Source: an uncultured Planctomycetia bacterium
GTDB lineage: Bacteria > Omnitrophota > Gorgyraeia > Pluralincolimonadales > Pluralincolimonadaceae
Assembly: GCA_964650515.1 (NCBI GenBank)
Contig: CAZYUB010000002.1
Coordinates: 12,708-76,707, forward strand
Direction of reading: 5' to 3'
DNA: 64,000 bases
Every line of letters starts with the position of its first letter. Positions within the stretch are counted from its first letter, which is position 1. This document shows positions 1 through 64,000 of the stretch, piece by piece. Both the position numbers and the translations under genes were made by a program. Below the pieces are notes generated by a model. The model was given only the letters and a program-made list of their open reading frames with translations. It did no database searches and was not told where the DNA came from.

Positions 1-327
1 TTCCTGTTGAAATACGATGACCATGCGCAATTACGAACTATACGGCCCGTCACTCCATATCCCGGTTCGCCGCTTTATTATTACGCGATAGAGAAAGGAT
101 TATTGAAGGATTGTGCGGACTTCTATGAGAATAAACATGTCAATTCGGATCTCATGAGCGTAAACTTCACGGACATGGCGGAAGAGGAGTATTACAGCTG
201 CCTGCTGGACGCGAACAAGAGGTTGATAACTAAATATTACGAGAACAAACATTCCGATTCCATGAAACAGGTCGATGACATTTACCTGAAGAAGGATCCG
301 GCATTCAGGGGATTCAGGCAGACATAA
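1..327 (+). CDS. C-terminal fragment of a B12-binding radical SAM protein (5'-truncated by window edge)
   Basis: Frame is open from nt 1. The tail 'TPYPGSPLYYYAIEKGLL' parallels the C-terminal 'PG(S/A)P(L/I)Y' segment of the four complete B12-rSAM paralogues in this window (e.g. 'PIPGAPLYDFAKL', 'AYPGSPIYSEAV'). Confidence 0.5.
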   Translation, partial: FLLKYDDHAQLRTIRPVTPYPGSPLYYYAIEKGLLKDCADFYENKHVNSDLMSVNFTDMAEEEYYSCLLDANKRLITKYYENKHSDSMKQVDDIYLKKDPAFRGFRQT

Positions 328-351
328 ATGCGAAGAAGAGCGGAGGTTTAC

Positions 352-834
352 ATGGGTACTAAAAAATGCCGCATGTTGGATGATATCGGCCTTATTGTGT
401 ATGATTTCGACGGGGTCTTCACGGATAACAAGGTGATTCTCAGGGAGGACGGCAAGGAGAGCGTTGTTGTGAACAGGTCCGACGGACTTGCGGTTGGCAT
501 GCTGAAAACCCTGGGTGTCCCGCAATTCATACTGACTACAGAAACAAACGGTGTCGTCAGATCCCGTGCGAAAAAGTTGGGCATCGGTATCAAAAAAGGG
601 CTGAAAGACAAGAGGTCGGCGCTTGTATCATTATGCAAGACGCACGGCGTGTCTCTCAGGAATGTAATGTTCGTTGGAAATGATATCAATGACCTCGAAG
701 CGATGAGGGAATGCGGCTATCCGGTTGCGCCAGCCGACTCTTACGCCCCGGCAAAGAAGGCAGCAAGGATAATCACAAAGGCAAAAGGCGGCGGCGGGGT
801 AGTGCGTGAACTGCTGGATATACTGTTAAAATAA
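352..834 (+). CDS. KdsC-family HAD-IIIA phosphatase (3-deoxy-ulosonate-phosphate phosphatase-like)
   Basis: HAD motif I 'IVYDFDGVFTDN' and motif IV 'GNDINDL', about 160 aa, as in KdsC/NeuAc-9-P phosphatase. ATG 352 has GGAGG 6 nt upstream; ATG 328 directly abuts the previous stop and is an alternative start. Confidence 0.6.
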   Translation: MGTKKCRMLDDIGLIVYDFDGVFTDNKVILREDGKESVVVNRSDGLAVGMLKTLGVPQFILTTETNGVVRSRAKKLGIGIKKGLKDKRSALVSLCKTHGVSLRNVMFVGNDINDLEAMRECGYPVAPADSYAPAKKAARIITKAKGGGGVVRELLDILLK

Positions 835-836
835 AT

Positions 837-2669
837 ATGCTTACATATGACTTGGGTATGATGAGGTCACCGGACGGCTCGTCATTAAGATATGAAGTGG
901 AAAGAAAGTCCTCCGATCTTGCTATTAAAATTTCGGAGGCCATTGCATCCGAGCGCGCGTATGAAGAGATTTCTGGAAGGCTTCCAAGCCGAAGGGTTCG
1001 GTCGTATTTCCAGTACCTGCTGAAGAAGGAAGTGTATCCTTATGTCCGCCAAGCCTGCGTGATTGATTGGTATAGGCGAAACTCAAAAGAAGTATCTCCG
1101 GAGAACCGTCCTGTAAAGGTTCCGATCGGAGGAATATTCCCGCTACTGATTCAATGCTGGGATTTTAACGATATTAAGATAATACCCGAAATAAAAGTAT
1201 GCTCAGTTTATAAGTCATTACCTATTATTGGTAAGCGGATCAAAGATATGTTATATAGGAAGAATCGCGCTCATAATTATAGCATGACGTTGCGCAAACC
1301 TGACGGATATATGATCGCGTGCCATTATACAGAAGGAATTGATCCGCTCAAGAGGAATGACCTTAACTGGTATGATGGAAGCGGGATTGATCCCATGAAG
1401 GTATTAGTCTATTTCGACACCCCCAACAACAGTAACGGAAATCCTGTTAGGAAGGAAGAGGTTGATAAGCTGAGAAAAGCGGGGTTCACAACCGTGGTAT
1501 TGAAAGAAGGCATTGTCGAGGGGGGTGAAAATATTTTATGGCCGGGTCCGGCAAATTGTAGGGATAGTGCTGTAGATATCCGGTCTGCGTCCAATTCCGT
1601 GGAGCGTTGGATATACGCAGCAGGTAACGATATTATCGGAGATGTTAAATATTGGCGTGCATTCCATGATGATTTTAATGTTAGGATAAACTATATTCCC
1701 GAGGAAGGCGCCATAAAGAACCATGCGCAGGCAATTGCTTTCGATATGGACGGGGAAAAGGGTGGGTTGCTTGCAGGTAAACAGCGCTCGGAAGCATACC
1801 TTCCTTATAGATACCATTTGGGATATCATCCGAAGCATTTGTTCTTCATGTGGAACAGCAGGGCCGCGGGGCAACTAGGTTGTGGAACTGAAACAATAGA
1901 CGATATTGTACTGACCGGCTATACTTATGACGCACTAAAAAGGTTGCGTTTCGATGGAGAAGGTTTACCGTCAAAGGATATGAGGACTCGCGGGGCAAAG
2001 ACCGTAATAGCATTGTTTGATAACATGCATGGATGCGATTATTTTGTATCGACGAATGACATGGTGCGTTTCTATAAAGCATTTTTTGAATGGGCCATTG
2101 CAGATGATAAAATCGGGTTGATAATTAAATCCAAGAAACCCATGGTCATGGAGAGGCTGCCGCGGATCCGGACATTGATGGCCAAAGCAACGGATACGGG
2201 CAGATGTATAAAGATGGACGACGAGTGGGGAAGGTATCCGTCAGATGCATCATTCGGTGCGGATTTTGCAGTCGGAACCGGGATATCGTCCGCCGTAATG
2301 GAATCGGTGATTTCAGGATGCAGGGGCATACATTATGACGCGACTCATTTGATAGGGCATGAATTCTACAAATGGGGACATAACAGGATAATCTTTGATG
2401 ATCTTGATAAGATGGTGAGTGCGCTGAAAGGATATGCCTTTGACCCGGGAAGTGAAGAAGGCCTCGGGGATTGGTCAAATCATTTAAATGAGATCGACTC
2501 CTTCCGTGACTGGAAGGGTGGAGAACGCATGGGTCAGTATATGAGAATATTACTGGAATCGTTCGATAAAGGAATGACAAGGCGCGAGGCTTTGGACAAT
2601 GCCGATAGGTTTTACAGGGACAAATGGGGGCAGGACAAGGTCATAAGGACGGGACAAACAAATGGATAA
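837..2669 (+). CDS. hypothetical protein with GT-B-like C-terminal signature (candidate capsule-type KpsC/KpsS- or TagF-like transferase)
   Basis: 610-aa ORF in the lower-GC block. C-terminal 'AVGTGISSAVMESVISGCRGIHYD' resembles the GT-B donor-binding helix. Same architecture as 9641..11491 and 17197..18633. No firm family assignment. Confidence 0.35.
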   Translation: MLTYDLGMMRSPDGSSLRYEVERKSSDLAIKISEAIASERAYEEISGRLPSRRVRSYFQYLLKKEVYPYVRQACVIDWYRRNSKEVSPENRPVKVPIGGIFPLLIQCWDFNDIKIIPEIKVCSVYKSLPIIGKRIKDMLYRKNRAHNYSMTLRKPDGYMIACHYTEGIDPLKRNDLNWYDGSGIDPMKVLVYFDTPNNSNGNPVRKEEVDKLRKAGFTTVVLKEGIVEGGENILWPGPANCRDSAVDIRSASNSVERWIYAAGNDIIGDVKYWRAFHDDFNVRINYIPEEGAIKNHAQAIAFDMDGEKGGLLAGKQRSEAYLPYRYHLGYHPKHLFFMWNSRAAGQLGCGTETIDDIVLTGYTYDALKRLRFDGEGLPSKDMRTRGAKTVIALFDNMHGCDYFVSTNDMVRFYKAFFEWAIADDKIGLIIKSKKPMVMERLPRIRTLMAKATDTGRCIKMDDEWGRYPSDASFGADFAVGTGISSAVMESVISGCRGIHYDATHLIGHEFYKWGHNRIIFDDLDKMVSALKGYAFDPGSEEGLGDWSNHLNEIDSFRDWKGGERMGQYMRILLESFDKGMTRREALDNADRFYRDKWGQDKVIRTGQTNG

Positions 2670-3834
2670 GCTCAATATTCTTGTTGTGGGAACAGGCATG
2701 TACGTTTGCGGCCGCGGCACATCTGGGGACGGGACCATAATGCCGGCGATATTCGAATGGGGCAGGACTGGAAATATCGGGAAGGTAATTGTAGCGGGCA
2801 GGAGTGCGTCCGGCGCAAAGGAAGCGAGAAGGAAGATAAGCGCGCTCAGCAGGAAAATGGGCGTATCCATTCCGGTATCTTTCTATCCGCAAGGGAACGA
2901 CGACGCAAAGGCGTACCTTAAAGCTATAGAAGACATGCCTCGGCCGGCATGCGCACTTGTGGCGACACCTGACAGGCTGCATAAGCGTAACGCAAAGGCG
3001 GCCATAAAAGCGGGATTGAATACGCTTGTAGTCAAGCCGCTTGTATCGACCGCTGCGGAAGTAAGGTCGCTTGTAGGCCTTCAGAAACGGATGAAAGTGT
3101 ATTGCGCGGTGGAATTCCATAAAAGGTATGATGATGCCAATCTGAAGCTAAGGGATGTTATATCACAGGGTGCTATAGGTGACCCGCTGTATTTCCTTGC
3201 TGAGTTCAGCCAAAGGAAGAGCATGCCGGAAAAAGTATTCAGGAGATGGGCAGCCTCTACTAATATTTTCCAATACCTTGGGATCCATTATGTGGACATG
3301 ATCCACTTTGTCACCAAGGCGAAACCGGTGCGGGCAATGGCTACCGGCCAGTCGTATTGGCTGAAATCAAAAGGCATTGATACGTATGATGCCGTTGAAG
3401 CCGTTACCGAGTGGAAAATGAAGAATGGAAAAAGATTCGTCTCGCATATACTCACCAACTGGATAGATCCCGAGAAGACATCGGCAATGTCCGACCAGAA
3501 GATAAAGGTCATAGGCACGAAAGGAAGATTTGAGTCAGATCAAAAGGACCGCGGAGTTACGATGGTTACCGACAAGAATGGCATAGAAGAGATCAATCCG
3601 TATTTTTGCGGCCAGTATGGCCCTTATGGGAATGTGAGATTTCGCGGCTATGGAATAGACAGCATAAAGACCTTTCTCGATGATTCTATAGCGGTAGAAT
3701 ACGGCAGCAAAACCATTGAAGAACTTGAGAAGGAAAGGCCTACCTTCAGCGACTCGCTTATATCCACAATGGTGCTTGAAGCCGTTAATACAAGCTTGAA
3801 ACGCAACGGTAAATGGGTTGAGATAGGCGGATGA
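2662..3834 (+). CDS. Gfo/Idh/MocA-family NAD(P)-dependent oxidoreductase
   Basis: N-terminal Rossmann 'LNILVVGTGMYVCGRG' and 'EWGRTGNIGKVIVAGRSA'; 390 aa, typical for this family (sugar dehydrogenases). Confidence 0.65.
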   Translation: MDKLNILVVGTGMYVCGRGTSGDGTIMPAIFEWGRTGNIGKVIVAGRSASGAKEARRKISALSRKMGVSIPVSFYPQGNDDAKAYLKAIEDMPRPACALVATPDRLHKRNAKAAIKAGLNTLVVKPLVSTAAEVRSLVGLQKRMKVYCAVEFHKRYDDANLKLRDVISQGAIGDPLYFLAEFSQRKSMPEKVFRRWAASTNIFQYLGIHYVDMIHFVTKAKPVRAMATGQSYWLKSKGIDTYDAVEAVTEWKMKNGKRFVSHILTNWIDPEKTSAMSDQKIKVIGTKGRFESDQKDRGVTMVTDKNGIEEINPYFCGQYGPYGNVRFRGYGIDSIKTFLDDSIAVEYGSKTIEELEKERPTFSDSLISTMVLEAVNTSLKRNGKWVEIGG

Positions 3835-4874
3835 AAAGGATATCCGTACCGCACGAGCGGTTATCGGTATTTATAAAGAAAGTGCTTCTGAATGCCGGGG
3901 TGCGCGAAGATGTTGCGTATCATGTCACTGAAGGACTCGTGCAAGCGTCATTAAGGGGCGTCGATTCCCACGGCATAAGGCTCTTTCCGCATTATATGGC
4001 GTCGGTAAAAGCCGGCAGGATAAATCCCGGCCCCGCATATAAGTTCGAGAGGACATCAGCCTCTACCGGAAAGTTCGACGCGGACCATACGTTCGGGCAC
4101 GCCGCGGGCATAGAGTCGGCGAGGAAGGCTGTGGAGCTCGCGAAGGAAGCGGGGACGGGCAGCATAGCCGTGTTCAATTCGACCCACTTCGGCGCGGCCG
4201 CATATTTCACGCTCGAGATAGCCAAACAGGGGATGATAGGGTTGAGTTTCACTCATGCGGATTCCCTGATGAAGACATATGCGGGCAAGAGGGCGTTCCT
4301 CGGGACGAACCCGATATCTTTCGCCGCGCCGGTGGAGGGCGAAGAGCCGTTCTGCCTAGACATGGCCACGACGCTTTATAATTTCAACAAGATAAAACAG
4401 CTGAGGGAGCGCAAGCATCCCGCACCGGAAGGCGTAGGCGCGGATACGGAAGGCAATGAGACGACGGATGCGGATAAGATATCGATGCTGCTTCCAATAG
4501 GCGGATACAAAGGATACGGCCTCAGCCTGATGGTGGAGGTGCTTTGCGGGATACTTACCGGCATGCCATATGGCCCGAATATATCGAGCATGTTCAAGGC
4601 GCCGTTATCGCAGAAAAGGTTCCTCGGACATTTTATTTGCGCCATGAGGATAGACTGCTTCCAGGAAGAGAAAGTGTTCAAGCGGCGCATGTCCGCGCTT
4701 TTGAATGAACTGAGGAATGAGCCTCCCATGGAGAAAGGGGTACCGGTGCAGGTGGCGGGAGACCCGGAGAAGAAGGCCGCCTCGGCAAGGATGAAAGAAG
4801 GGATACCGATGGCCGCGCAGGAGGCGGAGGCCTTCATGAAGTTATCCGCCGAATACGGGGTGGAATTCATATAG
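3831..4874 (+). CDS. Ldh_2 family (malate/L-lactate/L-sulfolactate-type) dehydrogenase
   Basis: 'GVDSHGIRLFPHYMASVKAG', 'HTFGHAAG', 'GSIAVFNSTHFGAAAYF' match the type-2 malate/L-lactate dehydrogenase fold; 347 aa. Confidence 0.6.
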   Translation: MKRISVPHERLSVFIKKVLLNAGVREDVAYHVTEGLVQASLRGVDSHGIRLFPHYMASVKAGRINPGPAYKFERTSASTGKFDADHTFGHAAGIESARKAVELAKEAGTGSIAVFNSTHFGAAAYFTLEIAKQGMIGLSFTHADSLMKTYAGKRAFLGTNPISFAAPVEGEEPFCLDMATTLYNFNKIKQLRERKHPAPEGVGADTEGNETTDADKISMLLPIGGYKGYGLSLMVEVLCGILTGMPYGPNISSMFKAPLSQKRFLGHFICAMRIDCFQEEKVFKRRMSALLNELRNEPPMEKGVPVQVAGDPEKKAASARMKEGIPMAAQEAEAFMKLSAEYGVEFI

Positions 4875-6520
4875 TGGAAAGAGCGGACTTCGCGATAATA
4901 GTCCCTCCGGCGGGGGTAAGCAATACGGTGTATCCGCCGTACGGGGCGATGTACATAGCCAGCGCGGCAAGGAAGGCGGGGCTAGAGGTCCGCATAATCA
5001 ATGTCGATACAGACAGGATATCGAACGCTGAAGTGATTAAACGGCTGAAGGCGTTCGGGCCGGGGTTTATAGGCATAAGCGGTATAGTCGCGCCGTCATA
5101 TAGATATATCAAATGCCTCAGCACGGATATTAAGTCCGCGATGCCGGAGAGCATACAGATACTCGGCGGAGGGTTATCGAGCGCGGCAGAGACGGTCCTG
5201 AGGAACATGCCGGTGGATTACGTCATAGCGGGCGAAGGAGATTCGGCAATAACGGAACTCATCGGCCGCCTGCGGAACGGGAAGGTTCCTTCGGATGTAA
5301 CCGGGCTTTATTACAGGGATGGCGGAAAATACGTATTCACGGGCGCGAGGAGACTTATCGCGAATATAGATGAATTGCCGTATCCCGCATTCGACCTTGT
5401 CGATATGTCCAGGTATATGCCTGACGGGAAGGAGTTCATAGGGTATTTCATCCAGGATATAAAGGACAGAAGGATAACGGATCCCGGCCGTAAGGGCGGG
5501 ATGGTGACGATACCGACAGGCAGAGGATGCTTCGGGAAGTGCTCATTCTGCTTCAGGGCATACCCGGGGCTCAGGACCCATTCCATGAAATATGTATTCG
5601 ACCTCATAGAATACTGCGCGGAGAAATTCGGCACGAGCTACTTCTCCTTCGGGGACGAATGCTTCGCGCCGAACAAGGAACATAATTGGAGGTTTATCGA
5701 GGAGTACAAGAGGAGGAAGCTCGACCTCGTCTTCAGGATACTCGGCATGAGGGTCGACACGGTCGACAGGGATATATTGCACGCTTATAAAGATATAGGA
5801 TGCTGGATGATCGAATATGGTTTCGAGGCCGGCAACCAGAGGATGCTGAATATCATCGACAAGAGGGTTACTGTGGAGCAGAACAGGCAGGTCGCCCTCT
5901 GGACCAGGGAGGCGGGGATATATACGTCGCCGACGATCGTCCTCGCGATGCCCGGAGAGACGGACAGGACAGTCAACGAATCTATAGGGTTCCTTAAATC
6001 GCTGAACCTCGGTTATAAGCAGTACCAATGGTCGTACGCCCTGCCGATACCCGGCGCGCCGCTATATGATTTCGCGAAGCTGTCGGGCGCCATCAAGGAC
6101 GAAGACGAATATCTCACCTCGCTTGACGGCAAGGTCGCGGGCGCGGGGGTCTTCCATGTAAATCTTACCGATGAGCCGGACTCGACTGTCGCCGGATGGG
6201 CGGACAGGATAAAGGAAGAGGTCGACGCGGATTATTTCAGGAGGGTATACAGGTTCGGGGCGGTTGCCGCGATAGCGCGCCTTTTAAAGAAGATCCGCCT
6301 GCATTTAAGGAGGAAGGACCTGAAGGATGTCATCAAAGGAAAATTGAAGAGCATCTGGCGGGGACATCCGGGCGGGCAAACCTCTGCCCCTGTCGCAGTC
6401 CCGGCAAGGTTCAGGAAGAGAAGTGATATCGTATTCGAGGACCTGATAAAGGGCATGGACGATACGGTCATCAACAGGGATATGGCGCTGAAGAACATAA
6501 ATACGAGGATTGCGTCGTGA
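4874..6520 (+). CDS. B12-binding domain radical SAM protein (class B rSAM; probable sugar C-methyltransferase or epimerase)
   Basis: N-terminal cobalamin-binding Rossmann-like region, then 'TGRGCFGKCSFC' (CxxxCxxC) radical SAM cluster motif. GTG start overlaps the upstream stop. Confidence 0.7.
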   Translation: MERADFAIIVPPAGVSNTVYPPYGAMYIASAARKAGLEVRIINVDTDRISNAEVIKRLKAFGPGFIGISGIVAPSYRYIKCLSTDIKSAMPESIQILGGGLSSAAETVLRNMPVDYVIAGEGDSAITELIGRLRNGKVPSDVTGLYYRDGGKYVFTGARRLIANIDELPYPAFDLVDMSRYMPDGKEFIGYFIQDIKDRRITDPGRKGGMVTIPTGRGCFGKCSFCFRAYPGLRTHSMKYVFDLIEYCAEKFGTSYFSFGDECFAPNKEHNWRFIEEYKRRKLDLVFRILGMRVDTVDRDILHAYKDIGCWMIEYGFEAGNQRMLNIIDKRVTVEQNRQVALWTREAGIYTSPTIVLAMPGETDRTVNESIGFLKSLNLGYKQYQWSYALPIPGAPLYDFAKLSGAIKDEDEYLTSLDGKVAGAGVFHVNLTDEPDSTVAGWADRIKEEVDADYFRRVYRFGAVAAIARLLKKIRLHLRRKDLKDVIKGKLKSIWRGHPGGQTSAPVAVPARFRKRSDIVFEDLIKGMDDTVINRDMALKNINTRIAS

Positions 6521-7563
6521 TAAAGGAAGCACTGCTTGGCGCGGATTACAGGTTCGACGGGGCGCGGGCGCCCGAATCGCTGAGCAGCCCGCAGAATGAG
6601 GCGAGGGAGCTCTTCCTTAAGGAAATCCACGCGAGGGGAAGATACATCGACGTAGAAAGATGCCCTTTCTGCGGGGCGACGGAGTTCACTAAGATATCGG
6701 AAAGGGACGCGAGGGGGCTGCCGTGCGAAGTGGCCGTCTGCGACGCCTGCGGCGGTTGCTTCAAGAACAGGATATTGGACCCGGAGGCGAACAGGTACCT
6801 ATACGAGAAGATATCATACAAGCTTAGAGGCAAGGACCGTTCTCCCGGTGCGGTAGAAGCGCTGTTCAGGAAAAGGATAAAGGAATTCGCCTACCCGAGA
6901 TACGGGTTCATAAGGCATTTCGCCGAACTGGAGCAGGATATGGACCTTATCGCCGAATTCGGCTGCGGCGACGGAGCGAACCTGGTCCCGTGGAGGAATG
7001 ACGGTTTCAGCGTGACAGGCATCGAGTTCGACGGCGGAATGGTCGAGTTCGGCAAAAGCAAGGGGCTCGACCTCGTTCAGGGCGATTTCATGACTCACGA
7101 CCTCGGAGGGGCGAGGCCGAAGCTTATAATACTGTCGCACCTGCTTGAGCATGTATCGGACATGGACGCGGTCTTATCGCGCATACATTCCGTGCTCGAC
7201 CCTTACGGATACCTTTTCATAGAAGTGCCGGGCGTGAAAGGACAGGGCCTTGGCAGGCCGTTATCTTCGTTCGATGTTGAGCACAATTACTATTTTGACC
7301 TCGAAAGCCTTTCGTCGGCGCTGGGGAAGAACAGGTTCTCCGTGGCTTACGGAGACGAATATATAAGGATGATCTGCAGGCCGGCCGGCGCGCAGATCGC
7401 GGGACCGCAGAATAAGAAGGCCGGCGCGCGAAGGTTGTTGGACCTGTTCAGGCGAGAGGAGTCGGGAAGCATCAGGGCGAAGGTCATGAACAGGCTGACC
7501 GGCGCGTACTTCAAGGCGTATTATTCGATATTATCGTCAGGAGTCGGACATGGCAAAGCGTAA
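6517..7563 (+). CDS. class I SAM-dependent methyltransferase with N-terminal Zn-ribbon
   Basis: 'CPFCG...C..CG' zinc ribbon, then SAM motif I 'IAEFGCGDGANL'; GTGA start overlap. Confidence 0.6.
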   Translation: MIKEALLGADYRFDGARAPESLSSPQNEARELFLKEIHARGRYIDVERCPFCGATEFTKISERDARGLPCEVAVCDACGGCFKNRILDPEANRYLYEKISYKLRGKDRSPGAVEALFRKRIKEFAYPRYGFIRHFAELEQDMDLIAEFGCGDGANLVPWRNDGFSVTGIEFDGGMVEFGKSKGLDLVQGDFMTHDLGGARPKLIILSHLLEHVSDMDAVLSRIHSVLDPYGYLFIEVPGVKGQGLGRPLSSFDVEHNYYFDLESLSSALGKNRFSVAYGDEYIRMICRPAGAQIAGPQNKKAGARRLLDLFRREESGSIRAKVMNRLTGAYFKAYYSILSSGVGHGKA

Positions 7564-8287
7564 ATGCAGGACGGTCGCAATGATACCCGCGCGCATGGGC
7601 AGCACGAGGCTCGCTATGAAGAACCTCGCGTTGATAGGCGGGAAACCGATGATCTACTACGCGATAAAGGCGGCGAAGGATTCGGGCGTATTCGACAGGG
7701 TGGTCATAAATTCGGAAGACAGCGTATTCGCGAAGATAGCGAAGCGTTACGGCGCGGAATTCTACCTGCGCCCGCGGGAATGGGCGACCTCGGCCGCGAA
7801 ATCAGATTACGTGGTATATGATTTCGTCAGGAATAACCCGTGCGATGTGGTCGCGTGGGTCAACCCGACGTCGCCGCTGCAGACTGCGGACGAGGTAAGG
7901 GGCGCCATGGAATATTTCGAAAAAAAGAAGCTCGATTCGATGATAACCGTCAAGGACGAGCAGGTCCATTGCGTATATAAAGGAAAGCCGGTCAATTTCA
8001 AGCTGAAGGAGGTCTTCGCGCAGACGCAGGACCTCGTCCCTGTACAGCCCTTCGTATATTCGGTGATGGCATGGAAGACGGGAAGGTTCATGAAAGAGTT
8101 CGAAAAAAAGGGTTTTGCGTTCTTTTGCGGTAAGACGGGGTATTACCCGGTAAGCAAGCTCGCGGGCATAATAATCAAAAGGCAGGAAGACCTGATGGCC
8201 GCGGACCTTATACTGCGGTCTATCTCAAAAAAAGGCGGGTACAAGCTGCGATACGACAAGCTCGCCGTAAAGGGCAGGAGAGGATAA
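7550..8287 (+). CDS. acylneuraminate/CMP-ulosonic acid cytidylyltransferase (CTP_transf_3, NeuA/PseF/LegF-like)
   Basis: 'VAMIPARMGSTRLAMKNLALIGGKPMIYYAIKAA...FDRVVINSED...AKRYGAEFYLRP' matches the CMP-NeuAc synthetase N-terminal fingerprint. Confidence 0.7.
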   Translation: MAKRKCRTVAMIPARMGSTRLAMKNLALIGGKPMIYYAIKAAKDSGVFDRVVINSEDSVFAKIAKRYGAEFYLRPREWATSAAKSDYVVYDFVRNNPCDVVAWVNPTSPLQTADEVRGAMEYFEKKKLDSMITVKDEQVHCVYKGKPVNFKLKEVFAQTQDLVPVQPFVYSVMAWKTGRFMKEFEKKGFAFFCGKTGYYPVSKLAGIIIKRQEDLMAADLILRSISKKGGYKLRYDKLAVKGRRG

Positions 8288-8288
8288 T

Positions 8289-9641
8289 TTGGGAAAGCTC
8301 GCTTCTATCATAATCAGGACAAAGAACGAGGAGCGCTGGATAACGCAGTGCCTGCACGGCGTATTCGAGCAGGAATACAGGGATCTCGAGGTCATACTCG
8401 TGGATAACGAAAGCGAGGACAAGACGCTCGAGAAGGCTGGGCAGTTCAAACTTGCGAAAGTCGTGAAATGCACAGAATACCTGCCGGGCAAAGCCCTCAA
8501 CATCGGAATAAGGGAATCGAAGGGGGATTATATAGTATGCCTCTCGGGCCATTGCATACCCGTGAACTCGAAGTGGCTCGGGAACTTGCTGAAGGACCTC
8601 GATGACCCCGGGGTGGCAGGCGTATACGGCAGGCAGGAGCCGATGAGCTTTACCCCCGATTCCGACAAGCGGGACCTTACGCTCGTCTTCGGGCTCGACA
8701 GGAAGGTCCAGCAGAAGGACAGCTTTTTCCACAACGCGAACAGCGCGATGAGAAAAGAGACCTGGCGGAAATACCCGTTCAATGAGGCCGTCACGAATAT
8801 CGAGGACAGGGTCTGGGCGAAAAAGGTCCTCGAACAGGGATATAAGATAATATATGAGCCGGAGGCGAGCGTATACCATTACCACGGTATACACCAGAAC
8901 AGCAACGAACAGCGCTGCTCGAACGTCGTGAAGATAATGGAGAAGCTCCATGCAGGATTCAGCAGGAAGCCGATAGACATGGAGAAGATGGACGTCGCGG
9001 CGATAATACCGGTAAAGGGCGCGGCGAGGTATGTCGGGGATGCGCCGCTCATCGAATACACGATAAAGAGGGCCAAGGGATCGAAGTACATAAATAACGT
9101 GATAGTCTCCACGGATAACGAAGAGACCGGGCAGTTGGCGAGGAAGCTGGGCGCGAACGTGCCGTTCATAAGGGACCCTTCGCTCTCGAAAGAGAATATC
9201 GACCTCGCGCAGGTCCTGCGGTATACGATGAAGAAGCTCGAGGAGTCGCGCATACTTCCGGATATCGTCGTCCTGCTGGAGGTCACGTTCCCGTTCAGGC
9301 CCGAGGGCCTGCTCGACGACATGATCGCGCAGCTCGCGGAAGGCGGGTTCGACAGCGTCGTCGCGGCGAAGAAGGAGAACAAGGCGATATGGCAGCAGAA
9401 GGACGGTGTCATATCGCAGATAGAGGAAGGCATAACCCCGAGGCAGTTCAAGGAGCCCACGTATATAGAGTTGAAGGGTGTGGGCTGCGTGACGCATCCG
9501 GAGTTCCTCAGGGAAGGCAAGCTCCTCGGTGAGAAGGTGGGCATCTACGAACTGGACAACCCGTATTCGCACCTCGAGGTCAGGAGCGAGGAGGATTATA
9601 AGCTCGCGTCATCGCTCATAAAGGAGGTATTCGGGAGGTAA
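8289..9641 (+). CDS. bifunctional protein: N-terminal GT2 glycosyltransferase fused to C-terminal CTP_transf_3 cytidylyltransferase domain
   Basis: N-terminus 'ASIIIRTKNEERWITQCL...VILVDNESED' (GT2). C-terminus 'VAAIIPVKGAARYVGDAPLIEYTIKRA...VIVSTDNEETGQLARKLGANVPFIRD' (NeuA-like). TTG start with GGAGAGGA RBS. Confidence 0.6.
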   Translation: MGKLASIIIRTKNEERWITQCLHGVFEQEYRDLEVILVDNESEDKTLEKAGQFKLAKVVKCTEYLPGKALNIGIRESKGDYIVCLSGHCIPVNSKWLGNLLKDLDDPGVAGVYGRQEPMSFTPDSDKRDLTLVFGLDRKVQQKDSFFHNANSAMRKETWRKYPFNEAVTNIEDRVWAKKVLEQGYKIIYEPEASVYHYHGIHQNSNEQRCSNVVKIMEKLHAGFSRKPIDMEKMDVAAIIPVKGAARYVGDAPLIEYTIKRAKGSKYINNVIVSTDNEETGQLARKLGANVPFIRDPSLSKENIDLAQVLRYTMKKLEESRILPDIVVLLEVTFPFRPEGLLDDMIAQLAEGGFDSVVAAKKENKAIWQQKDGVISQIEEGITPRQFKEPTYIELKGVGCVTHPEFLREGKLLGEKVGIYELDNPYSHLEVRSEEDYKLASSLIKEVFGR

Positions 9642-11491
9642 TGGCTTTTTCCGGCGTTAAAAAGCTCGTATTCATCAACGGCATAAACGAGGCCGAAGCT
9701 TACATGGATGGCCGTCCCGCGGAAGATGCCGCCGGCGATACGCTCCTGATAGCGATGAACCCGTCTATCCGTGCGCGCCTGAAGAGAAAGGGGTTTCACG
9801 CTGCCGATACCGCGGACTATTTCACGACGGATTCCCATGTGAATACCCTGCAGAAGTCGGATGAGCTTGTCAAATGGTTCGAGGCGAATGCCCGTTTCGC
9901 CGATACCGGGATGGGGGTCAGCAGCGCCTACAGGGATTTCTTCATATACTGGGCAAGGTTCGCAATGCATTACTGCATCTGGGCAATAGATATAGCATCC
10001 GCGGCGATTGAGGCACATAGGCCGGAGGCGGTATGCGCATACGGGGCGGGCGGTAAAGCGGCGGTGTCCAGCCTGTATATCGAGAACAGCGAAGGCTATT
10101 TCGGCCGCCTGGTAAGGGATACCGCGAAGGCGAAAGGCGCAGGATTCATAGACCTAGGGAATGGGGACGCCGAGGCCCGCAGGGAACAGGGACCGCGCGC
10201 AATATACATGAAGTCGCTGGTAAGGTTCATCCTGCAGAACATAAAGTTCTCTTTATGGGAGGCCTCCGTATGGGCAAAGAACATATTCCCGGGCAAGAAG
10301 CCGGTATTCTTCACGACGAGGTTCTATAACCTCGACAAGCTCGCGAAGGAATCGGTAAAGGACGGCAGCGGCAAGAGGCCGGAGATACTGAGGGGGCCGG
10401 TAATATTCACATACGGCCTGTCTGACGCGGTCATAAAACTGTTCGGCGGCGCGTATTCCGCCGCTATAATATCGCAGAAGAAGAACTTCGCGGAGCTCGT
10501 CGAAAAGATGAGGAAAGACCCCTCGGTATTCTCCTACAAGGGGGTATCGTTCGCGGAGGCCGTCTCGGGCAAGATCGAGGATAACCTCGGCGACCATATA
10601 ATGGGCCTTATGCTGTGGACCGTGAAACTCAATGATTTTGTCGACAGGTCGAAGGCGTCATTGTTCGTCTCCAACGGCAACAGGGCGGACGATGTGATAC
10701 TGGCGGAATTATGCGCGAGGAAAGGTGTAAGGACGTTGCTGATAAGCCACGGTTCGCATGTCCGGCCTAAGAACGTCCCTGAGAGGATAGAATGGGGCGA
10801 GCACGGAAGGGCGCTTCTGAGGGCGCCGTTCTCGGATATCGCGCTGCAGACGCCCGTCGCGGAAGGATACGTCGATGCCTTCAAGACGGAAAGCAGGATG
10901 ATCAGGACCGGCCCTCTCATATGGGGAAAACCGGTGGAACGCAGGAAGAGCGGCGTGAGGACTATCGTGCATGCAGGCACGCCGAAGGCGGCGAACAGCT
11001 TAAGGCCGTTCGTCTACGAGACGCCCGATGAGTACATACGCGGCATATGCGAGCTCGCCGCGGCCGTGGAGGGGATACCCAATGCGGCGCTTATCGTGCG
11101 TTTCAGGCCGTCCTCGGATATAGGGATTGAAGATATCAGGGAACTCGTGCCATTTTCCGATAAAGTGAAGCTCAGCACAGACGGGCCTTTTTCGGCAGCG
11201 CTCGGAGCTGCGGACCTGCTGGTAAGCTTCTCATCTACGACGATAGAGGAAGCCCTGCAGAACAGGATACCCGTCCTTCTTTACGGAGGTTCGGGGCGCT
11301 ATATGCACATAGAAGCTGTCGAGGCGGGAAGCAACGGCGAAATGCCGCGGTCGGCGATATACCATGTGAGTAAGGCCGGCGACCTTAGACCTGCAATAGA
11401 GAAGATCCTCGGCCTAGGAACGGACGGTAAACTGTTCGACGAATATATATACCCTGAAAACGAAAGGCAACCGCTGGAGGCGCTATTATAA
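9641..11491 (+). CDS. hypothetical protein with GT-B-like C-terminal half (candidate CMP-sugar or CDP-alcohol dependent transferase)
   Basis: 616 aa. C-terminal 'AALGAADLLVSFSSTTIEEALQNRIPVLLYGG' resembles the GT-B C-domain helix-loop. Paralogous architecture to 837..2669 and 17197..18633. Confidence 0.35.
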   Translation: MAFSGVKKLVFINGINEAEAYMDGRPAEDAAGDTLLIAMNPSIRARLKRKGFHAADTADYFTTDSHVNTLQKSDELVKWFEANARFADTGMGVSSAYRDFFIYWARFAMHYCIWAIDIASAAIEAHRPEAVCAYGAGGKAAVSSLYIENSEGYFGRLVRDTAKAKGAGFIDLGNGDAEARREQGPRAIYMKSLVRFILQNIKFSLWEASVWAKNIFPGKKPVFFTTRFYNLDKLAKESVKDGSGKRPEILRGPVIFTYGLSDAVIKLFGGAYSAAIISQKKNFAELVEKMRKDPSVFSYKGVSFAEAVSGKIEDNLGDHIMGLMLWTVKLNDFVDRSKASLFVSNGNRADDVILAELCARKGVRTLLISHGSHVRPKNVPERIEWGEHGRALLRAPFSDIALQTPVAEGYVDAFKTESRMIRTGPLIWGKPVERRKSGVRTIVHAGTPKAANSLRPFVYETPDEYIRGICELAAAVEGIPNAALIVRFRPSSDIGIEDIRELVPFSDKVKLSTDGPFSAALGAADLLVSFSSTTIEEALQNRIPVLLYGGSGRYMHIEAVEAGSNGEMPRSAIYHVSKAGDLRPAIEKILGLGTDGKLFDEYIYPENERQPLEALL

Positions 11492-11492
11492 A

Positions 11493-13298
11493 ATGAGACC
11501 CGAAAGGAAAGTCAACGCAGTATGGTTCTTCCTGAAACGCTACAAGCGCATCTACGTGACGATGCTTTTAGTCACGATAGGATATTCCGTGCTCGAGAGC
11601 GTGAATATATCGATGTTCCTTCCGCTCTTCACGTCGGTCGTGGGGGAGAGCGCCGAGACGGCCGGAAAGTTCTTCCGGATAATGGAGGGCATCATATCGC
11701 TGATGCCGTTCGGGAACAGGTTCCTGAACATATGCGTGTTGATAGTGGTGCTGCTCGTGGTCAAGGAGATACTCGGATTCGTCAGGCACGTGCTGATCGG
11801 CTACGGGATAGGCAGGGTCATAACCGACGTCAAGGAAGAGATCTTCAACAAGTACGTCAATTCGGATTACCAGTTCTTCCTCGACAACAAGCAGGGCAGG
11901 CTCCTCTATAATATGCTTACGGCCACCGGACGCCTCGGCAGCTGCCTGCAGTTCATACCCGATTTCATAAACGCGATGCTGATGACGGTAAGCATAGGCG
12001 CGCTGCTCTTCTCGATGTCGTTCGGGGTGACGATGGTGCTCCTCGTAGCGGGCCTGGCTTTCAATCTCCTTACGCAGATACTGGCCAAACGCGTCTCTTA
12101 CCACATAGGGACGGAGAGGGCGACCGTCAGCACCGAAGCGAACGTCATAGCGAACGAGGTGATAGACGGGATAAAGCATATAAAGGTCTTCGGTTCGTCG
12201 GAGTTCTGGAGGCATAATTTCGAGCGATCGGTAAGGCGCTTCAAGACCCTCGTCATAGAGGATTTCGTATGGATAGGCATCCCCGAAAGGGTAATGCAGC
12301 TGCTTCCCGCGGCGATGCTTATAATGGTTGCCATATTCTTCAGGCATTTCAGCAAAGGCCCGGACGCCGATCAGGCGTTTTCCGCCAAGATAGCGCTTGT
12401 GGGCGTATATGCGTACGCGTTCTACAGGCTAATCCCTTTCCTGACGTCATTCGGAAGGCTGCGTATGCAGATAATGGGCGCGCTTCCCGAGGTCGAGCTA
12501 TTGTACGACGACCTGCATGAGGACACGAACAGGATCAAGGACGGCAATACGAAGATAGACGGGTTCAGGAAGGAACTGGCGTTCAGGGACGTGAGCTTCA
12601 ATTACAAGGGGAAGAAGGAGATACTTAACGGCGTCTCCTTCAATATCGAAAAGGGCAAGACCACCGCCATCGTGGGCGCCTCCGGAAGCGGCAAGACAAC
12701 GCTGATAAACCTCATTGTAAGGCTCTTCGTGCCTGACGAAGGCAGGATAACCCTGGACGGGACAGACCTGAGGGACATCAAGTACGCCTCGCTTATCAAG
12801 CTCATCGGGATGGTAAGCCAGGACACGTTCATATTCAACGCGACGATAAAGGAGAATATCATCTTCGGCCTTAAGGCAGTGACGCACGAACGGCTTGTCA
12901 ACGCGTGCAAGCTGGCCAACGCGCATGATTTCATAAGCAATTTCCCCGAAGGCTACGAGACGGTCGTCGGCGATAAGGGATTGAAGCTGTCGGGCGGGCA
13001 GAGGCAGAGGATAGCCATTGCGCGCGCGATAATCAGGGACCCGGAGATACTGATACTCGACGAGGCGACGAGCTCGCTCGATTACCATTCCGAGGCGATA
13101 GTGCAGGAGGCCATAAACGAGGTATCGAAGAACAGGACGGTCATAGTCGTAGCGCACAGGCTTTCCACGGTGATCGACGCGGACAAGATAATAGTCATGG
13201 ACAAGGGCAGGATAGTAGAGGAAGGGACGCATGCCGCGCTTATAAAGAAAGAAGGGGTCTACAGGGCTTTATATGAAAGACAGCAAAAAACGATATAA
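11493..13298 (+). CDS. fused TMD-NBD ABC exporter (MsbA/PglK-like, candidate lipid-linked glycan flippase)
   Basis: Six predicted N-terminal TM helices, Walker A 'GASGSGKTT', ABC signature 'LSGGQRQRIAIARA', Walker B 'ILILDEATS', H-loop 'VIVVAHRLS'. Confidence 0.85.
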   Translation: MRPERKVNAVWFFLKRYKRIYVTMLLVTIGYSVLESVNISMFLPLFTSVVGESAETAGKFFRIMEGIISLMPFGNRFLNICVLIVVLLVVKEILGFVRHVLIGYGIGRVITDVKEEIFNKYVNSDYQFFLDNKQGRLLYNMLTATGRLGSCLQFIPDFINAMLMTVSIGALLFSMSFGVTMVLLVAGLAFNLLTQILAKRVSYHIGTERATVSTEANVIANEVIDGIKHIKVFGSSEFWRHNFERSVRRFKTLVIEDFVWIGIPERVMQLLPAAMLIMVAIFFRHFSKGPDADQAFSAKIALVGVYAYAFYRLIPFLTSFGRLRMQIMGALPEVELLYDDLHEDTNRIKDGNTKIDGFRKELAFRDVSFNYKGKKEILNGVSFNIEKGKTTAIVGASGSGKTTLINLIVRLFVPDEGRITLDGTDLRDIKYASLIKLIGMVSQDTFIFNATIKENIIFGLKAVTHERLVNACKLANAHDFISNFPEGYETVVGDKGLKLSGGQRQRIAIARAIIRDPEILILDEATSSLDYHSEAIVQEAINEVSKNRTVIVVAHRLSTVIDADKIIVMDKGRIVEEGTHAALIKKEGVYRALYERQQKTI

Positions 13299-14997
13299 AG
13301 AATTCGAGATCCTTGATTGTACTATCAGGGACGGCGGTTACCTCAACGACTGGAAGTTCGATAAGGCGCTTGTCAGGGAGGTTTATAGGGCCGTCTCGAA
13401 AGCGGGTGTGCCTGTCATCGAGATAGGGTTCAGGGGGACGGATGAGCATTTCGACAGGAAGAGGTACGGCCCCTGGAGGTTCTCGGACGAGTTGTTGCTG
13501 CGCGAGACGATCGAAGGGATAGACGGCGCGAAACTCGCCCTGATGGGTGACTTCGGCAGGATATCGGCGGACGACTTTGTCCCGCGCGACGAGAGCGTTG
13601 TCGATATCGTGAGGATAGCGGCCCATAAGAACGATATAGCGGAAACTATCAAGACCCTCGGCAGGATAAAGAAGAAGGGCTATAAGACATCGCTTAATGC
13701 GATGGGATACAGCAACTACACGAAATCGGAACAGAAGAAGTTCGTCTCGATGGTCAGGAAGGCGGGCCTCGATTATGTATATGCGGTGGACAGCTACGGT
13801 TCGGTCTTCCCGAACGAGATAGAAGGGCTCATCAGCCCGCTGCTCGGCATACGCGGGACGAAGGTCGGGTTCCATCCGCATAACAGCCTGCAGATGGCGT
13901 TCGCGAACACGCTTGAGGCGGTCCGCTGCGGCGCGGATATAGCCGATTCTACGTTCTACGGCATTGGCCGCGGGGCGGGCAACCTGCCGACCGAAATAAT
14001 CGTACTCTATAAGGAACTTTTAGGCGATAAGAAATATAACGCGATCCCGGTCCTCAATTGCATAGACAGGTACTTCCTGCCGATGAGGAAGGAGATTGAC
14101 TGGGGATACCAGCTGCCGTTCATGCTCTCGGGGATGTACAAATGCCACCCGAACTACGCGAGCGGCCTGATAAATTACAGGGAATATACGATAGACGAGA
14201 TATGCAAGGCGATGGAGGCCATTGAGAAGAGGAACCCGTTAGGATACAAGCCGGAGATATTAAAGGAGATCATAGAGGACGGGCTTATCGGGAAGCTGAA
14301 GACCTCCTCCGTCACGAAGAAGGCGGGGAAGGCCAGGAAAACCGGGGCATCAGTGCCGTATGCGGGAAGGCATGAAGGCAGGGATTTCCTGGTGCTGGCC
14401 AACGGGCCCGGCCTGAAGGATAACAGGGAGAAGATAGAGGCGTTCATAAGGAAGACGGACCCCGTCATACTCGGTGCTAACAACCTCTCGGGGCTGTTCG
14501 TCCCGCATTATCACGCGTTCAACAACAAGAGGAGGTTCACGGATTACGCCGGTACCGTATCCGGGAAGTCGAAACTCCTCATAAGCGAATATTTCCCGGA
14601 TGAGTTCATCAGGGAATACACGGACAGGGACTACGAGAAACTGTATTATAACGATGTCCTGAACGCGCATTTCGGCATCGATGACGGGGTCATACGGACG
14701 AATTGCAGGACGATATCGGTCCTGCTTATCGGCGCGGCGATAGTAATGGGCGCCAGGAGGATATTCGTCGCCGGGATGGACGGCTACCTCGGCCCGGGCA
14801 CAGAGGGCAAGGCCCTCTATTACAACGAGAAAGACGAAAAGACCGACAAGCAGATGATCATCGAGAGGCATATGTGGTGCCAGAAGTTCCTGGAGGAGAT
14901 CGAGGCATACCTGCAGAAGAACGGCAGGGAGGGTATCCATATCATAACGCCCACGACCTACAAGGCGTTCTATAAAAGCGTGGAAAATTACATATGA
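13273..14997 (+). CDS. DRE-TIM (HMGL-like) pyruvate aldolase domain fused to MptE-like/DUF115 (Maf-type) domain
   Basis: N-terminus 'ILDCTIRDGGY', 'FHPHNSLQMAFANTLEAVRCGA', 'GIGRGAGNLPTE' match DmpG/HMG-CoA lyase/IPMS metallo-aldolases. C-terminus 'FLVLANGPGLKDNREKIEAF...PVILGANN' resembles DUF115/6-hydroxymethylpterin diphosphokinase MptE-like. Confidence 0.55.
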   Translation: MKDSKKRYKEFEILDCTIRDGGYLNDWKFDKALVREVYRAVSKAGVPVIEIGFRGTDEHFDRKRYGPWRFSDELLLRETIEGIDGAKLALMGDFGRISADDFVPRDESVVDIVRIAAHKNDIAETIKTLGRIKKKGYKTSLNAMGYSNYTKSEQKKFVSMVRKAGLDYVYAVDSYGSVFPNEIEGLISPLLGIRGTKVGFHPHNSLQMAFANTLEAVRCGADIADSTFYGIGRGAGNLPTEIIVLYKELLGDKKYNAIPVLNCIDRYFLPMRKEIDWGYQLPFMLSGMYKCHPNYASGLINYREYTIDEICKAMEAIEKRNPLGYKPEILKEIIEDGLIGKLKTSSVTKKAGKARKTGASVPYAGRHEGRDFLVLANGPGLKDNREKIEAFIRKTDPVILGANNLSGLFVPHYHAFNNKRRFTDYAGTVSGKSKLLISEYFPDEFIREYTDRDYEKLYYNDVLNAHFGIDDGVIRTNCRTISVLLIGAAIVMGARRIFVAGMDGYLGPGTEGKALYYNEKDEKTDKQMIIERHMWCQKFLEEIEAYLQKNGREGIHIITPTTYKAFYKSVENYI

Positions 14998-15728
14998 AAA
15001 TAATCGGGGTAATACCGGCGCGTTTCAAGTCATCGAGGTTTCCCGGCAAGCCGTTGGCGGATATATGCGGAAAGCCGCTCGTATGGTGGGTATATAAACA
15101 GGCCGAGAAGGTAAAAGAACTCGGGAAGGTCTATGTCGCTACGGATGACGGCAGGATAGCCCGGGTATGCAAAAAGCTCGCGATACCGTATGTGATGACC
15201 TCGGGCAGGCACCAGACAGGCACGGACAGGGTCGCCGAGGTCGCGAGGAAGGTCAAAGCGGATATTTACGTGAATATACAGGGGGATGAACCCCTGCTGA
15301 AACCCGCTATGATAAGAAGCGCGATAGGACCCCTTTTGAAAAAGAATTCCGGATTCGATGTTACGAACCTGATGTCTTTAATACGCAACCCGAAGGAGGT
15401 ACCGAGCCCGACCGTCCCGAAGGTCGCGGTGAGCGCGAAGGGCGACGCCGTATTCCTCTCGAGGGCGCCGATACCTTATCCGAAGAGGGGCGGCTACGCG
15501 CAGTATTATAAGCAGGTCTGCGTATACGGGTTCAGGAGGAAGGCGTTATTGGCGTTCGGCGGGCTTTCGAGAGGGGCTTCCGAGCTTATAGAGGATATCG
15601 AGCTGCTGCGCTTTATAGAGAACGGCATAAAGGTCAGGATGATCGAAGTGAAAAGCGGCAGCATGGCGGTTGATACTCCTGAGGACCTGAAGGCGGTAAA
15701 AAAGATAATATGCAAAAACCGGGCGTAA
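14994..15728 (+). CDS. 3-deoxy-manno-octulosonate cytidylyltransferase-like (CMP-Kdo synthetase family, KdsB-like)
   Basis: 'IIGVIPARFKSSRFPGKPLADICGKPLVWWVY...GKVYVATDD...VNIQGDEPLL' is the classic KdsB N-terminal pattern; 244 aa. Confidence 0.7.
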   Translation: MKIIGVIPARFKSSRFPGKPLADICGKPLVWWVYKQAEKVKELGKVYVATDDGRIARVCKKLAIPYVMTSGRHQTGTDRVAEVARKVKADIYVNIQGDEPLLKPAMIRSAIGPLLKKNSGFDVTNLMSLIRNPKEVPSPTVPKVAVSAKGDAVFLSRAPIPYPKRGGYAQYYKQVCVYGFRRKALLAFGGLSRGASELIEDIELLRFIENGIKVRMIEVKSGSMAVDTPEDLKAVKKIICKNRA

Positions 15729-17206
15729 TATTCATCAACCCGTCGCTTGCGCAGGATGGGGGCAAATGCGACGAAGTGCTGTTCCCGTTCGCTGCCATCA
15801 TGCTGCTCGCGACGATCCTCGACAAGTCGGGGTATGATGTCACGATCATCGACGGCAATATGTATACGTCGGCGGAATGCATCGGTAAGGTCCGCGCGGC
15901 GGTCAACGAAAACACGGTCTTCGCGGGATTTTCCGTGATGACCTCGCAGGTCAAATGGGCTTATGAAGTGGCCGGCGCGCTCAAGAAGTCGCATCCGGGC
16001 CTTAAGATAGTGTGGGGAGGGGTGCACGCGACCTTATACCCGGAACAGACGATCGCGGACCCGCTTATAGACATAATAGCCGTCAATGAGGCGTGCAGTT
16101 CGATAGCGATGCTCGCAGAGGCGTTGAAGAACGGCGGCGGCCTCTCGAACGTGCCCGGCATATATTTCAAGAAGGACGGAAAAACGATAAAGAACGCGCC
16201 GTACCTGCCTGATGACATCACGAAGATACCGCAGATCGATTTCTCTCTTTTCGATGCGCTCCGCTACGCCAGGAACAACCTGCTCCCGAAGGCATACGAC
16301 CTTCCGCTAAAGGATGCAGTGATGATGCCCATAATAACGGGGCTCGGATGCGCTTATAAGTGCTCGTTCTGCATAAACGTCATCCTGAACAGGAAATACC
16401 GGTATATGGAAGCGAAGGAGATAGTGGACAGGATAGAATTCCTGCAGAAGGAATACGGAGCGAACTTCTTCCAGCTGCTCGACGAGGACTTCTTCATAAA
16501 CAAGAAGAGGACGATGGATTTCATCGAGCTTGTCGAGAAGAGGGGGCTTAAGTTCTATTTCAGACCGTGGATGCGCGTATCGTATTTCAGGGACAACTAC
16601 ATTTCTGAAGAGGTCGCGAAACGGCTCGAGAAGATAGGCATGGTCACGGCGGTGATGGGGGCCGAGTGCGGCTCGCAGGCGATGCTGGATAAGATACATA
16701 AGCAGATAAAAGTGGAAGACACCGTGAACGCGGCGAGGACGCTTTCGAAGACGCGGATCGTGCCGAGGTATTCGATGATGGTAGGGCTTCCGGGAGAGAC
16801 GAAGGAAGATATACTGGCTACCTACCGGCTCGCGCTGAAGCTGAAAGATATAGACTGCAGGTCGGATATACCGATACTCAGTTTTGCCGCGTATCCCGGT
16901 TCGCCGATATACAGCGAAGCGGTCAGGAAATACGACCTGAAGGAACCCGGCAGCCTTGCGGAATGGGCAGCCCTCGACTTCTCGGGTTTCCTCGGATTCT
17001 ATTCCGCGCAGGGCAAGCCGTGGATATTCGACAGGAAGATATTCGAGAGGATGAACAATTATTACAATATCGGCTTCCAGTTCTCGCCGAGAAAGACATT
17101 GCGCAACAAAGTGCTCTACCCGCTGCTAAGATCGCTGATCAGGTTCAGGTTCGTTACAGGATGGTTCGGGTTCCCGGTCGAGGAGTTCATACTCGGATGC
17201 CGTTAA
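15710..17206 (+). CDS. B12-binding domain radical SAM protein
   Basis: N-terminal B12-binding region and 'TGLGCAYKCSFC' CxxxCxxC; C-terminal 'AAYPGSPIYSEA' as in the paralogues. Confidence 0.7.
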   Translation: MQKPGVIFINPSLAQDGGKCDEVLFPFAAIMLLATILDKSGYDVTIIDGNMYTSAECIGKVRAAVNENTVFAGFSVMTSQVKWAYEVAGALKKSHPGLKIVWGGVHATLYPEQTIADPLIDIIAVNEACSSIAMLAEALKNGGGLSNVPGIYFKKDGKTIKNAPYLPDDITKIPQIDFSLFDALRYARNNLLPKAYDLPLKDAVMMPIITGLGCAYKCSFCINVILNRKYRYMEAKEIVDRIEFLQKEYGANFFQLLDEDFFINKKRTMDFIELVEKRGLKFYFRPWMRVSYFRDNYISEEVAKRLEKIGMVTAVMGAECGSQAMLDKIHKQIKVEDTVNAARTLSKTRIVPRYSMMVGLPGETKEDILATYRLALKLKDIDCRSDIPILSFAAYPGSPIYSEAVRKYDLKEPGSLAEWAALDFSGFLGFYSAQGKPWIFDRKIFERMNNYYNIGFQFSPRKTLRNKVLYPLLRSLIRFRFVTGWFGFPVEEFILGCR

Positions 17207-18633
17207 CCGATTCCACGAAAAGATTGGTGGAGGAGTGCGCGGGCCTGAACGCGCGTACCGCTGGGCGGCTCGGCCCCGGGCTCGGATTCCTTGTATGGGC
17301 ATCCCCGACGGCATACAGGGACCCGGAAGATACGAAACTCTGGCATCCGGTATATCTTGAAAAGCCGGTTGCGTATAAGCTTCCCGCGCTTTGCTGCATG
17401 TACCTGCGTTATGCGCTAATAGGGGTAATAAGGTGTTTCGCTTACAGGGGTTTCTCCTACGCATACAGGGAGAAAAGAGCGCCGGTGCTTATCGTGATGG
17501 CTGAGGAGATAACGGACCATTCAAAGGAGTTCAGCACCGATTATATAATCGAAGATACTTCGCATCATGAAGACAAACTCGTCTTCTCGAGGACAAAAAT
17601 CATCGGCAGCAACTATACTGCGCTGGGCTTCTGGAAGAAGATGGTGATCGGAGAGAAGCTGGAAATGGCGCTGATCGCCGATTTCATCCGGAAACTATTG
17701 GCGGGACGCCTGAGCATGGCATACATGGAATCGCTGGCCATATTCCACAGGTGGGTGATATCTTATTCCTGGTGTTTTCATTATGATTTCTACATGCTGG
17801 TGCATAAGGTGCTCAGCCGCGAGCCTGCGGAATACCGTTCGGTGTTCGTACCGCATGAGATGCATTTCTATTCAAGGATGGTCTGGAAAGCGGCTAAAGA
17901 GCTGAATGTAAAAGGCATTACCGCGCAGCATGCGATGATATTGCCCGAGAAGCTGTGGTATTTTCCCGAGGCCGCCGAAGTTAGGGCCGGGTGCGCCCTT
18001 CCGGACATATTCTATGTTTACAGCGAGGGTATAAAAGCCCTACTCGGCAGGTACTACCCGGGCACGGACCTCCGGCTTTGCTGCAGCCCGAGGTTCAGGA
18101 AATGGAAGGACTCCGGCAGGCTGGACAGGTCGCGCGCTGACGCGGTAACGTTCGTATGCGGGATAATGGAGTATGACACCGCGATAATCGTGGAAGCGGC
18201 AAAGACATTGCTTGCGGAGGAATATAAGGATAAGAGGAAGATCCGGCTTCGGCTGCATCCCGCCGGTATAATAGGCAGGGAACAGAGGGATTGGATAGAA
18301 GCGGCATCCAAGACAGGCTCGATAGAGCTGTCGAAGGTGCAGCTCAAGGAGGAATTTGAGTTGTCTAGGCTGATAATAGGATCGAACTCCGCGGTGCTGC
18401 AGGAAGCGGTGCTTTCGGGCGTGCCGGCGCTCGCCCTAACCAGCAGGGAATATATATGCGCGTCCGTCCTTCCCGACGAAGATAAATGGACCATAGACGT
18501 ATCGCGGTTATCATGGAAACGGGTAGAAGAGCAATCCGCCAGGACGCCGGACCAGGACACGACACGCCGGTTCAGGGCAAACATGGGGCTCGACAACCCT
18601 GACCTGACCACGGCAACGGTGGCCGCGGCATGA
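17197..18633 (+). CDS. hypothetical protein, capsule-polysaccharide-biosynthesis (KpsC/KpsS-like) or other GT-B-like transferase candidate
   Basis: Most plausible start is ATG 17197, with GAGGAG 11 nt upstream. The 16963 extension is a spurious in-frame read-through. C-terminal 'LIIGSNSAVLQEAVLSGVPALALTS' resembles the Capsule_synth/GT-B motif. Confidence 0.35.
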   Translation: MPLTDSTKRLVEECAGLNARTAGRLGPGLGFLVWASPTAYRDPEDTKLWHPVYLEKPVAYKLPALCCMYLRYALIGVIRCFAYRGFSYAYREKRAPVLIVMAEEITDHSKEFSTDYIIEDTSHHEDKLVFSRTKIIGSNYTALGFWKKMVIGEKLEMALIADFIRKLLAGRLSMAYMESLAIFHRWVISYSWCFHYDFYMLVHKVLSREPAEYRSVFVPHEMHFYSRMVWKAAKELNVKGITAQHAMILPEKLWYFPEAAEVRAGCALPDIFYVYSEGIKALLGRYYPGTDLRLCCSPRFRKWKDSGRLDRSRADAVTFVCGIMEYDTAIIVEAAKTLLAEEYKDKRKIRLRLHPAGIIGREQRDWIEAASKTGSIELSKVQLKEEFELSRLIIGSNSAVLQEAVLSGVPALALTSREYICASVLPDEDKWTIDVSRLSWKRVEEQSARTPDQDTTRRFRANMGLDNPDLTTATVAAA

Positions 18634-19559
18634 AACCTTTGGTCAGCGTGCAGGTCTGCTGCTATAATTCGGAGAAATATCTTGCGCAAACCCTTGAGAG
18701 CGTGGCGGCCCAGACGTTCAATGGCTGGGAACTCGTGATCGTAAACGACGGTTCCACGGACGGGACGGAAGCGATAGTGGACGGTTTCGTGAAGAAGGGC
18801 CTGCCGATAACCTACCACAGCCAGCCAAACAGCGGTTTCGCAGCCGCGAGGAACAGGGCGGTAGGGTTGTCGAAAGGCGATTGGATAGCAATACTGGACC
18901 ACGACGACGTATGGCGTCCGGAAAAGCTTGATGTTCAGCTCAAAGCGGCCGAAAAATACCCGAAGGCTAAACTGCACTTCTCCAACTCGGAATGGTTCAC
19001 CGACGACGGTAAGATAGCGAGGAATACGATAGAGGACGGCAGGTTCTGCTCCGGCATAATAAAGGAGCCCTTCACGACGTTGCTGTCCGAGGGTTGCTTC
19101 ATAGACAGCGAGACTGCGCTGATAGACAAAAAGACTCTTGAAACCCTCGGCGGTTTCAACGAGAAATACAAGTATATCGTGGATTACGACATGTTCCTCA
19201 GGATAGCGAAGCAGGACACTATCTGCTATGAGGATAAGGTGCTTGCGGGATGGCGTATGCACCCGTCGCAGGCGACGAAGAAGCTTGAAGAGGAGATGAC
19301 GAGGGAATATATAGACCTTTTCGAGAAAGCGCTGAAGGAGAGCGGCCTGCCGGCGGAGGTAAAGGAGAAGGTGAAGAAGTCTATCGTTTACCACCTCAAC
19401 AACTACTCGCTTCTCATGCTGAAGAAGGAGGGCAAGAAGGCGTTCCTGCGCACGCTGCTGGGCGGGATAAGGAAGAGGCCGATGAGCCCTCACACGTACC
19501 TGAAGACGCTGCATACGTTCTGCAGGGCGTATATGGGCGAGGACATATCGTCAAGATGA
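18630..19559 (+). CDS. GT2 family glycosyltransferase
   Basis: 'VSVQVCCYNSEKYLAQTLESVAAQTF...ELVIVNDGSTDGT' and 'DHDD' are canonical GT-A/GT2 motifs. Confidence 0.75.
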   Translation: MKPLVSVQVCCYNSEKYLAQTLESVAAQTFNGWELVIVNDGSTDGTEAIVDGFVKKGLPITYHSQPNSGFAAARNRAVGLSKGDWIAILDHDDVWRPEKLDVQLKAAEKYPKAKLHFSNSEWFTDDGKIARNTIEDGRFCSGIIKEPFTTLLSEGCFIDSETALIDKKTLETLGGFNEKYKYIVDYDMFLRIAKQDTICYEDKVLAGWRMHPSQATKKLEEEMTREYIDLFEKALKESGLPAEVKEKVKKSIVYHLNNYSLLMLKKEGKKAFLRTLLGGIRKRPMSPHTYLKTLHTFCRAYMGEDISSR

Positions 19560-21076
19560 AGGTGTTGTTCATAAATTTCAATATCGGCTCCACACCGGGG
19601 ATCAATAACGGTATCGCGTGCCTATCCGCCGTCCTGAAGGAGAAGGGCCACAGCACGGCTCTCATATTCCTCTGCGAGCAGCTGGGCTACGGCTTTGACC
19701 CGGACAGGATAAAGAAGGACATATTGTCCGAGGCGCCCGGTATCATAGGGCTGTCGCTTATCGAGACGCAGCTTAAGTATGCCAGGAAACTGATGGAAGG
19801 GCTCAGGAGCTATTATAATGGCATCGTCGTATGCGGCGGGCCGTACCCGACGATGGACCCGGAAGGCTGCCTCGCGATAGAAGGCGTCGACGCCGTATGC
19901 GTCGGCGAGGGCGAGGATGCTCTTACCGAGCTTGCCGACGCGGTAGAGTCAGGCAGGAAGTACGACGGAATAAGGAACATATGGGTAAAGCGGGGCAATA
20001 CGGTAATAAAGAACAAACTGCGCCCGTTCAAGAGCTTATATGACCTGCCTCCGGACGATAAGGAGCTATTCGACCTGGACAGGATACTGCCGCTGAAGAA
20101 TTACCAGCTGGAGACGATGATAGGCAGGGGCTGCGTATACCAGTGCAGTTACTGCATAAACGATTCGTATGTGAGGAGGTACCGCGATCTTTGCGAACGC
20201 AAGGTCGGGCTCAACGATTACATAAGGTTCAAGGACGCCGTCAAGGCGGCTGCGGAGATAAAGGATACGGTCCTGAAACACCCGCAGATAAAGAAGATAG
20301 CTTTCATAGATGATAATTTCATAACCGACGAGAAATACCTCGCCAAGTTATGCGGGGAATATAAAAAGGCCGTGGCCCTGCCTTTCATGTGCAACGTAAA
20401 CCCCGCTTCCTATAACGAAAGGAAGGCGAGGATACTGAAAGAATCAGGCTGCGATGACGTGAGGTTCGGCATCGAGAGCGGAAGTGAGCGCGTAAAAAAA
20501 GAGGTGATGAAGCGTCCCGTCCCTAACAGGAGCGTATTGGAGGCATTCAGGATAAACAAGGAGCTGGATATGATGACCAGCTCATTCAATATGATAGGGC
20601 TGCCTACGGAGACGAAAGAGGAGGTCCTCGAGACGCTGAAGCTCAACGCGCGGATAATGCCGGACACGGTGAAGGTCATGACTTTCTACCCGTTCAAGAA
20701 CACGCCGATATACGGGTTCTGCGAAGAGCTCGGGCTCATCGATACGGAAGCAAAGGAAGAGCTCGATAATTACGATACTTTCACGTGTTTGAAGTTTCCC
20801 GGGGAGTACCGCCTGTTCCTCAGGAAGATGCAGGTCTGCTTCAACTGGTACCTGAACAGCATGCTGGGAAATGAGGCGTCCGGGGCGTACAGGGAGCTCG
20901 TGGAGAAGGCGGAGGGCATGTCCGGCGCGGAATGGGACGGCTATGATTTTTGCGCGGAGGACAAGAAGGTATCCGAAGCGATGAAGGCGAAGAATCTGGA
21001 GCATTACACGAAATATATGAACAGGAGCCTCGCGGTCAAATGGCCGAGCAGGCATACTATTGGAGAGTCGCGATGA
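19556..21076 (+). CDS. B12-binding domain radical SAM protein
   Basis: 'IGRGCVYQCSYC' CxxxCxxC with upstream B12-binding-like Rossmann; C-terminal 'FYPFKNTPIYG'. Confidence 0.7.
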   Translation: MKVLFINFNIGSTPGINNGIACLSAVLKEKGHSTALIFLCEQLGYGFDPDRIKKDILSEAPGIIGLSLIETQLKYARKLMEGLRSYYNGIVVCGGPYPTMDPEGCLAIEGVDAVCVGEGEDALTELADAVESGRKYDGIRNIWVKRGNTVIKNKLRPFKSLYDLPPDDKELFDLDRILPLKNYQLETMIGRGCVYQCSYCINDSYVRRYRDLCERKVGLNDYIRFKDAVKAAAEIKDTVLKHPQIKKIAFIDDNFITDEKYLAKLCGEYKKAVALPFMCNVNPASYNERKARILKESGCDDVRFGIESGSERVKKEVMKRPVPNRSVLEAFRINKELDMMTSSFNMIGLPTETKEEVLETLKLNARIMPDTVKVMTFYPFKNTPIYGFCEELGLIDTEAKEELDNYDTFTCLKFPGEYRLFLRKMQVCFNWYLNSMLGNEASGAYRELVEKAEGMSGAEWDGYDFCAEDKKVSEAMKAKNLEHYTKYMNRSLAVKWPSRHTIGESR

Positions 21077-21783
21077 CGAGCATTCTCATTATGTGCGGAG
21101 GAAGGGGCGCTAGGCTCGGAGATATCACGAAAAATTGTCCGAAGCCGCTGATTAAGATCGGGGGCGTGACTATACTTGAGCGAAAGATCGGGCATTATAT
21201 GCGAAATGGTTTTAAGGATTTCATTGTCTGTATCGGGTATAAGGCAGATATGATAAAATCTTCATTACGAAAAGGCGGTTTTTCAAGATATTGCAGGTAT
21301 TCAGATTCCGGTGAACCCGCGGGAATACTTAAAAGGCTGTATAACGCTCGAAATATGTTTGATGATAATGTGGTTCTTACATACGGAGACACTTTCGCGA
21401 ATATTGATCTGTCTTTGCTCCTAAAGACGCATATAAAGGAGAAGAATTCCGCCACCATAGTAGTGGCTCCTATCCAGAACCCTTTCGGCCTGGTAGAGTA
21501 TGATAATAATAGGAAAGTTTTGTCGTTCAAGGAAAAACCCGTTCTGAATTATTATATCGGATATGCGGTCATTAATAAATCTGACATAGAAAGAGTGCCG
21601 CAGAAAATGATAGGTATGCCCGACGGTAAAGGACTCGTGGAATTTTATAAATATCTTATAGATAAAGGCAGTCTCGGAATATTTGAATATTCGGGGCCGC
21701 AGATAACGTTTAATACGGAGGACGAGCTTAGGCTGGCTCGCAGGAAAATGACCGCATTCTATACAAGCAGGGAGGAAACTTGA
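21073..21783 (+). CDS. sugar-phosphate nucleotidyltransferase (NTP_transferase family)
   Basis: 'ILIMCGGRGARLGDITKNCPKPLIKIGG' G-x-G-x-R-L nucleotide-binding signature. ATGA overlap start at 21073; the ORF-track start 20950 is an upstream extension. Distinctly AT-richer than flanks. Confidence 0.6.
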   Translation: MTSILIMCGGRGARLGDITKNCPKPLIKIGGVTILERKIGHYMRNGFKDFIVCIGYKADMIKSSLRKGGFSRYCRYSDSGEPAGILKRLYNARNMFDDNVVLTYGDTFANIDLSLLLKTHIKEKNSATIVVAPIQNPFGLVEYDNNRKVLSFKEKPVLNYYIGYAVINKSDIERVPQKMIGMPDGKGLVEFYKYLIDKGSLGIFEYSGPQITFNTEDELRLARRKMTAFYTSREET

Positions 21784-22751
21784 AAAACAAGACGGTATTG
21801 GTGACCGGCGGGGCAGGTTTCATAGGTTCGCATTTAACGAAGAGGCTCGTGAAATCGGGCGCGAAAGTATCAGTAGTCGTGAAATACAAGAGCATAATAG
21901 ATAACGTCAGGCTAGCCCCGATATGGGATGATATTACGCCGATTGAGGCCGACCTGAGGAATATCGATTCAATGAGGCAATTTTCGGGAACTTCATACGA
22001 TCTCATATTCCATCTTGCGGCATACAACCATGTCGGAGACAGTTTCATGCACGTCAGTGAGGCGATTGAATCGAATGCGATGGCAACGGCCAACCTGCTT
22101 GAATTCGCCCCGCAATATAAGAGATTCATATATACATCTTCATCTGAAGTGTACGGAAAGCAAAATACCGTTCCGTTCGAAGAGAGCTTTACCCCGCATC
22201 CTATCTCGCCTTACGCTATCGGTAAATATGCCGGAGAGCTTTACGCGAAGATGAAACGCGAGCAGACAGGAAAAGATATAATCTGCTTAAGGTTCTTTAA
22301 CGTGTTCGGGCCTTACCAGAGCGAGAGGGCCGTAATACCGGAACTTATCATTAAGAGCCTGCGGGGGGAACCAATCAAGACTACCGAAGGGAAACAGACG
22401 AGGGAATTCAATTATGTAGATAATATTGTCGACGCCTTTATCGCCGCAGCAAAATTAAAAAAACCTCCGGAGGAGGTCATAAATATTGGCGCGCAGGAAG
22501 AGATATCGATATCGGACCTGGTGCGCAAGATACATAAGATGTCGGGCTCGCGGTCCAAGCTGATGATAGGAGCGCTTGCCTATAGGCCGACGGAAATTTG
22601 GAGGATGTATTCCAATAATACAAGGGCAAAGGAAATACTCGGATGGCAGCCACGGGTGGATTTTGATGAAGGCCTTAAGAAGACCGTGGAATGGTTCAGA
22701 AGGTATGTAAAACTATTCAGGGAAAAAGACTCGCTTCTTTGCAAGCTATGA
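21780..22751 (+). CDS. NAD-dependent epimerase/dehydratase (extended SDR; NDP-sugar 4,6-dehydratase/4-epimerase-like)
   Basis: '[14 protein letters not shown]' Rossmann, 'YAIGKYAGE' YxxxK catalytic motif. TTG start overlaps the upstream stop, with GGAGGA RBS. Confidence 0.7.
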   Translation: MKNKTVLVTGGAGFIGSHLTKRLVKSGAKVSVVVKYKSIIDNVRLAPIWDDITPIEADLRNIDSMRQFSGTSYDLIFHLAAYNHVGDSFMHVSEAIESNAMATANLLEFAPQYKRFIYTSSSEVYGKQNTVPFEESFTPHPISPYAIGKYAGELYAKMKREQTGKDIICLRFFNVFGPYQSERAVIPELIIKSLRGEPIKTTEGKQTREFNYVDNIVDAFIAAAKLKKPPEEVINIGAQEEISISDLVRKIHKMSGSRSKLMIGALAYRPTEIWRMYSNNTRAKEILGWQPRVDFDEGLKKTVEWFRRYVKLFREKDSLLCKL

Positions 22752-23620
22752 TGAACGTGAAGATAGGGATAACAGGGTCAAGAGGGTTCATAGGTTCCGA
22801 GTTGGCGGGGCATCTTGAAAGCAACGGCTTCAAGGTAGTCAAGCTGGACGGACATACTCGGCAGGAAAGCGGCGAGAATGAAAAGAGCGCCTTGCCGAAA
22901 GGCCTGAAATGGGTACTTCATTTTGCCGCATCGACATCTATTGAGGAGAGCCGGAAAGACCCGTTTCGAACATATAGGAACAATATAGATTCTACTCTTG
23001 CGGCGATTGAAATAGCCAAAGAGTCGAAAGCCGCCTTATTGTTCATGAGTTCATATGTTTACGGAAACCCGAAGTACGTTCCTATTGACGAGGACCATCC
23101 TCTTGGGGCTGTGAACCCATACATGTCGAGTAAGATAATATGCGAGGATATCTGCCGTCAGGTATCCAAGTTAATGTCAATACCTCTTGTCATATTAAGA
23201 GGATCGAATATTTATGGAAAAACCCTTATCAAGGGAAGGCTTATTCCCGATTTGCTGGAATCGGCGAAAAAGGGCGAGCAATTGACGATAACCGACCCTC
23301 TTCCAAGGAGGGATTACCTGTACATAAGGGATTTTTGCGGGTTGATTATCAAAATACTTGATAACGATCCCCCTATACAAGGGACATTCAATGCCGGACA
23401 GGGCCAAAGCTATTCCAACAAGGAAGTTGCGGAAATAGTTAGACGGCTTAGTTCAAATAAATACCCGGTAGCTGTTAACGGTCCGAAAAGGGAGAACGAC
23501 ATTAAGGACGCCTCGATAAACGTTTCTCTTGTAAAGAAGACTTTCATGTGGGAACCGTCATACAGTCTGGAAGACGGGCTGAAGGAACTCATAGGTCATA
23601 GAAAGAGAGGGTTAATATGA
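22748..23620 (+). CDS. NAD-dependent epimerase/dehydratase family (short form; NDP-4-keto-6-deoxyhexose reductase/epimerase-like)
   Basis: 'IGITGSRGFIGSEL', 'YMSSKIICE' YxxxK; about 290 aa. ATGA overlap start. Confidence 0.65.
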   Translation: MMNVKIGITGSRGFIGSELAGHLESNGFKVVKLDGHTRQESGENEKSALPKGLKWVLHFAASTSIEESRKDPFRTYRNNIDSTLAAIEIAKESKAALLFMSSYVYGNPKYVPIDEDHPLGAVNPYMSSKIICEDICRQVSKLMSIPLVILRGSNIYGKTLIKGRLIPDLLESAKKGEQLTITDPLPRRDYLYIRDFCGLIIKILDNDPPIQGTFNAGQGQSYSNKEVAEIVRRLSSNKYPVAVNGPKRENDIKDASINVSLVKKTFMWEPSYSLEDGLKELIGHRKRGLI

Positions 23621-24552
23621 TATCAATAATATCTCCGGTCTACAACGAAGCCGAAAATCTTGAAGAGCTTTGCAACAGGATCACGTCGGCCGTTAAGAAA
23701 GAGGAAGTTGATTATGAGGTCATCTTTGTAGATAACGGAAGCACGGATCGGTCGCTCGATGTAATAAAAAAGCTCAGGAAAAGCGACGCTAAAGTAAAAT
23801 ATGTAAGCCTTTCAAGGAATTTCGGCCATCAGGGAGGTATTGTTGCGGGTCTTTCAAGTGCATCTGGTGACGCGGTAATTTCACTTGACGCCGATCTTCA
23901 GCATCCGCCCGAACTCATACCGGAACTGATCAGGAAGTGGAAGGGCGGTTACTGTGTTGTTTCAACGACAAAGAAATTCAAAGGGGTGAGTTCAGGATTC
24001 AGCCTGTTCCCGAGCAGGATATTTTACAAGCTGATAAGCTCCATATCGGACATCAATTTGACCTACGGAGAATCGGATTATCGCCTGCTCGACCGGAAGG
24101 TGGTTGATGCAGTGTTGGAGATACCTGAAAAGCACAAATTCCTTCGCGGTATGGTCAAATGGGTCGGATTTTCGCAGACATCGGTCGAATACGAGGTAGC
24201 CCAGAGAAAATCCGGCGAATCGAAATTCTCGTTCTGGAATTACGTTAATTTTGCGTTTGACGGGATATTTTCATTCTCTATCGTACCTTTGAGGGTCTTC
24301 CTTTGGTCGGGCATCCTGGTGGCGTTATTCTGCATATTATGGGGAGCGTTCTATTTTGTAATGGGCCTGATCAGCCTTTTTTCCCCCGAGAAGAACCTTT
24401 TGCCGCCCGGCTCTGCCACGATAACGGTCAGCATAATGTTTCTCGGCGGAGTGCAGCTTATCGGGATAGGGATACTCGGCGAGTACCTTGGGCGCGTATA
24501 CCAGCAGACGAAGGAAAGGCCGGATTTTATCGTGAAGGAAAAAGAGCTGTAA
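23617..24552 (+). CDS. GT2 polyprenyl-phosphate glycosyltransferase (DPM1/ArnC/GtrB-like) with C-terminal TM helices
   Basis: 'ISIISPVYNEAENL...IFVDNGSTDRS...VSLSRNFGHQGGIVAGL...ISLDADLQHPPE', then two hydrophobic helices at the C-terminus. Confidence 0.75.
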   Translation: MISIISPVYNEAENLEELCNRITSAVKKEEVDYEVIFVDNGSTDRSLDVIKKLRKSDAKVKYVSLSRNFGHQGGIVAGLSSASGDAVISLDADLQHPPELIPELIRKWKGGYCVVSTTKKFKGVSSGFSLFPSRIFYKLISSISDINLTYGESDYRLLDRKVVDAVLEIPEKHKFLRGMVKWVGFSQTSVEYEVAQRKSGESKFSFWNYVNFAFDGIFSFSIVPLRVFLWSGILVALFCILWGAFYFVMGLISLFSPEKNLLPPGSATITVSIMFLGGVQLIGIGILGEYLGRVYQQTKERPDFIVKEKEL

Positions 24553-24558
24553 TAAGCC

Positions 24559-25401
24559 ATGGGTAATTGCATAGTTTGCGGCAGCAACGATAAAGGCCCC
24601 TTATTCGGAAAAATATCCAGATGCAAGGGGTGCGGCCATATATATTATGGTATAGAGCATACCGATGAAGAGATAGAAAGGCTTTATTCACATGGGTATT
24701 TCTTCGGGGAGGAATACAGCGATTATGTTGCTGACAGGAAAACCGCGAGCAAAAATTTCAGGCTTAGGGTCAAGGTTCTTAAACGGTTCCTGGACGCAAG
24801 CAAGCATAAGCGGCTGCTTGAGATTGGATGCGCATACGGGTTTTTTCTCGAGGAGGCTAAGGAATATTTTACTTCCGTTAAAGGCATCGATGTCTCTAAA
24901 GAGGCTGTGTCATACGCTAAGGACAGGCTGTTTTTGGATGTTGAAAGCGATGAATTCCTTAAACACGATTATAAGGGACAAAAATTCGATTGTGTATGCA
25001 TGTGGGACACCATCGAGCACTTGAAAAGGCCGGACCTGTATATTGAGAAGATCGGGCAGCTGACCGATAAGGGGGCTTTGCTTGCGCTGACGACCGGGGA
25101 TATAGCGAGCTTTAGCGCAAGAATGATGAAAAGTAAATGGCGCCTTATCCATCCACCCACCCATATACATTATTTTTCGGAAAAATCGCTTGCTAAGTTA
25201 TTGGAAAGGGGCGGTTTTAGGATTATTTATAAGTCTCATTGCGGATTTTTCAGGAGCATAGATATGCTGTTTAACAGGACCGTAGGCAAGATCCCGGGAT
25301 TGGGCAGATTATGTTCATTTATCGGCAAAACCGCTATTGGAAGGGTTGATTTTTATGTTAATCTTCGTGATATCATGTATTTGATCGCAAAAAAAGATTA
25401 G
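24559..25401 (+). CDS. class I SAM-dependent methyltransferase with N-terminal Zn-ribbon
   Basis: 'CIVCGSN...CKGCGH' ribbon; 'LLEIGCAYGFF' SAM motif I; 'DCVCMWDTIEHL' motif III. Confidence 0.6.
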   Translation: MGNCIVCGSNDKGPLFGKISRCKGCGHIYYGIEHTDEEIERLYSHGYFFGEEYSDYVADRKTASKNFRLRVKVLKRFLDASKHKRLLEIGCAYGFFLEEAKEYFTSVKGIDVSKEAVSYAKDRLFLDVESDEFLKHDYKGQKFDCVCMWDTIEHLKRPDLYIEKIGQLTDKGALLALTTGDIASFSARMMKSKWRLIHPPTHIHYFSEKSLAKLLERGGFRIIYKSHCGFFRSIDMLFNRTVGKIPGLGRLCSFIGKTAIGRVDFYVNLRDIMYLIAKKD

Positions 25402-25417
25402 TCTAGGGAGGTTAGAG

Positions 25418-27391
25418 ATGTGCGGCATATTCGGGTTCGTGCTAAACAAGGAATCAAAGATGTCGGAGGATGGCATCCGCGGGATGTTGCCTCTGATATG
25501 CAGGCTTTCGGAAAGGCGGGGGAGCGAAGCATCGGGTATCGCGATAGGCTTAGAAGGCGCGATATCATATTTTAAGAAGCCGATGAGGCCTACGCAGCTG
25601 GTCAAGGAAACGGATTTCCGGAAATTTATCGATTCTAAACTGGGACTGGCGGCCTCCGGCGAGTCAAGGATGGTAGAAAAGCCTTTTGCGGTGATCGGGA
25701 ACAGCCGCCTTGTGACGAACGGCACGCAGGCGGTGGCCCAGAACAACCAGCCGGTCGGCGCCGGCCGCGTAGTCGGCGTTCACAACGGGATCATAACCAA
25801 TTCGGACAGGATCCTGGAGAAGTACCCGAATGTCAGAAACGCGGTTGTGGATAGTTCGGATTCAGATACGTCAGTGCTTATGGGGTTGATAAATGAAAAA
25901 TACGCGGAAAGCGGCGATATAAAAAGTGCGCTCGCAGAAACGTATTCTGATATAGAAGGTTCTGCGTCTATTGCATTCATGTGCGAGAACGCGCCGTTTA
26001 TCGCGCTTGCGACAAATACAGGTTCCTTATTCTACAGTAACGATCCAAGTGCACGGATGTTTGTATTCGGTTCAGAGAAATTCATTGTAGAACGGTTCCT
26101 TGCCGGCAGTAAGATAGCATCCGGAAGGGATTTTGTTCCGGTGGTGCAGATCAAGCCGCATACCGCCGCTATAGTGGATATACATTCGGGCGCGCCTGAT
26201 ATTTACGACATGAGAGGGTACCAAAGCGGGAAAAAGATGGTTATCTCGGGCAAGAGATCCGGGTTATACAAGATATTTGATGAAAGCGAATCGAAGGTTG
26301 AATTAAAGCGATGCACGAGATGCATCCTGCCCGAATCATATCCGTTCATTGCTTTTGACGAAGAAGGTGTATGCAATTACTGCAGAAGATATAAGAAACA
26401 GGAATACCTTGGAAAAGCCGCGCTGGAAGAGGTGTTGTCAAAACACAGGTCGAAGGATGGTAAGCCCGACTGCATTTATGGCTTAAGCGGGGGCAGGGAC
26501 AGTTCCTACGGGTTGCATGTGCTTGTAAAAGAATTCGGGATGCATCCTATAGCGTATACATATGATTGGGCGCTTGTTACAGACCTTTCCAGGAGGAACC
26601 AGGCAAGGATCACCGGGAAGCTCGGAGTTGAGCATCTTATCAGAGCAGCGGATATACACGCCAAGAGGAGGCATATACGAAAGAATATCTACGCATGGCT
26701 TAAAAGGCCTAAGCTTGGCATGGTCACGATTTTCATGGCTGGCGACAAAATGTTTTACTACTATGGAAGGCAGTTGCGGAAAGAGACGGGGATTGATTTC
26801 ACCGTATTCGCTTCTGGACAACAGGTGGAGCAGATGGAATTCAAAGTCGGCTATTGCGGCATAAACAAGCAGCTTGTGAATAATACGCGCCTTTACGATT
26901 ACGGAGCATCGGCGAAGATGCGCCTTGCGCTATGGTACGGAAAGGAATTCATGCTTAATCCCTCCTACCTCAACGAATCACTCCCGGACAATATATTCGC
27001 GTTTTATTCCAGTTTCCTGAATAAGGATGACTATCTCTATCTCTATAATTACCTGCCTTGGGATGAAAAGCTGATAGAAAAAACAGTAATAGAACAATAC
27101 GGATGGGAGTCCGACGTTAAGTACGGCGGAAATCAGTGGAGAATGGGCGATGGCCAGACGGCTTTTATTAATTATATATATTATACGATAGGAGGTTTCT
27201 CCGAGTTTGATAATTTCCGAAGCAACCAGGTAAGGGAGGGATGGATTAAGAGGGAAGAGGCGCTTAACCTTGCGGAAAAGGATAACAGGCCTCGAATAGA
27301 CATGCTCCTTGATTTCAGCCAGCTGATAGGTTTTAATCTCGAAGACGTGCTTTTAAGGATTAATTCGATACCAAAGACATATATAAAATAA
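25418..27391 (+). CDS. class-II (Ntn) glutaminase domain fused to WbuX/PseA-type N-acetyl-sugar amidotransferase (PP-loop)
   Basis: N-terminus 'MCGIFGFV' with nucleophile Cys2 and AsnB-like 'GNSRLVTNG'. Middle 'CTRCILPESYPFIAFDEEGVCNYC' matches the WbuX/PseA zinc ribbon. 'SGGRDSS' PP-loop. GGGAGG RBS in the 16-nt gap upstream. Confidence 0.65.
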   Translation: MCGIFGFVLNKESKMSEDGIRGMLPLICRLSERRGSEASGIAIGLEGAISYFKKPMRPTQLVKETDFRKFIDSKLGLAASGESRMVEKPFAVIGNSRLVTNGTQAVAQNNQPVGAGRVVGVHNGIITNSDRILEKYPNVRNAVVDSSDSDTSVLMGLINEKYAESGDIKSALAETYSDIEGSASIAFMCENAPFIALATNTGSLFYSNDPSARMFVFGSEKFIVERFLAGSKIASGRDFVPVVQIKPHTAAIVDIHSGAPDIYDMRGYQSGKKMVISGKRSGLYKIFDESESKVELKRCTRCILPESYPFIAFDEEGVCNYCRRYKKQEYLGKAALEEVLSKHRSKDGKPDCIYGLSGGRDSSYGLHVLVKEFGMHPIAYTYDWALVTDLSRRNQARITGKLGVEHLIRAADIHAKRRHIRKNIYAWLKRPKLGMVTIFMAGDKMFYYYGRQLRKETGIDFTVFASGQQVEQMEFKVGYCGINKQLVNNTRLYDYGASAKMRLALWYGKEFMLNPSYLNESLPDNIFAFYSSFLNKDDYLYLYNYLPWDEKLIEKTVIEQYGWESDVKYGGNQWRMGDGQTAFINYIYYTIGGFSEFDNFRSNQVREGWIKREEALNLAEKDNRPRIDMLLDFSQLIGFNLEDVLLRINSIPKTYIK

Positions 27392-27392
27392 T

Positions 27393-28220
27393 ATGGGCGT
27401 AAACTGCACTATTTGCGGAAACAGCGCGAATACCATCCTCGCAGACGGGACGATAAACCGGTATGACTGCGTATCCTGCGGACATTCATTTTCCGTGATT
27501 GAGCCGTCAAAACAAGTTTCTTACAATGCGGATTACTATGACCTTAAGCATGCAAACTGGTTCAGCAATCCCAATATATGGTTATTCAGGTACATTTTGA
27601 AGCAGGCGCGGATCATCCTGGGCGACGGCAGGATATCGGTGGTCGATGTGGGGTGCGGTAAGGCTGATTTCCTGAAATACGCAAGGATAAAAGACCGCAA
27701 GGTCGATGTTTACGGCATAGACCTGTGCGATAACGATATTCCGGACATAGCGTTCTATAGGGCAGATTTCCTAAAAACGGAGATCAACCGGAAATTTGAT
27801 CTGGTTACAAGCATGGCCTCGATCGAACATGTTGAAGATGTGAATTCTTTTGTCAGGAGGCTGGCGAATCTATCGTCTCAGGGAGGCATTATATCCGTAA
27901 CTACGGATAATGCAGGCGGGATATTCTTTTCATTGTCGAGATTTCTAAAAAAGGCGGGATTGGCAACGCCTTATTACAGCCTTTATGAGCCGGCCCATTT
28001 GCAGCATTTCACGAATAAATCATTGCGGATCCTTCTTGAAAAGAACGGACTTAAGGTCATCTCGCAAAGGAACCACAATTATCCCGCTGAAGCGGTGGAC
28101 ATGCCGGATGCAAACCCGTTCATGAAGATGGTTTATATATTAGGAGTACGCTTCCTGTTTGCCATGCCGTCGAACTTCGGGATCCTGCAGACAGCTATTT
28201 GCAGGAAGGAAAGAAATTGA
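27393..28220 (+). CDS. class I SAM-dependent methyltransferase with N-terminal Zn-ribbon
   Basis: 'CTICGNS...CVSCGH' ribbon; 'VVDVGCGKADFL' motif I; 'FDLVTSMASIEHV'. Confidence 0.55.
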   Translation: MGVNCTICGNSANTILADGTINRYDCVSCGHSFSVIEPSKQVSYNADYYDLKHANWFSNPNIWLFRYILKQARIILGDGRISVVDVGCGKADFLKYARIKDRKVDVYGIDLCDNDIPDIAFYRADFLKTEINRKFDLVTSMASIEHVEDVNSFVRRLANLSSQGGIISVTTDNAGGIFFSLSRFLKKAGLATPYYSLYEPAHLQHFTNKSLRILLEKNGLKVISQRNHNYPAEAVDMPDANPFMKMVYILGVRFLFAMPSNFGILQTAICRKERN

Positions 28221-30094
28221 ACCGCAGCCCTTTCCGTATTAAATACGGGCTTTACGCGATCTTGCTTCTTGTTATCTGTATTGCGGTCGCATCATCTGTT
28301 TTGCCCGGTATCGGCAAACACCTCGACAACCCTAACCTTATACCGTATTTCAACGTTGACGAAGGTTATCTTATGGACCTGATGTGGTATTACTACTCAG
28401 GGGAGATCAGGGACAGTTTCCAGATGACGCTTGATTACGGGTTGGAGATGGTTTACGTGGTCAAGTTCTGCCGCATATTCCTTTCGGAGAAAATGGTATT
28501 CACCCCGGGCACTTTCGTAATGATATTCAGGTATATTCATCTCATATCCTGGATCGCGGCTATTATTTGTTTATGGGGGCTGGTCGGCAGGCATTTCCGT
28601 AAAGGCGCAGAGCAGGTAGTTGTGGCGGGCCTTCTTGCCGTTAGCCCGAGTTTCGGTTATTTCATGAACAGCCTTAAGCCGGACCCTTTGTTATTACTTA
28701 TCATGGTCTTGGGCATGGATTATACTCTCAGGATGATAGATAAACCGCGAACAGCATATTTCATTGCCGTCATATTTTTGTCTGCAATGGGATTCGTGGT
28801 CAAATTTTCCGGCATATTTATGCTCTTGCCGTTAATAGCGTCATTATATATTTCACGCCAAATGTTAAATAATGAGAATAGCTGGATCGCGCGGTTCAAT
28901 ATAAGAGGGGTGTGGTGCATACCCTTGGTTGCTTCGGCAGTAATGATCGCGCTGCCGATAGCGGCTATATTTATATATGTTCGAAAAACATCGGGAATGA
29001 CATATTTTCAGGAATATGGATTTTGGCAGGCGTTTATAAGATATAAGATAGCGACGGTATTTGGCGCGGCCGGTTTGTCTCTTGCGGCATTTAGTATCGC
29101 CTTGTACAAGATGAGCAGGTCAAGGAAGGACTACGTGCGGGAAATATGGAAAAAACTTGAGATATTTGGGTCGTATTCGGTCTTTGCCGCGGGCGCTTTT
29201 ATCATTGCTTTATTGATCGTAGGATTCGGATGGCTGCTGATGCCGGCGCATTTCTTCGAAACATATTTTCTTAACGGGATGGATTTTACCGGTGGCGAGA
29301 TCCTTAAGCAGGTAAAGACCATACCGCAGTTAACCGCGGTATATTCTTCTGCGATCGCCGAAAGGTTAGGGTCATTGGATATCGTCATGTTAGCGCTGTT
29401 TGCCGTGTATGCGTTAGTTGAATATAATTATCGTACGACTCTTGCCAGGGAAGATGAAGCCAGACGCAGAAAAAGATTACTAATATCCGTTTATTTGATC
29501 CCTTTTTTCATGATGATGTTTACGCTGGGCCGGTTTACGAACCATCACGCGCTTATATTCACTGTTTTTGTGTCATTGTTGGCCGTAGAAGGTATATATA
29601 TCATCATGACGAGGCCGAATATGAATATGCTTGTAAAGTCGGTTATCGGGACAGGCGCTGCCGTATATTTCCTGATTGATTTGACGCTGGGCGGTTATGC
29701 GATGGCAAAAGAGCGCATGTATGAGCTGAGAAAAGATGAAGATGTTTGCTTCGAGGTGGAAAAATGGATCCGGAATAACCTTCCCCAGGACGCAAGAATC
29801 CTCACCGATTATCATACTAGGGCCTATGTTCCCCCTTATCTTAATAATCCGATAACTCTGAAGCACGGGGGTAAGGACAGGCTTACACAGATAACAGAGC
29901 TTATTAATGATGCCAGGCCGCGCTATATATATTTGAATGAAGGGACCGGTGATGAGAACCTGCCTCCTATCGAAAAAATAGTCACGGGCGGAAAAACCAG
30001 GCTGTTGGCTTACTTCGAAAGCAAGGGAAGGCAATACCAGAGAAGGAGAGGAGATAAATACGTAATATATGAAATATTTTACGAAAGTAAGTAG
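28199..30094 (+). CDS. polytopic membrane protein, GT-C fold (ArnT/PMT-like) glycosyltransferase candidate with C-terminal periplasmic domain
   Basis: At least 11 hydrophobic helices, then a soluble ~150-aa tail. TTG start is uncertain: the first in-frame ATG lies after the first TM helix. Low-GC region. Confidence 0.5.
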   Translation: MQEGKKLNRSPFRIKYGLYAILLLVICIAVASSVLPGIGKHLDNPNLIPYFNVDEGYLMDLMWYYYSGEIRDSFQMTLDYGLEMVYVVKFCRIFLSEKMVFTPGTFVMIFRYIHLISWIAAIICLWGLVGRHFRKGAEQVVVAGLLAVSPSFGYFMNSLKPDPLLLLIMVLGMDYTLRMIDKPRTAYFIAVIFLSAMGFVVKFSGIFMLLPLIASLYISRQMLNNENSWIARFNIRGVWCIPLVASAVMIALPIAAIFIYVRKTSGMTYFQEYGFWQAFIRYKIATVFGAAGLSLAAFSIALYKMSRSRKDYVREIWKKLEIFGSYSVFAAGAFIIALLIVGFGWLLMPAHFFETYFLNGMDFTGGEILKQVKTIPQLTAVYSSAIAERLGSLDIVMLALFAVYALVEYNYRTTLAREDEARRRKRLLISVYLIPFFMMMFTLGRFTNHHALIFTVFVSLLAVEGIYIIMTRPNMNMLVKSVIGTGAAVYFLIDLTLGGYAMAKERMYELRKDEDVCFEVEKWIRNNLPQDARILTDYHTRAYVPPYLNNPITLKHGGKDRLTQITELINDARPRYIYLNEGTGDENLPPIEKIVTGGKTRLLAYFESKGRQYQRRRGDKYVIYEIFYESK

Positions 30095-30797
30095 AGCTGA
30101 AGTCGTAATACTATGCGGCGGTATGGGCACGCGCATGAAAGAGGAGACGGAATACAGGCCCAAGCCGATGGTCGAGATAGGCGGAAAACCGATCATCTGG
30201 CATATAATCAGGCACTATTCACTGTTCGGGTTCGACAGGTTCATATTGGCACTCGGGTATAAGGGCGACCAGATAAGGGAATATTTCTCAGGGGACGGGA
30301 ACGTCGTCTGCGTCGAAACGGGGCTTAAGACGCTGAAAGGCGGAAGGATAAAGAGATTGGAGCCCTTCATCCAGGGTAAGCATTTCCATCTTACATACGG
30401 TGACGGGCTGAGCGATGTTGATATCGGCCGGCTTGAAGCGTTCCACAGGAAGCACGGGAAGATATGCACGGTCACGGCCGTAAGGCCGCCTTCCCGCTTC
30501 GGGGAGATGGTGATAAAGGGGAACAAGGTCAGGGAGTTTGAGGAGAAACCGCAGCTTTCGACCGGGCATATAAACGGCGGATATTTCGTGTTCAAGAGGG
30601 AGATATTCGATTACCTGACTTCATCGAAGGATTGTGATTTCGAGTTCGGGCCCCTGCAAAAGCTGTCAAGGAAAGGGCAGATGATGGCATACCGGCATTA
30701 CGGGTACTGGCAGTGCATGGATACGGTCAGGGACGCGGAGTACCTGAACAAGCTATGGAAGTCGGGAGCCGCGCCGTGGAAGACGTGGAAGAGATGA
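30069..30797 (+). CDS. rfbF: glucose-1-phosphate cytidylyltransferase (CDP-glucose pyrophosphorylase, RfbF-like)
   Basis: 'VVILCGGMGTRMKEETEYRPKPMVEIGGKPIIWHIIRHYSLFGFDRFILALGYKGDQIREYF' is near-canonical RfbF. Confidence 0.7.
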   Translation: MKYFTKVSRAEVVILCGGMGTRMKEETEYRPKPMVEIGGKPIIWHIIRHYSLFGFDRFILALGYKGDQIREYFSGDGNVVCVETGLKTLKGGRIKRLEPFIQGKHFHLTYGDGLSDVDIGRLEAFHRKHGKICTVTAVRPPSRFGEMVIKGNKVREFEEKPQLSTGHINGGYFVFKREIFDYLTSSKDCDFEFGPLQKLSRKGQMMAYRHYGYWQCMDTVRDAEYLNKLWKSGAAPWKTWKR

Positions 30798-31852
30798 AAG
30801 AAAAGCGTACGGTACTTGTGACCGGCAACGCCGGATATATAGGCACCGTCATGACGGGATATTTGAAGGACAGGTCGTACAGGGTATTCGGTCTGGATAC
30901 ATGCTATTTCTCGGACGACCTGCTTTATCCGGTGCCCGAGGGTTCGAGACCAGACAGGCAGGCGGTAAAGGACATACGCGATGTTTGCGCCGCGGACCTT
31001 GAAGGCGTCGATGCGGTCGTGCACCTCGCCGCGTTATCGAACGACCCACTCGGCGAGATAAACCCCGGATTGACCGAGGAGGTCAATTTCAGGTCAACCA
31101 TAAGGCTTGCCGGCCTCTGCAGGGACGCCGGGGTAAAGAGGTTCATATTCGCCTCCTCATGCAGCATATACGGCATATCGGGCAGCGATGCCCCGGTCGA
31201 TGAGAAGGGCAAGATTAATCCGGTAACGGCATACGCGAAGGCGAAGGTCCAGGCCGAGGAAGGACTTTCTAAACTTGCGGGAAGGGATTTTCACCCCGTC
31301 TTCATGCGGAACGCCACGGTATACGGTTTGTCCCCGCGGCTAAGATTGGATCTCGTGGTCAATAACCTGTTGGCCTGGGCATACCTGACTAAGGAAGTGG
31401 CAATTATGAGCGACGGCAAGCCGTGGAGGCCGATATTGCATATAGAGGATTTCTGCGCGGCGTTCGCGGCCGCGCTTGAAGCGCCGGAGGACAGGGTGCA
31501 TAACGAGGCATTCAATGTGGGGCAGGACACGGAGAATTACCGCGTGAAGGATATAGCCGCCGAAGTGCAGAAGGCGGTACCCGGCTCTGAGGTCAGAATA
31601 TTGAACAAGACAGGCGCGGATGAGCGAAGTTATAAAGTTGATTTCTCGAAAATAAAGAAGATATTGCCGGAATTCAGGCCCCGATGGGGACTGAAAGCGG
31701 GCATCGGGCAGCTCCTCGAGGCATACACCGGGTACGGGCTGACGCGCGAAGGGTTCGATTCCGAGAGATATTTCCGCATAAGGGCCATAAGGTCGTTGAT
31801 GAAGGAAGGGAAGGTAGATAATAACCTGAAGATAACGGGAGGTAAAAGATGA
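30794..31852 (+). CDS. NAD-dependent epimerase/dehydratase (candidate CDP-sugar 4,6-dehydratase/epimerase)
   Basis: 'VLVTGNAGYIGTVM' Rossmann, 'YAKAKVQAE' YxxxK. ATGA overlap at 30794; the track start 30713 is an upstream extension. Confidence 0.65.
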   Translation: MKEKRTVLVTGNAGYIGTVMTGYLKDRSYRVFGLDTCYFSDDLLYPVPEGSRPDRQAVKDIRDVCAADLEGVDAVVHLAALSNDPLGEINPGLTEEVNFRSTIRLAGLCRDAGVKRFIFASSCSIYGISGSDAPVDEKGKINPVTAYAKAKVQAEEGLSKLAGRDFHPVFMRNATVYGLSPRLRLDLVVNNLLAWAYLTKEVAIMSDGKPWRPILHIEDFCAAFAAALEAPEDRVHNEAFNVGQDTENYRVKDIAAEVQKAVPGSEVRILNKTGADERSYKVDFSKIKKILPEFRPRWGLKAGIGQLLEAYTGYGLTREGFDSERYFRIRAIRSLMKEGKVDNNLKITGGKR

Positions 31853-32298
31853 TAGACGGCGTAAAGGTAATACCGCTCAAGAAGATATCGGACGAGAGGG
31901 GCACGATCATGCACATGCTGAAGAATACTGACCCCCATTTCGAGCAGTTCGGCGAGGTCTATTTCTCGACCGCTTATCCCGGAGTGATAAAAGGATGGCA
32001 TGAGCATACGAAACAGGTCCAGTTCTACGCAGTTATAAAGGGGATGATCAAGCTCGTCATGTGCGACAACAGGCCGAAATCCCCTACATACAAGGAGCTT
32101 ATGGAGGTCTGCGTAGGCGACGATAATTACCAGCTCGTCAGGATACCTGCCGGCGTAATAAACGGTTATAAGAACATCGGGACGGATACAGTGATAGTTG
32201 CCAACTGCTCCACGCTGCCGCATGAGCCTAACGAGATGCTCCGGTACGACCCTCACGGGGACAAGGTCCCTTACGAATGGAAAAGAATAGATAAGTAG
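31849..32298 (+). CDS. cupin-fold NDP-sugar epimerase/ketoisomerase (RmlC/FdtA-like)
   Basis: 149 aa; 'DERGTIMHM', 'KGWHEH' His pair and β-rich composition typical of the dTDP-4-dehydrorhamnose 3,5-epimerase/WxcM-like domain. Confidence 0.55.
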   Translation: MIDGVKVIPLKKISDERGTIMHMLKNTDPHFEQFGEVYFSTAYPGVIKGWHEHTKQVQFYAVIKGMIKLVMCDNRPKSPTYKELMEVCVGDDNYQLVRIPAGVINGYKNIGTDTVIVANCSTLPHEPNEMLRYDPHGDKVPYEWKRIDK

Positions 32299-32299
32299 G

Positions 32300-33199
32300 A
32301 TGCAGACCGTCGATTTTCTCGTCATAGGGGCGAACGGATTGGTGGGGAGGCGCGTCCTGTCATTGCTGAAGGCAAAAGGGGAAAGCGCGTCAGGCACATA
32401 CAACAGGCGCGCCGAGGGCGGGCTCATTCCCTTTGATATAACTGATGGGGCATCGGCCAGGCGGATATTCAAGGACCTTGCGCCGAGACGGGTGTACCTT
32501 TGTGCTAACCTGCCAGGCGGAGTTGACTATTGCGAAAAAAACCCGGCGCAAGCCCGCAGGTTCTATTATGACGCGACCGTGAATATCGGTAACTTGTGCG
32601 GCGAGTCTGGCGCATCCCTAATATTCATCTCCACGGACTATGTATTTGACGGATCTAAGGGGCCTTATATGGAGGAGGACGGAAAGAACCCCCTCAATCT
32701 TTACGGCCGGCTGAAGCTTGAGGCCGAGGAATGGATCCGGAAAAACATGAAAAAGCACATAATAGCCAGGACAACAAATGTTTTTGGATGGGATCCGCAG
32801 ACCGTAACGCCTAATTATGTAATGAACCTTTACATGACTTTAAGGTCAAGCAAATTATTCAATGCGCCGTCATATCTGTGGGGTAACCCGACGTACGCGG
32901 GGGACCTTGCAGCAGCGCTCATAGAACTGTCGGATTGTAATGCCTCGGGCATATTTCATGTGGTCGGCGGCAGTTTCGTGAACAGGTATGAGTGGGCTAT
33001 CGAGGCATGCAGGGCGCTGGAACTGGATGCAGGGCTCATAAAAGAAGTCAAGGATCCCCCGCAGAACGCAGTTCCACGCCCGTTAAAATCATGGCTTGGA
33101 ACGGATAAATTCCGCGGCTCTTTCAAGACGGTATTGCATAGCATGAAGGAAGGCCTCGCTCTTATGAAGGAAGAGTCAGATAAGGACGATGGGAGATAA
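32300..33199 (+). CDS. RmlD-like NDP-4-keto-6-deoxyhexose reductase (dTDP-4-dehydrorhamnose reductase family)
   Basis: 'FLVIGANGLVGRRV', 'IFISTDYVFDGSKGPYMEED', 'YGRLKLEAE' (YxxxK) match the RmlD substrate-binding domain. Confidence 0.7.
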   Translation: MQTVDFLVIGANGLVGRRVLSLLKAKGESASGTYNRRAEGGLIPFDITDGASARRIFKDLAPRRVYLCANLPGGVDYCEKNPAQARRFYYDATVNIGNLCGESGASLIFISTDYVFDGSKGPYMEEDGKNPLNLYGRLKLEAEEWIRKNMKKHIIARTTNVFGWDPQTVTPNYVMNLYMTLRSSKLFNAPSYLWGNPTYAGDLAAALIELSDCNASGIFHVVGGSFVNRYEWAIEACRALELDAGLIKEVKDPPQNAVPRPLKSWLGTDKFRGSFKTVLHSMKEGLALMKEESDKDDGR

Positions 33200-34094
33200 T
33201 TTGCCCCTATTCACGGTGGTCATTTCGACCTATAACAGGAAGCACGTCCTGCCGCGCGCGATATCGAGCGTGCTGGGGCAGACGTGCGGGGATTTCGAGC
33301 TTATAGTGATAGACAACGGCTCCACGGACGGCACGGAGTCTGCCGTCAGCGACATAAAGGACCCGAGGATAAAATACATCAGGAACCCAGAACCGACCTC
33401 ATCCTGCGACGGGCCGCGCAACATGGGCATAGAAATGGCCAAAGGAAGCTACATCGCGTTCCTCGATGACGATGACATCTGGTATCCGCAGCGCCTCGAG
33501 AAAGTAAAAGAAGCATTCGATAGCGACCCGGGAGTATCCGCCATATGCCACAACGAGAACAGGAATTACAAGGGCAAAGTCGACAAGGTACTCGAATACG
33601 GGCCTTGGTCTGAGGACCTGCATGAGCGGCTCCTGTATGACGGCAACTGCATGTCGTCGTGCGGGACTACGGTCAGGGCGGAAGTGTTGAGGGCGCTGAA
33701 CGGTTTCGATACGCGCAGGGAATATGCCGCTGCGGGCGACTACGAGTTCTGGATAAGGATGACCGCTTCAGGCGCCAAGGTCGGTTTTATCAAAGAGCCT
33801 CTCGGCGAATTCGGCTTTACCGGGGTTAATTGGAGCTTAAGGGACGCGGCTTTCCAATCAAGGGTCGCGGCGATCGTACGCGACCACATACTGATGCAAG
33901 AGAAGAAGAATATATACGGCGTATCGGAAAGGGGAGCCGCGCGCCTCTCGAAGCTTTACGCTATAGCAGCGAGGTCTTTTTTTAGGGCGGGCAGGCCGCT
34001 GCCTGCGCTGGCATATTCGTTAAAAGCGCTGTTTCTCGTCCTGATAAGGCCGAACCTGGTTATCAGGATGTTATCAAGGGGGAAAGAGCGGTAA
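33189..34094 (+). CDS. GT2 family glycosyltransferase
   Basis: 'FTVVISTYNRKHVLPRAISSVLGQT...ELIVIDNGSTDGT...FLDDDD'. Confidence 0.7.
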   Translation: MGDNLPLFTVVISTYNRKHVLPRAISSVLGQTCGDFELIVIDNGSTDGTESAVSDIKDPRIKYIRNPEPTSSCDGPRNMGIEMAKGSYIAFLDDDDIWYPQRLEKVKEAFDSDPGVSAICHNENRNYKGKVDKVLEYGPWSEDLHERLLYDGNCMSSCGTTVRAEVLRALNGFDTRREYAAAGDYEFWIRMTASGAKVGFIKEPLGEFGFTGVNWSLRDAAFQSRVAAIVRDHILMQEKKNIYGVSERGAARLSKLYAIAARSFFRAGRPLPALAYSLKALFLVLIRPNLVIRMLSRGKER

Positions 34095-34097
34095 TAA

Positions 34098-35246
34098 ATG
34101 AAGATGCGGAAGGCTGTCATAATAATATTATGCTGTACCGTAGCGTTTACGTTATTTCCGTTCGCGATGTTGGCCAACAGGGGTACGGCATATTTCGCTT
34201 ACAAAGAGATAGCATATAAAACGATGGCAGATAGGCTGGCCAGCAGCTCTGACGGGCCTGAAGAAGCAGCGATGCGCATCAGCGAGTATTATCACCGGTA
34301 CCTGTTCACGCCGTTAGGGGCCCAAGCCGTAGATAAGGATACTTATAATGACATCATCAGGGGAATAGCATATTGCGACCAGAAGGCCTGGGGGATGTCC
34401 GCTTTTCTTGCGAAACGGGGAATAGACAGCAGGATGATTATGGCAGTCAATCCCGACGGCCAGTCAAACCATACCGCCCTTGAAGCGAATATCGGAGGAA
34501 AATGGAGGTATTTCGACCCACAATATGCGCTAGTTATACGCAGGAAGGACGGGGAGCTTGCTTCATACAATGATATGTGCGAGGACTCGTCGCTTTTGGT
34601 CGATTCTCCAAGGATGTGCCTGCTGGAGAAGGCCTGCCCCGCGGAGTTCGAGATCGTAAGTAAATACCTGGAAAAGAACGTGTTCAATCCGGGAGTTATA
34701 AAACCGGTAATATGGAATAGCCCCGCCAAAAGCAAGGGAAACGCAAAACGCGCCCTATCGGGCGTTTTGGACACTTATGTCGCGTTCTTCGGCAGGAAAT
34801 TCTCCTGTCTCTTCCAGGACGCGTATCTGGGCATCTATTCCGGGAAGGGCGGACATAATGCCGATTATCTGCTCGCAAGGAATTATGATATCTACGGAAG
34901 GTACGATAAAGCGGCCTATTATTACAGGAAGTTCATAGGGAATTCTTCATCAGATGCCGAAAGGTATTCCGCAATGCTGTTCCTCTCGATCATATATACA
35001 AATAGCGGGGACTATGAGGCCGCGATAGGTACACTCAGGACTATGATGGCGGAGCAGGCGTCATCTAAATGGGCGTCGTCTATGTATTACTGGCTCGGTT
35101 ATAATTATGAGGCCCGGAATGATGCGGAAAAGGCAGCGGATTGCTACCGGACCTCCATAAAGGAACGCGCGAAGACGGGTGACCCGTCGGATATGGTAAA
35201 ACTACTAGAACTAGATTCATTCGAAAGGCTTGCGGAATTGGAATGA
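34098..35246 (+). CDS. secreted or membrane-anchored transglutaminase-like (Cys-His-Asp) domain protein with C-terminal TPR repeats
   Basis: N-terminal hydrophobic signal/anchor. 'CDQKAWGMSAF' (Cys), 'NHTALE' (His), 'RYFDPQ' (Asp) are spaced as in transglutaminase-like cores. C-terminal repeated 'Y..A...Y..' TPR-like helices. Confidence 0.45.
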   Translation: MKMRKAVIIILCCTVAFTLFPFAMLANRGTAYFAYKEIAYKTMADRLASSSDGPEEAAMRISEYYHRYLFTPLGAQAVDKDTYNDIIRGIAYCDQKAWGMSAFLAKRGIDSRMIMAVNPDGQSNHTALEANIGGKWRYFDPQYALVIRRKDGELASYNDMCEDSSLLVDSPRMCLLEKACPAEFEIVSKYLEKNVFNPGVIKPVIWNSPAKSKGNAKRALSGVLDTYVAFFGRKFSCLFQDAYLGIYSGKGGHNADYLLARNYDIYGRYDKAAYYYRKFIGNSSSDAERYSAMLFLSIIYTNSGDYEAAIGTLRTMMAEQASSKWASSMYYWLGYNYEARNDAEKAADCYRTSIKERAKTGDPSDMVKLLELDSFERLAELE

Positions 35247-37066
35247 AAATCAAATCGTTCATCGTATCTTCCATGATATATGCCGCGGCCTCGCTATTAT
35301 TGCTTGTCAATGTGACGGCCGGAGAAGGTTTTTACGAGAGTTGGGACACGGCCAGGTATATAGCCATATATTTACTTATCTCGGTGCTGTACTTCTCCAA
35401 AGTAAAGTTATCGCATGGAGTGAATATCGCTGCGGGAATGATATCCTCGGTAATATTCAGCCTGGGAGCGATGCTTATAAGGATGAACGGAGTTTTACTG
35501 GATGTGCCATCCCCCCTGAAGATACAAAAAGTATATTTCGTGGTAATATTGTTCTCATTTATATGTTTCGTGTTAGTTATGTCGATGATAAATATGGCTG
35601 CAGCGGTACGGTGGGCGCGCGGAAAAGACACGGGCCCTGGACGCGGTTTCTACCTGTCGTTCCATTATATAGCGCTTATCCCGTATGCCATATATGAGTT
35701 GTGTGTGCCGGGCGGGCAACACGGTTGTACTGCATTGGGTGTCGCACTGTGTATTTCGGCGGCAACCATATATTTGCTGCATATCGGGCGCATTCGCGAA
35801 GCGATAAAAAGGGCGGTCCTTTACCTTTGGGATGCAAAAAGGTTCCTTGCCGTTATATTCATATTTGCGCTTGCGGCAAGGGTCATGTTCGCCTTCCAGC
35901 TGACGCACAACCTGCCTGAAGGGTTCATGGAGGGACCGGATACGCAGGAGATCCACAACGAGTCAATAGAGCTCTCAAGGACATGGGATATCCTTAACGG
36001 GAAGCCGGTATTCCTTAACCAGAAGGGTTCCGCGGTGATATTTTACGCGGCGATCTACAAGGCGTTCGGAGAAGACCCGCTGTACGGCCGGCTGGCGGAC
36101 GCGATACTCGGCGCGTTATGCGTGTTGATGGCCTTCTATATAGCTGACAGGATGTTCGGAGCCACGGCCGCGAAGATAGCGGCGGCACTCGGCGCCGGGT
36201 ACGGTTATCTTATTCAATACGGCGTGTATATAGGCACGGAATCTATAGGCCTTTTCTCGCTCATGCTGTTCGTGTGCGGAGTGATCGCGGTGGAAGGAAA
36301 ACGCGGCATTATGCCGTATATGTTTGCGCTTGTTTCGGGCTTGAGCTTCGCCGTATGCGTCATGGCGAGGTCCGAATACTATTATGCTATACTACCGGCT
36401 TTCATATGGGTAGCATGGACATTGAGGAAGAGTAAGGCGCATATGCTGCCTTTCTTCGCGGGTTTCGCGGTAATAGCATTGTTATGGTCATGGAGGAACA
36501 TGATAGCGTTTGGTGATTTTACGATCTCGCACCTGCTGAGCCCCGCGTTCAAGGATGAGTGGCTGGGGCAGCTCTGGCAGTTCGAGAAAGGAAGGTTCGC
36601 CGAGGCGGGCATAATGGTGTCCGGCGTAGGGGATATGTTCGCGCAGCTGCTGCTGCATCCGGAGGCCGCGTTCGGGATATTGATGCCGCATATCGCAAAG
36701 GGTTTCTACAGCTTCTGGGATTACAACGTATTCTTCACGCCGGCATTTATATTCCTCGAGCCGAAAAACTCCTGTTATAATATGGCGCTGTGTTTATATC
36801 TTTACATGTTCATGATAATTGGCTTTTTTATCAAAGGGAAAGCAAGGAGCGCGGCTTTGTTCCTTATATTCCTTATCGCGTTCAAGACGGTCAGTTACAT
36901 ATTTACGACTACACCGACATTTTACGAAGAGGGCAGGCTTATGCCTCTTTTTAAGGACTGGTACAGGTTCACTATTATCCCGTTCACGCATGTGTTCATG
37001 GGCGCTGGGATCGCGTGGTTGATATCAAGGGCGCGTGACGCACAAACAGGGAAGGCAAAAGAATGA
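35243..37066 (+). CDS. polytopic GT-C fold membrane glycosyltransferase candidate (ArnT/PMT_2-like)
   Basis: 'FYAAIYKAFGEDPLYGRLADAILGALCVLMAFYIADRMFG' matches the ArnT/PMT_2 N-terminal loop-helix signature; more than 12 predicted TM helices. Confidence 0.55.
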   Translation: MKIKSFIVSSMIYAAASLLLLVNVTAGEGFYESWDTARYIAIYLLISVLYFSKVKLSHGVNIAAGMISSVIFSLGAMLIRMNGVLLDVPSPLKIQKVYFVVILFSFICFVLVMSMINMAAAVRWARGKDTGPGRGFYLSFHYIALIPYAIYELCVPGGQHGCTALGVALCISAATIYLLHIGRIREAIKRAVLYLWDAKRFLAVIFIFALAARVMFAFQLTHNLPEGFMEGPDTQEIHNESIELSRTWDILNGKPVFLNQKGSAVIFYAAIYKAFGEDPLYGRLADAILGALCVLMAFYIADRMFGATAAKIAAALGAGYGYLIQYGVYIGTESIGLFSLMLFVCGVIAVEGKRGIMPYMFALVSGLSFAVCVMARSEYYYAILPAFIWVAWTLRKSKAHMLPFFAGFAVIALLWSWRNMIAFGDFTISHLLSPAFKDEWLGQLWQFEKGRFAEAGIMVSGVGDMFAQLLLHPEAAFGILMPHIAKGFYSFWDYNVFFTPAFIFLEPKNSCYNMALCLYLYMFMIIGFFIKGKARSAALFLIFLIAFKTVSYIFTTTPTFYEEGRLMPLFKDWYRFTIIPFTHVFMGAGIAWLISRARDAQTGKAKE

Positions 37067-38022
37067 TAAAAGGCAGCAGGATATTCCTGACGGGCGGGGC
37101 CGGGTTCATCGGTTCGGCCCTGATAAGGCGGCTTATCGAAAATAACAAAGTCACTGTATATGATAACCTGCACCGTGATGCGCTCAAGCATACGGGTCTA
37201 GCCGATCACCCGAACCTGAAGTTCGTGAACGGGGACGTGCTCGACGCGGCGAGCGTCGAGGGGAGCATCGGTGATTCGGATATCATAGTTCACCTCGCGG
37301 CTATCGCCGGGGTCGATACCGTGCTTTCGATGCCGGTCAGGACGATGGAGGTGGCGCTGATAGGCTCGTATAACATGCTGAAGGCATGCGCCGGCCGCAA
37401 GGGGATAAAGAGGTTCATAGATTTCTCTACGAGCGAGGTATACGGCGCGGTCGCGAGGGACGTAAAGGAAAGCGATGCGACCCCGGTCGGCGCCGTAGGA
37501 GAGCCGAGATGGACGTACGCGGTAAGCAAGCTTGCCGCCGAGCATCTTGCGTTCAGCTATTACATGCAGCAGAAGCTGCCCGCCGTATCCATAAGGCCCT
37601 TTAACATATTCGGGCCTATGCAGGTGGGCGTTGGCGCTATACATATATTCATCAAGAAGGCGTTGAGGGGGGAGCCGATAACGCTCAATAACGGCGGCGG
37701 ACAGGTAAGGTCGTGGTGCTATATTGACGACATTGCGGACGCGGTCCTTCTTTGTATGGAGAAGGAAGCCGCCGTCGGGCAGGCGTTCAATATAGGCAAC
37801 CCGCAGAACACCGTCACGATAAAGGAACTCGCGGAGATGGTAAAGAAGGTTACCGGGTCTGCGAGCGGCATAGTGCCGGTCAACAACGACCGCGCCGAGG
37901 TCGAAGTAAGGATACCCGATATAGAAAAAGCGAAGAAACTCCTGGGTTTCATGCCTAAGGTCGGGCTCGAGGAAGGCTTGTCCAGGACCGTCGACTGGTA
38001 CAGAAAAGAACAGAAGGGGTGA
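37063..38022 (+). CDS. NAD-dependent epimerase/dehydratase (UDP-sugar 4-epimerase/decarboxylase-like extended SDR)
   Basis: '[14 protein letters not shown]', 'STSEVYG', 'YAVSKLAAE' YxxxK; 319 aa. Confidence 0.7.
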
Positions 38023-38026
38023 AGCG

Positions 38027-38545
38027 ATGAAAAGACCGGAATCCCACGGAAGCGGCGCATGCAAACGCTCGCAATTCGCGAAGATAGGCAAAGGAGTAGT
38101 GATCGAGAAAGGGGCGCTATTCTTCCATCCCGAGAATATCGAGATAGGTGATAACGTATATGTCGGGCATTACGCGATAATCAAGGGTTACTACAGGAAC
38201 AGGATGAAGATAGGAAGCGGGACGTGGATAGGCCAGCAGGCGTTCCTGCACAGCGCTGGCGGCATCACGATCGGCAAAGGCGTGGGGATCGGCCCGCATG
38301 TCCAGGTCCTGACATCGTCGCACGGGACCGGCGGCGCCGGGACCCCGGTAATGCGCAATAAGCTGCAATTCAAGCCCGTCATAATAGAGGACGGTTCGGA
38401 CATCGGCACCGGGGCAATCATACTGCCGGGAGTCAGGATCGGCAAGAACGCGATAATAGGCGCGGGAGCGGTGGTCACGAAGGATGTCCCTGCGTCATCG
38501 ATAGCCGTCGGGAACCCGGCAAAGGTAATAAAGAAAAGGAAATGA
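38027..38545 (+). CDS. hexapeptide-repeat (LbH) sugar O-/N-acetyltransferase (WbbJ/maltose acetyltransferase-like)
   Basis: Tandem hexapeptide '[13 protein letters not shown]', '[32 protein letters not shown]' and tail 'VGNPAKVI'. Confidence 0.75.
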
Positions 38546-39228
38546 AGCCCGTAATCTCGGCCATAGTGATGGCATATAACGAGGCTGCGAGCATAGATGA
38601 CACATGCCGCGAGATACACGGAGAATTATCCCGTATCGGCGACCCGTTCGAGCTCCTTATCATAGACGACGGCAGCACCGACGGGACGTCCGCGAAGGCC
38701 GACTCTATCGCCGCTTCCCTGCCGTACAGCAGGGTCGTGCACCATGCGGCAAATTCGGGCCTCGGGGGCGTATACAGGACGGGCTTCTCGGCCGCAGAGG
38801 GCAGTTATGTGACGTTCTTCCCGGCAGACGGGCAATTCCCCGCCGATATAATAGGGAAGTTCAGGCCCATGATGGGCGAATATGACATGGTGCTCGGATA
38901 CCTCCCCGAGAGGAAAGGGCAGGCGTTCGCGAAATTCCTGTCTAAGGCGGAGAGGTGCCTCTATGCCGCGCTGTTCGGGAAATTGCCGGTATTCCAGGGG
39001 ATAATGATGTTCAGGAGGGAACTGCCGGGCATGTTCAGGCTGAAGTCCTCCGGCAGGGGCTGGGCGGTCGTCATGGAGCTCATAATAAGGGTATCCCGCG
39101 CGGGTTTCAGGATAACGAGCGTCCCGACCGGATACCGGCCGCGGAAAAGCGGTTCATCGAAGGTCAATAACCTGAGGAATATCGTCGCAAACCTTGTCCA
39201 GGTCATCGTGCTGAGGTTCAATATATAG
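38542..39228 (+). CDS. GT2 polyprenyl-phosphate glycosyltransferase (DPM1/ArnC-like, short soluble form)
   Basis: '[14 protein letters not shown]...[11 protein letters not shown]...[14 protein letters not shown]...FPADGQFP' as in 23617..24552 and 49246..50184. Confidence 0.65.
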
Positions 39229-39229
39229 C

Positions 39230-40765
39230 ATGAAAAGGCCCGTAGCCATAGCGTTGCTGTTGCTGATGAACCTTACGGCGCATTTCATGCCGTTCGAAAG
39301 GGCGGCGCTCGCGCCGGATGATTACGCGACGCTCGTAAGGTCGCTTCCGGCCGTGGAATGCGGGACTTCACACATAAAGGCGTATGCAGACAGGCCGCTG
39401 AATTACGCGTTCCTCGCCCTGCAGGCAAAATACATAGGCGACAATGCCGGGCTGGCGTTCATCCTGTTATTCCTGTCCGCCTGCGCGCTTTTGCTGGCCG
39501 TATTTATGCTGCTTGAAAGGATATTCGGGGATACAGCCGCGGCTTTCATAGGGGCGGCGGTATTTTGCCTGCTCCCGAACAAGCTTGAGACGTACCATAC
39601 GCTAATATTCCTTAATATTAACCTCGTATCGCTTATATATGTCGTGAGCTTCGCGCTATTCATCGCCCATGCAGGCACAGGCAGGAGAGAGGTCCTTCTT
39701 GCGTCAGTGTTGTTGTATGCCGCGGGCATATTCTGGTATGAAGTGGGATTTTTTATGCCTTTGCTGATGTTATCCTATTGTTTCCTGGACAAGAGATGCA
39801 GGCCGGTATCGGTAATGCCTTTCATGGCGGTGGCGTTGTTTTATGCGGTCTACAGGTTCACGGGGGCCTACGGCATGGCTGCCGGAGCGGAAGGGCAGTC
39901 CCATTCCGTCTCATTGGCTATGCTGCCGCTCAACATCAAGGAGCTGTTCCATCATTATGCCGGAAGGTATGCGGCCCGCAGCGTATTATACGGTTTCTAT
40001 AATTTCGCGGCTATGCAGACCGTATGGCTTGTCGCCGTGTCGGCGGCGCTGCTTGCGCTCATCATTTCGGTGAGGTCTGCTCTTGCGGGCACGGGAACGC
40101 CGGAAATAAGAAAGGGCACCTTTATGCTCGGGCTGGCGGCGTTCTTAACCATGATGTTGCCGATATTGTTCAATGATAAGGGAGGAATAGGCGGAAGGCA
40201 CCTGATGCTTCCGTCGATAGGCGTGTCCATAATGGCGGTGCCGGCGCTGATGTACGCGGGCAAGGCGTGGAAACATATTCTGATAGCGTTCATAATTATT
40301 ATGTCCGTCGTGGGAGCAGGGAATGCATGGACACAGGTGGTCGCCTGCCGGATAAACGCGGCGGTGTTCGGGTATTTGAAGTCGAACGGCCCGGCGCTGG
40401 GATCCGCAAAGGCCGTGGTAATAGATACGAACAGTTTTGCGGAGAAGATAAAATATACGCTGGTGAAGAGGGATTTTAACCTCTTTAACACATATTACGG
40501 GGCGCAGGCTTTTGAGGATTGGGGGCTCATAAGCATGGTAAGGTGGGCGGCGAAGGACAGCGGAAAGCAGGTATACGTATCCATAAGCTCGCCATATGCC
40601 AAAAAGGGCGAGGTCAAGTTCTGCGTTTACGAATATAAAGGATACCGTTCAAAGGGCGTAAAGGACATACGCCTGCCCGCCGATGGGACGTTCGTGGTAG
40701 GAGCTAAAGAGGTATTCGGAGGCGATACGGATGCAGGCATCAGAAAGCTGGGCATAAGGAAATGA
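39230..40765 (+). CDS. polytopic membrane protein (GT-C-like glycosyltransferase or polymerase candidate)
   Basis: About 12 hydrophobic helices with a short soluble C-terminal tail; no soluble catalytic domain; lies in the GT2/GT-C context. Confidence 0.4.
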   Translation: MKRPVAIALLLLMNLTAHFMPFERAALAPDDYATLVRSLPAVECGTSHIKAYADRPLNYAFLALQAKYIGDNAGLAFILLFLSACALLLAVFMLLERIFGDTAAAFIGAAVFCLLPNKLETYHTLIFLNINLVSLIYVVSFALFIAHAGTGRREVLLASVLLYAAGIFWYEVGFFMPLLMLSYCFLDKRCRPVSVMPFMAVALFYAVYRFTGAYGMAAGAEGQSHSVSLAMLPLNIKELFHHYAGRYAARSVLYGFYNFAAMQTVWLVAVSAALLALIISVRSALAGTGTPEIRKGTFMLGLAAFLTMMLPILFNDKGGIGGRHLMLPSIGVSIMAVPALMYAGKAWKHILIAFIIIMSVVGAGNAWTQVVACRINAAVFGYLKSNGPALGSAKAVVIDTNSFAEKIKYTLVKRDFNLFNTYYGAQAFEDWGLISMVRWAAKDSGKQVYVSISSPYAKKGEVKFCVYEYKGYRSKGVKDIRLPADGTFVVGAKEVFGGDTDAGIRKLGIRK

Positions 40766-42114
40766 AAAGGGTCTCGGCGGGATTTCTGGCGGCCTGCGCG
40801 ATCTTCGGCTCGTCGTATCTCATATCACCGGGTTTTGCGTTATGTATACTGTTGTCCGTTGCGTTCTTTTACGCGGTCCGCAGGAATACCGGCGAAGACG
40901 ACAGGATGTTCGTATTATTCATGATATCGGCCGCGGTGGTCCTGAGGGTCGCGGGCCTCATAATACTGCAATACAAATGCCTTTCGATGGGCCAACTGGA
41001 TATCTTCGGGGACGCCCAGGACAACATCATACAGGGGATAAATATAAGCGATTCAATCAGGAACATGAAAGAGATCCCGGTCACGCCGCAATCGATATTA
41101 TCGAGCAGGTACAATACGCATTCGATGACAATATTCAACGGGATATTCTTTTTATTGTTCGGACACGATATCGTATCGTTGAAATACGTAAATATACTGG
41201 CGATATGCGCGACGGCGTGGATAATATACGACTTCGCAAAAAATATATATTCCGGCGCGGCAGGCAGGATCGCACTCGCGATAATACTATTCTGGCCTAC
41301 TGTATTCATCTGGTCGTTGACAGACCTCAAGGAGAGCCACCTGTTGTTCACGGTCGCATGCTCGTTCTGGCTGCTTGACAAGGCGGCAAGGGGGAAGGGA
41401 GTGTTAAGGAAGGCCGTTTTCGTCACGCTGTCGGTCCTGTTCGCGTTCTATTTCGTACTGCTGAAGATAAAGTTGATGATGCCGGTTTTCATCCTATCCG
41501 CGTCATTGATCGTGCTTTATAACGCGCTGCATTACGGGTTCTCTAAAGACCCGGCACTGTCGCGGAAGGTGTTGTACGTATCGCTTGTACCCGCAGCCGC
41601 GATCATAATGGCGTTCGGCGGCCGCATATTACAGGCCGCTAAGGGAATGTATGCGTTGATACTACATTACCATATAGGGTTCCTTAACAGCGGAGGATGG
41701 AATGTAAACCTTATAGGCGACCAGTCACAGTGCTATTTCACGCTGCAATTTATAACAAAATATATCGTAAAAGCCTGGTTGTATTTCCTTCTTGAGCCGC
41801 TTCCGTGGCATTTTTATTCGTTTAGCCTTACCGTTACATATCCGGTGATGATCACATGGTACATCCTCGTGGCGTTCTCCGTTGTCGGTATAGGAAAGAT
41901 ATTTTACTCTGGTAAGGCGAAAGAGATTTTTGCGATGCTTGTATTTATGACTATATATATCACGGTAGTCGGAATGTCTGTGGCGAACATAGGGACTTTA
42001 ATACGTTTTAGGGATGCAATGGTGCCTATCGTGGCGTTGTTCGCGGGGATAGGGCTATCGGGGATATCGCGGATACCTACGGTAACGGAGGAGAGATGCA
42101 AGAACATACGATAA
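40762..42114 (+). CDS. polytopic membrane protein (GT-C-like glycosyltransferase/O-antigen polymerase-like candidate)
   Basis: 450 aa, at least 10 hydrophobic helices; ATGA overlap with the upstream gene. Confidence 0.4.
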   Translation: MKRVSAGFLAACAIFGSSYLISPGFALCILLSVAFFYAVRRNTGEDDRMFVLFMISAAVVLRVAGLIILQYKCLSMGQLDIFGDAQDNIIQGINISDSIRNMKEIPVTPQSILSSRYNTHSMTIFNGIFFLLFGHDIVSLKYVNILAICATAWIIYDFAKNIYSGAAGRIALAIILFWPTVFIWSLTDLKESHLLFTVACSFWLLDKAARGKGVLRKAVFVTLSVLFAFYFVLLKIKLMMPVFILSASLIVLYNALHYGFSKDPALSRKVLYVSLVPAAAIIMAFGGRILQAAKGMYALILHYHIGFLNSGGWNVNLIGDQSQCYFTLQFITKYIVKAWLYFLLEPLPWHFYSFSLTVTYPVMITWYILVAFSVVGIGKIFYSGKAKEIFAMLVFMTIYITVVGMSVANIGTLIRFRDAMVPIVALFAGIGLSGISRIPTVTEERCKNIR

Positions 42115-43547
42115 GGAAGGCCTTGATACCGGCGGCCGGGAAAGGTATAAGGGCATATCCGAAGAGCAGGTATCTTCCGAAGACGCTCCTCGAGATAGAA
42201 GGAAAACCCCTGATCGAGAATAACATAGCGATATTAAGGGACCAGCTCGGGATAAAGGACATTACCGTGATCGTGGGGCACCTTGCCGATAAGATAAAAG
42301 CCCGGCTCGGGGACGGGAGCCGGTTCGGGGTGTCTATCAAGTATTTGGATTGCGGCGATCCCGACGAAGGCCTCGCGAAGGGCATACTGCTGGCAGAGAA
42401 GGAGTTCGACGAGCCGTTCATATGCATATTGGGCGATGAGTACTACTTCGGTTCCAACCATTCCGGGCTTGCGAAGATCCCGGCAGACGCCGGCTATGTC
42501 TGCGCGGTAAAGCACTCGACAGACATTAAGTCCATCAAGAAAAATTATAACGTCGAGATCGAGGGCGGGTTCGTCAGCAGGATAATCGAGAAACCGGCCG
42601 AGATCAGGCAATGGAACCTGGGGTGCGGGACATATCTGCTCAGGCCGGAGATATTCGGCCTGATACGCAGGACGAAGCCGTCGCACAGGAGCCATAAGGT
42701 CGAATTCATGGATGCGCTCGACCTCGCCGTGCAGGAAGGCGCGAAGGTGAAGCCGTACTACCTCGAAGGCATATACTATAACATCAATACCATCGAAGAC
42801 GTGAACCAGTGCAATTATGATATCCGTTCGCTGAATTTCGGAAAATACAAGGTAAGCGTCGTGATACCCGCGCATAATGAGGAAGCGACCATAGCTACCG
42901 TCATCGAGGACCTGCGGCAGCACGTCGACGAGGTGCTTGTAGTCAATAACGGCTCGAACGACAGGACCTCCGAGGTCAGCAGGAAGGCCGGCGCGAGGGT
43001 CGAGGAGGTCTCGTTGAAGGGCTACGGCGACACTATAAAGCACGGCCTCGAAAAGGCGTCCGGCGACATACTCATCGTGACCGAGGCGGATTACTCGTTC
43101 CGTTCGAAGGATATAGGCAAGTTCCTCGAGTACATAAAGGATGCCGACATGGTCATTGGCACGCGGACGACGCGGCAGCTCGTTGAACAGGGGGCGAACA
43201 TGAGCCTGATGCTGCTGCTCGGGAACCTCGTATACGCGAAGATAGTCGAGATCCTCTGGTGGGGCATCGACCCGCCGCGTTTTACCGATGTCGGCTGCAC
43301 CTACAGGGCCATTTGGAAGAGCTCGTTCGAGAAGATAAAGGGAGACCTGAAGTCTACGGGGCCGGAGTTCTCCGTCGAGATGATGATAAAGACGCTCAAA
43401 TACAAACTGCGCGTCCTTGAGATACCGATATCGTATTACCCGCGCCTTGAAGGCGTATCGAAACATTCGAAGAACTGGTTCGGCATCCTGAGGACTGCCT
43501 CGAGGATGATGCGCCTTATAATAAGAGAAAGGCTGGACAACAGGTGA
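42096..43547 (+). CDS. bifunctional sugar-phosphate nucleotidyltransferase / GT2 (DPM1-like) glycosyltransferase fusion
   Basis: N-terminus 'ALIPAAGKGIRAYPKSRYLPKTLLEIEGKPLI' (NTP_transferase). C-terminus 'VSVVIPAHNEEATI...LVVNNGSNDRTSEV...ILIVTEADYSF' (GT2). Confidence 0.6.
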   Translation: MQEHTIRKALIPAAGKGIRAYPKSRYLPKTLLEIEGKPLIENNIAILRDQLGIKDITVIVGHLADKIKARLGDGSRFGVSIKYLDCGDPDEGLAKGILLAEKEFDEPFICILGDEYYFGSNHSGLAKIPADAGYVCAVKHSTDIKSIKKNYNVEIEGGFVSRIIEKPAEIRQWNLGCGTYLLRPEIFGLIRRTKPSHRSHKVEFMDALDLAVQEGAKVKPYYLEGIYYNINTIEDVNQCNYDIRSLNFGKYKVSVVIPAHNEEATIATVIEDLRQHVDEVLVVNNGSNDRTSEVSRKAGARVEEVSLKGYGDTIKHGLEKASGDILIVTEADYSFRSKDIGKFLEYIKDADMVIGTRTTRQLVEQGANMSLMLLLGNLVYAKIVEILWWGIDPPRFTDVGCTYRAIWKSSFEKIKGDLKSTGPEFSVEMMIKTLKYKLRVLEIPISYYPRLEGVSKHSKNWFGILRTASRMMRLIIRERLDNR

Positions 43548-44992
43548 AGCGCGCGATAAGGAAAGCGCTGCTTTGCTATCCGCCGGTGGGGCTGTTCCAG
43601 AGGGGCGAGGAGAGGTGCCAGGCGGATATCGAGGGCTCGGCGACACAGGCGCCGCATGCACCTAATGACCTCGGGTATATCGCCGCTTGCCTCGGAAGGC
43701 GGGGGATAGAATGCATAATAAAGGATTATCCGGCAGAGGGGGTGCAGGAGGCGGCCGTGCTGGAAGAGGTAAAGGCATACTCGCCGGACATTATGCTTAT
43801 CAGCACGACTACGCCTACGTTCCCCGAAGACGTCCGGTTCCTGGAGAAGGTAAAGTCGGCTCTGCCGGGGACATTTACCGTCGCTAAGGGAAGTTGTTTC
43901 TGCTCGCTTCCGCTGGATGAACTTCAGAAATGCGAATACAGGCCGCTCGACGCTGCCATTTACGGGGAAGCCGAATTTATAATAGAGGAACTGGTTAAAG
44001 CTTTGGGGGCGGACGGCCGCCTCGACGGAGTAGAGGGTATAATAATAAATATCGGGACGAAGGATGCCGCGAGGACCGCGCGCCCGCGATTCCGTGAGGA
44101 CCTCGATTCCCTGCCGTTCCCAGCGAGGGGCCTGATGAACAACGGGCTCTACAGGAACCCGCTTACCGGCAGGCCCATGGCCACTATACTTGTCTCCCGC
44201 GGGTGCCCTTCACAATGCATATTTTGCCTTACGCCGGTAATATCCGGGCATAAGTTCAGGAAGAGGTCCGTCGGTAATGTCTTGGATGAGATAAAGGACT
44301 GCGTTAAGAATTACGGCATCAGGGATTTCTTCTTCCGTGCCGACACATTTACAATGGATAACGAATACGTGAAACAGCTGTGCGGCAGGATACTGGATGA
44401 AGGGCTCAAGATAACATGGGTGGCTAATAGCAGGGCCGACGTGGTAAGCAAGGAGCTCCTCGCGGCGATGAAGGCGGCGGGATGCGCGCTCGTCGCGTTC
44501 GGGTTCGAATCCGGCAATGAGGATATACAGCGGAAGATCAAGAAGAACGCGTCCGCGGATGACGCGCGCCGCGCGGTCAGGTTATGCAGGGAAGCGCGGC
44601 TGAAGACGCTCGGGTTCTTCATGATAGGTTTCCCGTGGGACGATGAGAAGACGGTTGAGGACACGGCCGCGCTGGTCAGGGAACTCGATTGCGATTTCAT
44701 AGAAGTGCATATAGCGCTGCCGTTCGAGGGCACGGAGCTCAACGACATATGCCGGGACCTCGGGCTCATAAAGGAGACATCGGTCGGATACAACTATTTC
44801 TCGAACCCTTACGGCGGCGGGACGCTGCACCTGGGAAGGGAACGCCTGGCACAGCTCAGGAAAGATATCATAAAGAGACAGTACCTGAGGTTACCGTATA
44901 TATTTCGCATGCTTACGCACTGCAGCTCTTTTTATGAATTCATGAACTACATCAAGTACGGTTTCAGGCTCCTCGGAAAGGTCGCGTGTTGA
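43544..44992 (+). CDS. B12-binding domain radical SAM protein
   Basis: 'VSRGCPSQCIFC' CxxxCxxC. N-terminal B12-binding-like region 'IGSATQAPHAPNDLGYIAACL' as in paralogues. GTGA overlap start. Confidence 0.7.
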   Translation: MKRAIRKALLCYPPVGLFQRGEERCQADIEGSATQAPHAPNDLGYIAACLGRRGIECIIKDYPAEGVQEAAVLEEVKAYSPDIMLISTTTPTFPEDVRFLEKVKSALPGTFTVAKGSCFCSLPLDELQKCEYRPLDAAIYGEAEFIIEELVKALGADGRLDGVEGIIINIGTKDAARTARPRFREDLDSLPFPARGLMNNGLYRNPLTGRPMATILVSRGCPSQCIFCLTPVISGHKFRKRSVGNVLDEIKDCVKNYGIRDFFFRADTFTMDNEYVKQLCGRILDEGLKITWVANSRADVVSKELLAAMKAAGCALVAFGFESGNEDIQRKIKKNASADDARRAVRLCREARLKTLGFFMIGFPWDDEKTVEDTAALVRELDCDFIEVHIALPFEGTELNDICRDLGLIKETSVGYNYFSNPYGGGTLHLGRERLAQLRKDIIKRQYLRLPYIFRMLTHCSSFYEFMNYIKYGFRLLGKVAC

Positions 44993-46119
44993 GGAAAATA
45001 TCATTGCCCGTATACGAGGCATCGCGCTGCCGATTGTATGCGTTGGGAAGGAACGCGATGTATGCCGCGTGCAAGGCGTTCGGGCTGAAAGAAGGCGACG
45101 AGATATTGACGCCCGCGTTCGATTGCGACGGGTCTCTACAGCCGTTCAGGGCGCTCGGGCTGAAACTGAAGTTCTACCGTTCGGACCCGTACACTTTCGA
45201 AGCGGATACGGGCGATATGGAAGCAAGGATGGGGCCGTCTACAAAGATGGTCCACGTCATCAACCATTTCGGAATGCCCCAGCCGTGGGACAGGATAAAG
45301 AGGATATGCGTGGCCTCGAAGGTCCCCGTCATGGAGGACTGCGCGTATTCGCTGTTCTCGAAAGGATTCGGCACGAACGGCGATGCAGCGATATTCTCGC
45401 TGAGGAAGAACCTGCCGATTGTTGACGGCGGTATGCTGCGTATGAACAACGGGAATTACGCGCTGGGCCGTCAGGCAGAACGCGCGCCCCTATTCTACCG
45501 GACGGAATCGGCAAATGTGCTGACATTGGTCAAATCGGCGATGGGGTATTATAAGGCGCCAGAAGGGCTCAGGCGGATGCTCAGGAAGGCAAACCCGGCG
45601 GTCGAACCGCCTCCGCCTTTGTACTCGGAGAAGGAGAAGGGGTATCCCGAGTGGCCCCTGCGCGATCATACGGGCGAGGAGTTCAGCTGCGATTATGAAA
45701 GGCCCATCTCCGCGTTGGCGAGGTTCCAGCTGGAAGGCCTGCCGGAAGGATATTATAAAAATGCCGCGGAGATGAAACGGCGCTATTATTCGGAGCTCGC
45801 CGGGAAATTTGCCGGGCTGAACGGGTTACGGGTGCTCTGGCCGGAACTTCCGGAAGGGATAGTCCCTTTTTGCCTTTCCGTATTAGTGCACCGGGACAGG
45901 GACAGCATATTCGCGGAATTAAGGAAAAGATATGACGTGATGGCCTGGCCGACGCTTTCGCAGGAAGTCATCGACCGGCTTGACGAATACCCGGAAGTGG
46001 AGATCCTCGGCAGGAAGGTCCTGCAGTTCAACCTGCCGGCCGACAAGGTCATGAGGCGGGATTATCCCTTGTATATAGGCAGGCTCGCGCGCGATCTCAC
46101 CGCGCTTACGGAAAGATAG
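44986..46119 (+). CDS. DegT/DnrJ/EryC1/StrS-family PLP-dependent sugar aminotransferase-like (N-terminally short, divergent)
   Basis: 'NAMYAACKAFGLKEGDEILTPAF' aligns with the DegT 'alhlal.algi..GDEVivP.f' segment; 'VPVMEDCAYS', 'IFSLRKNLP' matches the SFxxxK PLP-lysine motif. GTG start. Confidence 0.5.
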   Translation: MLRKISLPVYEASRCRLYALGRNAMYAACKAFGLKEGDEILTPAFDCDGSLQPFRALGLKLKFYRSDPYTFEADTGDMEARMGPSTKMVHVINHFGMPQPWDRIKRICVASKVPVMEDCAYSLFSKGFGTNGDAAIFSLRKNLPIVDGGMLRMNNGNYALGRQAERAPLFYRTESANVLTLVKSAMGYYKAPEGLRRMLRKANPAVEPPPPLYSEKEKGYPEWPLRDHTGEEFSCDYERPISALARFQLEGLPEGYYKNAAEMKRRYYSELAGKFAGLNGLRVLWPELPEGIVPFCLSVLVHRDRDSIFAELRKRYDVMAWPTLSQEVIDRLDEYPEVEILGRKVLQFNLPADKVMRRDYPLYIGRLARDLTALTER

Positions 46120-47220
46120 ATGGAATACCGCTGGATCGAGGATATAGAGGATTTCAGGAAGATAGCGGGAGAATGGGACATGCTCGTCTCCAGCGGAGAC
46201 TCGCACCCTTTCCTGCTGTCGGATTTCATAATAACGTGGTGGAAATATTTCGGGAAGGGCAAGAAACTCAGGATATTCGTCATCGAGGAGGGCGGAAAGG
46301 TCAAAGGCGGCCTGCCTTTATGCCTTAACAGGGGCGGCGCAAGGGAGGGTTTCGCGGATCTCCTCCATTATATAGGAGAGGTCGCCGCGAATTACACGGA
46401 ACCGCTTTATTCAAACGGGAAGCCGGAGATATTCCCGTTGCTGGCCCGTGCGCTTTCGGAGAGGAACGACTGGGATGTCTTTTGCCTGACCGATATCAGG
46501 GAAGGCAACCGGTTCCTGAAGGAGCTCAAAGGCGCGACGGGTCAGAAGGGCTGTTCGATATTCCTCATAAGCGACCATATGAACTACGCGATAGACCTTG
46601 GTAAGGGGCTCGACAGTTATCTTTCGTCGTTATCGCCGAAACTCAAGAGGGACCTGAGATCGAAGCGCAAGCACCTCACGCAGAAGTGCGGAGCGATAGT
46701 CCTCGAGAAGGCCTCGGGCGAAAAGGAAGTTGGAGAAAGCGCCGCCCTTTACAAGAAGTTCTCAAGGGAAGCGTTCGCGGCGAGGAACAGGAAGAGCAAT
46801 TTCGAGAACGACAAATACGCGGATTTCTTCGGGGAATTCCTAGTCCTGATGGAAAAGGCCGGCCGGCTGGACGCGCACCTGCTCAAGGCGGGAGATACCG
46901 TGCTTGCGATAAGCTTCGCGTACAGGTTCGGCAGGGGCTTCAACTGGGTCCTTACGGCGTTCGATTACGAATATAAGTATTACAGGCCGGGATATATCCT
47001 CATAGAGGAATTACTGAAGGAGATATGCGCGAGGGGCGAGACATATTACAACTGGTACGGGCACGGGCGTTTTTACAAGGACCAGCTTTGCAACCTGCTT
47101 AAGCCCCTGTATAAGGTGATGATGGTAAGGAAGACGTTGAAAGGTTCGTCGTACCTGCTTTCGCAAAAAGCCAAGAAGGCGGTCAAGTACCTGAAAGGGC
47201 TGGTCGACGGTGCAAAATAA
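46120..47220 (+). CDS. FemAB/BioF2-like (Acetyltransf_6, CelD-like) GNAT-fold acyl- or aminoacyltransferase
   Basis: 366 aa. The N-terminal 'W..L......PFL...F...W' segment and C-terminal 'GYILIEELLKEICARGETYYNWYGHG' resemble the BioF2-like acetyltransferase family. Confidence 0.45.
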   Translation: MEYRWIEDIEDFRKIAGEWDMLVSSGDSHPFLLSDFIITWWKYFGKGKKLRIFVIEEGGKVKGGLPLCLNRGGAREGFADLLHYIGEVAANYTEPLYSNGKPEIFPLLARALSERNDWDVFCLTDIREGNRFLKELKGATGQKGCSIFLISDHMNYAIDLGKGLDSYLSSLSPKLKRDLRSKRKHLTQKCGAIVLEKASGEKEVGESAALYKKFSREAFAARNRKSNFENDKYADFFGEFLVLMEKAGRLDAHLLKAGDTVLAISFAYRFGRGFNWVLTAFDYEYKYYRPGYILIEELLKEICARGETYYNWYGHGRFYKDQLCNLLKPLYKVMMVRKTLKGSSYLLSQKAKKAVKYLKGLVDGAK

Positions 47221-48181
47221 CCCGGTACGCCGCCGCCTGCGCAGGGATTACCATGCCGTAAGGCGCGTCGTCGCGCATGCAAAAAATGCGCTTACGGACC
47301 CTTCGCCGAAACTCATAGTCCTTACGTACCACAGGATATTGCCTGCTGCCGGGCATAACCCTTTGAATACGGCTGTGTCGGAACGCGCCTTCGTAAAGCA
47401 GGTCGAGGGCGTTGCAAGGAAGGCGGGCATAATATCGCTGTCGGATGCGGCCGACCAGCTCAGGAACGGACGCGTTAAACGGGATTTGCAGGCGGTGATA
47501 AGCTTTGACGACGGGTATTCGGATAATTACGGGACGGCCTTCCCGCTATTGAAGCGGAAGGGCCTACCGGCGGTATTCTCCGTTTCGACCGCTTATATCG
47601 GCGCAGGTCTGCCGCTTTGGGATTCCGAAGCGATAATGAGGATAATCCGCGGGAATATAGGCCGGATAGACACCGCAGGTTTCACTGCCGAGAGAAGCAT
47701 GGCGGAATCGGCGCGTTCTTTCGCTTTCAGGGTCTTCGATGAACTGAAATCGAAGGACTTCGCGGTGATAGGAAAAGTCCTCGAATTCCTGAGGGAGAAG
47801 GACCCCGGATACGGAAACGAGGAAGGGCGCTGCATGACGTGGGAACAGGTAAAGGAATTGTCCGATGCGGGCATGGAGATCGGGTCGCACGCAGTGACCC
47901 ATAGGTCCCTCGCGAGGATACCCTTCGCGGAGGCGGAGTCCGAGGTGAACGCAAGCAAGGCCGAAATAGAGAAGAGGACCGGAAGGCGCTGCGCCCATTT
48001 CGCTTTCCCGTTCGGAAGCGCAAGGGATTATAATCCGAGACTGATAGAATGCGTAAGGAAGGCCGGATACGGGACCTGCCTGCTCAATATACACGGTTAC
48101 AACAGGATGGGCGAGGGCGCTTTCGCGCTGAAGAGGACTGTCATGGAAGAGGATACGGACGTGAGGTTCATACTTGGCTGA
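47210..48181 (+). CDS. polysaccharide deacetylase (NodB-homology, CE4 family)
   Basis: 'VISFDDGYSDNYGTAFPLLKRKGLPAVFSV', 'MEIGSHAVTHRSL' are NodB motifs 1-3. GTG start. Confidence 0.65.
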   Translation: MQNNPVRRRLRRDYHAVRRVVAHAKNALTDPSPKLIVLTYHRILPAAGHNPLNTAVSERAFVKQVEGVARKAGIISLSDAADQLRNGRVKRDLQAVISFDDGYSDNYGTAFPLLKRKGLPAVFSVSTAYIGAGLPLWDSEAIMRIIRGNIGRIDTAGFTAERSMAESARSFAFRVFDELKSKDFAVIGKVLEFLREKDPGYGNEEGRCMTWEQVKELSDAGMEIGSHAVTHRSLARIPFAEAESEVNASKAEIEKRTGRRCAHFAFPFGSARDYNPRLIECVRKAGYGTCLLNIHGYNRMGEGAFALKRTVMEEDTDVRFILG

Positions 48182-49244
48182 GAATATCATGCCGGAAGTG
48201 GATGTCATAATCCTGAGCTATCTCGATTACGGGAGGCTGCAGAAATGCGCCGATTCCGTATTGGCGTCCACCTACCCGAACCTGAAACTGGTCATAGCCG
48301 ATAACGGATCGGGGCCTAACGTCATCGCTGCCGTAAAGGAGAGGTATTCAGGGAACCCTAAGGTGGCAATAATAGAGAACAGGGAGAACCTCGGTTACGC
48401 CGAGGGCAACAACGTCGCGTTGAGGGCGACCGGAGGCAAATACTGCGTGATCCTCAACAACGACGCGATAGTCGACCGTAACTGGCTCGAGCCGATGGTC
48501 GAATACCTCGACAGGAACGCGAAAGCCGGCGCGTGCCAGCCGAAGATACTCGACATAAAGGACCCGCGCAGGTTTGAGCATTCCGGCGCCGCCGGCGGGT
48601 ACCTGGACAGGTACGGTTACCCGTTCATGAGGGGAAGGCTGTTCGATACGCTCGAGAACGATGAGGGCCAGTATGACGACCACGCATCGCTCGACTGGTG
48701 CTCCGGGACCGCGTTCATGGCCAAGCGCGAAGTGCTCGAAAAGGTGGGCCTTTTCGACCCGATATATTTCATGTATGGCGAAGAGAACGACCTCTGCTGG
48801 AGGATAAAGCGCTGCGGATACGACATCGCGTTCGTGCCGAGGTCGAAGGTCTACCACGAAGGCATGGGCTCTATAGGGAAACGCCCGCTTTTCAAGCTTC
48901 ACCTTAACTACAGGAATAACATAATACTGCTCATGAAGAATTTCAGCATGACCCAGCTGGCCGTAAGGCTTCCGGTAAGGATGGCGCTGGACGCCGTTAA
49001 TATCCTGTATTTTATCGCCAGCAAGCCAATGAGCTTCAGGTTTGCCAGCATCGTATGGGCTTATTGCGAGCTTGCGATCATGCTGCCGCGGATTATCCTC
49101 GCGAGGATACGCACGCAGCGCCTGTTCCGCGAACTCGGAAGCGAAAACGCCCCGCTATACCCGATGTACCAGATAAGCGTCGTCTTCCAGTATTTCCTGA
49201 TGGGAAGGAAAAAATTCAGCCAATTGAAATTAAGGAGAGCGTAA
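48174..49244 (+). CDS. GT2 family glycosyltransferase
   Basis: 'VDVIILSYLDYGRLQKCADSVLAST...LVIADNGSG...LNNDAIV'. The start could be TTG 48174 or ATG 48189. Confidence 0.7.
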   Translation: MAENIMPEVDVIILSYLDYGRLQKCADSVLASTYPNLKLVIADNGSGPNVIAAVKERYSGNPKVAIIENRENLGYAEGNNVALRATGGKYCVILNNDAIVDRNWLEPMVEYLDRNAKAGACQPKILDIKDPRRFEHSGAAGGYLDRYGYPFMRGRLFDTLENDEGQYDDHASLDWCSGTAFMAKREVLEKVGLFDPIYFMYGEENDLCWRIKRCGYDIAFVPRSKVYHEGMGSIGKRPLFKLHLNYRNNIILLMKNFSMTQLAVRLPVRMALDAVNILYFIASKPMSFRFASIVWAYCELAIMLPRIILARIRTQRLFRELGSENAPLYPMYQISVVFQYFLMGRKKFSQLKLRRA

Positions 49245-49245
49245 T

Positions 49246-50184
49246 ATGAATACGGCCCTTTCTATCGTCATCCCCACGTATAACGAGGAAGCTTCCATCG
49301 TCAAGCTACACGCAAGGATAAAAGAAGCCCTGCGCGGCAAGGTCAAATACGAGGTCATATTCGTCGACGACGGGAGCACCGACGGGACATGCGGCATATT
49401 GGGCAGGCTGAACCGCGAGGACCCGGACGTAAAGGCCGTGAGACTCTCGAGGAATTTCGGGCACGAGATAGCGACGTCCGCGGGGCTCAAATATGCGTCG
49501 GGAGAGGCCGTAGTCGTAATGGACTCCGACCTGCAGCATCCTCCCGAGACGATAAATGAACTGTTGGAGAAAATGAAGGAAGACTATGATATCGTCTTCG
49601 CGGTAAGGCGCAACAGGGAAGCCGGATCCGCGCTTAAAAAATTCTGCTCGAAGGCCTTCTACGGCATATTGGGCAGGCTGTCGGAGGTCAAACTGCCGGA
49701 TGACGTGACGGATTTCATGATACTCAACAGGAAAGCGGTCGACGCGTTCCTGAAGCTCAAGGAGAAGAGCCGGTTCTTCAGGGCCATGGTATCGTGGATG
49801 GGCTTCAGGACGGCATTCGTGCCGTTCGAGGAGGGCAAGAGGCGCAGCGGCAGCTCGAAATACGGCCTGCGGAAGCTCGCGGGCCTTTCGGTAGACGTAG
49901 TGACCGGATATTCGATAAAACCGCTGGCGTTCGTCGCATGGACAGGGTTCATAATATCGGCGTCAAGTTTTGCGCTGCTGATTTTCTACCTGGTCAAGAC
50001 GGTATTCTACGGCGCGTCCATGCCGGGTTACGCGTCGATGATGATAACGATATTGTTCATAGGCGGCATACAGCTGCTGTCGATCGGGATAATAGGCCAG
50101 TATATCGGCAGGATTTACAAGGAGACACAGAAGAGGCCGTTATACCTAGTCGGCAGCCTTATCGGACTGGAAGAAAAGGAATGA
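49246..50184 (+). CDS. GT2 polyprenyl-phosphate glycosyltransferase (DPM1/ArnC/GtrB-like) with C-terminal TM helices
   Basis: 'LSIVIPTYNEEASI...[11 protein letters not shown]...VRLSRNFGHEIATSAGL...VVMDSDLQHPPE', then two TM helices. Confidence 0.75.
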   Translation: MNTALSIVIPTYNEEASIVKLHARIKEALRGKVKYEVIFVDDGSTDGTCGILGRLNREDPDVKAVRLSRNFGHEIATSAGLKYASGEAVVVMDSDLQHPPETINELLEKMKEDYDIVFAVRRNREAGSALKKFCSKAFYGILGRLSEVKLPDDVTDFMILNRKAVDAFLKLKEKSRFFRAMVSWMGFRTAFVPFEEGKRRSGSSKYGLRKLAGLSVDVVTGYSIKPLAFVAWTGFIISASSFALLIFYLVKTVFYGASMPGYASMMITILFIGGIQLLSIGIIGQYIGRIYKETQKRPLYLVGSLIGLEEKE

Positions 50185-51896
50185 CACGTAAGAAGGCCGC
50201 CCTGTTGTTGGCCGTCGTGCTGCTGGCGGCATTCCACATCGCCGCAAGCATCGCGCAGATGTCTAACAAGTTCGACGATGAGCCCGCCGCAGGGCCTTTC
50301 GGCGGGATACGCCTGCATTACCTGAATGTCCTCAACTTCGATTTCTCGCATGGGGTGTCAGCGCCGGCCGGCACGTCGCATATACTGGACAATTTCATCA
50401 AGTCGGCGGTCAGCGGAACGCACGGGCTCCTTGATTTTGCGCACTGGTACGCATACGCGGGCATATATGACATGCTCGGGATACCGGTGAACGAGTTCTG
50501 GCTTTTGTTCGCGCAGACCGTGGTGATGTTCTGCGGCCTCATGTTGATGGCATACGCGGTATACAGGCTCTACGATGATGCAGTAGCGGCGCTGGTATTC
50601 CTGGCGATAACGTCCCAGGCGTATGTGCAGCACTCCATCAGTTTCTATATAATACCGGCCAATACGCTATATGAGGGACTCCTACTTCTCGCGATATACT
50701 TTTACGACTGGAAGGAGAAGGGGTTTGCGCGGAAAATCCCGCTTCTCGCGATGTTATTCATAAACTCGGCCTGCGGCAACGTGATAAAACTGCCGGTATA
50801 CCTGTATTTCGCATGGGCCGCGGCGTATAAACGGGACAATTACGGGCCGGTGCGTTCGGCCAGGGAATACTTCGTAAAGAACCCCGCGAACCTGACGCTT
50901 GCGGTCCCGGTCATTGCCGCGGCCGTCGCGCACCTCTATGTATACAAGAGGATAGGAGAGAGCAATCTCGGGCTTTTGGGCTGGGTCTCGCAGAAGATAG
51001 GCATAGGAGCTCCGCTCGTTTCGAAGTTCGCAGCGATAGGAAGTTCGCTGAAGAGCATGCTGCTGTCAGGCATGTGGCAGTGGTGGGCGTTTGCAGCACT
51101 TGCGGCATTTTACGCGATAGCCGTAATGCGGGGAAAGAAACAAACACCGCTGCTGTTATTTCCCGTCGTATATTACCTGTACCTCATAAATCTCGAGCCG
51201 TATTCGGCGATGCTTCCCTATATGATTATCGCGTCTATAGCGATAGCGCAGGCCTTCAGGATGGCATCCGATAAAACACGGAATGCGGCCGCGAGGTATG
51301 TTTCAACTGCGGCAGCCGCGGTCTTCACGGCATACATACTGTCGGTCCCGGCGTCCGCGAACATGGCTTCCCTCGTCTCGCCGAGGCAACGGTCACCCAA
51401 TTACCTGAAGAGCGTCGGTTATTACCTTAGGGAGCATATGAGCAAGGATGATAAGATCGCAAGCTTGCTCGACCAGAGGGAGAACATCCTGAACGAATAT
51501 TATTACGGAAAGAACTTCTTCAAGAGCCCGGTATTCGGGAAATATATCTATGACATGAGGAACATTTCGGAGCCGCCGTCTTCAACGAACCCGGTAGCCG
51601 AAGGCGAGGCGGACATGGAATTCCCTTTTTATGTCGTATCTGCGTCGTGTTATAAAAAGGACGCGGGATATGCCTCATTTGTAGATAGGCTCGCAAAGAA
51701 ATACTCTCTCAAGAAGGTCGCCGATATCGCCTCGGGCGGCACCGTCTATGCGTCGGTGTATTCTTCGAGGCCTCTGCAATACGAGAGGTTAGAGGCCGAG
51801 AATGCCAATGGGAAATTTGACAGGAAATACGCAAATTTAAAGAAACTGTTCTACAACAGGCATGTCGGCGTAGCCTCGACATGGGGGTTCTATTGA
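50181..51896 (+). CDS. polytopic GT-C fold membrane glycosyltransferase candidate (PMT_2/ArnT-like)
   Basis: ATGA overlap start at 50181 'MTRKKAALLLAVVLL'; the track start 49794 is an upstream extension. At least 11 TM helices and a C-terminal soluble ~150-aa tail. Confidence 0.5.
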   Translation: MTRKKAALLLAVVLLAAFHIAASIAQMSNKFDDEPAAGPFGGIRLHYLNVLNFDFSHGVSAPAGTSHILDNFIKSAVSGTHGLLDFAHWYAYAGIYDMLGIPVNEFWLLFAQTVVMFCGLMLMAYAVYRLYDDAVAALVFLAITSQAYVQHSISFYIIPANTLYEGLLLLAIYFYDWKEKGFARKIPLLAMLFINSACGNVIKLPVYLYFAWAAAYKRDNYGPVRSAREYFVKNPANLTLAVPVIAAAVAHLYVYKRIGESNLGLLGWVSQKIGIGAPLVSKFAAIGSSLKSMLLSGMWQWWAFAALAAFYAIAVMRGKKQTPLLLFPVVYYLYLINLEPYSAMLPYMIIASIAIAQAFRMASDKTRNAAARYVSTAAAAVFTAYILSVPASANMASLVSPRQRSPNYLKSVGYYLREHMSKDDKIASLLDQRENILNEYYYGKNFFKSPVFGKYIYDMRNISEPPSSTNPVAEGEADMEFPFYVVSASCYKKDAGYASFVDRLAKKYSLKKVADIASGGTVYASVYSSRPLQYERLEAENANGKFDRKYANLKKLFYNRHVGVASTWGFY

Positions 51897-51897
51897 T

Positions 51898-52842
51898 ATG
51901 GCCCTGATAAGCGTAGTCATACCTACATACAACAGGGCCGGTTACCTCAAGCAAGCGGTAGACAGCGTCCTCGCGCAGACGCATAAGGATATCGAAGTGA
52001 TCGTCGTGGATGACAGTTCCACCGACAGGACAGGGAGCGTGGCCGCATCGTTCGGCGGGAAGATCAGGTATATCCTGCAGGACAACCGCGAGCGCGGGGC
52101 GGCAAGGAACAGGGGAATAAAGGATTCGAAAGGGGAGTATGTCGCATTCCTCGATTCCGACGACCTTTGGCTGCCGGCGCACCTTGAGTCGTGCCTGTGC
52201 GCGTGCGAGTCGTCGGGAGCGGAGGTCTCCTATTCGGGCTCATACCTTATAGACGAGTCCGGCGGGACCATAGGAAAGCTTGAGGCGTCATCGTTCGGGA
52301 AAGACCCGCTGCGGGAGATGGTCGCAGGTTATTCGTCGCGCGGATGCAACGCCTCGTCCTGCCTTATTAAGAAGAGCGCGTTCGGGAAGGCGGGCTATTT
52401 CAGCGAGAGGAGGGAACTCTCCGGCTCGGAGGATTGGGAGATGTGGGCAAGGCTTGCGTCATGCTGCCGGATGGCCTTTACGGGGGATTATACGGCGAAG
52501 GTCAGGTTCCATCCGGGCAAATCATCGATAGTCCCCGAGAGGATGGCCGGGTCTATGAAGCTTGCGCTGGATATGGCCTTCGGGAACGAAATGCTCGCGC
52601 CGAGGATAGCAGACCTGAAAGGAAAAGCATATTCGCGCCTGTATACGGTGACCGCCATCAATTATTATGCCGCCGGAAGGATGAAGGACGCAAGGCGATA
52701 TCTTGCGCTCGCATTGCGGAGCCGGCCGGTTGCGTTAGCCGAGGACCTTCTCCTGGCATATACGTTCCTTAGGAGTTTCCTCGGCGCGCGCGCGGCATCG
52801 GCGCTCAGGAACGCGAAATGGGGGATGGGCAAGCGGGCATGA
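51898..52842 (+). CDS. GT2 family glycosyltransferase
   Basis: 'ISVVIPTYNRAGYLKQAVDSVLAQT...VIVVDDSSTDRT...FLDSDD'. Confidence 0.75.
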   Translation: MALISVVIPTYNRAGYLKQAVDSVLAQTHKDIEVIVVDDSSTDRTGSVAASFGGKIRYILQDNRERGAARNRGIKDSKGEYVAFLDSDDLWLPAHLESCLCACESSGAEVSYSGSYLIDESGGTIGKLEASSFGKDPLREMVAGYSSRGCNASSCLIKKSAFGKAGYFSERRELSGSEDWEMWARLASCCRMAFTGDYTAKVRFHPGKSSIVPERMAGSMKLALDMAFGNEMLAPRIADLKGKAYSRLYTVTAINYYAAGRMKDARRYLALALRSRPVALAEDLLLAYTFLRSFLGARAASALRNAKWGMGKRA

Positions 52843-54077
52843 AGGTCCTTTTCATAACATATAACGGCGCGACCGAACCTCTGATAAGGTCCCAGGGCAT
52901 ACCATACCTGAAGGGCCTATCAAAGAGAGGCGTCGGATGCGCGATAATGAGCTTCGAGAAATCGCGGCCTGACGCGGCGTCCGGGCGGCTTGAGGATGAG
53001 TTAAAGGCATCGGGCATTATATGGAAGAAGCTAAGATACCATAAAAGCCCCTCGCTTCCGGCCACGGTATTTGATATACTTACCGGTATTGCCGCAGGCG
53101 TAAAACTGGCGATATCCCATAAGGCGGACATTATACATGCGCGGGCGACGGTCCCGGCCGTGATGGCGTATGCCATTGCCTCGATCACGCGGAAGAAGTT
53201 CGTGTATGACGAGAGGGGCCTCATGGCGGAGGAATACGCCGACGGCGGGATCTGGAAGAGGGACGGCCTCGTATACAGGGCCGTACGGCGTATCGAGAAA
53301 TATCTTCTGTTGAAAGCCGACGCCGTCGTGGTCCTTACGGAGAACATAAGGAAATTCCTCGTCGACGGGGATTACCTCGGCGGCGGTGTCAAGGGGCTTA
53401 ACATACACGTGATACCGTGCTGTGTTGACCTGGAAAAGTTCAAAAGCCCCGATGCGGAAAAACAGGCACTAAGGGATAGGATAGCCCCCGGTTTCGGCGG
53501 CAGGTTCATGTTCATTTATACCGGCTCCATAGGCACGTGGTACATGCCGGCAGAAATGCTTGATTTCATTGCAGCGGCCAAGGAAGAGATACCCGGCGCA
53601 TGCATGATGTTCGTAACGCATATAGACAGGGAAGCTGTCATCAGGGAGAGGGATAAAAAGGGCCTTACGGCCTCGGACGTTATAGTTACGGGCGCCGAAT
53701 ATGACAGGATGCCGGAATACCTGTGCGCAGCCGATGCGGGCATGTTCTTCATCAAGCCCGTCCTGTCGAAGAGGTCTTCATGCCCTATAAAGTTCGCTGA
53801 ATACCTTTCGTGCGGGCTGCCAGTGGTCATAAACTCCGGCATAGGCGATACAGCGCGGACGGTGGAGGAGAACTCCGCCGGTGCCGTCGTAAAGGGTTTC
53901 AGCAGACTCGAATACAAGGAAGCCGCGCGCAGGATAGCCTCGATAGCGGCCGAGGGCCCGGAGGCATCGAAGCGCTGCCGCAACGCGGCCGAGAGCGGTT
54001 TTTCGCTCGGTTCGGGAGTGGAAAAATATATGGATGTTTACGATAGCGTGTTTAAAACGAAGAAAGGGAATAAATGA
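52839..54077 (+). CDS. GT4 (GT-B, group 1) glycosyltransferase
   Basis: ATGA overlap start 'MKVLFITYN'; C-terminal 'KFAEYLSCGLPVVINSGIGD' EX7E-like motif. Confidence 0.65.
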   Translation: MKVLFITYNGATEPLIRSQGIPYLKGLSKRGVGCAIMSFEKSRPDAASGRLEDELKASGIIWKKLRYHKSPSLPATVFDILTGIAAGVKLAISHKADIIHARATVPAVMAYAIASITRKKFVYDERGLMAEEYADGGIWKRDGLVYRAVRRIEKYLLLKADAVVVLTENIRKFLVDGDYLGGGVKGLNIHVIPCCVDLEKFKSPDAEKQALRDRIAPGFGGRFMFIYTGSIGTWYMPAEMLDFIAAAKEEIPGACMMFVTHIDREAVIRERDKKGLTASDVIVTGAEYDRMPEYLCAADAGMFFIKPVLSKRSSCPIKFAEYLSCGLPVVINSGIGDTARTVEENSAGAVVKGFSRLEYKEAARRIASIAAEGPEASKRCRNAAESGFSLGSGVEKYMDVYDSVFKTKKGNK

Positions 54078-54952
54078 TGAAAAAGAAAGCCATGGTCACA
54101 GGAGCGAACGGGATGCTGGCGGACGCATTATGCCCGCTGCTCATAAAGAACGGTTATGAGCTCATACTCACCGATATTTCGGGTGAAGAAGGGATAACGA
54201 AGTGCGATATCAGGGACATAAACGGCATGTTATCCGTTGTGAAGGAGGTGCGTCCCGAAATAATTTTCCATCTCGCCGCCGAGACCGACGTAGACAAGTG
54301 CGAGCTCCAGCCCGAGCATGCCTACGCGACGAACTGGCAGGGGACGGAGAATATCGCGCAGATATGCAAGGAACTGGATATCGCGATGGTATACATAAGC
54401 ACGGGCGCAGTATTTGACGGCGAGAAGGAAGGCGGGTATAAGGAGACAGACAAGCCCAACCCGATAAGCATATACGGCATGAGCAAGCTCAAGGGCGAGG
54501 AATCCGTCCGGTCGCTGCTTAAGAGGTACTTTATCGTGCGCGCCGGATGGATGATAGGCGGGCACAACAAGGACAAGAAATTCGTGTGGAAGATAGTCCA
54601 GCTGCTGAACACCAAGAAGGAGATATCAGTCGTCACGGACAAAACGGGAAGCCCGACGTTCACTACGGATTTCTCGCAGGGCATAGTCGACATAGTAAAG
54701 AGCGGGAAATACGGGCTCTACCACTGCGTGAATAAAGGAATATGCACGCGGTATGACATAGCCGTAAAGATCGCAGAATACCTCGGCAGGAAGGATGTCG
54801 TGATAAAGCCGGTAACATCGGACGCTTTCCCCCTTCCCGCGCCAAGGGGCAAGTCCGAGGCGATGCTGAACAGCAACCTCTCGAAGCTCGGTCTCGACAA
54901 GACAAGGCCGTGGCAGGACGCGCTTAAGGAGTACCTGAAAGCCATAAAATGA
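54074..54952 (+). CDS. RmlD-like NDP-4-keto-6-deoxyhexose reductase (second copy)
   Basis: 'AMVTGANGMLADAL', 'VYISTGAVFDGEKEGGYKETD', 'YGMSKLKGEE' YxxxK. Confidence 0.65.
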   Translation: MMKKKAMVTGANGMLADALCPLLIKNGYELILTDISGEEGITKCDIRDINGMLSVVKEVRPEIIFHLAAETDVDKCELQPEHAYATNWQGTENIAQICKELDIAMVYISTGAVFDGEKEGGYKETDKPNPISIYGMSKLKGEESVRSLLKRYFIVRAGWMIGGHNKDKKFVWKIVQLLNTKKEISVVTDKTGSPTFTTDFSQGIVDIVKSGKYGLYHCVNKGICTRYDIAVKIAEYLGRKDVVIKPVTSDAFPLPAPRGKSEAMLNSNLSKLGLDKTRPWQDALKEYLKAIK

Positions 54953-56031
54953 AAGTCCTGTTCCTGGAACCGTATCCTACGGAAGGGCCCAGCAGCAGGT
55001 ACAGGGTAGAGCAGTATATACCGTACCTGAGGCAGAACGGCATAGACTGCGAAGTCAGGCCGTTCGTCAGTTCCCCGTTTTACAGGATACTGTACAAGAA
55101 GGGGATGTATCTCAGGAAGCTCGCGTATTTCGCGGCCTGCGCGTTCAGGAGGATATCCGACCTGTTTGCAGCGTTCTCGTCCGATGCGGTATTCATACAC
55201 CTCGAGGCGTTCCCGTTCGGCCCGCCGGCCATAGAATGGCTTCTTGCCGTGACGGGCAAGAAGATAATATACGACCTCGACGACGCGATATACCTGGGCG
55301 CGGCGAGCAGTACGAACAGTTTTTTGAAGGGGCTGAAATGCCCGTGGAAGATACCGAAGATAATAGCGATGAGCAGGCGCGTAATAACCTGCAACGAATA
55401 TCTTGCGGAATACGCATCAAAGTATAATAAGGAAGTGACGGTCATACATACATCTGTCGACACGGAGAAATTTAGGCCTTCAGGGCGGTCCGGCGACAAC
55501 CTGATAACAATAGGGTGGATAGGAAGCCATAGCACCGCGAAATATCTCGAGTCCCTGAAAGGCGTTTTTGAAGAGCTCGTGAAAAGGGGTTTCAGGTTCA
55601 GGTTGAAGATCATAGGCGCATCGGGCAGGATCACGGAAGTGCCGGGAGTCGAGGTCATATATAAGGATTGGAACTTGAAGGATGAGATAGCCGAGTTCCA
55701 GTCGATAGATATCGGCGTCTATCCTCTTACGGATGACGAATGGACCGCAGGCAAGACGGGGTTCAAGACGATACAGTATATGAGCGTCGGCATACCGTGC
55801 GTCGCCTCAAACGCGAGCCCGAACAGGGTGATAATAGAGGAAGGCAGGAACGGTTTTCTCGCGAGGGACTCGGGAGAATGGGTCGAGAAACTGTCGAAGC
55901 TTATCGGGGATGCCGGCCTGAGGCAAAGGATAGGCGAAGCCGGCCGCAGGACCGTCCTGGAAAGGTATTCGCTCGAGGTCAACGCTCCTAAGATAATGGC
56001 GATAATCAAGAAAACGGGGGCAGAGAGGTAA
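54949..56031 (+). CDS. GT4 (GT-B, group 1) glycosyltransferase
   Basis: 'MKVLFLEPYP...'; C-terminal 'IQYMSVGIPCVASNASPNRVIIEEGRNGFLA' is the GT4 signature. Confidence 0.7.
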   Translation: MKVLFLEPYPTEGPSSRYRVEQYIPYLRQNGIDCEVRPFVSSPFYRILYKKGMYLRKLAYFAACAFRRISDLFAAFSSDAVFIHLEAFPFGPPAIEWLLAVTGKKIIYDLDDAIYLGAASSTNSFLKGLKCPWKIPKIIAMSRRVITCNEYLAEYASKYNKEVTVIHTSVDTEKFRPSGRSGDNLITIGWIGSHSTAKYLESLKGVFEELVKRGFRFRLKIIGASGRITEVPGVEVIYKDWNLKDEIAEFQSIDIGVYPLTDDEWTAGKTGFKTIQYMSVGIPCVASNASPNRVIIEEGRNGFLARDSGEWVEKLSKLIGDAGLRQRIGEAGRRTVLERYSLEVNAPKIMAIIKKTGAER

Positions 56032-56033
56032 AC

Positions 56034-57926
56034 ATGTGCGGGATCTGCGGGATCATAGACATCTCCGGAAAGCCTGTAAGCGCCGACGCGGTAAAGGCAA
56101 TGTGCTCGGAGATGAAGCACCGCGGCCCCGACGACGAAGGGATATACCTGAATGATGCCGGCAGCGGCCCCTCGGCCGCTCTCGGCCACAGGAGGCTGAG
56201 CATCATAGACCTGTCGTCGTGCGCGAAGCAGCCGATGTCGAACGAGGACGGTTCGGTATGGCTTGTCCTGAACGGAGAGATATATAATTACAACGAGCTG
56301 AGGCCCGGGCTCGAGAGTAAGGGCCATAAGTTCAGGTCGCATTCCGATACCGAGACGCTAGTGCACCTGTACGAGGAATACGGCGTAAAGTGCGTCGACA
56401 TGCTCAGGGGGATGTTCGCGTTCGCGATCTGGGACGATAATAAGAAGGAGCTTTTTGCGGCCCGGGACAGGGTCGGGAAGAAGCCGTTCATATATCAGCA
56501 TAAGGACGGAAGGTTCGTGTTCGCGTCCGAATTCGCGGCGATCCTGAAGAGCGGCGATATATCCCGAAAAGTAAGCGATGACGCGATACACTATTACATG
56601 AGCCTTGGTTACGTCCCGGCCCCGATGTCGGCGCTGGAAGGCGTAAGCAAACTGTCGCCTGCCTGCTATCTTACGCTTTCCAGGAACGGCCTTAAGGTGG
56701 AACGATATTGGGAACTGGATTACTCCAGGAAGCTAAAGATAAGCGAGGAAGATGCCGCGGCCGAGGTCAGAAGGCTTGCTGAAGAAGCGGTAAAGATAAG
56801 GTTGTTCAGCGACGTCCCTCTCGGCGCTTTCCTGAGCGGCGGGGTAGACTCAAGCTGTGTAGTGGCGATGATGAGCAAACTCTCCCCTGGAAAGGTCAGG
56901 ACCTTTACGATAGGCTTCGAGGAAAAGGACTACAGCGAGCTCGAATACGCAAGGAAGATATCGGGCCTTTTCGGCACCGAACACCGTGAATTCATCGTGA
57001 AGCCGAATGCGCTCGATATCATAGGCATGCTTGCGGAAAGGTACGGCGAACCGTATGCCGACTCTTCGTGCATACCGACGTACTACGTATCGAAGGAGAC
57101 GCGCGCGTTCGTGACTGTCGCCCTTAACGGCGACGGCGGCGACGAATCATTCGCTGGATACGAGCGTTACCAGGCGATGAGCGCGGCGGAAAAGATCCGC
57201 GGCCTCGGGCTGGGCGCGGCGGCTAAAGCCGCCGCAACGGTATTGCCGGACTCGACAGACCCGAAGGACCTTGCGCGCAGGGCAAGGAGGTTCCTTACCA
57301 ACGCGGGGCTGCCAGCGGCCGAAAGATACTTGAGATGGGTCGGGATAGCGGGGGACGTAAAACCTGAGGGGCTGTATTCCGGGGATTACCTTGGCCGTAT
57401 AGATAGAAGCGGCCCGTTAAACCTGCTGAAACCGTATATAGGCGACAGGTCGTGCCCGGAGTTCCTCGACAGGCTCCTGAAGGCCGACGTGAACACGTCG
57501 CTGCCGAACGACCTGCTCGTAAAAGTCGATATCGCGGGCATGGCGGCGTCGCTCGAAGGGCGTTCGCCGTTCCTCGACCATAAGCTTATGGAATTCGCGG
57601 CGTCACTTCCCTCGTCATATAAGATAAAAGGAAGCGTCAAGAAGTACATACTTAAGAAGGCCTTCTCGGGGGTGATACCCGCCGACATACTTTCGAGGAG
57701 GAAAATGGGATTCGGCGTGCCTGTAAGCGCGTGGTTCAGGGGAGAGCTGAAGGGAATACTGGCGGAGACCCTGCTTTCAAAGGCGTCGCTATCGAGGGGA
57801 TATTTCAGGCAGGAGGCGGTAAAAGGGATGGTCGAGAGCCATACCTCCGGAAGGAAGGATTATTCGTTCCAATTGTGGGCGATGTTGATGCTCGAACTGT
57901 GGCATAAGAGGTTCATCGACGGATGA
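56034..57926 (+). CDS. asnB: asparagine synthase (glutamine-hydrolysing) family amidotransferase, AsnB-like
   Basis: 'MCGICGI', 'LGHRRLSIIDLS', 'LNGEIYNYNELR', PP-loop 'SGGVDSS'; 630 aa. AGAGAGG RBS upstream. Confidence 0.8.
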   Translation: MCGICGIIDISGKPVSADAVKAMCSEMKHRGPDDEGIYLNDAGSGPSAALGHRRLSIIDLSSCAKQPMSNEDGSVWLVLNGEIYNYNELRPGLESKGHKFRSHSDTETLVHLYEEYGVKCVDMLRGMFAFAIWDDNKKELFAARDRVGKKPFIYQHKDGRFVFASEFAAILKSGDISRKVSDDAIHYYMSLGYVPAPMSALEGVSKLSPACYLTLSRNGLKVERYWELDYSRKLKISEEDAAAEVRRLAEEAVKIRLFSDVPLGAFLSGGVDSSCVVAMMSKLSPGKVRTFTIGFEEKDYSELEYARKISGLFGTEHREFIVKPNALDIIGMLAERYGEPYADSSCIPTYYVSKETRAFVTVALNGDGGDESFAGYERYQAMSAAEKIRGLGLGAAAKAAATVLPDSTDPKDLARRARRFLTNAGLPAAERYLRWVGIAGDVKPEGLYSGDYLGRIDRSGPLNLLKPYIGDRSCPEFLDRLLKADVNTSLPNDLLVKVDIAGMAASLEGRSPFLDHKLMEFAASLPSSYKIKGSVKKYILKKAFSGVIPADILSRRKMGFGVPVSAWFRGELKGILAETLLSKASLSRGYFRQEAVKGMVESHTSGRKDYSFQLWAMLMLELWHKRFIDG

Positions 57927-57938
57927 GTGAGGGTAAAG

Positions 57939-59783
57939 ATGCTTAAGAACCACGACATTATATGCATATCTTCTATCGACTGGGATTTTATCTGGCAGGG
58001 GCACCAGGAGATCATGTCCGCGTTCGCCGCGAACGGCAACCGCGTACTGTTCATCGAGAATACCGGCGTGCGCGCGCCGAAGATAAAAGATATTTCCCGG
58101 CTGCGCAAGAGGTTCAGGGATTACTTCAGGGGCGTAAAGGGCATAAGGGAGGAAACGAAGAACCTTTATATATACTCCCCGATAGTGCTTCCGTTCCCGT
58201 ACTCGCGCATAGCGAGGTTTGTCAATAAGTCCATCCTTCTCTCGGTCATCAAAAGATGGATGAGGGCGATGAATTTCGTGAACCCGGTAATATGGACATT
58301 CCTTCCGACGGGCACCGCGATGGACATCATAGAGAACATAGACAAGAAACTGCTGATCTATTATTGCATAGATAATTTCGCGGTCAGTTCCGCGTCCGCG
58401 AAAAAGATAATAGCGTACGAGAAGAAACTGATAAGCGCGGCGGACCGCGTGTTCGTGACCTCGCAGGCGTTGTATGACCACTGCGTGAGGTTCAATGATA
58501 ATGTGACGATCTTCCCGTTCGGCGTGAATATCGAGAATTTCGAGAAGGTAAGGAAGGAGCAAACACGGGTGCCCGCAGAGCTTGAGGGCCTGAAGCCGCC
58601 GGTCATCGGATATGTCGGAGGGGTGCACAAGTGGATAGATTTCGAGCTTGTCAAATATGCCGCTTCCGCGCACCCGGAGATGCAGTTCGTGTTCGTCGGG
58701 CCGGTGCAGACAGACGTGTCGCAGCTTTCCGGCTGCCCCAATATCCGTCTTTTGGGGGGACGCAAGCATTCCGAGCTTCCGAACCTCGTTAAGCATTTTA
58801 CCGCGGCTGTCATTCCTTACCTGTTAACGGAGTATACGAAGAACGTCTATCCCACAAAACTTAACGAATACCTCTCGATGGGCAAGCCGGTCGTATCATC
58901 CTATCTTCCCGAAGTGGATACGTTTAACGGCAGGTACGGCGGCATAGTATATATTGGCAAGGACAAGCAGGAGTTCTCCTCGCTGTTATCCAGGGCGATA
59001 GCGGAAGATAACGACGCGCTGAGGCAGAAGAGGATATCTGCGGCTTCGGAGAACAGCTGGAGGTCGCGCATAGAGCTGATGAGCGCGGCCATAGACGAGG
59101 CCATAGAGGAGAAGACGAGGAAGGGCGAGGCCGGCTGGAAGGACAACCTTGCCGGATTATTTGCCGCCGCGAGGCGCAGGATCGCGCGGCCGGTGATATA
59201 TACCGCGGCGGCCATTCTGCTCGTATTCTGCACGCCCGCGATATGGTTTTTCGCCGAGCCGCTTAAGATAAGCGAACAGCCGCAAAAGGCCGACGCGATA
59301 GTCGTCTTTGCCGGCGGAACGGGTGAATCGGGAAAGCAGGGGCAGGGATATGAGGAGAGGGTCGATTACGCGGTCGAGCTTTATAAGAAGGGCTACGCGG
59401 AGAACATCATCTTCTCATCGGGATATTCCTACGCGATAAAGGAAGTCGATATCATGAAAGCGTTGGCGGTCTCGATGGGAGTTCCCGCAAACGCGATAAC
59501 GCTCGAGGACAAGTCCGGATATACGTATGAATTTGTGAAGAACACGAACGATATCGTGCGCAGGAACGGCTGGAAGAGGATACTGCTGGTCAGTTCGCCA
59601 TATCATATGAGGCGCGCGTCATTGGTTTATGGTAAACTCGGAGAAGGTATAGACGTCATATATACGCCTATCAGGGACAGCAAGTTCTACAGGCACGGGT
59701 TTGGCGCGTCGCCGAGACAGATAAAGGGTATTTTACACGAGTACGCCGGTATAGTATATTACCTTATAAAGGGATATATCTAA
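57939..59783 (+). CDS. GT4-like GT-B glycosyltransferase fused to C-terminal DUF218 (YdcF/ElyC/SanA-like) domain
   Basis: GT4 C-domain 'TKLNEYLSMGKPVVSS'. Then a hydrophobic helix and 'ADAIVVFAGGTGESG...RVDYAVELYKKGYAENIIFSSG...ILLVSSPYHMRRA' (DUF218). ATG 57939 has GAGGG upstream; GTG 57927 is also possible. Confidence 0.5.
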   Translation: MLKNHDIICISSIDWDFIWQGHQEIMSAFAANGNRVLFIENTGVRAPKIKDISRLRKRFRDYFRGVKGIREETKNLYIYSPIVLPFPYSRIARFVNKSILLSVIKRWMRAMNFVNPVIWTFLPTGTAMDIIENIDKKLLIYYCIDNFAVSSASAKKIIAYEKKLISAADRVFVTSQALYDHCVRFNDNVTIFPFGVNIENFEKVRKEQTRVPAELEGLKPPVIGYVGGVHKWIDFELVKYAASAHPEMQFVFVGPVQTDVSQLSGCPNIRLLGGRKHSELPNLVKHFTAAVIPYLLTEYTKNVYPTKLNEYLSMGKPVVSSYLPEVDTFNGRYGGIVYIGKDKQEFSSLLSRAIAEDNDALRQKRISAASENSWRSRIELMSAAIDEAIEEKTRKGEAGWKDNLAGLFAAARRRIARPVIYTAAAILLVFCTPAIWFFAEPLKISEQPQKADAIVVFAGGTGESGKQGQGYEERVDYAVELYKKGYAENIIFSSGYSYAIKEVDIMKALAVSMGVPANAITLEDKSGYTYEFVKNTNDIVRRNGWKRILLVSSPYHMRRASLVYGKLGEGIDVIYTPIRDSKFYRHGFGASPRQIKGILHEYAGIVYYLIKGYI

Positions 59784-59798
59784 AAAGGAGCGGGCAAA

Positions 59799-60290
59799 AT
59801 GAGGATGATAGACGAAAAGGGAAGGGTTTTCGGAAAGATCAACATTATTGATTTCATCTTTGTGGTCCTGCTACTGAGCGTTATCCCGGCCTTTTATTAC
59901 GGCAACAGGCTTACGGAAATGAAGAAGCCGGCGGAGAAGACGTATGAGAAGGTCATCGCAGAGATAAAGTTCCCGAAGATCATGCCCGAGCTGGCGTCGG
60001 TGGTCAGGGAGGGCGATGTGGACAAGGATCCGGGAGGGGGCGCGGCCGGCGTCCTAAAAAAGATAATTTCCAGCGAGAACAGCCGGTTCGCCGCCCTGGG
60101 CAAAAACGATCAGGTGGTGATCATGGAAGACCCGACGGCCAAGGACATACAGGCATCCTTCGAGCTGAACTGCGTAAACGATAACGGCTCGCTCGACTTC
60201 GAGGGATATCCCGTGAAGATAGGAAGCAATATCGTATTTACTACCGACCTCTACAGCATGCAGGGCATAGTGGTGAAGATAGAGAAATGA
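59799..60290 (+). CDS. small N-terminally membrane-anchored conserved hypothetical (DUF4330-like)
   Basis: 'MRMIDEKGRVFGKINIIDFIFVVLLLSV' resembles the DUF4330 N-terminus often found in polysaccharide loci. AAAGGAG RBS in the 15-nt gap upstream. Confidence 0.4.
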   Translation: MRMIDEKGRVFGKINIIDFIFVVLLLSVIPAFYYGNRLTEMKKPAEKTYEKVIAEIKFPKIMPELASVVREGDVDKDPGGGAAGVLKKIISSENSRFAALGKNDQVVIMEDPTAKDIQASFELNCVNDNGSLDFEGYPVKIGSNIVFTTDLYSMQGIVVKIEK

Positions 60291-60715
60291 AAAGGGGCAG
60301 AACGGCCGGAAGCGGGCTTGTAAAAGCGGCTCAATACACCTGGGGCGTCTATAGCCGGTTCATCGACCGCCTTGAATCAGTATTCCTGCAGAGTTTGGTG
60401 ATAAAGTTTTTAAGGAAAGCAGCGGATATCCTGTCGGCAAGCGTTGAAGGAAGCTTCCTGGCGAGTGTCTCAAGGCCGTTGAACGGGTGCGTTTATTCCG
60501 GAAGCGTGCTGATAGGGAGCATAAAGAGGCCGTTCCGCAGGGCGGAATCGCGGATAGGCGCGTATTATGAGGAAAGCGGATTCAGGCGCATCGCGTCGGA
60601 GATAGAAGCGCTGTTCGTCCGCGTCGACAAGTTATTTTCCGGCTCTGGATGGAAGACGCTGAAGGATAACAGCAAGATGATCGGCATGCTGAGAAGATGC
60701 AGCGGAAAAAAATAA
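60287..60715 (+). CDS. hypothetical protein
   Basis: 142-aa ORF translationally coupled (ATGA) to the upstream gene; no recognisable motif. Confidence 0.3.
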   Translation: MKRGRTAGSGLVKAAQYTWGVYSRFIDRLESVFLQSLVIKFLRKAADILSASVEGSFLASVSRPLNGCVYSGSVLIGSIKRPFRRAESRIGAYYEESGFRRIASEIEALFVRVDKLFSGSGWKTLKDNSKMIGMLRRCSGKK

Positions 60716-61893
60716 AAGTCCTGAGGATAATCGCCCGCCTCAATGTCGGCGGCCCTGCCATACACACCATCCTTCTGACATCGGCCCTTAAAGGAGAGGA
60801 TTATGAATCGATCCTTGTCTGCGGGATCGTAGACAGTTCCGAAAAGGATATGTCCTACCTCGCGGATGCAAAGGGGGTCAAGCCGGTCGTCATTCCGGAC
60901 CTTTGCAGGAGCATAAACCCGGTAAGGGACCTGCGCGCGTTTTTTTCCATATTCAAGGCCATCAGGGAATTCAAGCCGGATATAGTCCATACTCATACGG
61001 CGAAGGCCGGAGCGATAGGAAGGGCGGCCGCGGTGCTCGCAGGAGTCCCGGTCAGGATACATACCTTCCACGGCCATATATTCGACGGTTATTTCAGCAG
61101 GCTGCAGGCGGCGGTCTTCCTGGCGATAGAGAGGATGCTGGCATATTTCACGAAATATATAATCGTCGTCAGCGAAGCGCAAAAATCGGATATCGCGGTA
61201 AGATACCGGATCGCCGGAGGGCGCAAGATAAAGGTCGTCCCTCTCGGCCTGGAGCTGGGGAAGTACGCCGTCATCGGCGGAAGGGATAAGAATTTCAGGA
61301 GGGAGCTCGGGATCGGAGACGGCGCGGTGCTGGTCTCGATAATCGGCAGGCTCGTGCCCGTAAAGAACCACAGGATGTTCATAGATGCCGCGAAAATAGC
61401 GGTGGCGGAAGCCCCCGCCGAGGATATGAGGTTCGCCGTAATAGGGGACGGCGAGGAGAGGGCATCGCTGGAAAAATATGTATCCGACTGCGGCCTGGAC
61501 GGCAAGGTATCGTTTTGCGGATGGAAGGAGGATATGTCGGGTGTCTACGCGGATTCGGATATTGTAGCGCTCACCTCGTTGAACGAGGGGACGCCCGTAG
61601 CCCTGATAGAGGCCCTGGCCTCGGGAAGGCCGGTCGTCTCGACCGACGTGGGCGGCGTAAAGGATGTCGTTCAGGACGGCATGACAGGATATCTCGTCGC
61701 TTCCGGGGATACGCGCGCGTTCGCGAAAAAGCTGCGTGAGCTTGCGGATGACGCCGCGAAGCGTGTGTCGTTCGGGGCGGCCGGAAGGGTCTCGGTCATG
61801 GGGAAATACTCAAGCGACAGGCTGGTATCCGACATAAAACGGCTTTACACAGATTCCCTAATAGATTATAATAAGGGCAAAAAAGGAGTATAG
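60697..61893 (+). CDS. GT4 (GT-B, group 1) glycosyltransferase
   Basis: 'IKVLRIIARLNVGGPAIH...', 'SLNEGTPVALIEALASGRPVVSTDVGGVKDVV'. Confidence 0.75.
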   Translation: MQRKKIKVLRIIARLNVGGPAIHTILLTSALKGEDYESILVCGIVDSSEKDMSYLADAKGVKPVVIPDLCRSINPVRDLRAFFSIFKAIREFKPDIVHTHTAKAGAIGRAAAVLAGVPVRIHTFHGHIFDGYFSRLQAAVFLAIERMLAYFTKYIIVVSEAQKSDIAVRYRIAGGRKIKVVPLGLELGKYAVIGGRDKNFRRELGIGDGAVLVSIIGRLVPVKNHRMFIDAAKIAVAEAPAEDMRFAVIGDGEERASLEKYVSDCGLDGKVSFCGWKEDMSGVYADSDIVALTSLNEGTPVALIEALASGRPVVSTDVGGVKDVVQDGMTGYLVASGDTRAFAKKLRELADDAAKRVSFGAAGRVSVMGKYSSDRLVSDIKRLYTDSLIDYNKGKKGV

Positions 61894-61897
61894 ATAA

Positions 61898-62863
61898 GTG
61901 CGCTATCTAATAACCGGCGGCGCCGGTTTCATAGGTTCCCATCTGTCGGATAAACTTATAAAAGAAGGCCACCAGGTGACTGTTTTGGATGACCTGTCTA
62001 CGGGAAAGACAGGCAATATCAGGCATCTCGAAGGAAACCCCTCGTTTAGCCTGGTCGTCGGGACGATCCTGAATGAATACCTTGTGGACAAGCTCGCGGA
62101 GCGCTGTGACGCGATATTCCATCTCGCGGCCGCGGTAGGGGTTGAGCTTATTGTCAACCATCCACTGGAGTCGCTTACCACGAACATAAAGGGAAGCGAG
62201 ATAGTGCTGGATATGGCGTGCCGCTACCACAAGAAGGTGCTGATAACATCTACGTCGGAGATATACGGGAAGAATACACAGGGCCCGCTCAAGGAAGACC
62301 AGGACAGGATCCTCGGGTCGCCGCTAAAATCAAGGTGGAGCTACTCCACCGCGAAGGCGGTAGATGAGATGCTCGCCTATACATATTGGAAGACCAAGGA
62401 TGTCCCGGCGGTCATAGTGCGGCTGTTCAATACCGTCGGGCCTAGGCAGACCGGGACGTACGGTATGGTAGTGCCGAGATTTGTCAGGCAGGCGGTCGAG
62501 GGGAAGGATATCACCGTTTACGGCTCCGGCAAGCAGAGCAGGTGCTTCCTGCACGTGAAAGACGTGGTCGCCGCGCTGCCTAAACTTATCGAGGAACCTA
62601 AGGCGTACGGCCAGGTGTTCAATATCGGCAGCCAGGAAGAAGTGACGATCGACGCGCTCGCGCGGAAGGTCATAGAGATCACGAAAAGCAGCTCCAAAGT
62701 AGTGAATATCCCCTATGAAAAGGCGTATGAAGAGGGTTTTGAGGACATGGAGAGAAGGGTCCCCGACACCTCAAAGATACGCGGGCTGATCGGTTTCGCC
62801 CCGACGGCGGACCTTAAAGCGATAATAGAAGATGTGGTAAGGTATATAAAGGAAAACAAGTAA
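61898..62863 (+). CDS. NAD-dependent NDP-sugar epimerase/dehydratase (GalE/UDP-glucuronate epimerase-like)
   Basis: GTG start '[15 protein letters not shown]'; 'TSTSEIYG'; 'YSTAKAVDE' YxxxK. Confidence 0.75.
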   Translation: MRYLITGGAGFIGSHLSDKLIKEGHQVTVLDDLSTGKTGNIRHLEGNPSFSLVVGTILNEYLVDKLAERCDAIFHLAAAVGVELIVNHPLESLTTNIKGSEIVLDMACRYHKKVLITSTSEIYGKNTQGPLKEDQDRILGSPLKSRWSYSTAKAVDEMLAYTYWKTKDVPAVIVRLFNTVGPRQTGTYGMVVPRFVRQAVEGKDITVYGSGKQSRCFLHVKDVVAALPKLIEEPKAYGQVFNIGSQEEVTIDALARKVIEITKSSSKVVNIPYEKAYEEGFEDMERRVPDTSKIRGLIGFAPTADLKAIIEDVVRYIKENK

Positions 62864-62865
62864 CA

Positions 62866-64000
62866 GTGGCTTATGTTTACCTTTTTTTGGCCGCATTTTC
62901 AGTCGCGTTCCTGACGACCCCGGTAGTCAAGGTTTTGGCAGGGCGGCTCGGCGCCGTGGCAAAGCCCAAGGAAGACAGGTGGCATAAGAAGGTCATACCG
63001 CTGATGGGAGGCGTCGCCATCTATGCGGCGTTCATGGCCGCGTACCTGTTCTTCATGCGCGAAAGGATGAATACGGGGCTCGTGGTCGGCGCCACGTCGA
63101 TATTCATCCTCGGCGTCATCGACGATATTAGAGGGCTGAGCCCCCAATCGAAACTTATAGGGCAGATCGTCTGCGCATCCCTTGCGGTGATGTTCGGGGT
63201 ATCGATCAAGGCTATCCCGATCGCCGCCATATCCGTGCCGCTTACCATACTCTGGATGGTCGGGATAACGAATTCATTCAATCTGCTCGATAATATGGAC
63301 GGCTTGTCGGCAGGCGTGGCGGCCATAGCATCCCTCACGCTCTTCGCGTGTTCGCTCGCGCTGCATAATTATGAGATAGCGATGGTATCCCTTGTAATGG
63401 CGGGCGCGGCGCTCGGTTTCCTGCCGCATAATTTCTACCCGGCGAGGATATTCATGGGCGACTGCGGCGCTATGTTCCTCGGGTTCACGCTGTCGTCGCT
63501 CGCAATAATGGGCACGTGGAAGGAGGCCTCGCACCTTTTCCTGGTGTTGCTTATCCCCGTTTTGGCGCTGGCCGTCCCTATATTCGATACACTCTTCGTT
63601 GCTATAACGCGCACGATAGACGGGAGGTCGGTAGCGAAGGGCGGAAAGGACCATACGTCGCACAGGATGGTCTTCCTCGGATGGCAGGAGAGAAAGGCGG
63701 TCATGGTGCTTTACGCCATATCTATACTGTTCGGGGCCGCGGCATACATGTCGCTGCACGTGAAGATATACGTGAGCGCTGTCATTATGTCGCTTCTCGT
63801 GCTGGTCGTCTCGGCTTTCGCGATCTTCCTGAACCATTCCACCATGTCGAGGCGCTCAGCGAGGCAGCCCGGCGATAAAGAGGTCTCGTTCTACAAGAAC
63901 GAATCAGAGCTGATAGAGGCCCTTGTAAAATACAAGAGGGTCATATTCGAGGTCATATGCGATTTTGTCCTGATATGCCTCGCGTACATGTCGAGCTATA
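62866..64000 (+). CDS. WecA/MraY-family polyprenyl-phosphate N-acetylhexosamine-1-phosphate transferase (3'-partial, runs off window)
   Basis: Not in the ORF track because no stop falls in the window. Translating from GTG 62866 gives 'GVIDDIRGLSPQSKLIGQ', 'ITNSFNLLDNMDGLSAGV', 'FMGDCGAMFLGF', which are canonical WecA/MraY motifs. Confidence 0.7.
   Translation, partial: MAYVYLFLAAFSVAFLTTPVVKVLAGRLGAVAKPKEDRWHKKVIPLMGGVAIYAAFMAAYLFFMRERMNTGLVVGATSIFILGVIDDIRGLSPQSKLIGQIVCASLAVMFGVSIKAIPIAAISVPLTILWMVGITNSFNLLDNMDGLSAGVAAIASLTLFACSLALHNYEIAMVSLVMAGAALGFLPHNFYPARIFMGDCGAMFLGFTLSSLAIMGTWKEASHLFLVLLIPVLALAVPIFDTLFVAITRTIDGRSVAKGGKDHTSHRMVFLGWQERKAVMVLYAISILFGAAAYMSLHVKIYVSAVIMSLLVLVVSAFAIFLNHSTMSRRSARQPGDKEVSFYKNESELIEALVKYKRVIFEVICDFVLICLAYMSSY

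What the first reader, a model, noticed from the sequence alone, without database searches (positions are those of the whole stretch)
13273..15728. DRE-TIM pyruvate-aldolase domain fused to an MptE/Maf-like domain, followed by a KdsB-like CMP-transferase: possible alternative ulosonic-acid route
13273..14997 starts with textbook HMGL/DmpG-type motifs: DCTIRDGG, HPHN...AN, GIGRGAGN. These belong to metal-dependent pyruvate/acetyl-CoA aldolases, not to the PEP-dependent KdsA/NeuB synthases normally used for Kdo or nonulosonic acids. The C-terminal half resembles DUF115/MptE-like domains, as in Maf proteins of flagellin Pse/Leg glycosylation. The next gene, 14994..15728, is KdsB-like. A KdsC-like phosphatase (352..834) and two NeuA-like cytidylyltransferase domains (7550..9641) are also present, but no KdsA/NeuB is visible. 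Together this suggests a 3-deoxy-2-ulosonic acid made by pyruvate aldol addition, then CMP activation.
Basis: partly seen in the sequence, partly recalled or inferred. Interest (0 to 1): 0.75.

Follow-up and report, generated by a model that had tools for sequence, protein, structure and literature searches.

The report
Pyruvate-aldolase fused to sialyltransferase-like domain
An uncultivated Omnitrophota bacterium encodes one protein that joins a metal-dependent pyruvate-aldolase-type domain to a small sialyltransferase-like (Maf/MptE) domain, next to a CMP-Kdo-synthetase-like gene; this conserved, uncharacterised module probably makes, activates and transfers an unusual acidic keto-deoxy sugar without the usual PEP-dependent synthase.

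Summary

The fusion is a real, widespread, unnamed family found in Omnitrophota, anammox bacteria, Desulfobacterota, Chloroflexi and DPANN/methanogen archaea. It sits in a conserved module of fusion, HAD phosphatase, KdsB-like gene and a GT-B protein.

Stand-alone copies of the C-domain also lie next to this KdsB-like subtype, together with an HpcH aldolase, an MR/MLE dehydratase or NeuB. That pairs the domain with CMP-ulosonate chemistry. It also places the DRE-TIM domain in the synthase position.

Caveats:
- The aldolase catalytic His is an invariant Tyr.
- The KdsB-like sugar-domain motifs differ from canonical KdsB, so the sugar is probably not Kdo.
- Many loci carry a second aldolase, and some carry NeuB.
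- Nothing has been shown biochemically.

Verdict: interpretation partly supported; a new variant of a known kind; interest about 0.6.

The parts
13273..14997 (+). Fusion ORF (574 aa): DRE-TIM aldolase-like domain, linker, Maf/MptE-like domain
   Evidence: One uninterrupted ORF. At least 860 homologues, and the top 120 are nearly all the same length (about 560-611 aa) with 98-100% coverage. Both halves are highly conserved in 44 homologues.
13303..14232 (+). N-domain (aa 11-320): HMGL-like TIM barrel plus helical extension, 'RDGGY' subfamily
   Evidence: PF00682 E 1.5e-21. 3DXI 'putative aldolase' E 2e-37 over aa 11-317; DmpG/HsaF-type aldolases E 1e-17 to 1e-19; homocitrate/IPMS synthases E 1e-10 or weaker. 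D15, R19, H201 and H203 are invariant; Tyr23 replaces the catalytic His.
14260..14346 (+). Lys-rich flexible linker (aa 330-358)
   Evidence: pLDDT below 50 for residues 1-29 of the C-domain model. Variable in length and sequence among homologues.
14347..14994 (+). C-domain (aa 359-574): Maf / MptE / sialyltransferase-like nucleotide-binding fold
14994..15728 (+). KpsU/KdsB-like cytidylyltransferase (244 aa); start overlaps the stop of the fusion ORF
   Evidence: PRK13368 289.8 bits (above cutoff 255) and TIGR00466 158.7 bits (above 155.2). KpsU 1GQ9 E 4e-53 over the full length. GKP, QGDEP and VDTP motifs kept, but KH(V/I)GIYAY becomes KQVCVYGF and LEQLR becomes IELLR.
17197..18633 (+). GT-B fold protein (478 aa), a distant member of the roughly 600-aa family that follows the KdsB-like gene in other loci
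15710..17206 (+). B12-binding radical SAM enzyme inserted between the KdsB-like gene and the GT-B gene
   Evidence: PF04055 and PF02310. Same position in L087/L088 and similar in L009, L015 and L020.
9641..11491 (+). Conserved upstream partner (616 aa, no family), homologue of the roughly 640-aa protein that precedes the fusion in anammox loci
   Evidence: BLASTP against L001 unk638: E 6e-77, 28% identity over the full length. Profile E 6e-134. Weak DUF6716 'putative glycosyltransferase' hit.
11493..13298 (+). ABC exporter (fused TMD-NBD); a strain-specific insertion between the 616-aa gene and the fusion
   Evidence: ABC_membrane and ABC_tran. Absent at this position in the 96%-identical locus L087/L088. 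ABC genes occur near the fusion in 6 other loci.
328..834 (+). KdsC/YrbI-type HAD phosphatase
   Evidence: NCBIfam Kdn-9-P phosphatase 97 bits, KdsC 92.8 bits, TIGR01670 90 bits, all below their cutoffs. It is the only HAD in the window. Other loci have a HAD_2 next to the fusion or the KdsB-like gene.
7550..9641 (+). Two further CTP_transf_3 genes: a PseF-like gene (7550-8287) and a GT2+CTP_transf_3 fusion (8289-9641)
   Evidence: The same pair is conserved in L001, L018 and L087/L088.
2662..4874 (+). GFO/IDH/MocA oxidoreductase (2662-3834) and Ldh_2 2-oxoacid/2-hydroxyacid dehydrogenase (3831-4874), part of the conserved upstream 'module 2'
   Evidence: Same order in L001 and L087/L088. Ldh_2 is replaced by 2-Hacid_dh in Scalindua L003.

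Best explanation
The ORF most likely encodes a bifunctional enzyme of surface-glycan synthesis.

N-domain (inferred). It is a divalent-metal, class-II (DRE-TIM) pyruvate aldolase of a distinct 'RDGGY' subfamily. It would condense pyruvate with a polar, probably phosphorylated, aldose to give a 4-hydroxy-2-oxo acid, that is, a 3-deoxy-2-ulosonic acid phosphate.

Next steps (inferred). A HAD phosphatase removes the phosphate: the KdsC-type HAD at 328-834 here, and a HAD_2 inside the module elsewhere. The adjacent KpsU-like cytidylyltransferase makes the CMP-ulosonate.

C-domain (inferred). The fused Maf/sialyltransferase-like domain transfers the sugar to a glycan acceptor. The GT-B protein downstream is a further transferase or a precursor-forming enzyme.

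This parallels KdsA-KdsC-KdsB-transferase, with a pyruvate aldolase in place of the PEP-dependent synthase.

Shown here: domain identities, intact metal- and pyruvate-binding residues, conserved synteny, and absence of NeuB/KdsA in the window.

Inferred: reaction direction, the substrates, the identity of the sugar, and the transferase activity. The sugar is probably a KDG-like or other non-Kdo ulosonate.
For: Domains:
- Searches place the N-domain nearest DmpG-type aldolases (121.5 bits, against 64.7 for IPMS).
- D15, R19, H201 and H203 are invariant in 44 homologues.
- The HsaF segment L-M-L aligns to target M91-G92-D93, with M91 and D93 invariant. From memory, the equivalent BphI residues Leu87/Leu89 line the aldehyde pocket. 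An Asp there suggests a polar acceptor.
- The C-domain is Maf-like by fold and by Pfam in 29 of 30 orthologues.
- Maf_flag10 enzymes use CMP-Neu5Ac and CMP-Kdo donors experimentally (PMC11339370; bioRxiv 10.1101/2020.06.03.131540).

KdsB-like gene:
- It passes the NCBIfam kdsB cutoffs and keeps K19 and the two Mg-binding Asp residues (PMC3149649).

Synteny:
- The KdsB-like gene lies within 6 genes of the fusion in 17 of 29 loci; 4 loci are truncated.
- Counts in those loci: HAD_2 in 14 by BLAST plus 3 by Pfam, and the GT-B family in 14.
- The Micrarchaeota locus L021 has only GT4, fusion, KdsB-like, HAD_2 and GT-B, with no NeuB, KdsA or HpcH on its 12.6-kb contig.
- The PfkB genes next to the KdsB-like gene are KDG/KDGal-kinase-like.

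Stand-alone C-domain homologues sit with the same KdsB-like subtype plus one other enzyme:
- an HpcH aldolase (L090),
- an MR/MLE acid-sugar-dehydratase-type enzyme (L094),
- or NeuB (L096).

No NeuB or KdsA occurs in the 50 window ORFs scanned, although the window holds three CTP_transf_3 genes.
Against: - The residue aligned to the catalytic base of DmpG/BphI/HsaF (RDGsH) is an invariant Tyr. The protein fails the curated cutoffs of the aldolase equivalogs.
- 11 of 29 loci also encode an HpcH/HpaI-type pyruvate aldolase, often with an LdpA-like Fe-S protein, which could be the actual synthase.
- NeuB lies within 10 kb in about 8 loci.
- 8 assessable loci have the fusion but no KdsB-like gene nearby.
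- A pyruvate aldol reaction is reversible, unlike the PEP-driven synthases.
- The genome outside the window was not examined.
- There are no biochemical data for any member.
Confidence: 0.45

Rival explanations
1. The C-domain and the KdsB-like gene form the transfer and activation pair, but the DRE-TIM domain is not the primary synthase. The ulosonic acid comes from another enzyme: an HpcH aldolase where present, NeuB, or a housekeeping KdsA or ED-pathway KDG elsewhere in the genome. The N-domain does a different 2-oxo-acid reaction, for example retro-aldol/aldol epimerisation or chain editing of the ulosonate, or synthesis of a second pyruvate-derived unit.
For: HpcH/HpaI aldolase is present in 11 of 29 loci, typically directly upstream of the KdsB-like gene. 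In L090 an HpcH gene directly abuts the KdsB-like gene with no DRE-TIM present. NeuB occurs in about 8 loci. The catalytic His is replaced by Tyr. Two KdsB-like sequence subtypes correlate with presence or absence of the LdpA/HAD/HpcH trio.
Against: The window, Scalindua L003, Micrarchaeota L021, L027, L039 and L015 have the fusion and the KdsB-like gene without any HpcH. All of these except L015 also lack NeuB on the DNA seen. The metal, Arg and pyruvate-site residues are invariant, so the domain is catalytically constrained. DPANN archaea are not expected to make Kdo for LPS (general knowledge).
Confidence: 0.3
2. The C-domain is an MptE-type ATP-dependent (pyro)phosphokinase, not a glycosyltransferase. 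It phosphorylates the aldolase substrate or product, and the HAD and KDG-kinase-like genes belong to the same phosphate handling.
Confidence: 0.12
3. The N-domain is a Claisen-type condensing enzyme (IPMS, homocitrate or citramalate synthase-like). It would use acetyl-CoA and a 2-oxo acid to make a branched hydroxy-dicarboxylic acid substituent for the glycan.
For: IPMS, homocitrate and citramalate synthase models hit aa ~120-250 (E 7e-18 to 1e-10). The window also has Ldh_2 and GFO oxidoreductases acting on 2-oxo or 2-hydroxy acids.
Against: Aldolase models score about twice as high and cover the whole barrel. The RDG(E/N)Q motif of the condensing enzymes (from memory) is RDGGY here. The C-terminal subdomains of IPMS/HCS that complete the acetyl-CoA site are absent.
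Confidence: 0.08
4. It is an ordinary catabolic 4-hydroxy-2-oxovalerate aldolase, as automatic annotation says.
For: JGI names many homologues '4-hydroxy 2-oxovalerate aldolase'.
Against: It scores far below the equivalog cutoffs (101.5 against 286). There is no DmpG communication domain, no DmpF-type acetaldehyde dehydrogenase and no meta-cleavage genes. The catalytic His is lost. The gene always lies in glycan clusters and is fused to a Maf-like domain.
Confidence: 0.02

Closest known systems
DmpG / BphI / HsaF 4-hydroxy-2-oxovalerate aldolases (class II, DRE-TIM metallolyases; PDB 1NVM, 4JN6, 4LRS)
   Same: Same fold and the best-scoring characterised relatives. The Asp/His/His metal ligands and the Arg that stabilises the pyruvate enolate are conserved. 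The products are 4-hydroxy-2-oxo acids, the same skeleton as open-chain ulosonic acids.
   Different: The catalytic His is replaced by Tyr. The hydrophobic aldehyde pocket L-x-L is M-G-D here. There is no DmpG_comm domain and no partner dehydrogenase. The context is biosynthetic glycan genes, and the domain is fused to a Maf-like domain. Scores fall below the equivalog cutoffs.
PDB 3DXI 'putative aldolase' (structural genomics; 320-aa chain)
   Same: Closest solved relative (E 2e-37, aligned to aa 11-317). It shares DCTxRDGGY, W27, GxGRGAGN and the WG..LPxMLSG extension.
   Different: The deposited chain and its roughly 316-aa relatives here have no Maf-like domain. Those stand-alone relatives lie in unrelated neighbourhoods, often next to a KDPG/KHG aldolase in Omnitrophota. 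3DXI lacks D93, Y279 and C291-H292 of the fused subfamily. Its function is also unknown.
Maf (motility-associated factor) flagellin nonulosonic-acid glycosyltransferases (PF01973; PDB 5MU5)
   Same: Best structural match of the C-domain. Maf enzymes use CMP-activated ulosonic acids, including CMP-Kdo, and are encoded next to CMP-sugar synthetases.
   Different: Maf proteins are about 600 aa with extra N- and C-terminal flagellin-related domains. Here only the roughly 215-aa core is present, fused to an aldolase. There are no flagellin genes, so the acceptor is presumably a glycan or lipid-linked intermediate.
Canonical CMP-Kdo pathway KdsA-KdsC-KdsB(KpsU)-Kdo transferase, and the NeuB-NeuA sialic-acid pathway
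   Same: Same logic: synthase, then phosphatase, then CMP activation, then transfer. The KdsB-like gene is full-length and closest to KpsU. A KdsC-type HAD is present.
   Different: There is no PEP-dependent synthase (KdsA/NeuB) in the window; a pyruvate aldolase domain occupies that slot. The motifs KH(V/I)GIYAY and LEQLR of the KdsB sugar-binding domain are changed, so the sugar is probably not Kdo.
MptE (archaeal 6-hydroxymethyl-7,8-dihydropterin pyrophosphokinase; PDB 8SD5)
   Different: No pterin or folate-type genes are nearby. The domain consistently pairs with CTP_transf_3 and glycan genes.

Membership tests
DRE-TIM metallolyase superfamily / Pfam HMGL-like (PF00682) | HMM score above the gathering threshold | tested here: met
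   77.4 bits against a cutoff of 29, aa 11-246.
DRE-TIM metallolyase superfamily / Pfam HMGL-like (PF00682) | D-R-E-type signature: metal-binding Asp plus Arg on strand 1, and two His ligands (HxH) | tested here: met
   D15, R19, H201 and H203 align to the ligands of HsaF and 4LRS. They are invariant in 44 homologues.
DmpG/BphI-type 4-hydroxy-2-oxovalerate aldolase (TIGR03217, PRK08195) | Score above the curated equivalog or subfamily cutoff | tested here: not met
   101.5 bits against 286, and 121.5 bits against 229.
DmpG/BphI-type 4-hydroxy-2-oxovalerate aldolase (TIGR03217, PRK08195) | Catalytic His four residues after the Arg (RDGxH) | tested here: not met
   RDGGY: Tyr23 aligns to the His of HsaF and 4LRS and is invariant. 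The catalytic role of this His is recalled from the BphI literature.
DmpG/BphI-type 4-hydroxy-2-oxovalerate aldolase (TIGR03217, PRK08195) | C-terminal DmpG communication domain and an adjacent acylating aldehyde dehydrogenase (DmpF) | tested here: not met
   There is no such Pfam hit on the protein. No dehydrogenase of that type appears in the window or in 29 related loci.
Claisen-condensing DRE-TIM enzymes (IPMS / homocitrate / citramalate synthase) | Score above the curated cutoffs; RDG(E/N)Q motif | tested here: not met
   The best score is 64.7 bits against a cutoff of 517, and only aa ~120-250 align. The motif here is RDGGY.
Pfam MptE-like / Maf_flag10 (PF01973) | HMM score above the gathering threshold | tested here: inconclusive
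   The window copy scores 18.4 bits against a cutoff of 34.6. 29 of 30 orthologues hit at E <= 0.01, best 7.6e-8. PF01973 is precomputed for roughly half of the top 120 homologues.
Pfam MptE-like / Maf_flag10 (PF01973) | Fold of the Maf central domain / GT-A-variant sialyltransferase fold | tested here: met
Pfam MptE-like / Maf_flag10 (PF01973) | CMP-ulosonate-dependent glycosyl transfer (Maf), as opposed to ATP-dependent pyrophosphoryl transfer (MptE) | not testable with these tools
   Only indirect evidence: co-occurrence with CTP_transf_3 genes.
KdsB / KpsU CMP-Kdo synthetase (TIGR00466, PRK13368) | Score above the curated cutoffs | tested here: met
   158.7 bits against 155.2 (a narrow pass) and 289.8 bits against 255.
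KdsB / KpsU CMP-Kdo synthetase (TIGR00466, PRK13368) | Catalytic Lys19 and the two Mg-binding Asp residues | tested here: met
   GKP, QGDEP and VDTP align to KpsU and V. cholerae KdsB. Residue roles are from PMC3149649.
KdsB / KpsU CMP-Kdo synthetase (TIGR00466, PRK13368) | Kdo-specific sugar site in the C-terminal domain | tested here: inconclusive
   Motifs conserved in both PDB KdsB/KpsU sequences are changed. (K/R)H(V/I)GIYAY becomes KQVCVYGF or KMCFIVPF. LEQLR becomes IELLR or NEYLR. Nearly all fusion-linked copies (17 of the 18 loci copies aligned, plus the window) show such changes; L005 keeps the His and L013 is a divergent outlier. That these motifs contact Kdo is recalled from memory, not checked.
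PEP-dependent ulosonate synthases (KdsA PF00793, NeuB PF03102) | Presence of such a gene in the cluster | tested here: not met
   None among the 50 ORFs of window 1-59783. Not tested beyond the window. NeuB is present in some related loci.

The most novel reading that the evidence does not exclude
A DRE-TIM (class II, metal-dependent) pyruvate aldolase is a third, PEP-independent type of ulosonic-acid synthase. It is physically fused to its own Maf-like transferase and partnered with a specialised KdsB-like enzyme. Together they would make a previously undescribed CMP-activated short-chain 3-deoxy-2-ulosonic acid (KDG-like, C5-C7) for surface glycans. The system is spread across Omnitrophota, anammox Planctomycetes, Desulfobacterota, Chloroflexi and DPANN/methanogenic archaea.
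Probability: 0.35. Interest if true: 0.8.

Novelty: new variant of a known kind. Interest (0 to 1): 0.6.

Why it matters
Every established route to CMP-activated ulosonic acids (Kdo, sialic, pseudaminic, legionaminic acids) starts with a PEP-dependent KdsA/NeuB-type synthase. Genome surveys for these sugars rely on those markers.

If this module works as inferred, a large set of uncultivated bacteria and archaea make acidic keto-deoxy sugars by a different enzyme class. Current surveys would miss it.

It would also provide a compact synthase-transferase fusion and a new nucleotide sugar for glycoengineering.

Finally, it gives a testable function to three sizeable unnamed families:
- the 'RDGGY' aldolases, including the orphan structure 3DXI;
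- the small stand-alone MptE-like proteins;
- the Q-type KdsB-like enzymes.

Tried and rejected
- Literature: searches for the fusion (HMGL-like + MptE-like; DUF115 + aldolase; 4-hydroxy-2-oxovalerate aldolase + cytidylyltransferase + glycosylation; ulosonic acid + pyruvate aldolase + KdsB) found nothing relevant. The two anammox S-layer glycosylation papers do not mention these genes.
- Sequence profile of the C-domain against PDB: no hit even at E 10. Only fold comparison worked.
It is used as a lead only.
- Reaching DNA upstream of the window failed. Exact look-ups of P0001 and of the window's HAD are not on record. The metagenome scan with the PFTS protein found one short contig.
- The idea that the small gene after stand-alone 316-aa aldolases is a split-off C-domain was rejected. 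No C-domain profile hit occurs outside the fusions, and that neighbour is a KDPG/KHG aldolase.
- The 616-aa, 556/478-aa and 610-aa unknowns are not detectably similar by BLASTP. Only profiles link them to the families in other loci.
- Catabolic HOA-aldolase annotation: rejected by the membership tests.

Full report

Yes. ORF 13273-14997 is one uninterrupted 574-codon frame. It carries DCTIRDGG, HPHN and GIGRGAGN.

Pfam places aa 11-246 in HMGL-like (PF00682, E 1.5e-21). NCBIfam ranks the DmpG-type 4-hydroxy-2-oxovalerate aldolase models first: 121.5 and 101.5 bits, covering the whole barrel. The IPMS, homocitrate and citramalate synthase models score about half as much and cover only aa ~120-250. 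All of these lie below their curated cutoffs.

Against PDB sequences the order is:
- the orphan structural-genomics entry 3DXI 'putative aldolase' (E 2e-37, aligned to aa 11-317);
- four DmpG/HsaF-type aldolases (E 1e-17 to 1e-19);
- homocitrate synthase and others (E 1e-10 or weaker).

**2. The C-terminal half**

On its own it hits only PF01973 (MptE-like, formerly DUF115/Maf_flag10), and weakly: 18.4 bits against a cutoff of 34.6. But 29 of 30 orthologous C-domains hit that family, best E 7.6e-8. Roughly half of the top database homologues carry a precomputed PF01973 hit.

- SteA;
- thiamin pyrophosphokinases.

Foldseek gives the same set. The 'MptE/Maf-like' call is therefore confirmed by fold.

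Invariant residues fall in the motifs ANGP, GxN, YHxFxN..R, NC(RT), GxDGY and Y..E, plus a His about 28 residues after GxDGY. From memory, this order resembles the CMP-binding and catalytic motifs of CstII. The only computed support is a weak hhalign match of NCRT...GMDGY to NQRITSG...GIDFY.

**3. The neighbours in the window**

ORF 14994-15728 overlaps the fusion's stop codon. It is a full-length KdsB homologue:
- PRK13368 289.8 bits against a cutoff of 255, and TIGR00466 158.7 bits against 155.2;
- closest to the capsule enzyme KpsU (1GQ9, E 4e-53).

The catalytic Lys and the two Mg-binding Asp residues are kept (roles from PMC3149649).

The window is a glycan-synthesis cluster of more than 60 kb whose annotated genes all lie on the plus strand. 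It holds:
- five B12-radical-SAM genes or gene fragments;
- many GT2, GT4 and PMT_2 genes;
- NDP-sugar enzymes;
- an ABC exporter;
- a KdsC-type HAD (328-834);
- two further CTP_transf_3 genes.

None of the 50 ORFs scanned between 1 and 59783 is NeuB or KdsA. The truncated ORF at the window start looks like a radical-SAM C-terminus. I could not reach DNA outside the window.

The organism is a Candidatus Omnitrophota MAG. NCBI names the two proteins 'aldolase catalytic domain-containing protein' and 'KdsB'.

**4. The family and its context**

The fusion is not an assembly artefact. At least 860 database proteins match it, and the top 120 are nearly all about 560-611 aa with 98-100% coverage. 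A scan of one genome per species found full-length copies in these groups:
- Desulfobacterota/'Deltaproteobacteria', Chloroflexi, Omnitrophota, Planctomycetes;
- Clostridia, Elusimicrobia, Opitutales, Abditibacterium;
- Methanobacteriota and Micrarchaeota.

I mapped neighbours in 29 non-duplicate loci. The commonest order is:

fusion, LdpA-like Fe-S protein, HAD_2 phosphatase, HpcH/HpaI aldolase, KdsB-like gene, then a roughly 600-aa protein.

Shorter forms are fusion-KdsB-like (the window, Scalindua, Micrarchaeota, Opitutales) and fusion-HAD-KdsB-like.

Counts within six genes of the fusion:
- KdsB-like: 17 of 29 loci, four of which are truncated;
- HAD_2: 14 loci by BLAST, plus 3 more found by Pfam;
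- the roughly 600-aa family: 14 loci;
- HpcH: 11 loci;
- LdpA-like: 12 loci.

NeuB lies within 10 kb in about 8 loci. In three loci a PfkB kinase next to the KdsB-like gene is KDG/KDGal-kinase-like.

The window's 478-aa protein (17197-18633) is a distant member of the roughly 600-aa family. Its model (pLDDT 90) has a generic GT-B fold. It could not be resolved between a glycosyltransferase and a NeuC-type hydrolysing epimerase.

The Micrarchaeota locus L021 is the cleanest case. Its order is GT4, fusion, KdsB-like, HAD_2, GT-B, GT4, GT4. Nothing else on the 12.6-kb contig could make an ulosonic acid.

**5. Independent evidence on the C-domain**

A profile search of 1.84 billion representative proteins found 537 clusters. 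Many of them are stand-alone proteins of 205-265 aa. Four of their contexts could be read:
- L090: HpcH aldolase directly abutting a CTP_transf_3, then MT, 2-Hacid_dh, epimerase, cyclase and the MptE-like gene.
- L094: MptE-like, radical SAM, an MR/MLE enolase-superfamily enzyme (the family of acid-sugar dehydratases that form 2-keto-3-deoxy acids), CTP_transf_3.
- L096: CTP_transf_3, radical SAM, MptE-like, CTP_transf_3+HAD, NeuB.
- L092: no CTP_transf_3 on the visible part of the contig.

The CTP_transf_3 genes of L090 and L094 are 42-46% identical to the window's KdsB-like gene and share its variant motifs.

So the small Maf-like domain and this KdsB-like subtype travel together. The enzyme that could supply a 2-keto-3-deoxy acid varies between loci: a fused DRE-TIM aldolase, an HpcH aldolase, an MR/MLE dehydratase or NeuB.

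Maf_flag10 enzymes have been shown to transfer Neu5Ac and Kdo from their CMP donors (PMC11339370; bioRxiv 10.1101/2020.06.03.131540). Together, this makes 'CMP-ulosonate transferase' the best reading of the C-domain and 'supplier of the ulosonate' the best reading of the N-domain. The sample is small, at four contexts.

**6. What does not fit a simple 'DmpG-like aldolase makes Kdo' story**

*(a) The catalytic His.* The His that acts as catalytic base in BphI/DmpG (a role recalled from the literature) aligns to Tyr23, which is invariant. The motif RDGGY is shared with 3DXI and differs both from aldolases (RDGxH) and from Claisen enzymes (RDG(E/N)Q).

*(b) The aldehyde pocket.* The segment that aligns to HsaF L-M-L is M91-G92-D93 here, with M91 and D93 invariant. 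From memory, the equivalent BphI residues Leu87/Leu89 form the hydrophobic aldehyde pocket. The change suggests a polar acceptor such as a sugar or sugar phosphate.

*(c) The KdsB-like sugar domain.* Nearly all fusion-linked KdsB-like enzymes differ from KpsU and KdsB at two motifs of the sugar-binding domain.
- KH(V/I)GIYAY becomes KQVCVYGF or KMCFIVPF.
- LEQLR becomes IELLR or NEYLR.
- The two subtypes track absence or presence of the LdpA/HAD/HpcH trio. L005, which keeps the His, and the divergent L013 copy are the exceptions.

The sugars are therefore probably not Kdo, and there may be two different ones. The KDG-kinase-like genes, the MR/MLE context and the frequent HAD phosphatase point to a KDG-like or other short ulosonate made through a phosphorylated intermediate. 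This is inference.

*(d) Other possible synthases.* Where HpcH is present, it could be the synthase, and the DRE-TIM domain could do a second reaction.

*(e) The MptE alternative.* MptE-type pyrophosphokinase activity for the C-domain is not excluded.

**7. Stand-alone relatives of the N-domain**

About 316-aa proteins like 3DXI occur in Paenibacillus, Gracilibacillus and many Omnitrophota. They have no C-domain nearby and unrelated neighbours. In Omnitrophota they are typically followed by a gene of about 210 aa. In the one locus checked (L079), that gene is a KDPG/KHG aldolase. This is a further loose link to 2-keto-3-deoxy-acid metabolism. These proteins lack D93, Y279 and C291-H292 of the fused clade.

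**8. Verdict**

The domain calls and the absence of KdsA/NeuB in the window hold. The aldolase, then CMP activation, then (added here) Maf-like transfer scheme is the best-supported mechanism; I put it at about 0.45. It rests on comparative genomics and fold similarity only.

All the parts belong to known kinds. The architecture and the implied PEP-independent route would be a new variant of ulosonic-acid biosynthesis, in a large unnamed family. I found no paper describing it.

Noticed in passing
window 11493-13298 vs L087/L088: The ABC exporter gene between the 616-aa gene and the fusion is absent from a 96%-identical strain (230-kb contig), where the two genes are 12 nt apart. It is therefore a recent insertion, and its end overlaps the fusion's start by 26 nt.
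   Followed up: partly
window 1-327, 4874-6520, 15710-17206, 19556-21076, 43544-44992: Five B12-binding radical SAM genes (one truncated at the window edge) sit in one glycan cluster. B12-rSAM genes also recur next to the fusion and next to stand-alone MptE-like genes in other loci. They may C-methylate sugars, but their substrates are unknown.
   Followed up: no
window 8289-9641: A GT2 glycosyltransferase is fused to a CTP_transf_3 cytidylyltransferase domain (450 aa). It is conserved with the preceding PseF-like gene, an SAM-methyltransferase, Ldh_2 and GFO/IDH/MocA in Brocadiaceae (L001), in L018 and in L087/88. This looks like a second CMP-sugar module with no visible synthase.
   Followed up: partly
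L001, L006, L008, L010, L012, L022 etc. (related loci): An LdpA-like (circadian-clock Fe-S protein family) 4Fe-4S protein of about 337 aa is conserved between the fusion and HAD/HpcH in 12 loci. Its role in a sugar pathway is unexplained.
   Followed up: no
KdsB-like genes of window, L001-L039, L090, L094: There are two sequence subtypes of KdsB-like enzyme: KQVCV(Y)/IELLR and KMCFIVPF/NEYLR. The second subtype co-occurs with the LdpA/HAD/HpcH trio. This suggests two different non-Kdo sugars.
   Followed up: partly
L062, L069, L075, L077-L080, L084 (Omnitrophota): A stand-alone 316-aa 'RDGGY' aldolase (3DXI-like) is regularly followed by a gene of about 210 aa. In L079 that gene is a KDPG/KHG aldolase (Eda).
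   Followed up: partly
L090 1009-6769 and L096 3778-9744: A recurrent gene set is 2-Hacid_dh, NmrA/3beta-HSD-type epimerase, Cyclase (PF04199, fused to HAD_2 in L096) and CTP_transf_3, next to stand-alone MptE-like genes. It may be another uncharacterised CMP-acid pathway.
   Followed up: no
window 1-4000 and 20000-30000: GC content drops to 0.45-0.48 from 0.53-0.57 elsewhere, which suggests a mosaic cluster. All annotated genes lie on the + strand with overlapping stop and start codons, and GC skew is strongly positive throughout.
   Followed up: no
window 837-2669, 39230-40765, 49794-51896: These are large ORFs (610, 511 and 700 aa) with no Pfam family. The first has a weak hit to NCBIfam TIGR04417, 'polysaccharide biosynthesis PFTS motif protein'. 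Relatives of the downstream ~600-aa GT-B gene in other loci (e.g. L001) hit TIGR04326 (LIC13510 family), and LIC12162-family genes also occur in related loci. These are the only links to Leptospira-named surface-carbohydrate families.
   Followed up: no
L094 756-3488: A 910-aa radical SAM protein with a faint LAGLIDADG hit, possibly an intein, lies next to a stand-alone MptE-like gene.
   Followed up: no
window 59799-62863: Three ORFs (163, 398 and 321 aa) at the end of the window were not scanned against any family library.
   Followed up: no

Follow-up and report, generated by a model that had tools for sequence, protein, structure and literature searches.

The DNA analysed here, a stretch of 64,000 nucleotides (the window) on a metagenome-assembled contig, belongs to a very large surface-glycan cluster (more than 62 kb, with the genes all on one strand), and within it eight genes are markedly richer in A and T than those around them. 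Is this block foreign to the locus, and, if so, what did it displace? The segment 21055–30098 is best explained as a horizontally acquired eight-gene glycan-decoration cassette that replaced an ancestral one in a conserved slot, a reading to which we give a probability of roughly 85%. The features are collected in Table 1.

Table 1. Features of the window (positions in the 64,000-nucleotide stretch)
Feature	Position	Strand	Basis or remark
Left-arm mosaic segment	1..3105	+	about 47% GC; positional homologues in closest relative 47–75% aa identical
Left flank: B12-binding radical SAM enzyme, conserved left anchor of the slot	19556..21076	+	Pfam B12-binding and Radical_SAM
Replaced segment	21055..30098	+	~9.04 kb, 45.6% GC; without nucleotide homology to the closest relatives (blastn of L006, L009)
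B1: sugar-1-phosphate nucleotidylyltransferase	21073..21783	+	Pfam NTP_transferase; NCBIfam matches weak only
B2: SDR, NDP-sugar 4,6-dehydratase type, LegB-like best match	21780..22751	+	Pfam GDP_Man_Dehyd, Epimerase
B3: second SDR, epimerase or 4-reductase type	22691..23620	+	Pfam Epimerase
B4: GT2 polyprenyl-phosphate glycosyltransferase, GtrB/ArnC/PgfS type	23617..24552	+	PDB and NCBIfam matches
B5: SAM-dependent methyltransferase	24559..25401	+	Pfam Methyltransf_23
B6: N-terminal class-II (Ntn) glutamine amidotransferase fused to WbuX/LfnA-like PP-loop N-acetyl-sugar amidotransferase	25418..27391	+	
B7: second SAM-dependent methyltransferase	27393..28220	+	Pfam Methyltransf_23
B8: GT-C membrane glycosyltransferase, ArnT/PMT type	28199..30094	+	Pfam PMT_2, 44.7 bits vs. 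cutoff 26.1
Right flank: glucose-1-phosphate cytidylyltransferase-like (RfbF-like), conserved right anchor	30069..30797	+	TIGR02623, 280.5 bits vs. cutoff 300
Divergent-allele island: GT2, transglutaminase-TPR protein, GT-C	33189..37066	+	76–78% aa to closest relative
Divergent-allele GT-C gene	40762..42114	+	72% aa vs. neighbors 93–98%; 47.9% GC

A sequence-only reading had placed a lower-GC block at 21073–30094, and the composition bears this out. The block has 45.6% GC, against 54.3% in 4001–21072 and 53.9% in 30095–64000, a step of about 9 points, well above the step of about 5% under which that reading was to be dropped. In such 500-bp windows, the mean GC is 0.457 in the block (sd 0.021, n = 18) and 0.540 outside (sd 0.029, n = 99; Mann–Whitney p = 1e-10). 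An unsupervised maximum-likelihood search for two breakpoints over 4001–62863 picks 21171–30110 (log-likelihood gain of 110). Codon usage and tetranucleotide signatures, suggested in that reading as checks, agree. GC3 of the eight block genes is 0.45–0.57 vs. roughly 0.60–0.78 in backbone genes; the GC shift lies at third codon positions, with GC2 the same in block and backbone. By Karlin's measure of codon usage, the block genes are 0.33–0.58 distant from the backbone (mean 0.44), and the backbone genes themselves 0.26 on average. The tetranucleotide correlation between block and backbone is r = 0.79, below that of backbone pieces of 8.5–9 kb among themselves (0.95) and of other backbone segments (0.88–0.94), the native composition being in all these comparisons that of the locus backbone. 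The signature of the block is nearest to those of low-GC relatives (L001, r = 0.87; left arm of L063, r = 0.89).

The comparison with related strains, likewise proposed beforehand, locates the change. The closest relatives, L009 and L006, are Omnitrophota MAGs whose flanks are, respectively, 94% and 85% identical in nucleotides to those of the window. L006 aligns to 9737–21054 (83.9%) and 30099–32257 (89.8%) with nothing between, and L009 to 7786–11493 and 13263–21054 (94%–95%) and to 30096–32295 (93%). The positions at which homology is lost (21054) and regained (30099 or 30096) are exactly the limits of the GC step. In both relatives, the slot holds a different cassette of 7.8 kb, with genes for a GT2, an SDR, a DegT aminotransferase, two methyltransferases, a B12-radical SAM enzyme, and a GT-C, and its composition is backbone-like (GC 0.50–0.59, GC3 0.64–0.79, tetranucleotide r = 0.93). 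Backbone identities are 94.4% between the window and L009, 85.3% between the window and L006, and 86.2% between L009 and L006; the cassettes of the latter two are 86.7% identical. That cassette has therefore diverged together with its backbone and is ancestral, which makes the block of the window a recent replacement. What it displaced was an Arn-like amino-sugar module. The event is a cassette-for-cassette replacement in a conserved slot and not an insertion into an uninterrupted operon. It postdates the split from L009, the relative with the 94%-identical backbone. The earlier view of an acquired cassette fully integrated into its operon holds, the two closest relatives having flanks 85%–94% identical in nucleotides and another cassette between them.

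The joints lie inside the flanking genes. The final seven codons of the radical SAM gene (from 21055) are part of the swapped segment; its protein is 95% identical in amino acids to that of L009 and 91% to that of L006. On the other side, the first 10 codons of the RfbF-like gene are within the swapped segment, and the N-termini differ ahead of a VVILCGG motif in a protein 97% identical to that of the closest relative. The junctions fall exactly on the codons for PSRH, at the left gene's end, and for VVILCGG, at the beginning of the right one; all versions of the locus conserve both coding stretches. The histidine codon of PSRH is CAT in the window and in the window-type loci L001, L003, and L004, and CAC in L009 and L006. 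ATGA junctions had been said to run through both boundaries; this is so on the left (21073–21076), whereas on the right the ATG at 30069 overlaps the GT-C gene (stop at 30092–30094) by 26 nt. The register-matched direct repeats D1 and D7, about 9020 nt apart, occur because B1 and the RfbF-like gene are paralogues (about 33%–36% amino acid identity).

In distant MAGs of Omnitrophota and Planctomycetia, too, the slot is filled by related cassettes. Window-type cassettes (38%–71% amino acid identity) lie between the same flanks in L001, L003, and L004, and L010–L013 have other cassettes built around a homologue of the block GT2 (50%–53%). In all seven, the B12-radical SAM gene adjoins the cassette on the left, and the GC of the cassette equals that of the flanks (range 39.5%–59.9%). 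With window-type cassettes in the same slot at their own GC, the architecture is therefore old and only the copy in the window is foreign; since that copy has not drifted to the composition of the recipient, the event is recent. The nearest homologues of the block (38%–71% identical) are in foreign genomes and not elsewhere on the same contigs. Among 5.8 billion proteins searched, the best non-self match to the 657-residue B6 has 62% identity. The donor was probably a lower-GC organism (about 44%–46% GC) with the same kind of locus, and the exchange would have proceeded by recombination through the conserved flanks; joints at PSRH and VVILCGG fit that expectation. Near the junctions, the flanks of the window-type loci sampled reach just about 50%–78% nucleotide identity, too little for efficient classical homologous recombination with a donor of that kind; one must then suppose either a closer donor outside the sample or joining by microhomology. 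This counts against the proposed exchange.

Other readings differ in what they take as native or as real. A direction opposite to that proposed, with the low-GC cassette ancestral and the Arn-like one gained later by L009 and L006, would suit the age and wide spread of the window type (L001, L003, and L004), but it is very improbable: the cassettes of L009 and L006 have diverged just as their backbones and share the backbone's composition (see above), and the window groups with L009 without L006, so that a reversal needs two gains, or one gain and a transfer. An ancestral cassette would, moreover, be expected to have ameliorated to 54% GC, as in L004 and L012. About equally improbable is an assembly chimera, in which the contig joins two co-occurring populations (54% and about 45% GC) with the same locus type. 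The block is seen on one contig only (the block proteins are on a single NCBI contig of 151,550 bp), which comes from a MAG, and the joints are beside short stretches conserved among locus versions, where assembly graphs can cross. On the other hand, two independent in-frame mis-joins would be needed, each yielding intact genes, with the radical SAM tail completed through its ATGA overlap and the N-terminus of the RfbF-like protein encoded in the block. At the joints, no more than about 10 nucleotides are identical in the known low-GC versions, a stretch much shorter than the k-mers that assemblers use, and the same flank–cassette type–flank layout recurs in independent assemblies (L001, L004, and L005).

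Composition itself could be misread in two ways. If the genome had about 45% GC, the 54% backbone would be the older foreign island and the block would match its host, while the swap would still be real. Native GC is judged from the locus only, the entire window being one glycan locus, and the 10 kb upstream of the backbone in the closest relative have 42%–47% GC; this reading is unlikely, if less so than the preceding two. Those 10 kb are also glycan-locus DNA (NeuB, cytidylyltransferase, radical SAM, methyltransferase), variable between relatives, a 90%-identical relative (L064) has 54.7% GC in its upstream arm, and the location of the block's nearest homologues in foreign genomes also speaks against it. 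The least credible reading does without transfer and ascribes the low GC to membrane-protein amino acids, expression level, or selection for AT-rich codons. The milder dips of the locus do fall on T-rich coding sequence and GT-C membrane proteins, with negative AT skew at 28000–29500, 35500–37000, and 41500–42000, and those dips are common to the window and its closest relative. In the main block, however, the shift is at third codon positions, six of the eight proteins have no membrane segment, and orthologous cassettes elsewhere are exactly at host GC. Homologous DNA is entirely absent there from the closest relatives, and we reject this reading for the main block on that ground.

The milder dips are 837–2669 (45.2% GC) and 34100–36400 (49.8%), both listed in the sequence-only reading as similar to the block, and the GT-C gene at 40762. 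They are real but milder, and the closest relative has them as well, in the form of strongly divergent alleles (47%–78% amino acid identity, vs. 90%–99% for backbone genes). In the left arm, the nucleotide homology of the closest relative begins at 3106, within a GFO/IDH/MocA gene; the island from 33189 adjoins genes at 98% identity, and its GC is lower in both genomes. The patchwork evolution proposed for the surface-glycan locus is upheld by the swapped cassette; "serotype-determining" can be kept only as an analogy.

The gene content of the block is as first listed and makes up a self-contained decoration module. B2 scores 195 bits against TIGR04180 (LegB; cutoff 475) and B6 131.9 bits against TIGR03573 (WbuX; cutoff 203) from residue 297, both thus under the curated family cutoffs. 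The true start of B3 is probably near 22754, since the match to Pfam Epimerase sets in at residue 27 and the orthologues in L001, L003, and L004 have 282–291 residues. B4 matches GtrB (PDB 5EKP, E = 3e-80) and ArnC (E = 1e-46) over its full length, with NCBIfam scores of 298.6 bits for PgfS and 184 bits for ArnC, and has two C-terminal membrane segments (hydrophobic residues 216–257 and 266–289). In B6, GATase_6 and GATase_7 (Pfam) cover residues 88–220, and the SGGRDS motif aligns with PDB 8wex, "N-acetyl sugar amidotransferase" (E = 2e-11). This fusion family is large (4441 matches among 8000 candidates scored). Among the 120 matches listed, 103 have no source name or just "hypothetical protein" and 17 carry JGI labels of asparagine synthetase B or glutamine/glucosamine-fructose-6-phosphate (amino)transferase; none is labeled N-acetyl-sugar amidotransferase. 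B8 has at least nine hydrophobic segments and a soluble C-terminal part, and a sequence search of the PDB gave no match. By homology, B1–B3 would produce an NDP-activated 6-deoxy-N-acetylhexosamine, B6 would convert its N-acetyl into a positively charged acetamidino group with glutamine used through the fused Ntn domain, and B5 and B7 may methylate the sugar. B4 would transfer it to polyprenyl phosphate at the cytoplasmic face and, after flipping, B8 would attach it beyond the cytoplasmic membrane to an acceptor that may be a glycan, a lipid, or a protein. One extracytoplasmic sugar decoration would have been exchanged for another. The below-cutoff LegB-like and WbuX-like scores, and a block with no flippase gene, count against this scheme.

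Such pairing of a GtrB/ArnC-type transferase with a GT-C is that of GtrA/GtrB/Gtr in Shigella and Salmonella and of ArnC/ArnE-F/ArnT, within the three-component paradigm of extracytoplasmic glycosylation, to which a pentofuranose system also belongs (PMC11127046). The GT-C is the most variable component (the L009 and L006 enzymes are 40% identical in amino acids, against 87% nucleotide identity for the remaining cassette genes of these two), as are serotype-specific Gtr enzymes. Unlike three-component systems, the block has no flippase gene (GtrA, SMR, or MATE) but has its own NDP-sugar pathway, two methyltransferases, and an amidotransferase; unlike prophage-borne Gtr systems, it is chromosomal and within an operon. 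WbuX, LfnA, and PseA are N-acetyl-sugar amidotransferases (King et al. 2008, as cited in 10.1101/2024.04.26.591252). B6 shares with them and with 8wex a homologous PP-loop (SGGxDS) domain, in a cluster for a 6-deoxy-HexNAc-type sugar, but, in place of separate HisH/HisF-like partners, that domain is fused to the Ntn amidotransferase.

In Pseudomonas aeruginosa ST111, the serotype switched from O4 to O12 by recombinational replacement of part of the polysaccharide cluster (10.1101/2024.04.26.591252). As in O-antigen and capsule switching, a compositionally deviant cassette for sugar synthesis and transfer is exchanged between conserved flanks, with no integrase or tRNA, and close relatives differ only there; as for the acetamidino sugar of O12, the incoming cassette has a WbuX/LfnA-type amidotransferase. 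Here, in contrast, the host is an uncultured Omnitrophota MAG, and one decoration module in a locus of more than 62 kb is exchanged instead of a Wzx/Wzy repeat-unit set. The event is thus of a known kind, a serotype-like cassette switch, the ordinary bacterial route to altered surface sugars. Hypervariable regions of Omnitrophota carry LPS/capsule glycosyltransferase and polysaccharide-biosynthesis genes among their cargo (bioRxiv 10.64898/2026.06.07.730766); that survey is a catalogue, whereas here a single, unusually clean swap is resolved to single-base precision, together with its ancestral and derived states, in a slot conserved across phyla.

The block at 21073-30094 has a GC content of 45.6%, against 54.3% to its left (4001-21072) and 53.9% to its right (30095-64000). 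In 500-bp windows, its mean is 0.457 (sd 0.021) vs. 0.540 (sd 0.029) for the rest (Mann–Whitney p = 1e-10), a step larger than 5%. A likelihood search over 4001-62863, run with no prior coordinates, returns 21171-30110 as the best single deviant segment, so that the lower-GC block proposed in the sequence-only reading is present. At third codon positions, GC is 0.45–0.57 in the eight block genes and roughly 0.60–0.78 in the backbone genes (the rest of the cluster), with GC2 equal; the shift sits at synonymous sites. The Karlin codon-usage distance to the backbone is 0.33–0.58 for block genes (mean 0.44) and has a mean of 0.26 for backbone genes. Between block and backbone, composition-corrected tetranucleotide signatures correlate at r = 0.79, against 0.95 for backbone pieces of 8.5–9 kb among themselves. 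Sliding GC, GC3, codon usage, and tetranucleotides, the checks suggested beforehand, all set the block apart, "foreign" being defined against the locus backbone only, since the window is one glycan locus. Membrane-protein amino acid content as the cause of the low GC was rejected for the main block, given the third-position shift and a survey of membrane segments.

In the closest relative, L009 (Ca. Omnitrophota isolate SO_2017_LW4_113, among species-representative genomes), the alignment to the window runs at 94%–95% up to 21054 and at 93% from 30096. The next relative, L006 (GCA_028718735.1, a Candidatus Omnitrophica MAG with a 91%-identical homolog of the left-flank radical SAM protein), aligns to 9737-21054 at 83.9% and to 30099-32257 at 89.8%, with no alignment between. 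From these alignment ends and the positions of the GC steps, the loss of homology matches the step in composition within a few bases. Between the breakpoints, both relatives hold the same kind of 7.8-kb cassette, unlike that of the window, with an ArnC-like GT2, a 4,6-dehydratase-like SDR, an ArnB/PseC-like aminotransferase, two methyltransferases, a B12-radical SAM protein, and a GT-C. This Arn-like cassette is backbone-like in composition (GC 0.50–0.59, GC3 0.64–0.79, tetranucleotide r = 0.93). Shared flanks, different genes between them, and breaks at the GC step support the proposal of an acquired cassette built into the operon. The ATGA junctions said to continue through the boundaries occur on the left (overlap 21073-21076), but on the right the genes overlap by 26 nt without an ATGA. 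Promoter-like sites show no excess (15 seen vs. 19.9 expected). Terminator-like matches exceed those in shuffled sequences (26 vs. 10.9 ± 3.9 expected); most are minus-strand matches within coding sequence, and no meaning is attached to them.

The direction of the change can be read from the backbones. Their identities are 94.4% for window–L009, 85.3% for window–L006, and 86.2% for L009–L006, and the window and L009 are therefore sisters. With the GT-C gene left out, L009 and L006 match each other at 86.7% over their Arn-like cassettes, as they do over their backbones. By these comparisons, the Arn-like cassette was passed down vertically from the ancestor that all three genomes share, and the block in the window is derived. 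The window's lineage acquired it once it had separated from that of L009, consistent with the block's unameliorated composition. The GT-C genes that end the relatives' cassettes (L061 1223-3007, on a piece of the closest relative's contig, and L006 17498-19333) share 40% amino acid identity, against ∼87% nucleotide identity for the other six genes. GT-C genes seem to be swapped, or to diverge, separately from the cassettes they belong to. Throughout the locus comparisons, GT-C genes are the most variable component.

On the left, identity to the relatives stops at 21054, within the codons of a PSRH motif, seven codons before the radical SAM stop. On the right, it returns at 30096-30099, just ahead of the VVILCGG codons and ten codons past the start of the RfbF-like gene. 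Every version of the locus keeps the two motifs; the tails beyond them are not conserved. The histidine codon of PSRH is CAT in the window and in L001, L003, and L004, three distant loci with window-type cassettes, and CAC in L009 and L006. Identity to L009 stays at 0.84–0.97 right up to the joints, so donor DNA reaches hardly, if at all, into the flanks. The inferred mechanism is recombination through the conserved ends of the flanks, with donor flanks that would be closer than those of any sampled locus, or with joining via the short shared stretches that code for the motifs. Unusually conserved nucleotide "hooks" beside the joints in distant loci were considered and dropped, identities there (0.49–0.61 left, 0.51–0.78 right) being no higher than elsewhere in the genes; only the PSRH and VVILCGG codons are common to the joints of distant loci.

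Other origins for the same arrangement fit less well. A site-specifically integrated island is ruled out: the window contains no tRNA, the block genes contain no recombinase domain (integrase or transposase), and no exact flanking direct or inverted repeats were found around the block. A 14-nt pair near both joints (D18), identical at 13 of 14 positions, is most likely due to chance. Two sets of direct repeats, ∼9020 nt apart (21233-21256 with 30253-30276, and 21375-21390 with 30389-30404), are register-matched because B1, which opens the block, and the RfbF-like gene on its right encode paralogous NTP-transferases (33%–36% amino acid identity). Two homologous gene starts therefore bracket the block, which could favor deletion or exchange. 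The sequence comes from a MAG contig, the only one on which the block is seen, but an assembly chimera is very improbable: it would require a double in-frame false join, the known low-GC versions share no more than ∼10 nt at the joints, and the flank–cassette–flank architecture is real in independent assemblies.

The same two flanking genes occur in more distant loci, with window-type cassettes between them in L001 (44% GC), L003 (42%), and L004 (52.5%); in L004, all eight block genes are present with the order kept. Amino acid identities to the window in the three loci are 38%–71% for block genes and 45%–83% for flank genes, a comparable distance for both. In L010–L013 (Omnitrophota and Planctomycetia MAGs, 39.5%–59.9% GC), the same slot holds variant cassettes that include a homolog (50%–53% amino acid identity) of the block GT2. 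Since the slot is filled in distant loci, the event is a module-for-module replacement and not an insertion into a virgin site; the slot is old and spans phyla. The GC of the cassette equals that of the host in each of the distant loci and is discordant in the window only. No near-identical donor was found among 5.8 billion proteins, the best non-self match of the 657-residue protein, the most distinctive one in the block and the query used, being at 62%, and megablast gave no plasmid match to the block.

Coordinates and assignments of the block genes and of other features in the window
Feature	Coordinates	Strand	Evidence or comparison
B12-binding radical SAM enzymes	4874-6520, 15710-17206, 19556-21076 (left flank), 43544-44992
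RfbF-like gene (right flank)	30069-30797
B1, sugar-1-phosphate nucleotidylyltransferase	21073-21783	+	Pfam NTP_transferase
B2, SDR, best family match LegB-type 4,6-dehydratase	21780-22751	+	Score below cutoff
B3, second SDR	22691-23620	+	Pfam Epimerase
B4, full-length homolog of polyprenyl-phosphate glucosyltransferase GtrB	23617-24552	+	PDB 5EKP E 3e-80, ArnC E 1e-46
B5, SAM methyltransferase	24559-25401	+	Pfam Methyltransf_23
B6, class-II glutamine amidotransferase domain fused to WbuX-like PP-loop domain	25418-27391	+
B7, SAM methyltransferase	27393-28220	+	Pfam Methyltransf_23
B8, GT-C (PMT_2) protein	28199-30094	+	Pfam PMT_2 44.7 bits (cutoff 26.1), at least 9 hydrophobic segments
Left-arm genes (dip)	328-3834		54%, 47%, 75% aa to closest relative; nt homology from 3106, inside GFO/IDH/MocA gene
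GT2, transglutaminase-TPR protein, and GT-C (dip)	33189-37066		76%–78% aa to closest relative
GT-C (dip)	40762-42114		72% aa to closest relative
Fused ABC exporter (ABC_membrane + ABC_tran, 601 aa)	11493-13262
Large proteins (∼510–700 aa, longest ORF)	837-2669, 9641-11491, 16963-18633, 39230-40765, 49794-51896		No Pfam match
WecA/MraY-like initiating transferase	62866 to past window end		NLLDNMDGL-type motif (polyprenyl-phosphate sugar-phosphate transferase)

In B4, the alignment to GtrB (PDB 5EKP) spans residues 2–307 and two C-terminal hydrophobic (membrane) segments are present. B8 has no PDB sequence match; its GT-C assignment comes from Pfam and the hydrophobic segments. Extracytoplasmic glycosylation that draws on a polyprenyl-phosphate sugar has as its hallmark a GtrB-type enzyme paired with a GT-C (PMC11127046). 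B6 scores 131.9 bits with TIGR03573 (cutoff 203.2), its SGGRDS PP-loop motif aligns to PDB 8wex ("N-acetyl sugar amidotransferase," E 2e-11), and the fused Ntn glutaminase gives it an architecture unlike that of the WbuX/LfnA family. O antigens that contain L-FucNAm, an acetamidino sugar, need WbuX and LfnA for it (King et al. 2008, as cited in 10.1101/2024.04.26.591252). The cassette would make a methylated 2-acetamidino-6-deoxyhexose-type sugar, then load it on polyprenyl phosphate and attach it outside the cytoplasmic membrane; such a decoration is the most likely function predicted from homology. The displaced cassette is an Arn-like amino-sugar module that follows the same logic. A flippase (GtrA, SMR, or MATE/Wzx-like) is absent among the eight block genes. 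At the corresponding place, the homologous cassettes have a Polysacc_synt (Wzx/MATE-like) gene in L003 and an LPG_synthase_TM gene in L001. The flippase is possibly encoded elsewhere in the locus, for example, by the 8-TM protein at 39230-40765.

The B6 fusion belongs to a large family, with 4441 matches among 8000 candidates scored, in Omnitrophota, Brocadiaceae, Rhodospirillaceae, and other MAGs. Among the 120 matches listed, 103 have no source name or only "hypothetical protein," and the other 17 carry JGI labels (asparagine synthetase B or glutamine/glucosamine-fructose-6-phosphate (amino)transferase). None of the 120 is labeled "N-acetyl-sugar amidotransferase" or annotated as an acetamidino-sugar enzyme, and no characterized example of an Ntn-glutaminase/WbuX-like fusion was found. 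The fusion may be a single-polypeptide, glutamine-dependent acetamidino-sugar synthase, and the family a plausible one-protein route to acetamidino sugars.

Similar dips had been claimed at about 837..2669 and about 34100..36400; both are seen, with one more at 40762-42114. For comparison, a 51-kb stretch of the closest relative's contig was pieced together (L063, L009, and L061), and the genes of the window were set one by one against those found there. Backbone genes are 90%–99% identical in amino acids, and the dip regions, low in GC in both genomes alike, are all divergent (table). Every GC dip in the locus is therefore a non-orthologous or strongly divergent segment in the closest relative, a point of use in genome scanning. 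For the milder dips, this may reflect either allelic replacement or fast divergence of membrane GT-C genes, whose T-richness also contributes. Upstream of the relative's backbone, L063 1-10000 has 42%–47% GC, no nucleotide-level homology to the window's left arm, and genes for NeuB, cytidylyltransferases, radical SAM/SPASM proteins, and a methyltransferase; it looks like a nonulosonic-acid module. Its tetranucleotide signature correlates with that of the block at r = 0.89, a hint of a common low-GC source pool for the two.

The setting is a cluster of ∼55 tightly packed genes, all on the + strand, that fills essentially the whole window and continues past 64000. The products comprise glycosyltransferases (GT2, GT4, GT-C), NDP- and CMP-sugar enzymes, an ABC exporter, and four B12-binding radical SAM proteins. 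As the WecA/MraY-type gene continues past 64000, the glycan locus exceeds the 64-kb window. With a fifth B12-binding radical SAM enzyme in the relatives' Arn-like cassette, their number points to extensive C-methylation of sugars or to other radical reactions on them. Of the five large proteins that lack a Pfam match, that at 39230-40765 has 8 predicted membrane segments and is encoded between a GT2 gene and a GT-C gene, which makes it a candidate flippase or polymerase. The fused ABC exporter gene is cleanly missing in L009, where 11493 is joined directly to 13263, and is kept in the more distant L006 (94% amino acid identity); this is a presence/absence polymorphism of a probable glycan exporter. 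Hypervariable cell-surface biosynthesis regions have already been catalogued in Omnitrophota (10.64898/2026.06.07.730766).

A wider picture can be drawn, tentatively and with considerable doubt. A very large glycan locus with a fixed slot between the B12-radical SAM and RfbF-like genes would be common to Omnitrophota, Planctomycetia, and Brocadiaceae MAGs (the last from source names on homologs), the block being one visible move in a plug-and-play system. Complete modules, each equipped to build a modified amino sugar, put it on polyprenyl phosphate, and transfer it by a GT-C beyond the membrane, would be exchanged across wide GC distances through motif-precise joints. The cassettes of the window and of its relatives would both add a cationic sugar (acetamidino vs. 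amino or dimethylamino), tuning surface charge in ultra-small, possibly host-attached bacteria, with B6 as a single-polypeptide acetamidino-sugar synthase.

The Omnitrophota are an uncultured phylum of very small bacteria with envelopes that are essentially unknown, and the block is a base- and direction-resolved case of surface-glycan cassette switching among them. The conserved slot, with its alternative GtrB/GT-C decoration modules, could be mined across phyla. The patchwork evolution proposed for the locus is borne out by the cassette swap against L009 and L006, with GC discordance in the window only, "serotype" being an analogy. Compared with Gtr/Arn-type extracytoplasmic decoration, the exchanged unit is alike, the block having two of the three components (the GtrB/ArnC GT2 and the GT-C) without the flippase. 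In O-antigen and capsule serotype switching, likewise, a cassette is replaced between conserved flanks; except for an identified donor, the block has the sequence features of such a switch, with its deviant composition and shared flanks around a different cassette. The Omnitrophota would vary their surface by a route that well-studied pathogens also take.

Follow-up and report, generated by a model that had tools for sequence, protein, structure and literature searches.

Organization of the gene cluster

The window, by which we mean the whole 64-kb stretch of DNA analyzed, comes from an uncultivated Omnitrophota bacterium, in which a single giant sugar-coat gene cluster holds four putative lipid-sugar synthases and five GT-Cs. 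The cluster crosses the window gap-free on the + strand. Its ~55 genes share this one strand; gaps never exceed 16 bp and 4-bp overlaps are frequent, a layout that argues for co-transcription. The same window also encodes a WecA-like initiator, four GT4s, five ordinary GT2s (WcaA/TuaG/PglI-like), and a PglK/MsbA-like ABC exporter. None of the ORFs in the window gave a Pfam match to Wzx, Wzy, or WaaL, and no GtrA/SMR/MATE-type small flippase was found within the 64 kb.

11493..13298, + strand: fused TMD-NBD ABC exporter, HepA/MsbA/PglK-like (PF00664 and PF00005)
62863..63999, + strand: WecA/MraY-family polyprenyl-phosphate N-acetylhexosamine-1-phosphate transferase, putative initiating enzyme (PF00953, 127.7 bits)

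The exporter scored 413 bits with the NCBIfam model HepA, 385 with MsbA, and 260 with PglK, all under the cutoffs, and is the sole candidate for a lipid-linked glycan flippase in the window. The WecA-like ORF, which is cut by the window end, has 9 TM segments and scored 113.6 bits with the WecA model.

Four predicted polyprenyl-phosphate glycosyltransferases

The four genes that an earlier note on this DNA had read as DPM1/ArnC-like GT2s lie on the + strand as listed, and all four match PF00535.

23617..24552, + strand: GtrB/ArnC-type polyprenyl-phosphate glycosyltransferase no. 1, 311 aa (PF00535, 112.9 bits)
38542..39228, + strand: short TM-less DPM1-type GT2, candidate synthase no. 2, 228 aa (PF00535, 74.1 bits)
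42096..43547, + strand: fusion of a sugar-1-phosphate nucleotidylyltransferase with a DPM1-type GT2, candidate synthase no. 3 (PF00483 and PF00535)
49246..50184, + strand: GtrB/ArnC-type polyprenyl-phosphate glycosyltransferase no. 4, 312 aa (PF00535, 120.4 bits)

The two long enzymes gave the strongest structural matches. Against the PDB, 23617 aligned with GtrB sll0501 (5EKP) over residues 2-307 (E 1e-80 to 3e-80) and with ArnC at E 1e-46; for 49246, the corresponding values were 1e-89 to 3e-89 over residues 4-309 and 1e-48 to 2e-48. Two C-terminal TM helices follow the GT-A domain in 23617 (233-251 and 269-287), and 49246 likewise carries two (229-247 and 265-283). Their motifs are DADLQH and R197-KSGESK in 23617 and DSDLQH and R199-RSGSSK in 49246. 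The top NCBIfam model for both was PgfS (299 and 276 bits, respectively; cutoff 500), and no equivalog cutoff was reached by any of the GT2s.

The top PDB matches of 38542 span its whole catalytic domain (ArnC, E 7e-10, residues 5-218; PfDPMS, E 1.7e-9, residues 5-209), and it shares 31% identity with 49246 over residues 1-222. It lacks TM helices, as does human DPM1. In the 42096 fusion, the nucleotidylyltransferase occupies residues ~1-240 and the GT2 residues ~250-483 (PF00535, 74.3 bits at 254-379); the N-terminal half best matched the NCBIfam model AglF (103.9 bits), and the C-terminal half matched AglJ (104 bits) and Dol-P-hexose transferase (75 bits). The structure closest to this TM-less GT2 half is PfDPMS (E 3e-12, residues 244-473). 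Homologs of the fusion are widespread, with more than 1,165 at >50% identity across phyla. The R-x-x-G-x-SK motif is present in both proteins (R201-KSGSSK in 38542, R450-LEGVSK in 42096), and the metal motif is divergent in both (PADGQ and EADYS, respectively). With noncanonical metal motifs and no TM helices, a lipid-phosphate acceptor is less certain for these two.

By sequence comparison, the four enzymes cluster together, apart from the five ordinary GT2s. They have R-x-x-G-x-SK in common, and its conserved Arg aligns with ArnC R205 and PfDPMS R202. Neither a QxxRW motif nor a multi-TM channel was found in any of the four; given this and the alignment with GtrB/ArnC/DPMS over the whole domain, we rejected their identity as processive polysaccharide synthases. 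Together, these data place the four predicted enzymes in the polyprenyl-phosphate glycosyltransferase group (GtrB/ArnC/DPM1-like).

Five predicted GT-C membrane proteins

Five large polytopic membrane proteins, also anticipated in the earlier note, are encoded on the + strand with 10-16 hydrophobic segments each.

28199..30094, + strand: GT-C no. 1, PMT_2 family, ~13 TM and a C-terminal soluble domain (PF13231, 44.7 bits, above GA)
35243..37066, + strand: GT-C no. 2, PMT_2 (PF13231, 26.2 bits, at GA, residues 268-415)
39230..40765, + strand: GT-C no. 3, GT-C by fold, without a direct Pfam match
40762..42114, + strand: GT-C no. 4, PMT_2 family, tandem partner of 39230 (own PMT_2 match 23.2 bits, below GA)
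50181..51896, + strand: GT-C no. 5, 571 aa, without a Pfam or NCBIfam family

The PMT_2 signature (PF13231; GA threshold 26.1 bits) had been expected in at least two of these proteins and was found in three, namely 28199, 35243, and 40762. For 40762, 44 of the 51 family members match PMT_2, with E values as low as 3e-15; the profile of this family also matches STT3A (E 4e-4). No Pfam or NCBIfam model directly matches two of the GT-C families. The 50181 family is small and occurs mostly in Omnitrophota-labelled genomes; a longer GTG ORF from 49794 was rejected in favor of the start at 50181, which agrees with a database protein of 571 aa that is 100% identical and with orthologs of ~570 aa. The TTG start codon of 28199 is uncertain, its ortholog in relative L001 being called at 594 aa. 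The 35243 protein (16 hydrophobic segments) has an additional N-terminal module of ~190 aa with ~6 TM, and a full-length homolog in relative L004 (40% identity) is likewise PMT_2-bearing.

In each of the three GT-C families that were aligned (39230, 40762, and 50181), an early loop contains an invariant acidic residue (D30, D84, and E34, respectively). All five N-termini are basic and the inferred topology is N-in, which would put this loop on the periplasmic side. Acidic motifs after TM1 also occur in the other two: VDEGY in 28199 (10-13 hydrophobic segments), and in 35243 the loop PEGFMEGPDTQE after a TM at ~202-220. No sequence relationship was detected among the five. The PMT_2 matches, direct or through family members, the acidic early loops, and the N-in orientation classify all five as predicted GT-C glycosyltransferases; with this classification and no Wzx/Wzy match in the window, we discarded Wzx, Wzy, or transporter identities.

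Synthase/GT-C adjacency and its conservation

The earlier expectation that each synthase lies next to or near a GT-C held. The gap from 38542 to 39230 is 1 bp, 49246 overlaps 50181 by 4 bp, 40762 overlaps 42096 by 19 bp, and 23617 lies three genes upstream of 28199. No DPM1-like GT2 adjoins 35243, and with four synthases for five GT-Cs the pairing is not strictly one-to-one. The chance of at least five GT-Cs in a given 25-gene window is p ~5e-8 to 2e-7 under illustrative assumptions (10 GT-C genes among 1,500-2,000 genes).

This adjacency is evolutionarily conserved, being kept in relatives at 37–60% identity. A relative at 93% identity has an identical gene order, and blocks persist down to ~50-60%. 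At 37-40%, three blocks recur in shuffled order: GtrB-like with YfhO; DPM1-like with MT and the homologs of 39230 and 40762; and the fusion with rSAM. The 39230/40762 tandem is kept in relatives L003 and L004, and a GT2-GtrB-GT-C-GT2 block in 6 of 8 loci; relative L012 has no GtrB-like gene beside its 50181 homolog, and in some relatives modules are split, shuffled, or missing. The overlapping or 1-bp-spaced genes and the recurring blocks count in favor of functional coupling of synthases and GT-Cs.

Sugar-supply and tailoring genes surround the modules

20950..23620, + strand: NDP-sugar supply of module 1, with a nucleotidylyltransferase, a 4,6-dehydratase-like SDR, and an epimerase/reductase SDR (PF00483, PF16363, PF01370)
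24559..28220, + strand: tailoring genes separating synthase 1 from GT-C 1, comprising a pair of SAM methyltransferases and a sugar amidotransferase (GATase plus WbuX-like)
30069..35246, + strand: RmlA/B/C/D-like 6-deoxyhexose block, ordinary GT2, and transglutaminase-like/TPR protein (PF00483, PF01370, PF00908, PF04321, PF00535, PF01841 and TPR)
37063..38545, + strand: SDR dehydratase/decarboxylase-like enzyme and hexapeptide acetyltransferase, ahead of synthase 2 (PF01370/PF16363, PF00132)
43544..49244, + strand: amino-sugar tailoring, with B12-radical SAM, DegT aminotransferase, FemAB-type acyltransferase, CE4 deacetylase, and ordinary GT2 (PF02310 and PF04055, PF01041, PF13480, PF01522, PF00535)

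The closest NCBIfam models were LegB-, RfbB-, and GalE-like for the first block and, for the fourth, RfbB- and UDP-xylose-synthase-like (SDR) and WcaF-like (acetyltransferase). The methyltransferases (PF13489) start at 24559 and 27393, and the amidotransferase (GATase_6/7, at 25418) scored 131.9 bits with WbuX, under the cutoff. The ordinary GT2 at 33189-34094 is WcaA/PglI-like, and the membrane-anchored transglutaminase-like/TPR protein overlaps GT-C 35243 by 4 bp. In the last block, the radical SAM protein is closest to HpnJ (192 bits), the CE4 deacetylase is generic (PgaB/IcaB-like) rather than ArnD-specific, and the DegT-acyltransferase-CE4 trio is kept in L003.

A proposed extracytoplasmic pathway and its alternatives

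We consider it probable (roughly 0.7) that the locus comprises four Gtr/Arn-type extracytoplasmic modules inside one very large surface-glycan cluster, read within the framework of three-component glycosylation systems (PMC11127046; Kelly et al. 2024). The nearby nucleotidylyltransferase, SDR, aminotransferase, acyltransferase, methyltransferase, and radical-SAM genes would provide several unusual NDP-sugars. At the cytoplasmic face, each DPM1-like enzyme would put the sugar of one NDP-sugar onto undecaprenyl (polyprenyl) phosphate, and the 42096 fusion may couple NDP-sugar synthesis with lipid loading in one polypeptide. The lipid-P-sugars would then be flipped across the membrane, and in the periplasm each GT-C would add its own sugar to an acceptor, most likely a lipid-linked oligosaccharide that the WecA-like initiator, the four GT4s, and the five ordinary GT2s make in the cytoplasm and the PglK/MsbA-like ABC transporter exports. 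Several modules would join in one pathway, extending or decorating the lipid-linked glycan on the periplasmic side once it has been flipped. The sugars, the lipid carrier, and the acceptor named here are putative.

Every sequence test that we ran supported the ArnC/ArnT-type logic put forward earlier, in which a GT2 loads polyprenyl phosphate and a periplasm-facing GT-C transfers the sugar. The small flippase is the defining third component, and its absence from the 64-kb window counts against this explanation. As to the further claim of a mycobacterial/Gtr-like rather than Wzy-type locus, no Wzy was found in the window; with the WecA-like PGT, GT4s, GT2s, and ABC exporter forming a full cytoplasmic assembly set, the pathway would be a hybrid, not purely mycobacterial-style.

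The GT-Cs could instead be the main builders rather than side-chain decorators, polymerizing or extending the bulk of the glycan outside the membrane from lipid-P-sugar donors, like mycobacterial Emb/Aft, on a mere primer from the cytoplasmic GTs. Five unrelated GT-Cs and four donor synthases in one cluster without a Wzy polymerase in the window would fit, but the nine cytoplasmic GTs, PGT, and ABC exporter suffice for a sizeable lipid-linked glycan, a DPPR-synthase/DprE-type arabinose donor pathway is absent, and the GT-C C-terminal domains are small (~110-170 aa) compared with the large CBM-bearing Emb/AftD, making this unlikely.

We regard it as quite improbable that some or all GT-Cs modify proteins (by PMT/PgfM/TMTC-like O-glycosylation or as an oligosaccharyltransferase) or lipid A/core (ArnT-like) rather than polysaccharide. 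PMT_2 is a family of ArnT-like and protein-mannosyltransferase-like enzymes, PgfS, the top model for both long GT2s, serves streptococcal protein glycosylation, GT-C 35243 is translationally coupled to the TPR/transglutaminase-like periplasmic protein, and the serial order of DegT aminotransferase, acyltransferase, CE4 deacetylase, ArnC-like GT2, and GT-C recalls ArnB/A/D/C/T. However, neither an STT3 Pfam match nor a WWDYG-type motif was seen, the PgfS and ArnC cutoffs were missed, the deacetylase is generic, and the surroundings are a polysaccharide-type cluster that no lipid A genes adjoin.

Very doubtful is a hypervariable locus pieced together from separate cassettes acquired by horizontal exchange, with modules that serve different glycans or are partly redundant and no single pathway: GC content falls to 0.45-0.48 at 1-4 kb, 20-30 kb, and around 40-42 kb (0.53-0.57 elsewhere), the latter two dips suggesting a cassette mosaic not necessarily serving one glycan, relatives have rearranged modules, and Omnitrophota polysaccharide cassettes are reported to be hypervariable loci (bioRxiv 10.64898/2026.06.07.730766), but the tight one-strand layout and the gene order shared with relatives speak against it.

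Comparison with known systems

The modular reading has parts in common with Gtr O-antigen glucosylation (GtrA/GtrB/Gtr*; PMC11127046): in both, a GT2 of the GtrB type with a C-terminal pair of TM helices lies beside a polytopic GT-C, and over their full length 23617 and 49246 match the GtrB of Synechocystis. Unlike Gtr, the locus lacks a GtrA/SMR/MATE gene, has four synthases and five GT-Cs instead of one of each, and carries its modules chromosomally, inside the main glycan cluster, where they have NDP-sugar tailoring genes of their own; its GT-Cs are mutually unrelated. The Arn system for lipid A aminoarabinose (ArnB/A/C/D/T/E/F) shares the logic of DegT, N-acyl transfer, ArnC-like GT, CE4, and PMT_2-type GT-C, but the ArnC equivalog scores only 184-187 bits here (cutoff 529), ArnA formyltransferase and ArnE/F are absent, the deacetylase is not ArnD-specific, and the setting is a polysaccharide cluster.

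Streptococcal Pgf (PgfS/PgfM1/PgfE/PgfM2) and the SCC/GAC side chains (PMC12041528; bioRxiv 10.1101/2024.05.09.593426) likewise have several synthase/GT-C pairs per locus and one GtrB-type synthase for more than one GT-C, there in a Gram-positive streptococcus and here in an Omnitrophota MAG with other GT-C families, more modules, and PgfS scores below cutoff. Compared with mycobacterial arabinogalactan/LAM (DPA and PPM donors; Emb, Aft, PimE; the short synthase PpgS), the DPPR synthase/DprE pathway is absent, the GT-Cs are small, at 450-630 aa, and have no large CBM domains, and there is a large set of cytoplasmic assembly enzymes.

Eukaryotic ER and archaeal N-glycan assembly (DPM1/ALG5; ALG3/9/12/6/8/10; AglF/AglJ) differs in that the host here is bacterial, no STT3/AglB oligosaccharyltransferase was found in the window, and ALG enzymes are just 6-12% identical in sequence. 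Shared are the two compartments and the order of steps, from cytosolic GT4/GT2 steps through flipping to GT-C steps on Dol-P-sugars, and Haloferax AglF and AglJ are the best matches of the two halves of the 42096 fusion. The proposed pathway would resemble mycobacterial arabinan building and ER N-glycan assembly split over cytosolic and lumenal faces, a type of machinery that is already known and is here unusually multiplied.

Gene content and organization of the window

About 55 ORFs, all on the + strand, follow one another through the window with gaps of at most 16 bp and many 4-bp overlaps; at 64 kb the chain resembles an exceptionally long operon-like glycan supercluster. Besides the DPM1-like and GT-C sets, it encodes four GT4 and five ordinary GT2 glycosyltransferases, sugar-nucleotide enzymes (several nucleotidylyltransferases, many SDR dehydratases/epimerases/reductases, and an RmlC/RmlD-like pair), and tailoring enzymes (an aminotransferase, acyltransferases, a CE4 deacetylase, methyltransferases, and two glutamine-dependent amidotransferases). 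Further features are listed here.

62863 to window end, + strand: WecA/MraY-family initiating phosphotransferase
11493 (start), + strand: fused TMD-NBD ABC exporter; best models HepA, MsbA, and PglK
4874-6520, 15710-17206, 19556-21076, and 43544-44992, + strand: four B12-binding radical-SAM enzymes
9641-11491 and 16963-18633, + strand: large proteins without a family match

The four B12-binding radical-SAM enzymes suggest that sugars undergo C-methylation, deoxygenation, or ring reactions of an uncommon kind; for 43544, the nearest NCBIfam models, HpnJ (192 bits) and AprD4 (116 bits), scored below their cutoffs. The upstream third of the window (328-18633) looks like a CMP-sugar (nonulosonic/ulosonic-acid-like) pathway, with a HAD phosphatase, a PFTS-motif protein, a GFO/IDH/MocA oxidoreductase, an Ldh_2 dehydrogenase, an HMGL-like aldolase, and three CTP_transf_3 cytidylyltransferase domains, one of them fused to a GT2 (8289-9641). 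Two further fusions are unusual: at 25418-27391 (657 aa), a WbuX-like N-acetyl-sugar amidotransferase is joined to a glutamine amidotransferase domain, and at 57927-59783 (618 aa), a GT4 carries a DUF218 domain.

GC content is 0.45-0.48 at 20000-30000, 40000-42000, and 1-4000, compared with 0.53-0.57 in the rest of the window, which suggests cassette-wise acquisition or exchange of the low-GC modules, including the first synthase, the first GT-C, and the GT-C 40762. The locus as a whole may be a mosaic of such exchangeable cassettes, a reading favored by the dips at 20-30 kb and ~40-42 kb and by the hypervariable polysaccharide cassettes reported in Omnitrophota (bioRxiv 10.64898/2026.06.07.730766).

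Four predicted polyprenyl-phosphate glycosyltransferases

All nine genes that the earlier note had named as DPM1-like synthases or GT-C-like membrane proteins are present where it had placed them. The four synthases and the five mutually unrelated GT-Cs share a 28-kb stretch. The GT2 genes of the window are as follows.

23617-24552, + strand: GtrB-type GT2 no. 1, 311 aa, PF00535
38542-39228, + strand: short DPM1-type GT2, 228 aa, no TM helix, PF00535
42096-43547, + strand: nucleotidylyltransferase-GT2 fusion, N-terminal PF00483 followed by PF00535 at residues 254-379 (C-terminal GT2 half, 42096C)
49246-50184, + strand: GtrB-type GT2, 312 aa, PF00535
8289, 18630, 33189, 48174, and 51898 (starts), + strand: five ordinary GT2s, WcaA/TuaG/PglI-like

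PF00535 scored above its cutoff in each of the first four, identifying a GT-A fold GT2 domain, and their likeness to GtrB, ArnC, and DPMS covers the entire catalytic domain, reaching beyond the nucleotide-binding half into the acceptor half and the juxtamembrane region. The long GT2s 23617 and 49246 aligned over their full length (~305 residues) with Synechocystis GtrB (PDB 5EKP; E 3e-80 and 3e-89, respectively) and matched ArnC with E values of ~1e-46 to 1e-48. The best structural relatives of 38542 were ArnC (residues 5-218) and Pyrococcus DPMS (residues 5-209), spanning the whole catalytic domain, and that of 42096C was DPMS (E 3e-12, residues 244-473), its best NCBIfam GT2 models being AglJ and DPhHxTase, which describe archaeal Dol-P-hexose transferases. 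Within the window, the DPM1-like enzymes form one group: 38542 and 49246 share 31% identity over residues 1-222 (E 3e-18), and the five ordinary GT2s match the four over the N-terminal nucleotide-binding half only (~100 residues).

The metal/nucleotide motif of GtrB, ArnC, and PfDPMS is DADLQ(D/N/H) (bioRxiv 10.1101/2025.01.29.634835). It reads DADLQH in 23617 and DSDLQH in 49246 and is divergent in 38542 (PADGQ, second D and Q retained) and 42096C (EADYS, second D retained and Q lost), making the assignment as polyprenyl-phosphate glycosyltransferases (Pren-P GTs) somewhat weaker for the latter two. An R-x-x-G-x-SK motif lies near the end of the GT-A domain in all four enzymes (R197, R199, R201, and R450); elsewhere in the window, a regular-expression search returned a single, off-position match, at residue 76 of the ordinary GT2 18630. 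Judged by position and motif, the arginine of the four enzymes probably corresponds to the fully conserved Arg of ArnC (R205) and PfDPMS (R202). Two C-terminal TM helices are present in 23617 and 49246 and absent from 38542 and the 42096 fusion; human DPM1 and PpgS are examples of TM-less Pren-P GTs.

By family identity, the four GT2s are thus predicted Pren-P GTs of the GtrB/ArnC/DPM1 group. None reached an NCBIfam equivalog cutoff (PgfS, ArnC, PpgS, AglJ), with scores of 299 and 276 bits against 500 for PgfS, 184 and 187 against 529 for ArnC, and 104 against 325 for AglJ, and sugar specificity is therefore not transferable. A processive GT2 synthase of the cellulose, chitin, or PNAG type was excluded, since the nine window GT2s contain no Q..[RK]W motif and have 0-2 TM helices, which leaves no multi-TM translocation channel. 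The PF00535 domains, the GtrB/ArnC/DPMS alignments, the missing QxxRW, and the count of at most two TM helices all agree with the proposal of the earlier note that these GT2s are DPM1-like and not processive.

Five distinct GT-C membrane proteins

The membrane proteins 28199, 35243, 39230, 40762, and 50181 are all polytopic, with 10-16 hydrophobic segments (expected for the class, 7-13+ TM helices) in a Kyte-Doolittle scan, the counts of which are approximate compared with those of a dedicated topology predictor, and they show the GT-C three-dimensional fold. PMT_2 (PF13231) matched 28199 at 44.7 bits, above the Pfam cutoff (GA), and 35243 at a borderline 26.2 bits (GA 26.1). The score of 40762 itself was below GA (23.2 bits); an exhaustive search gave a family of 853 representatives in which 44 of 51 aligned members match PMT_2 (best E 3e-15) and whose profile matches STT3A (E 4e-4). 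Neither 39230 nor 50181 matched PMT_2 directly; 10 of 49 members of the 39230 family did so, as did 0 of 26 members of the 50181 family, and 50181 had no direct match to any curated sequence model. A phmmer search of PDB sequences with 28199 gave no match. In hhalign comparisons, 28199 and the families of 39230 and 50181 had nothing significant in common save a weak C-terminal motif (E 0.043), so that the GT-C membership of 39230 and 50181, which lack a direct Pfam match, rests on structure.

Acidic residues in an early loop are invariant in three of the families (D30 in APDDY of 39230, E34 in FD.EP of 50181, and D84 in FGD of 40762), and acidic motifs occupy the equivalent place after a TM segment in 28199 (VDEGY) and 35243 (EGPDTQE). 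The N termini are basic, indicating an N-in orientation by the positive-inside rule. With this orientation, the acidic residue would lie in the first extracytoplasmic loop, the catalytic arrangement of GT-Cs. The fold and the acidic loop, together with direct or family-borne PMT_2 matches for four of the five, bear out the assignment of these proteins as GT-C and not Wzx, Wzy, or transporters, and ArnT/PMT_2-like signatures, predicted for at least two of them, were found in 28199 and 35243 at or above GA and in 40762 through its family.

No pairwise similarity among the five GT-Cs was significant, indicating five distinct lineages, not recent duplicates, and implying five specificities. For 50181, a longer 700-aa ORF starting at 49794 was dropped in favor of the 571-aa call, which is 100% identical to a 571-aa database protein.

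The weak hhalign match corresponds to a motif, N(V/I)LN(T/E)YYG followed by aromatics, common to the C-terminal domains (40400-40765 and 51400-51896) of the otherwise unrelated 39230 and 50181 families; the two may thereby have a periplasmic acceptor-binding domain in common. In 35243, the GT-C module is preceded by an extension of ~6 TM segments (residues 1-190, 35243-35820), which has no family match and is also present in a 40%-identity homolog in another genome (L004). Upstream of 35243, with a 4-bp overlap, lies a gene for a membrane-anchored transglutaminase-like and TPR protein (34098-35246); a Transglut_core protein also occurs near the fusion gene in an unrelated 8-Mb genome (L006 13515-15515).

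Conserved adjacency of synthases and GT-Cs

The synthase and GT-C genes are closely packed: 38542 and 39230 are separated by 1 bp, and overlaps join 49246 to 50181 (4 bp), 39230 to 40762 (4 bp), and 40762 to the 42096 fusion (19 bp). This spacing argues that synthases and GT-Cs are functionally coupled. More telling is the persistence of these associations through divergence and rearrangement. The nearest database proteins belong to Candidatus Omnitrophota metagenome-assembled genomes, and relatives at 93-97% identity on an Omnitrophota scaffold have the same gene order as the window. At ~40% identity (L003), a GtrB-like gene is followed by a YfhO-family GT-C, and a second GtrB-like gene and a methyltransferase lie upstream of the 39230 and 40762 homologs; here, a separate nucleotidylyltransferase gene directly precedes a GT2 gene whose product is closer to the window's ordinary GT2s than to the DPM1-like group. 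At ~37% identity (L004), a short DPM1-like GT2 and a methyltransferase lie upstream of the 39230 and 40762 homologs, and the opposite strand has both the fusion (63% identical) with its radical-SAM neighbor and a full-length 35243 homolog.

The 50181 family occurs in ~9 of 185,579 reference species, most labeled Omnitrophota and one Planctomycetia. Among its eight loci with upstream sequence, the GT2/GtrB-like/GT-C/GT2 block is intact in six; in another, which is more distant, the GtrB-like position is taken by a short DPM1-like GT2, and one (L012) has no synthase upstream of the homolog. In L005, the gene immediately before the 50181 homolog encodes a short DPM1-like GT2. In L012 (1862-3802), the GT2 before the homolog has a ~290-aa C-terminal extension, and the GtrB-like gene is missing. 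Synthase/GT-C adjacency is therefore conserved, and the placement of DPM1-like GT2s beside GT-Cs that the earlier note described is kept in divergent relatives.

A widespread nucleotidylyltransferase-DPM1 fusion

The N-terminal half of the 42096 fusion best matched AglF and RmlA. More than 1,165 homologs of the fusion at >50% identity, all with generic names only, were found in at least five phyla (Omnitrophota, Planctomycetota, Acidobacteriota, Cyanobacteriota, Spirochaetota, and Aminicenantes). Examples are as follows.

L004 14261-15640, - strand: fusion homolog, 63% identical to the 42096 protein
L006, L007, and L008 8001-9437: fusion homologs

In other phyla, too, it is found next to polytopic membrane proteins, among them a 515-aa protein with 10 TM segments and a DUF2079 protein, as well as a methyltransferase. 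We found no paper on a nucleotidylyltransferase-GT2 fusion in the searchable literature.

Flippase and export candidates

No window ORF matched GtrA (PF04138), the SMR type (ArnE/F, Rv3789), a MATE flippase, or the STT3 family, and the 64-kb window has neither a small multi-TM ORF nor intergenic room for one. Two GtrA-like candidates among small ORFs on both strands were discarded, both being antisense inside + strand genes. The lipid-P-sugar flippase could be encoded outside the window; within it, two candidates are the ABC exporter encoded at 11493 and the N-terminal 6-TM extension of 35243, which could be a fused flippase or an accessory module. The ~55 window ORFs also gave no Pfam match to a Wzx flippase, a Wzy polymerase, or a WaaL-type ligase, genes that could likewise lie elsewhere.

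Proposed mechanism and alternatives

Together, these data best support a model of cytoplasmic assembly, lipid-P-sugar loading, and periplasmic GT-C addition, for which we infer the substrates, step order, flippase, and acceptor. Cytoplasmic enzymes would build an oligosaccharide on polyprenyl pyrophosphate, and the ABC transporter would export it. Meanwhile, module-specific sugars would be placed on polyprenyl phosphate by the four DPM1-like enzymes, and these lipid-P-sugars would be flipped and their sugars then added in the periplasm by the five GT-Cs. The pairing of GT2 synthases with periplasmic GT-Cs read from the sequence earlier is supported in its parts and its logic.

The GT-Cs may instead be chain builders in the mycobacterial manner rather than decorators. 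Some may also act on proteins or lipid A: PMT_2 comprises ArnT- and PMT-like enzymes, the long GT2s score best against PgfS, the gene coupled to 35243 encodes a TPR/transglutaminase-like periplasmic protein, and the DegT/acyltransferase/CE4/ArnC-like/GT-C series resembles Arn. Orthology of this series to the Arn pathway was rejected because the ArnC scores stay below the cutoff and the CE4 protein 47210 best matched deacetylases of the PgaB/IcaB type, with no match to a model or structure of ArnD. We regard as unlikely an ER-like two-compartment line that combines five distinct GT-Cs (two of them new GT families), four lipid-P-sugars, and channeling by the fusion. On this reading, a large part of a complex heteroglycan would be made in the periplasm, some lipid-linked sugars would be tailored by the cytoplasmic CE4 (deacylation) and the HpnJ/AprD4-like enzyme (radical-SAM chemistry), and the fusion would represent a widespread pathway taking sugar-1-phosphate straight into a lipid-linked donor for partner GT-Cs.

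Significance and comparison with known systems

If cytoplasmic assembly followed by periplasmic addition is true, the window would hold one of the densest known sets of lipid-phosphate-sugar/GT-C modules outside Mycobacteriales, and bacteria of an uncultivated, often ultrasmall or host-associated phylum would make much of their surface glycan beyond the cytoplasmic membrane. The families of 39230, which reaches PMT_2 only via some relatives, and of 50181, mostly found in Omnitrophota-labeled genomes, are candidate new CAZy families and, like the highly conserved, cross-phylum fusion, an uncharacterized enzyme, offer testable material. For glycobiologists, the locus would be a notable and useful source of new GT-C families and of a fusion enzyme but not surprising in principle.

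The evidence supports a system of known kind, extracytoplasmic glycosylation by Pren-P-sugar synthases and GT-Cs, that is unusually multiplied and partly unclassified. The three-component logic was reviewed and extended by Kelly et al. (PMC11127046), according to whom elaborate systems with multiple GT-Cs exist and are unexplained; our search of the literature found no paper on multi-GT-C loci in Omnitrophota. Likeness to the Arn pathway is kept as an analogy of logic only. Whereas the Gtr three-component system has a dedicated small flippase, no GtrA-type flippase is recognizable in this 64-kb window, which is relevant to the passage of lipid-P-sugars across the membrane. Each part taken singly is of a known kind, and the advance would be one of degree and diversity, not of principle: compared with textbook Pren-P-sugar/GT-C systems, the window has two GT-C families beyond the direct reach of curated sequence models, differs by its four synthases and five unrelated GT-Cs, and adds a nucleotidylyltransferase-DPM1 fusion and a 6-TM add-on to the GT-C 35243.
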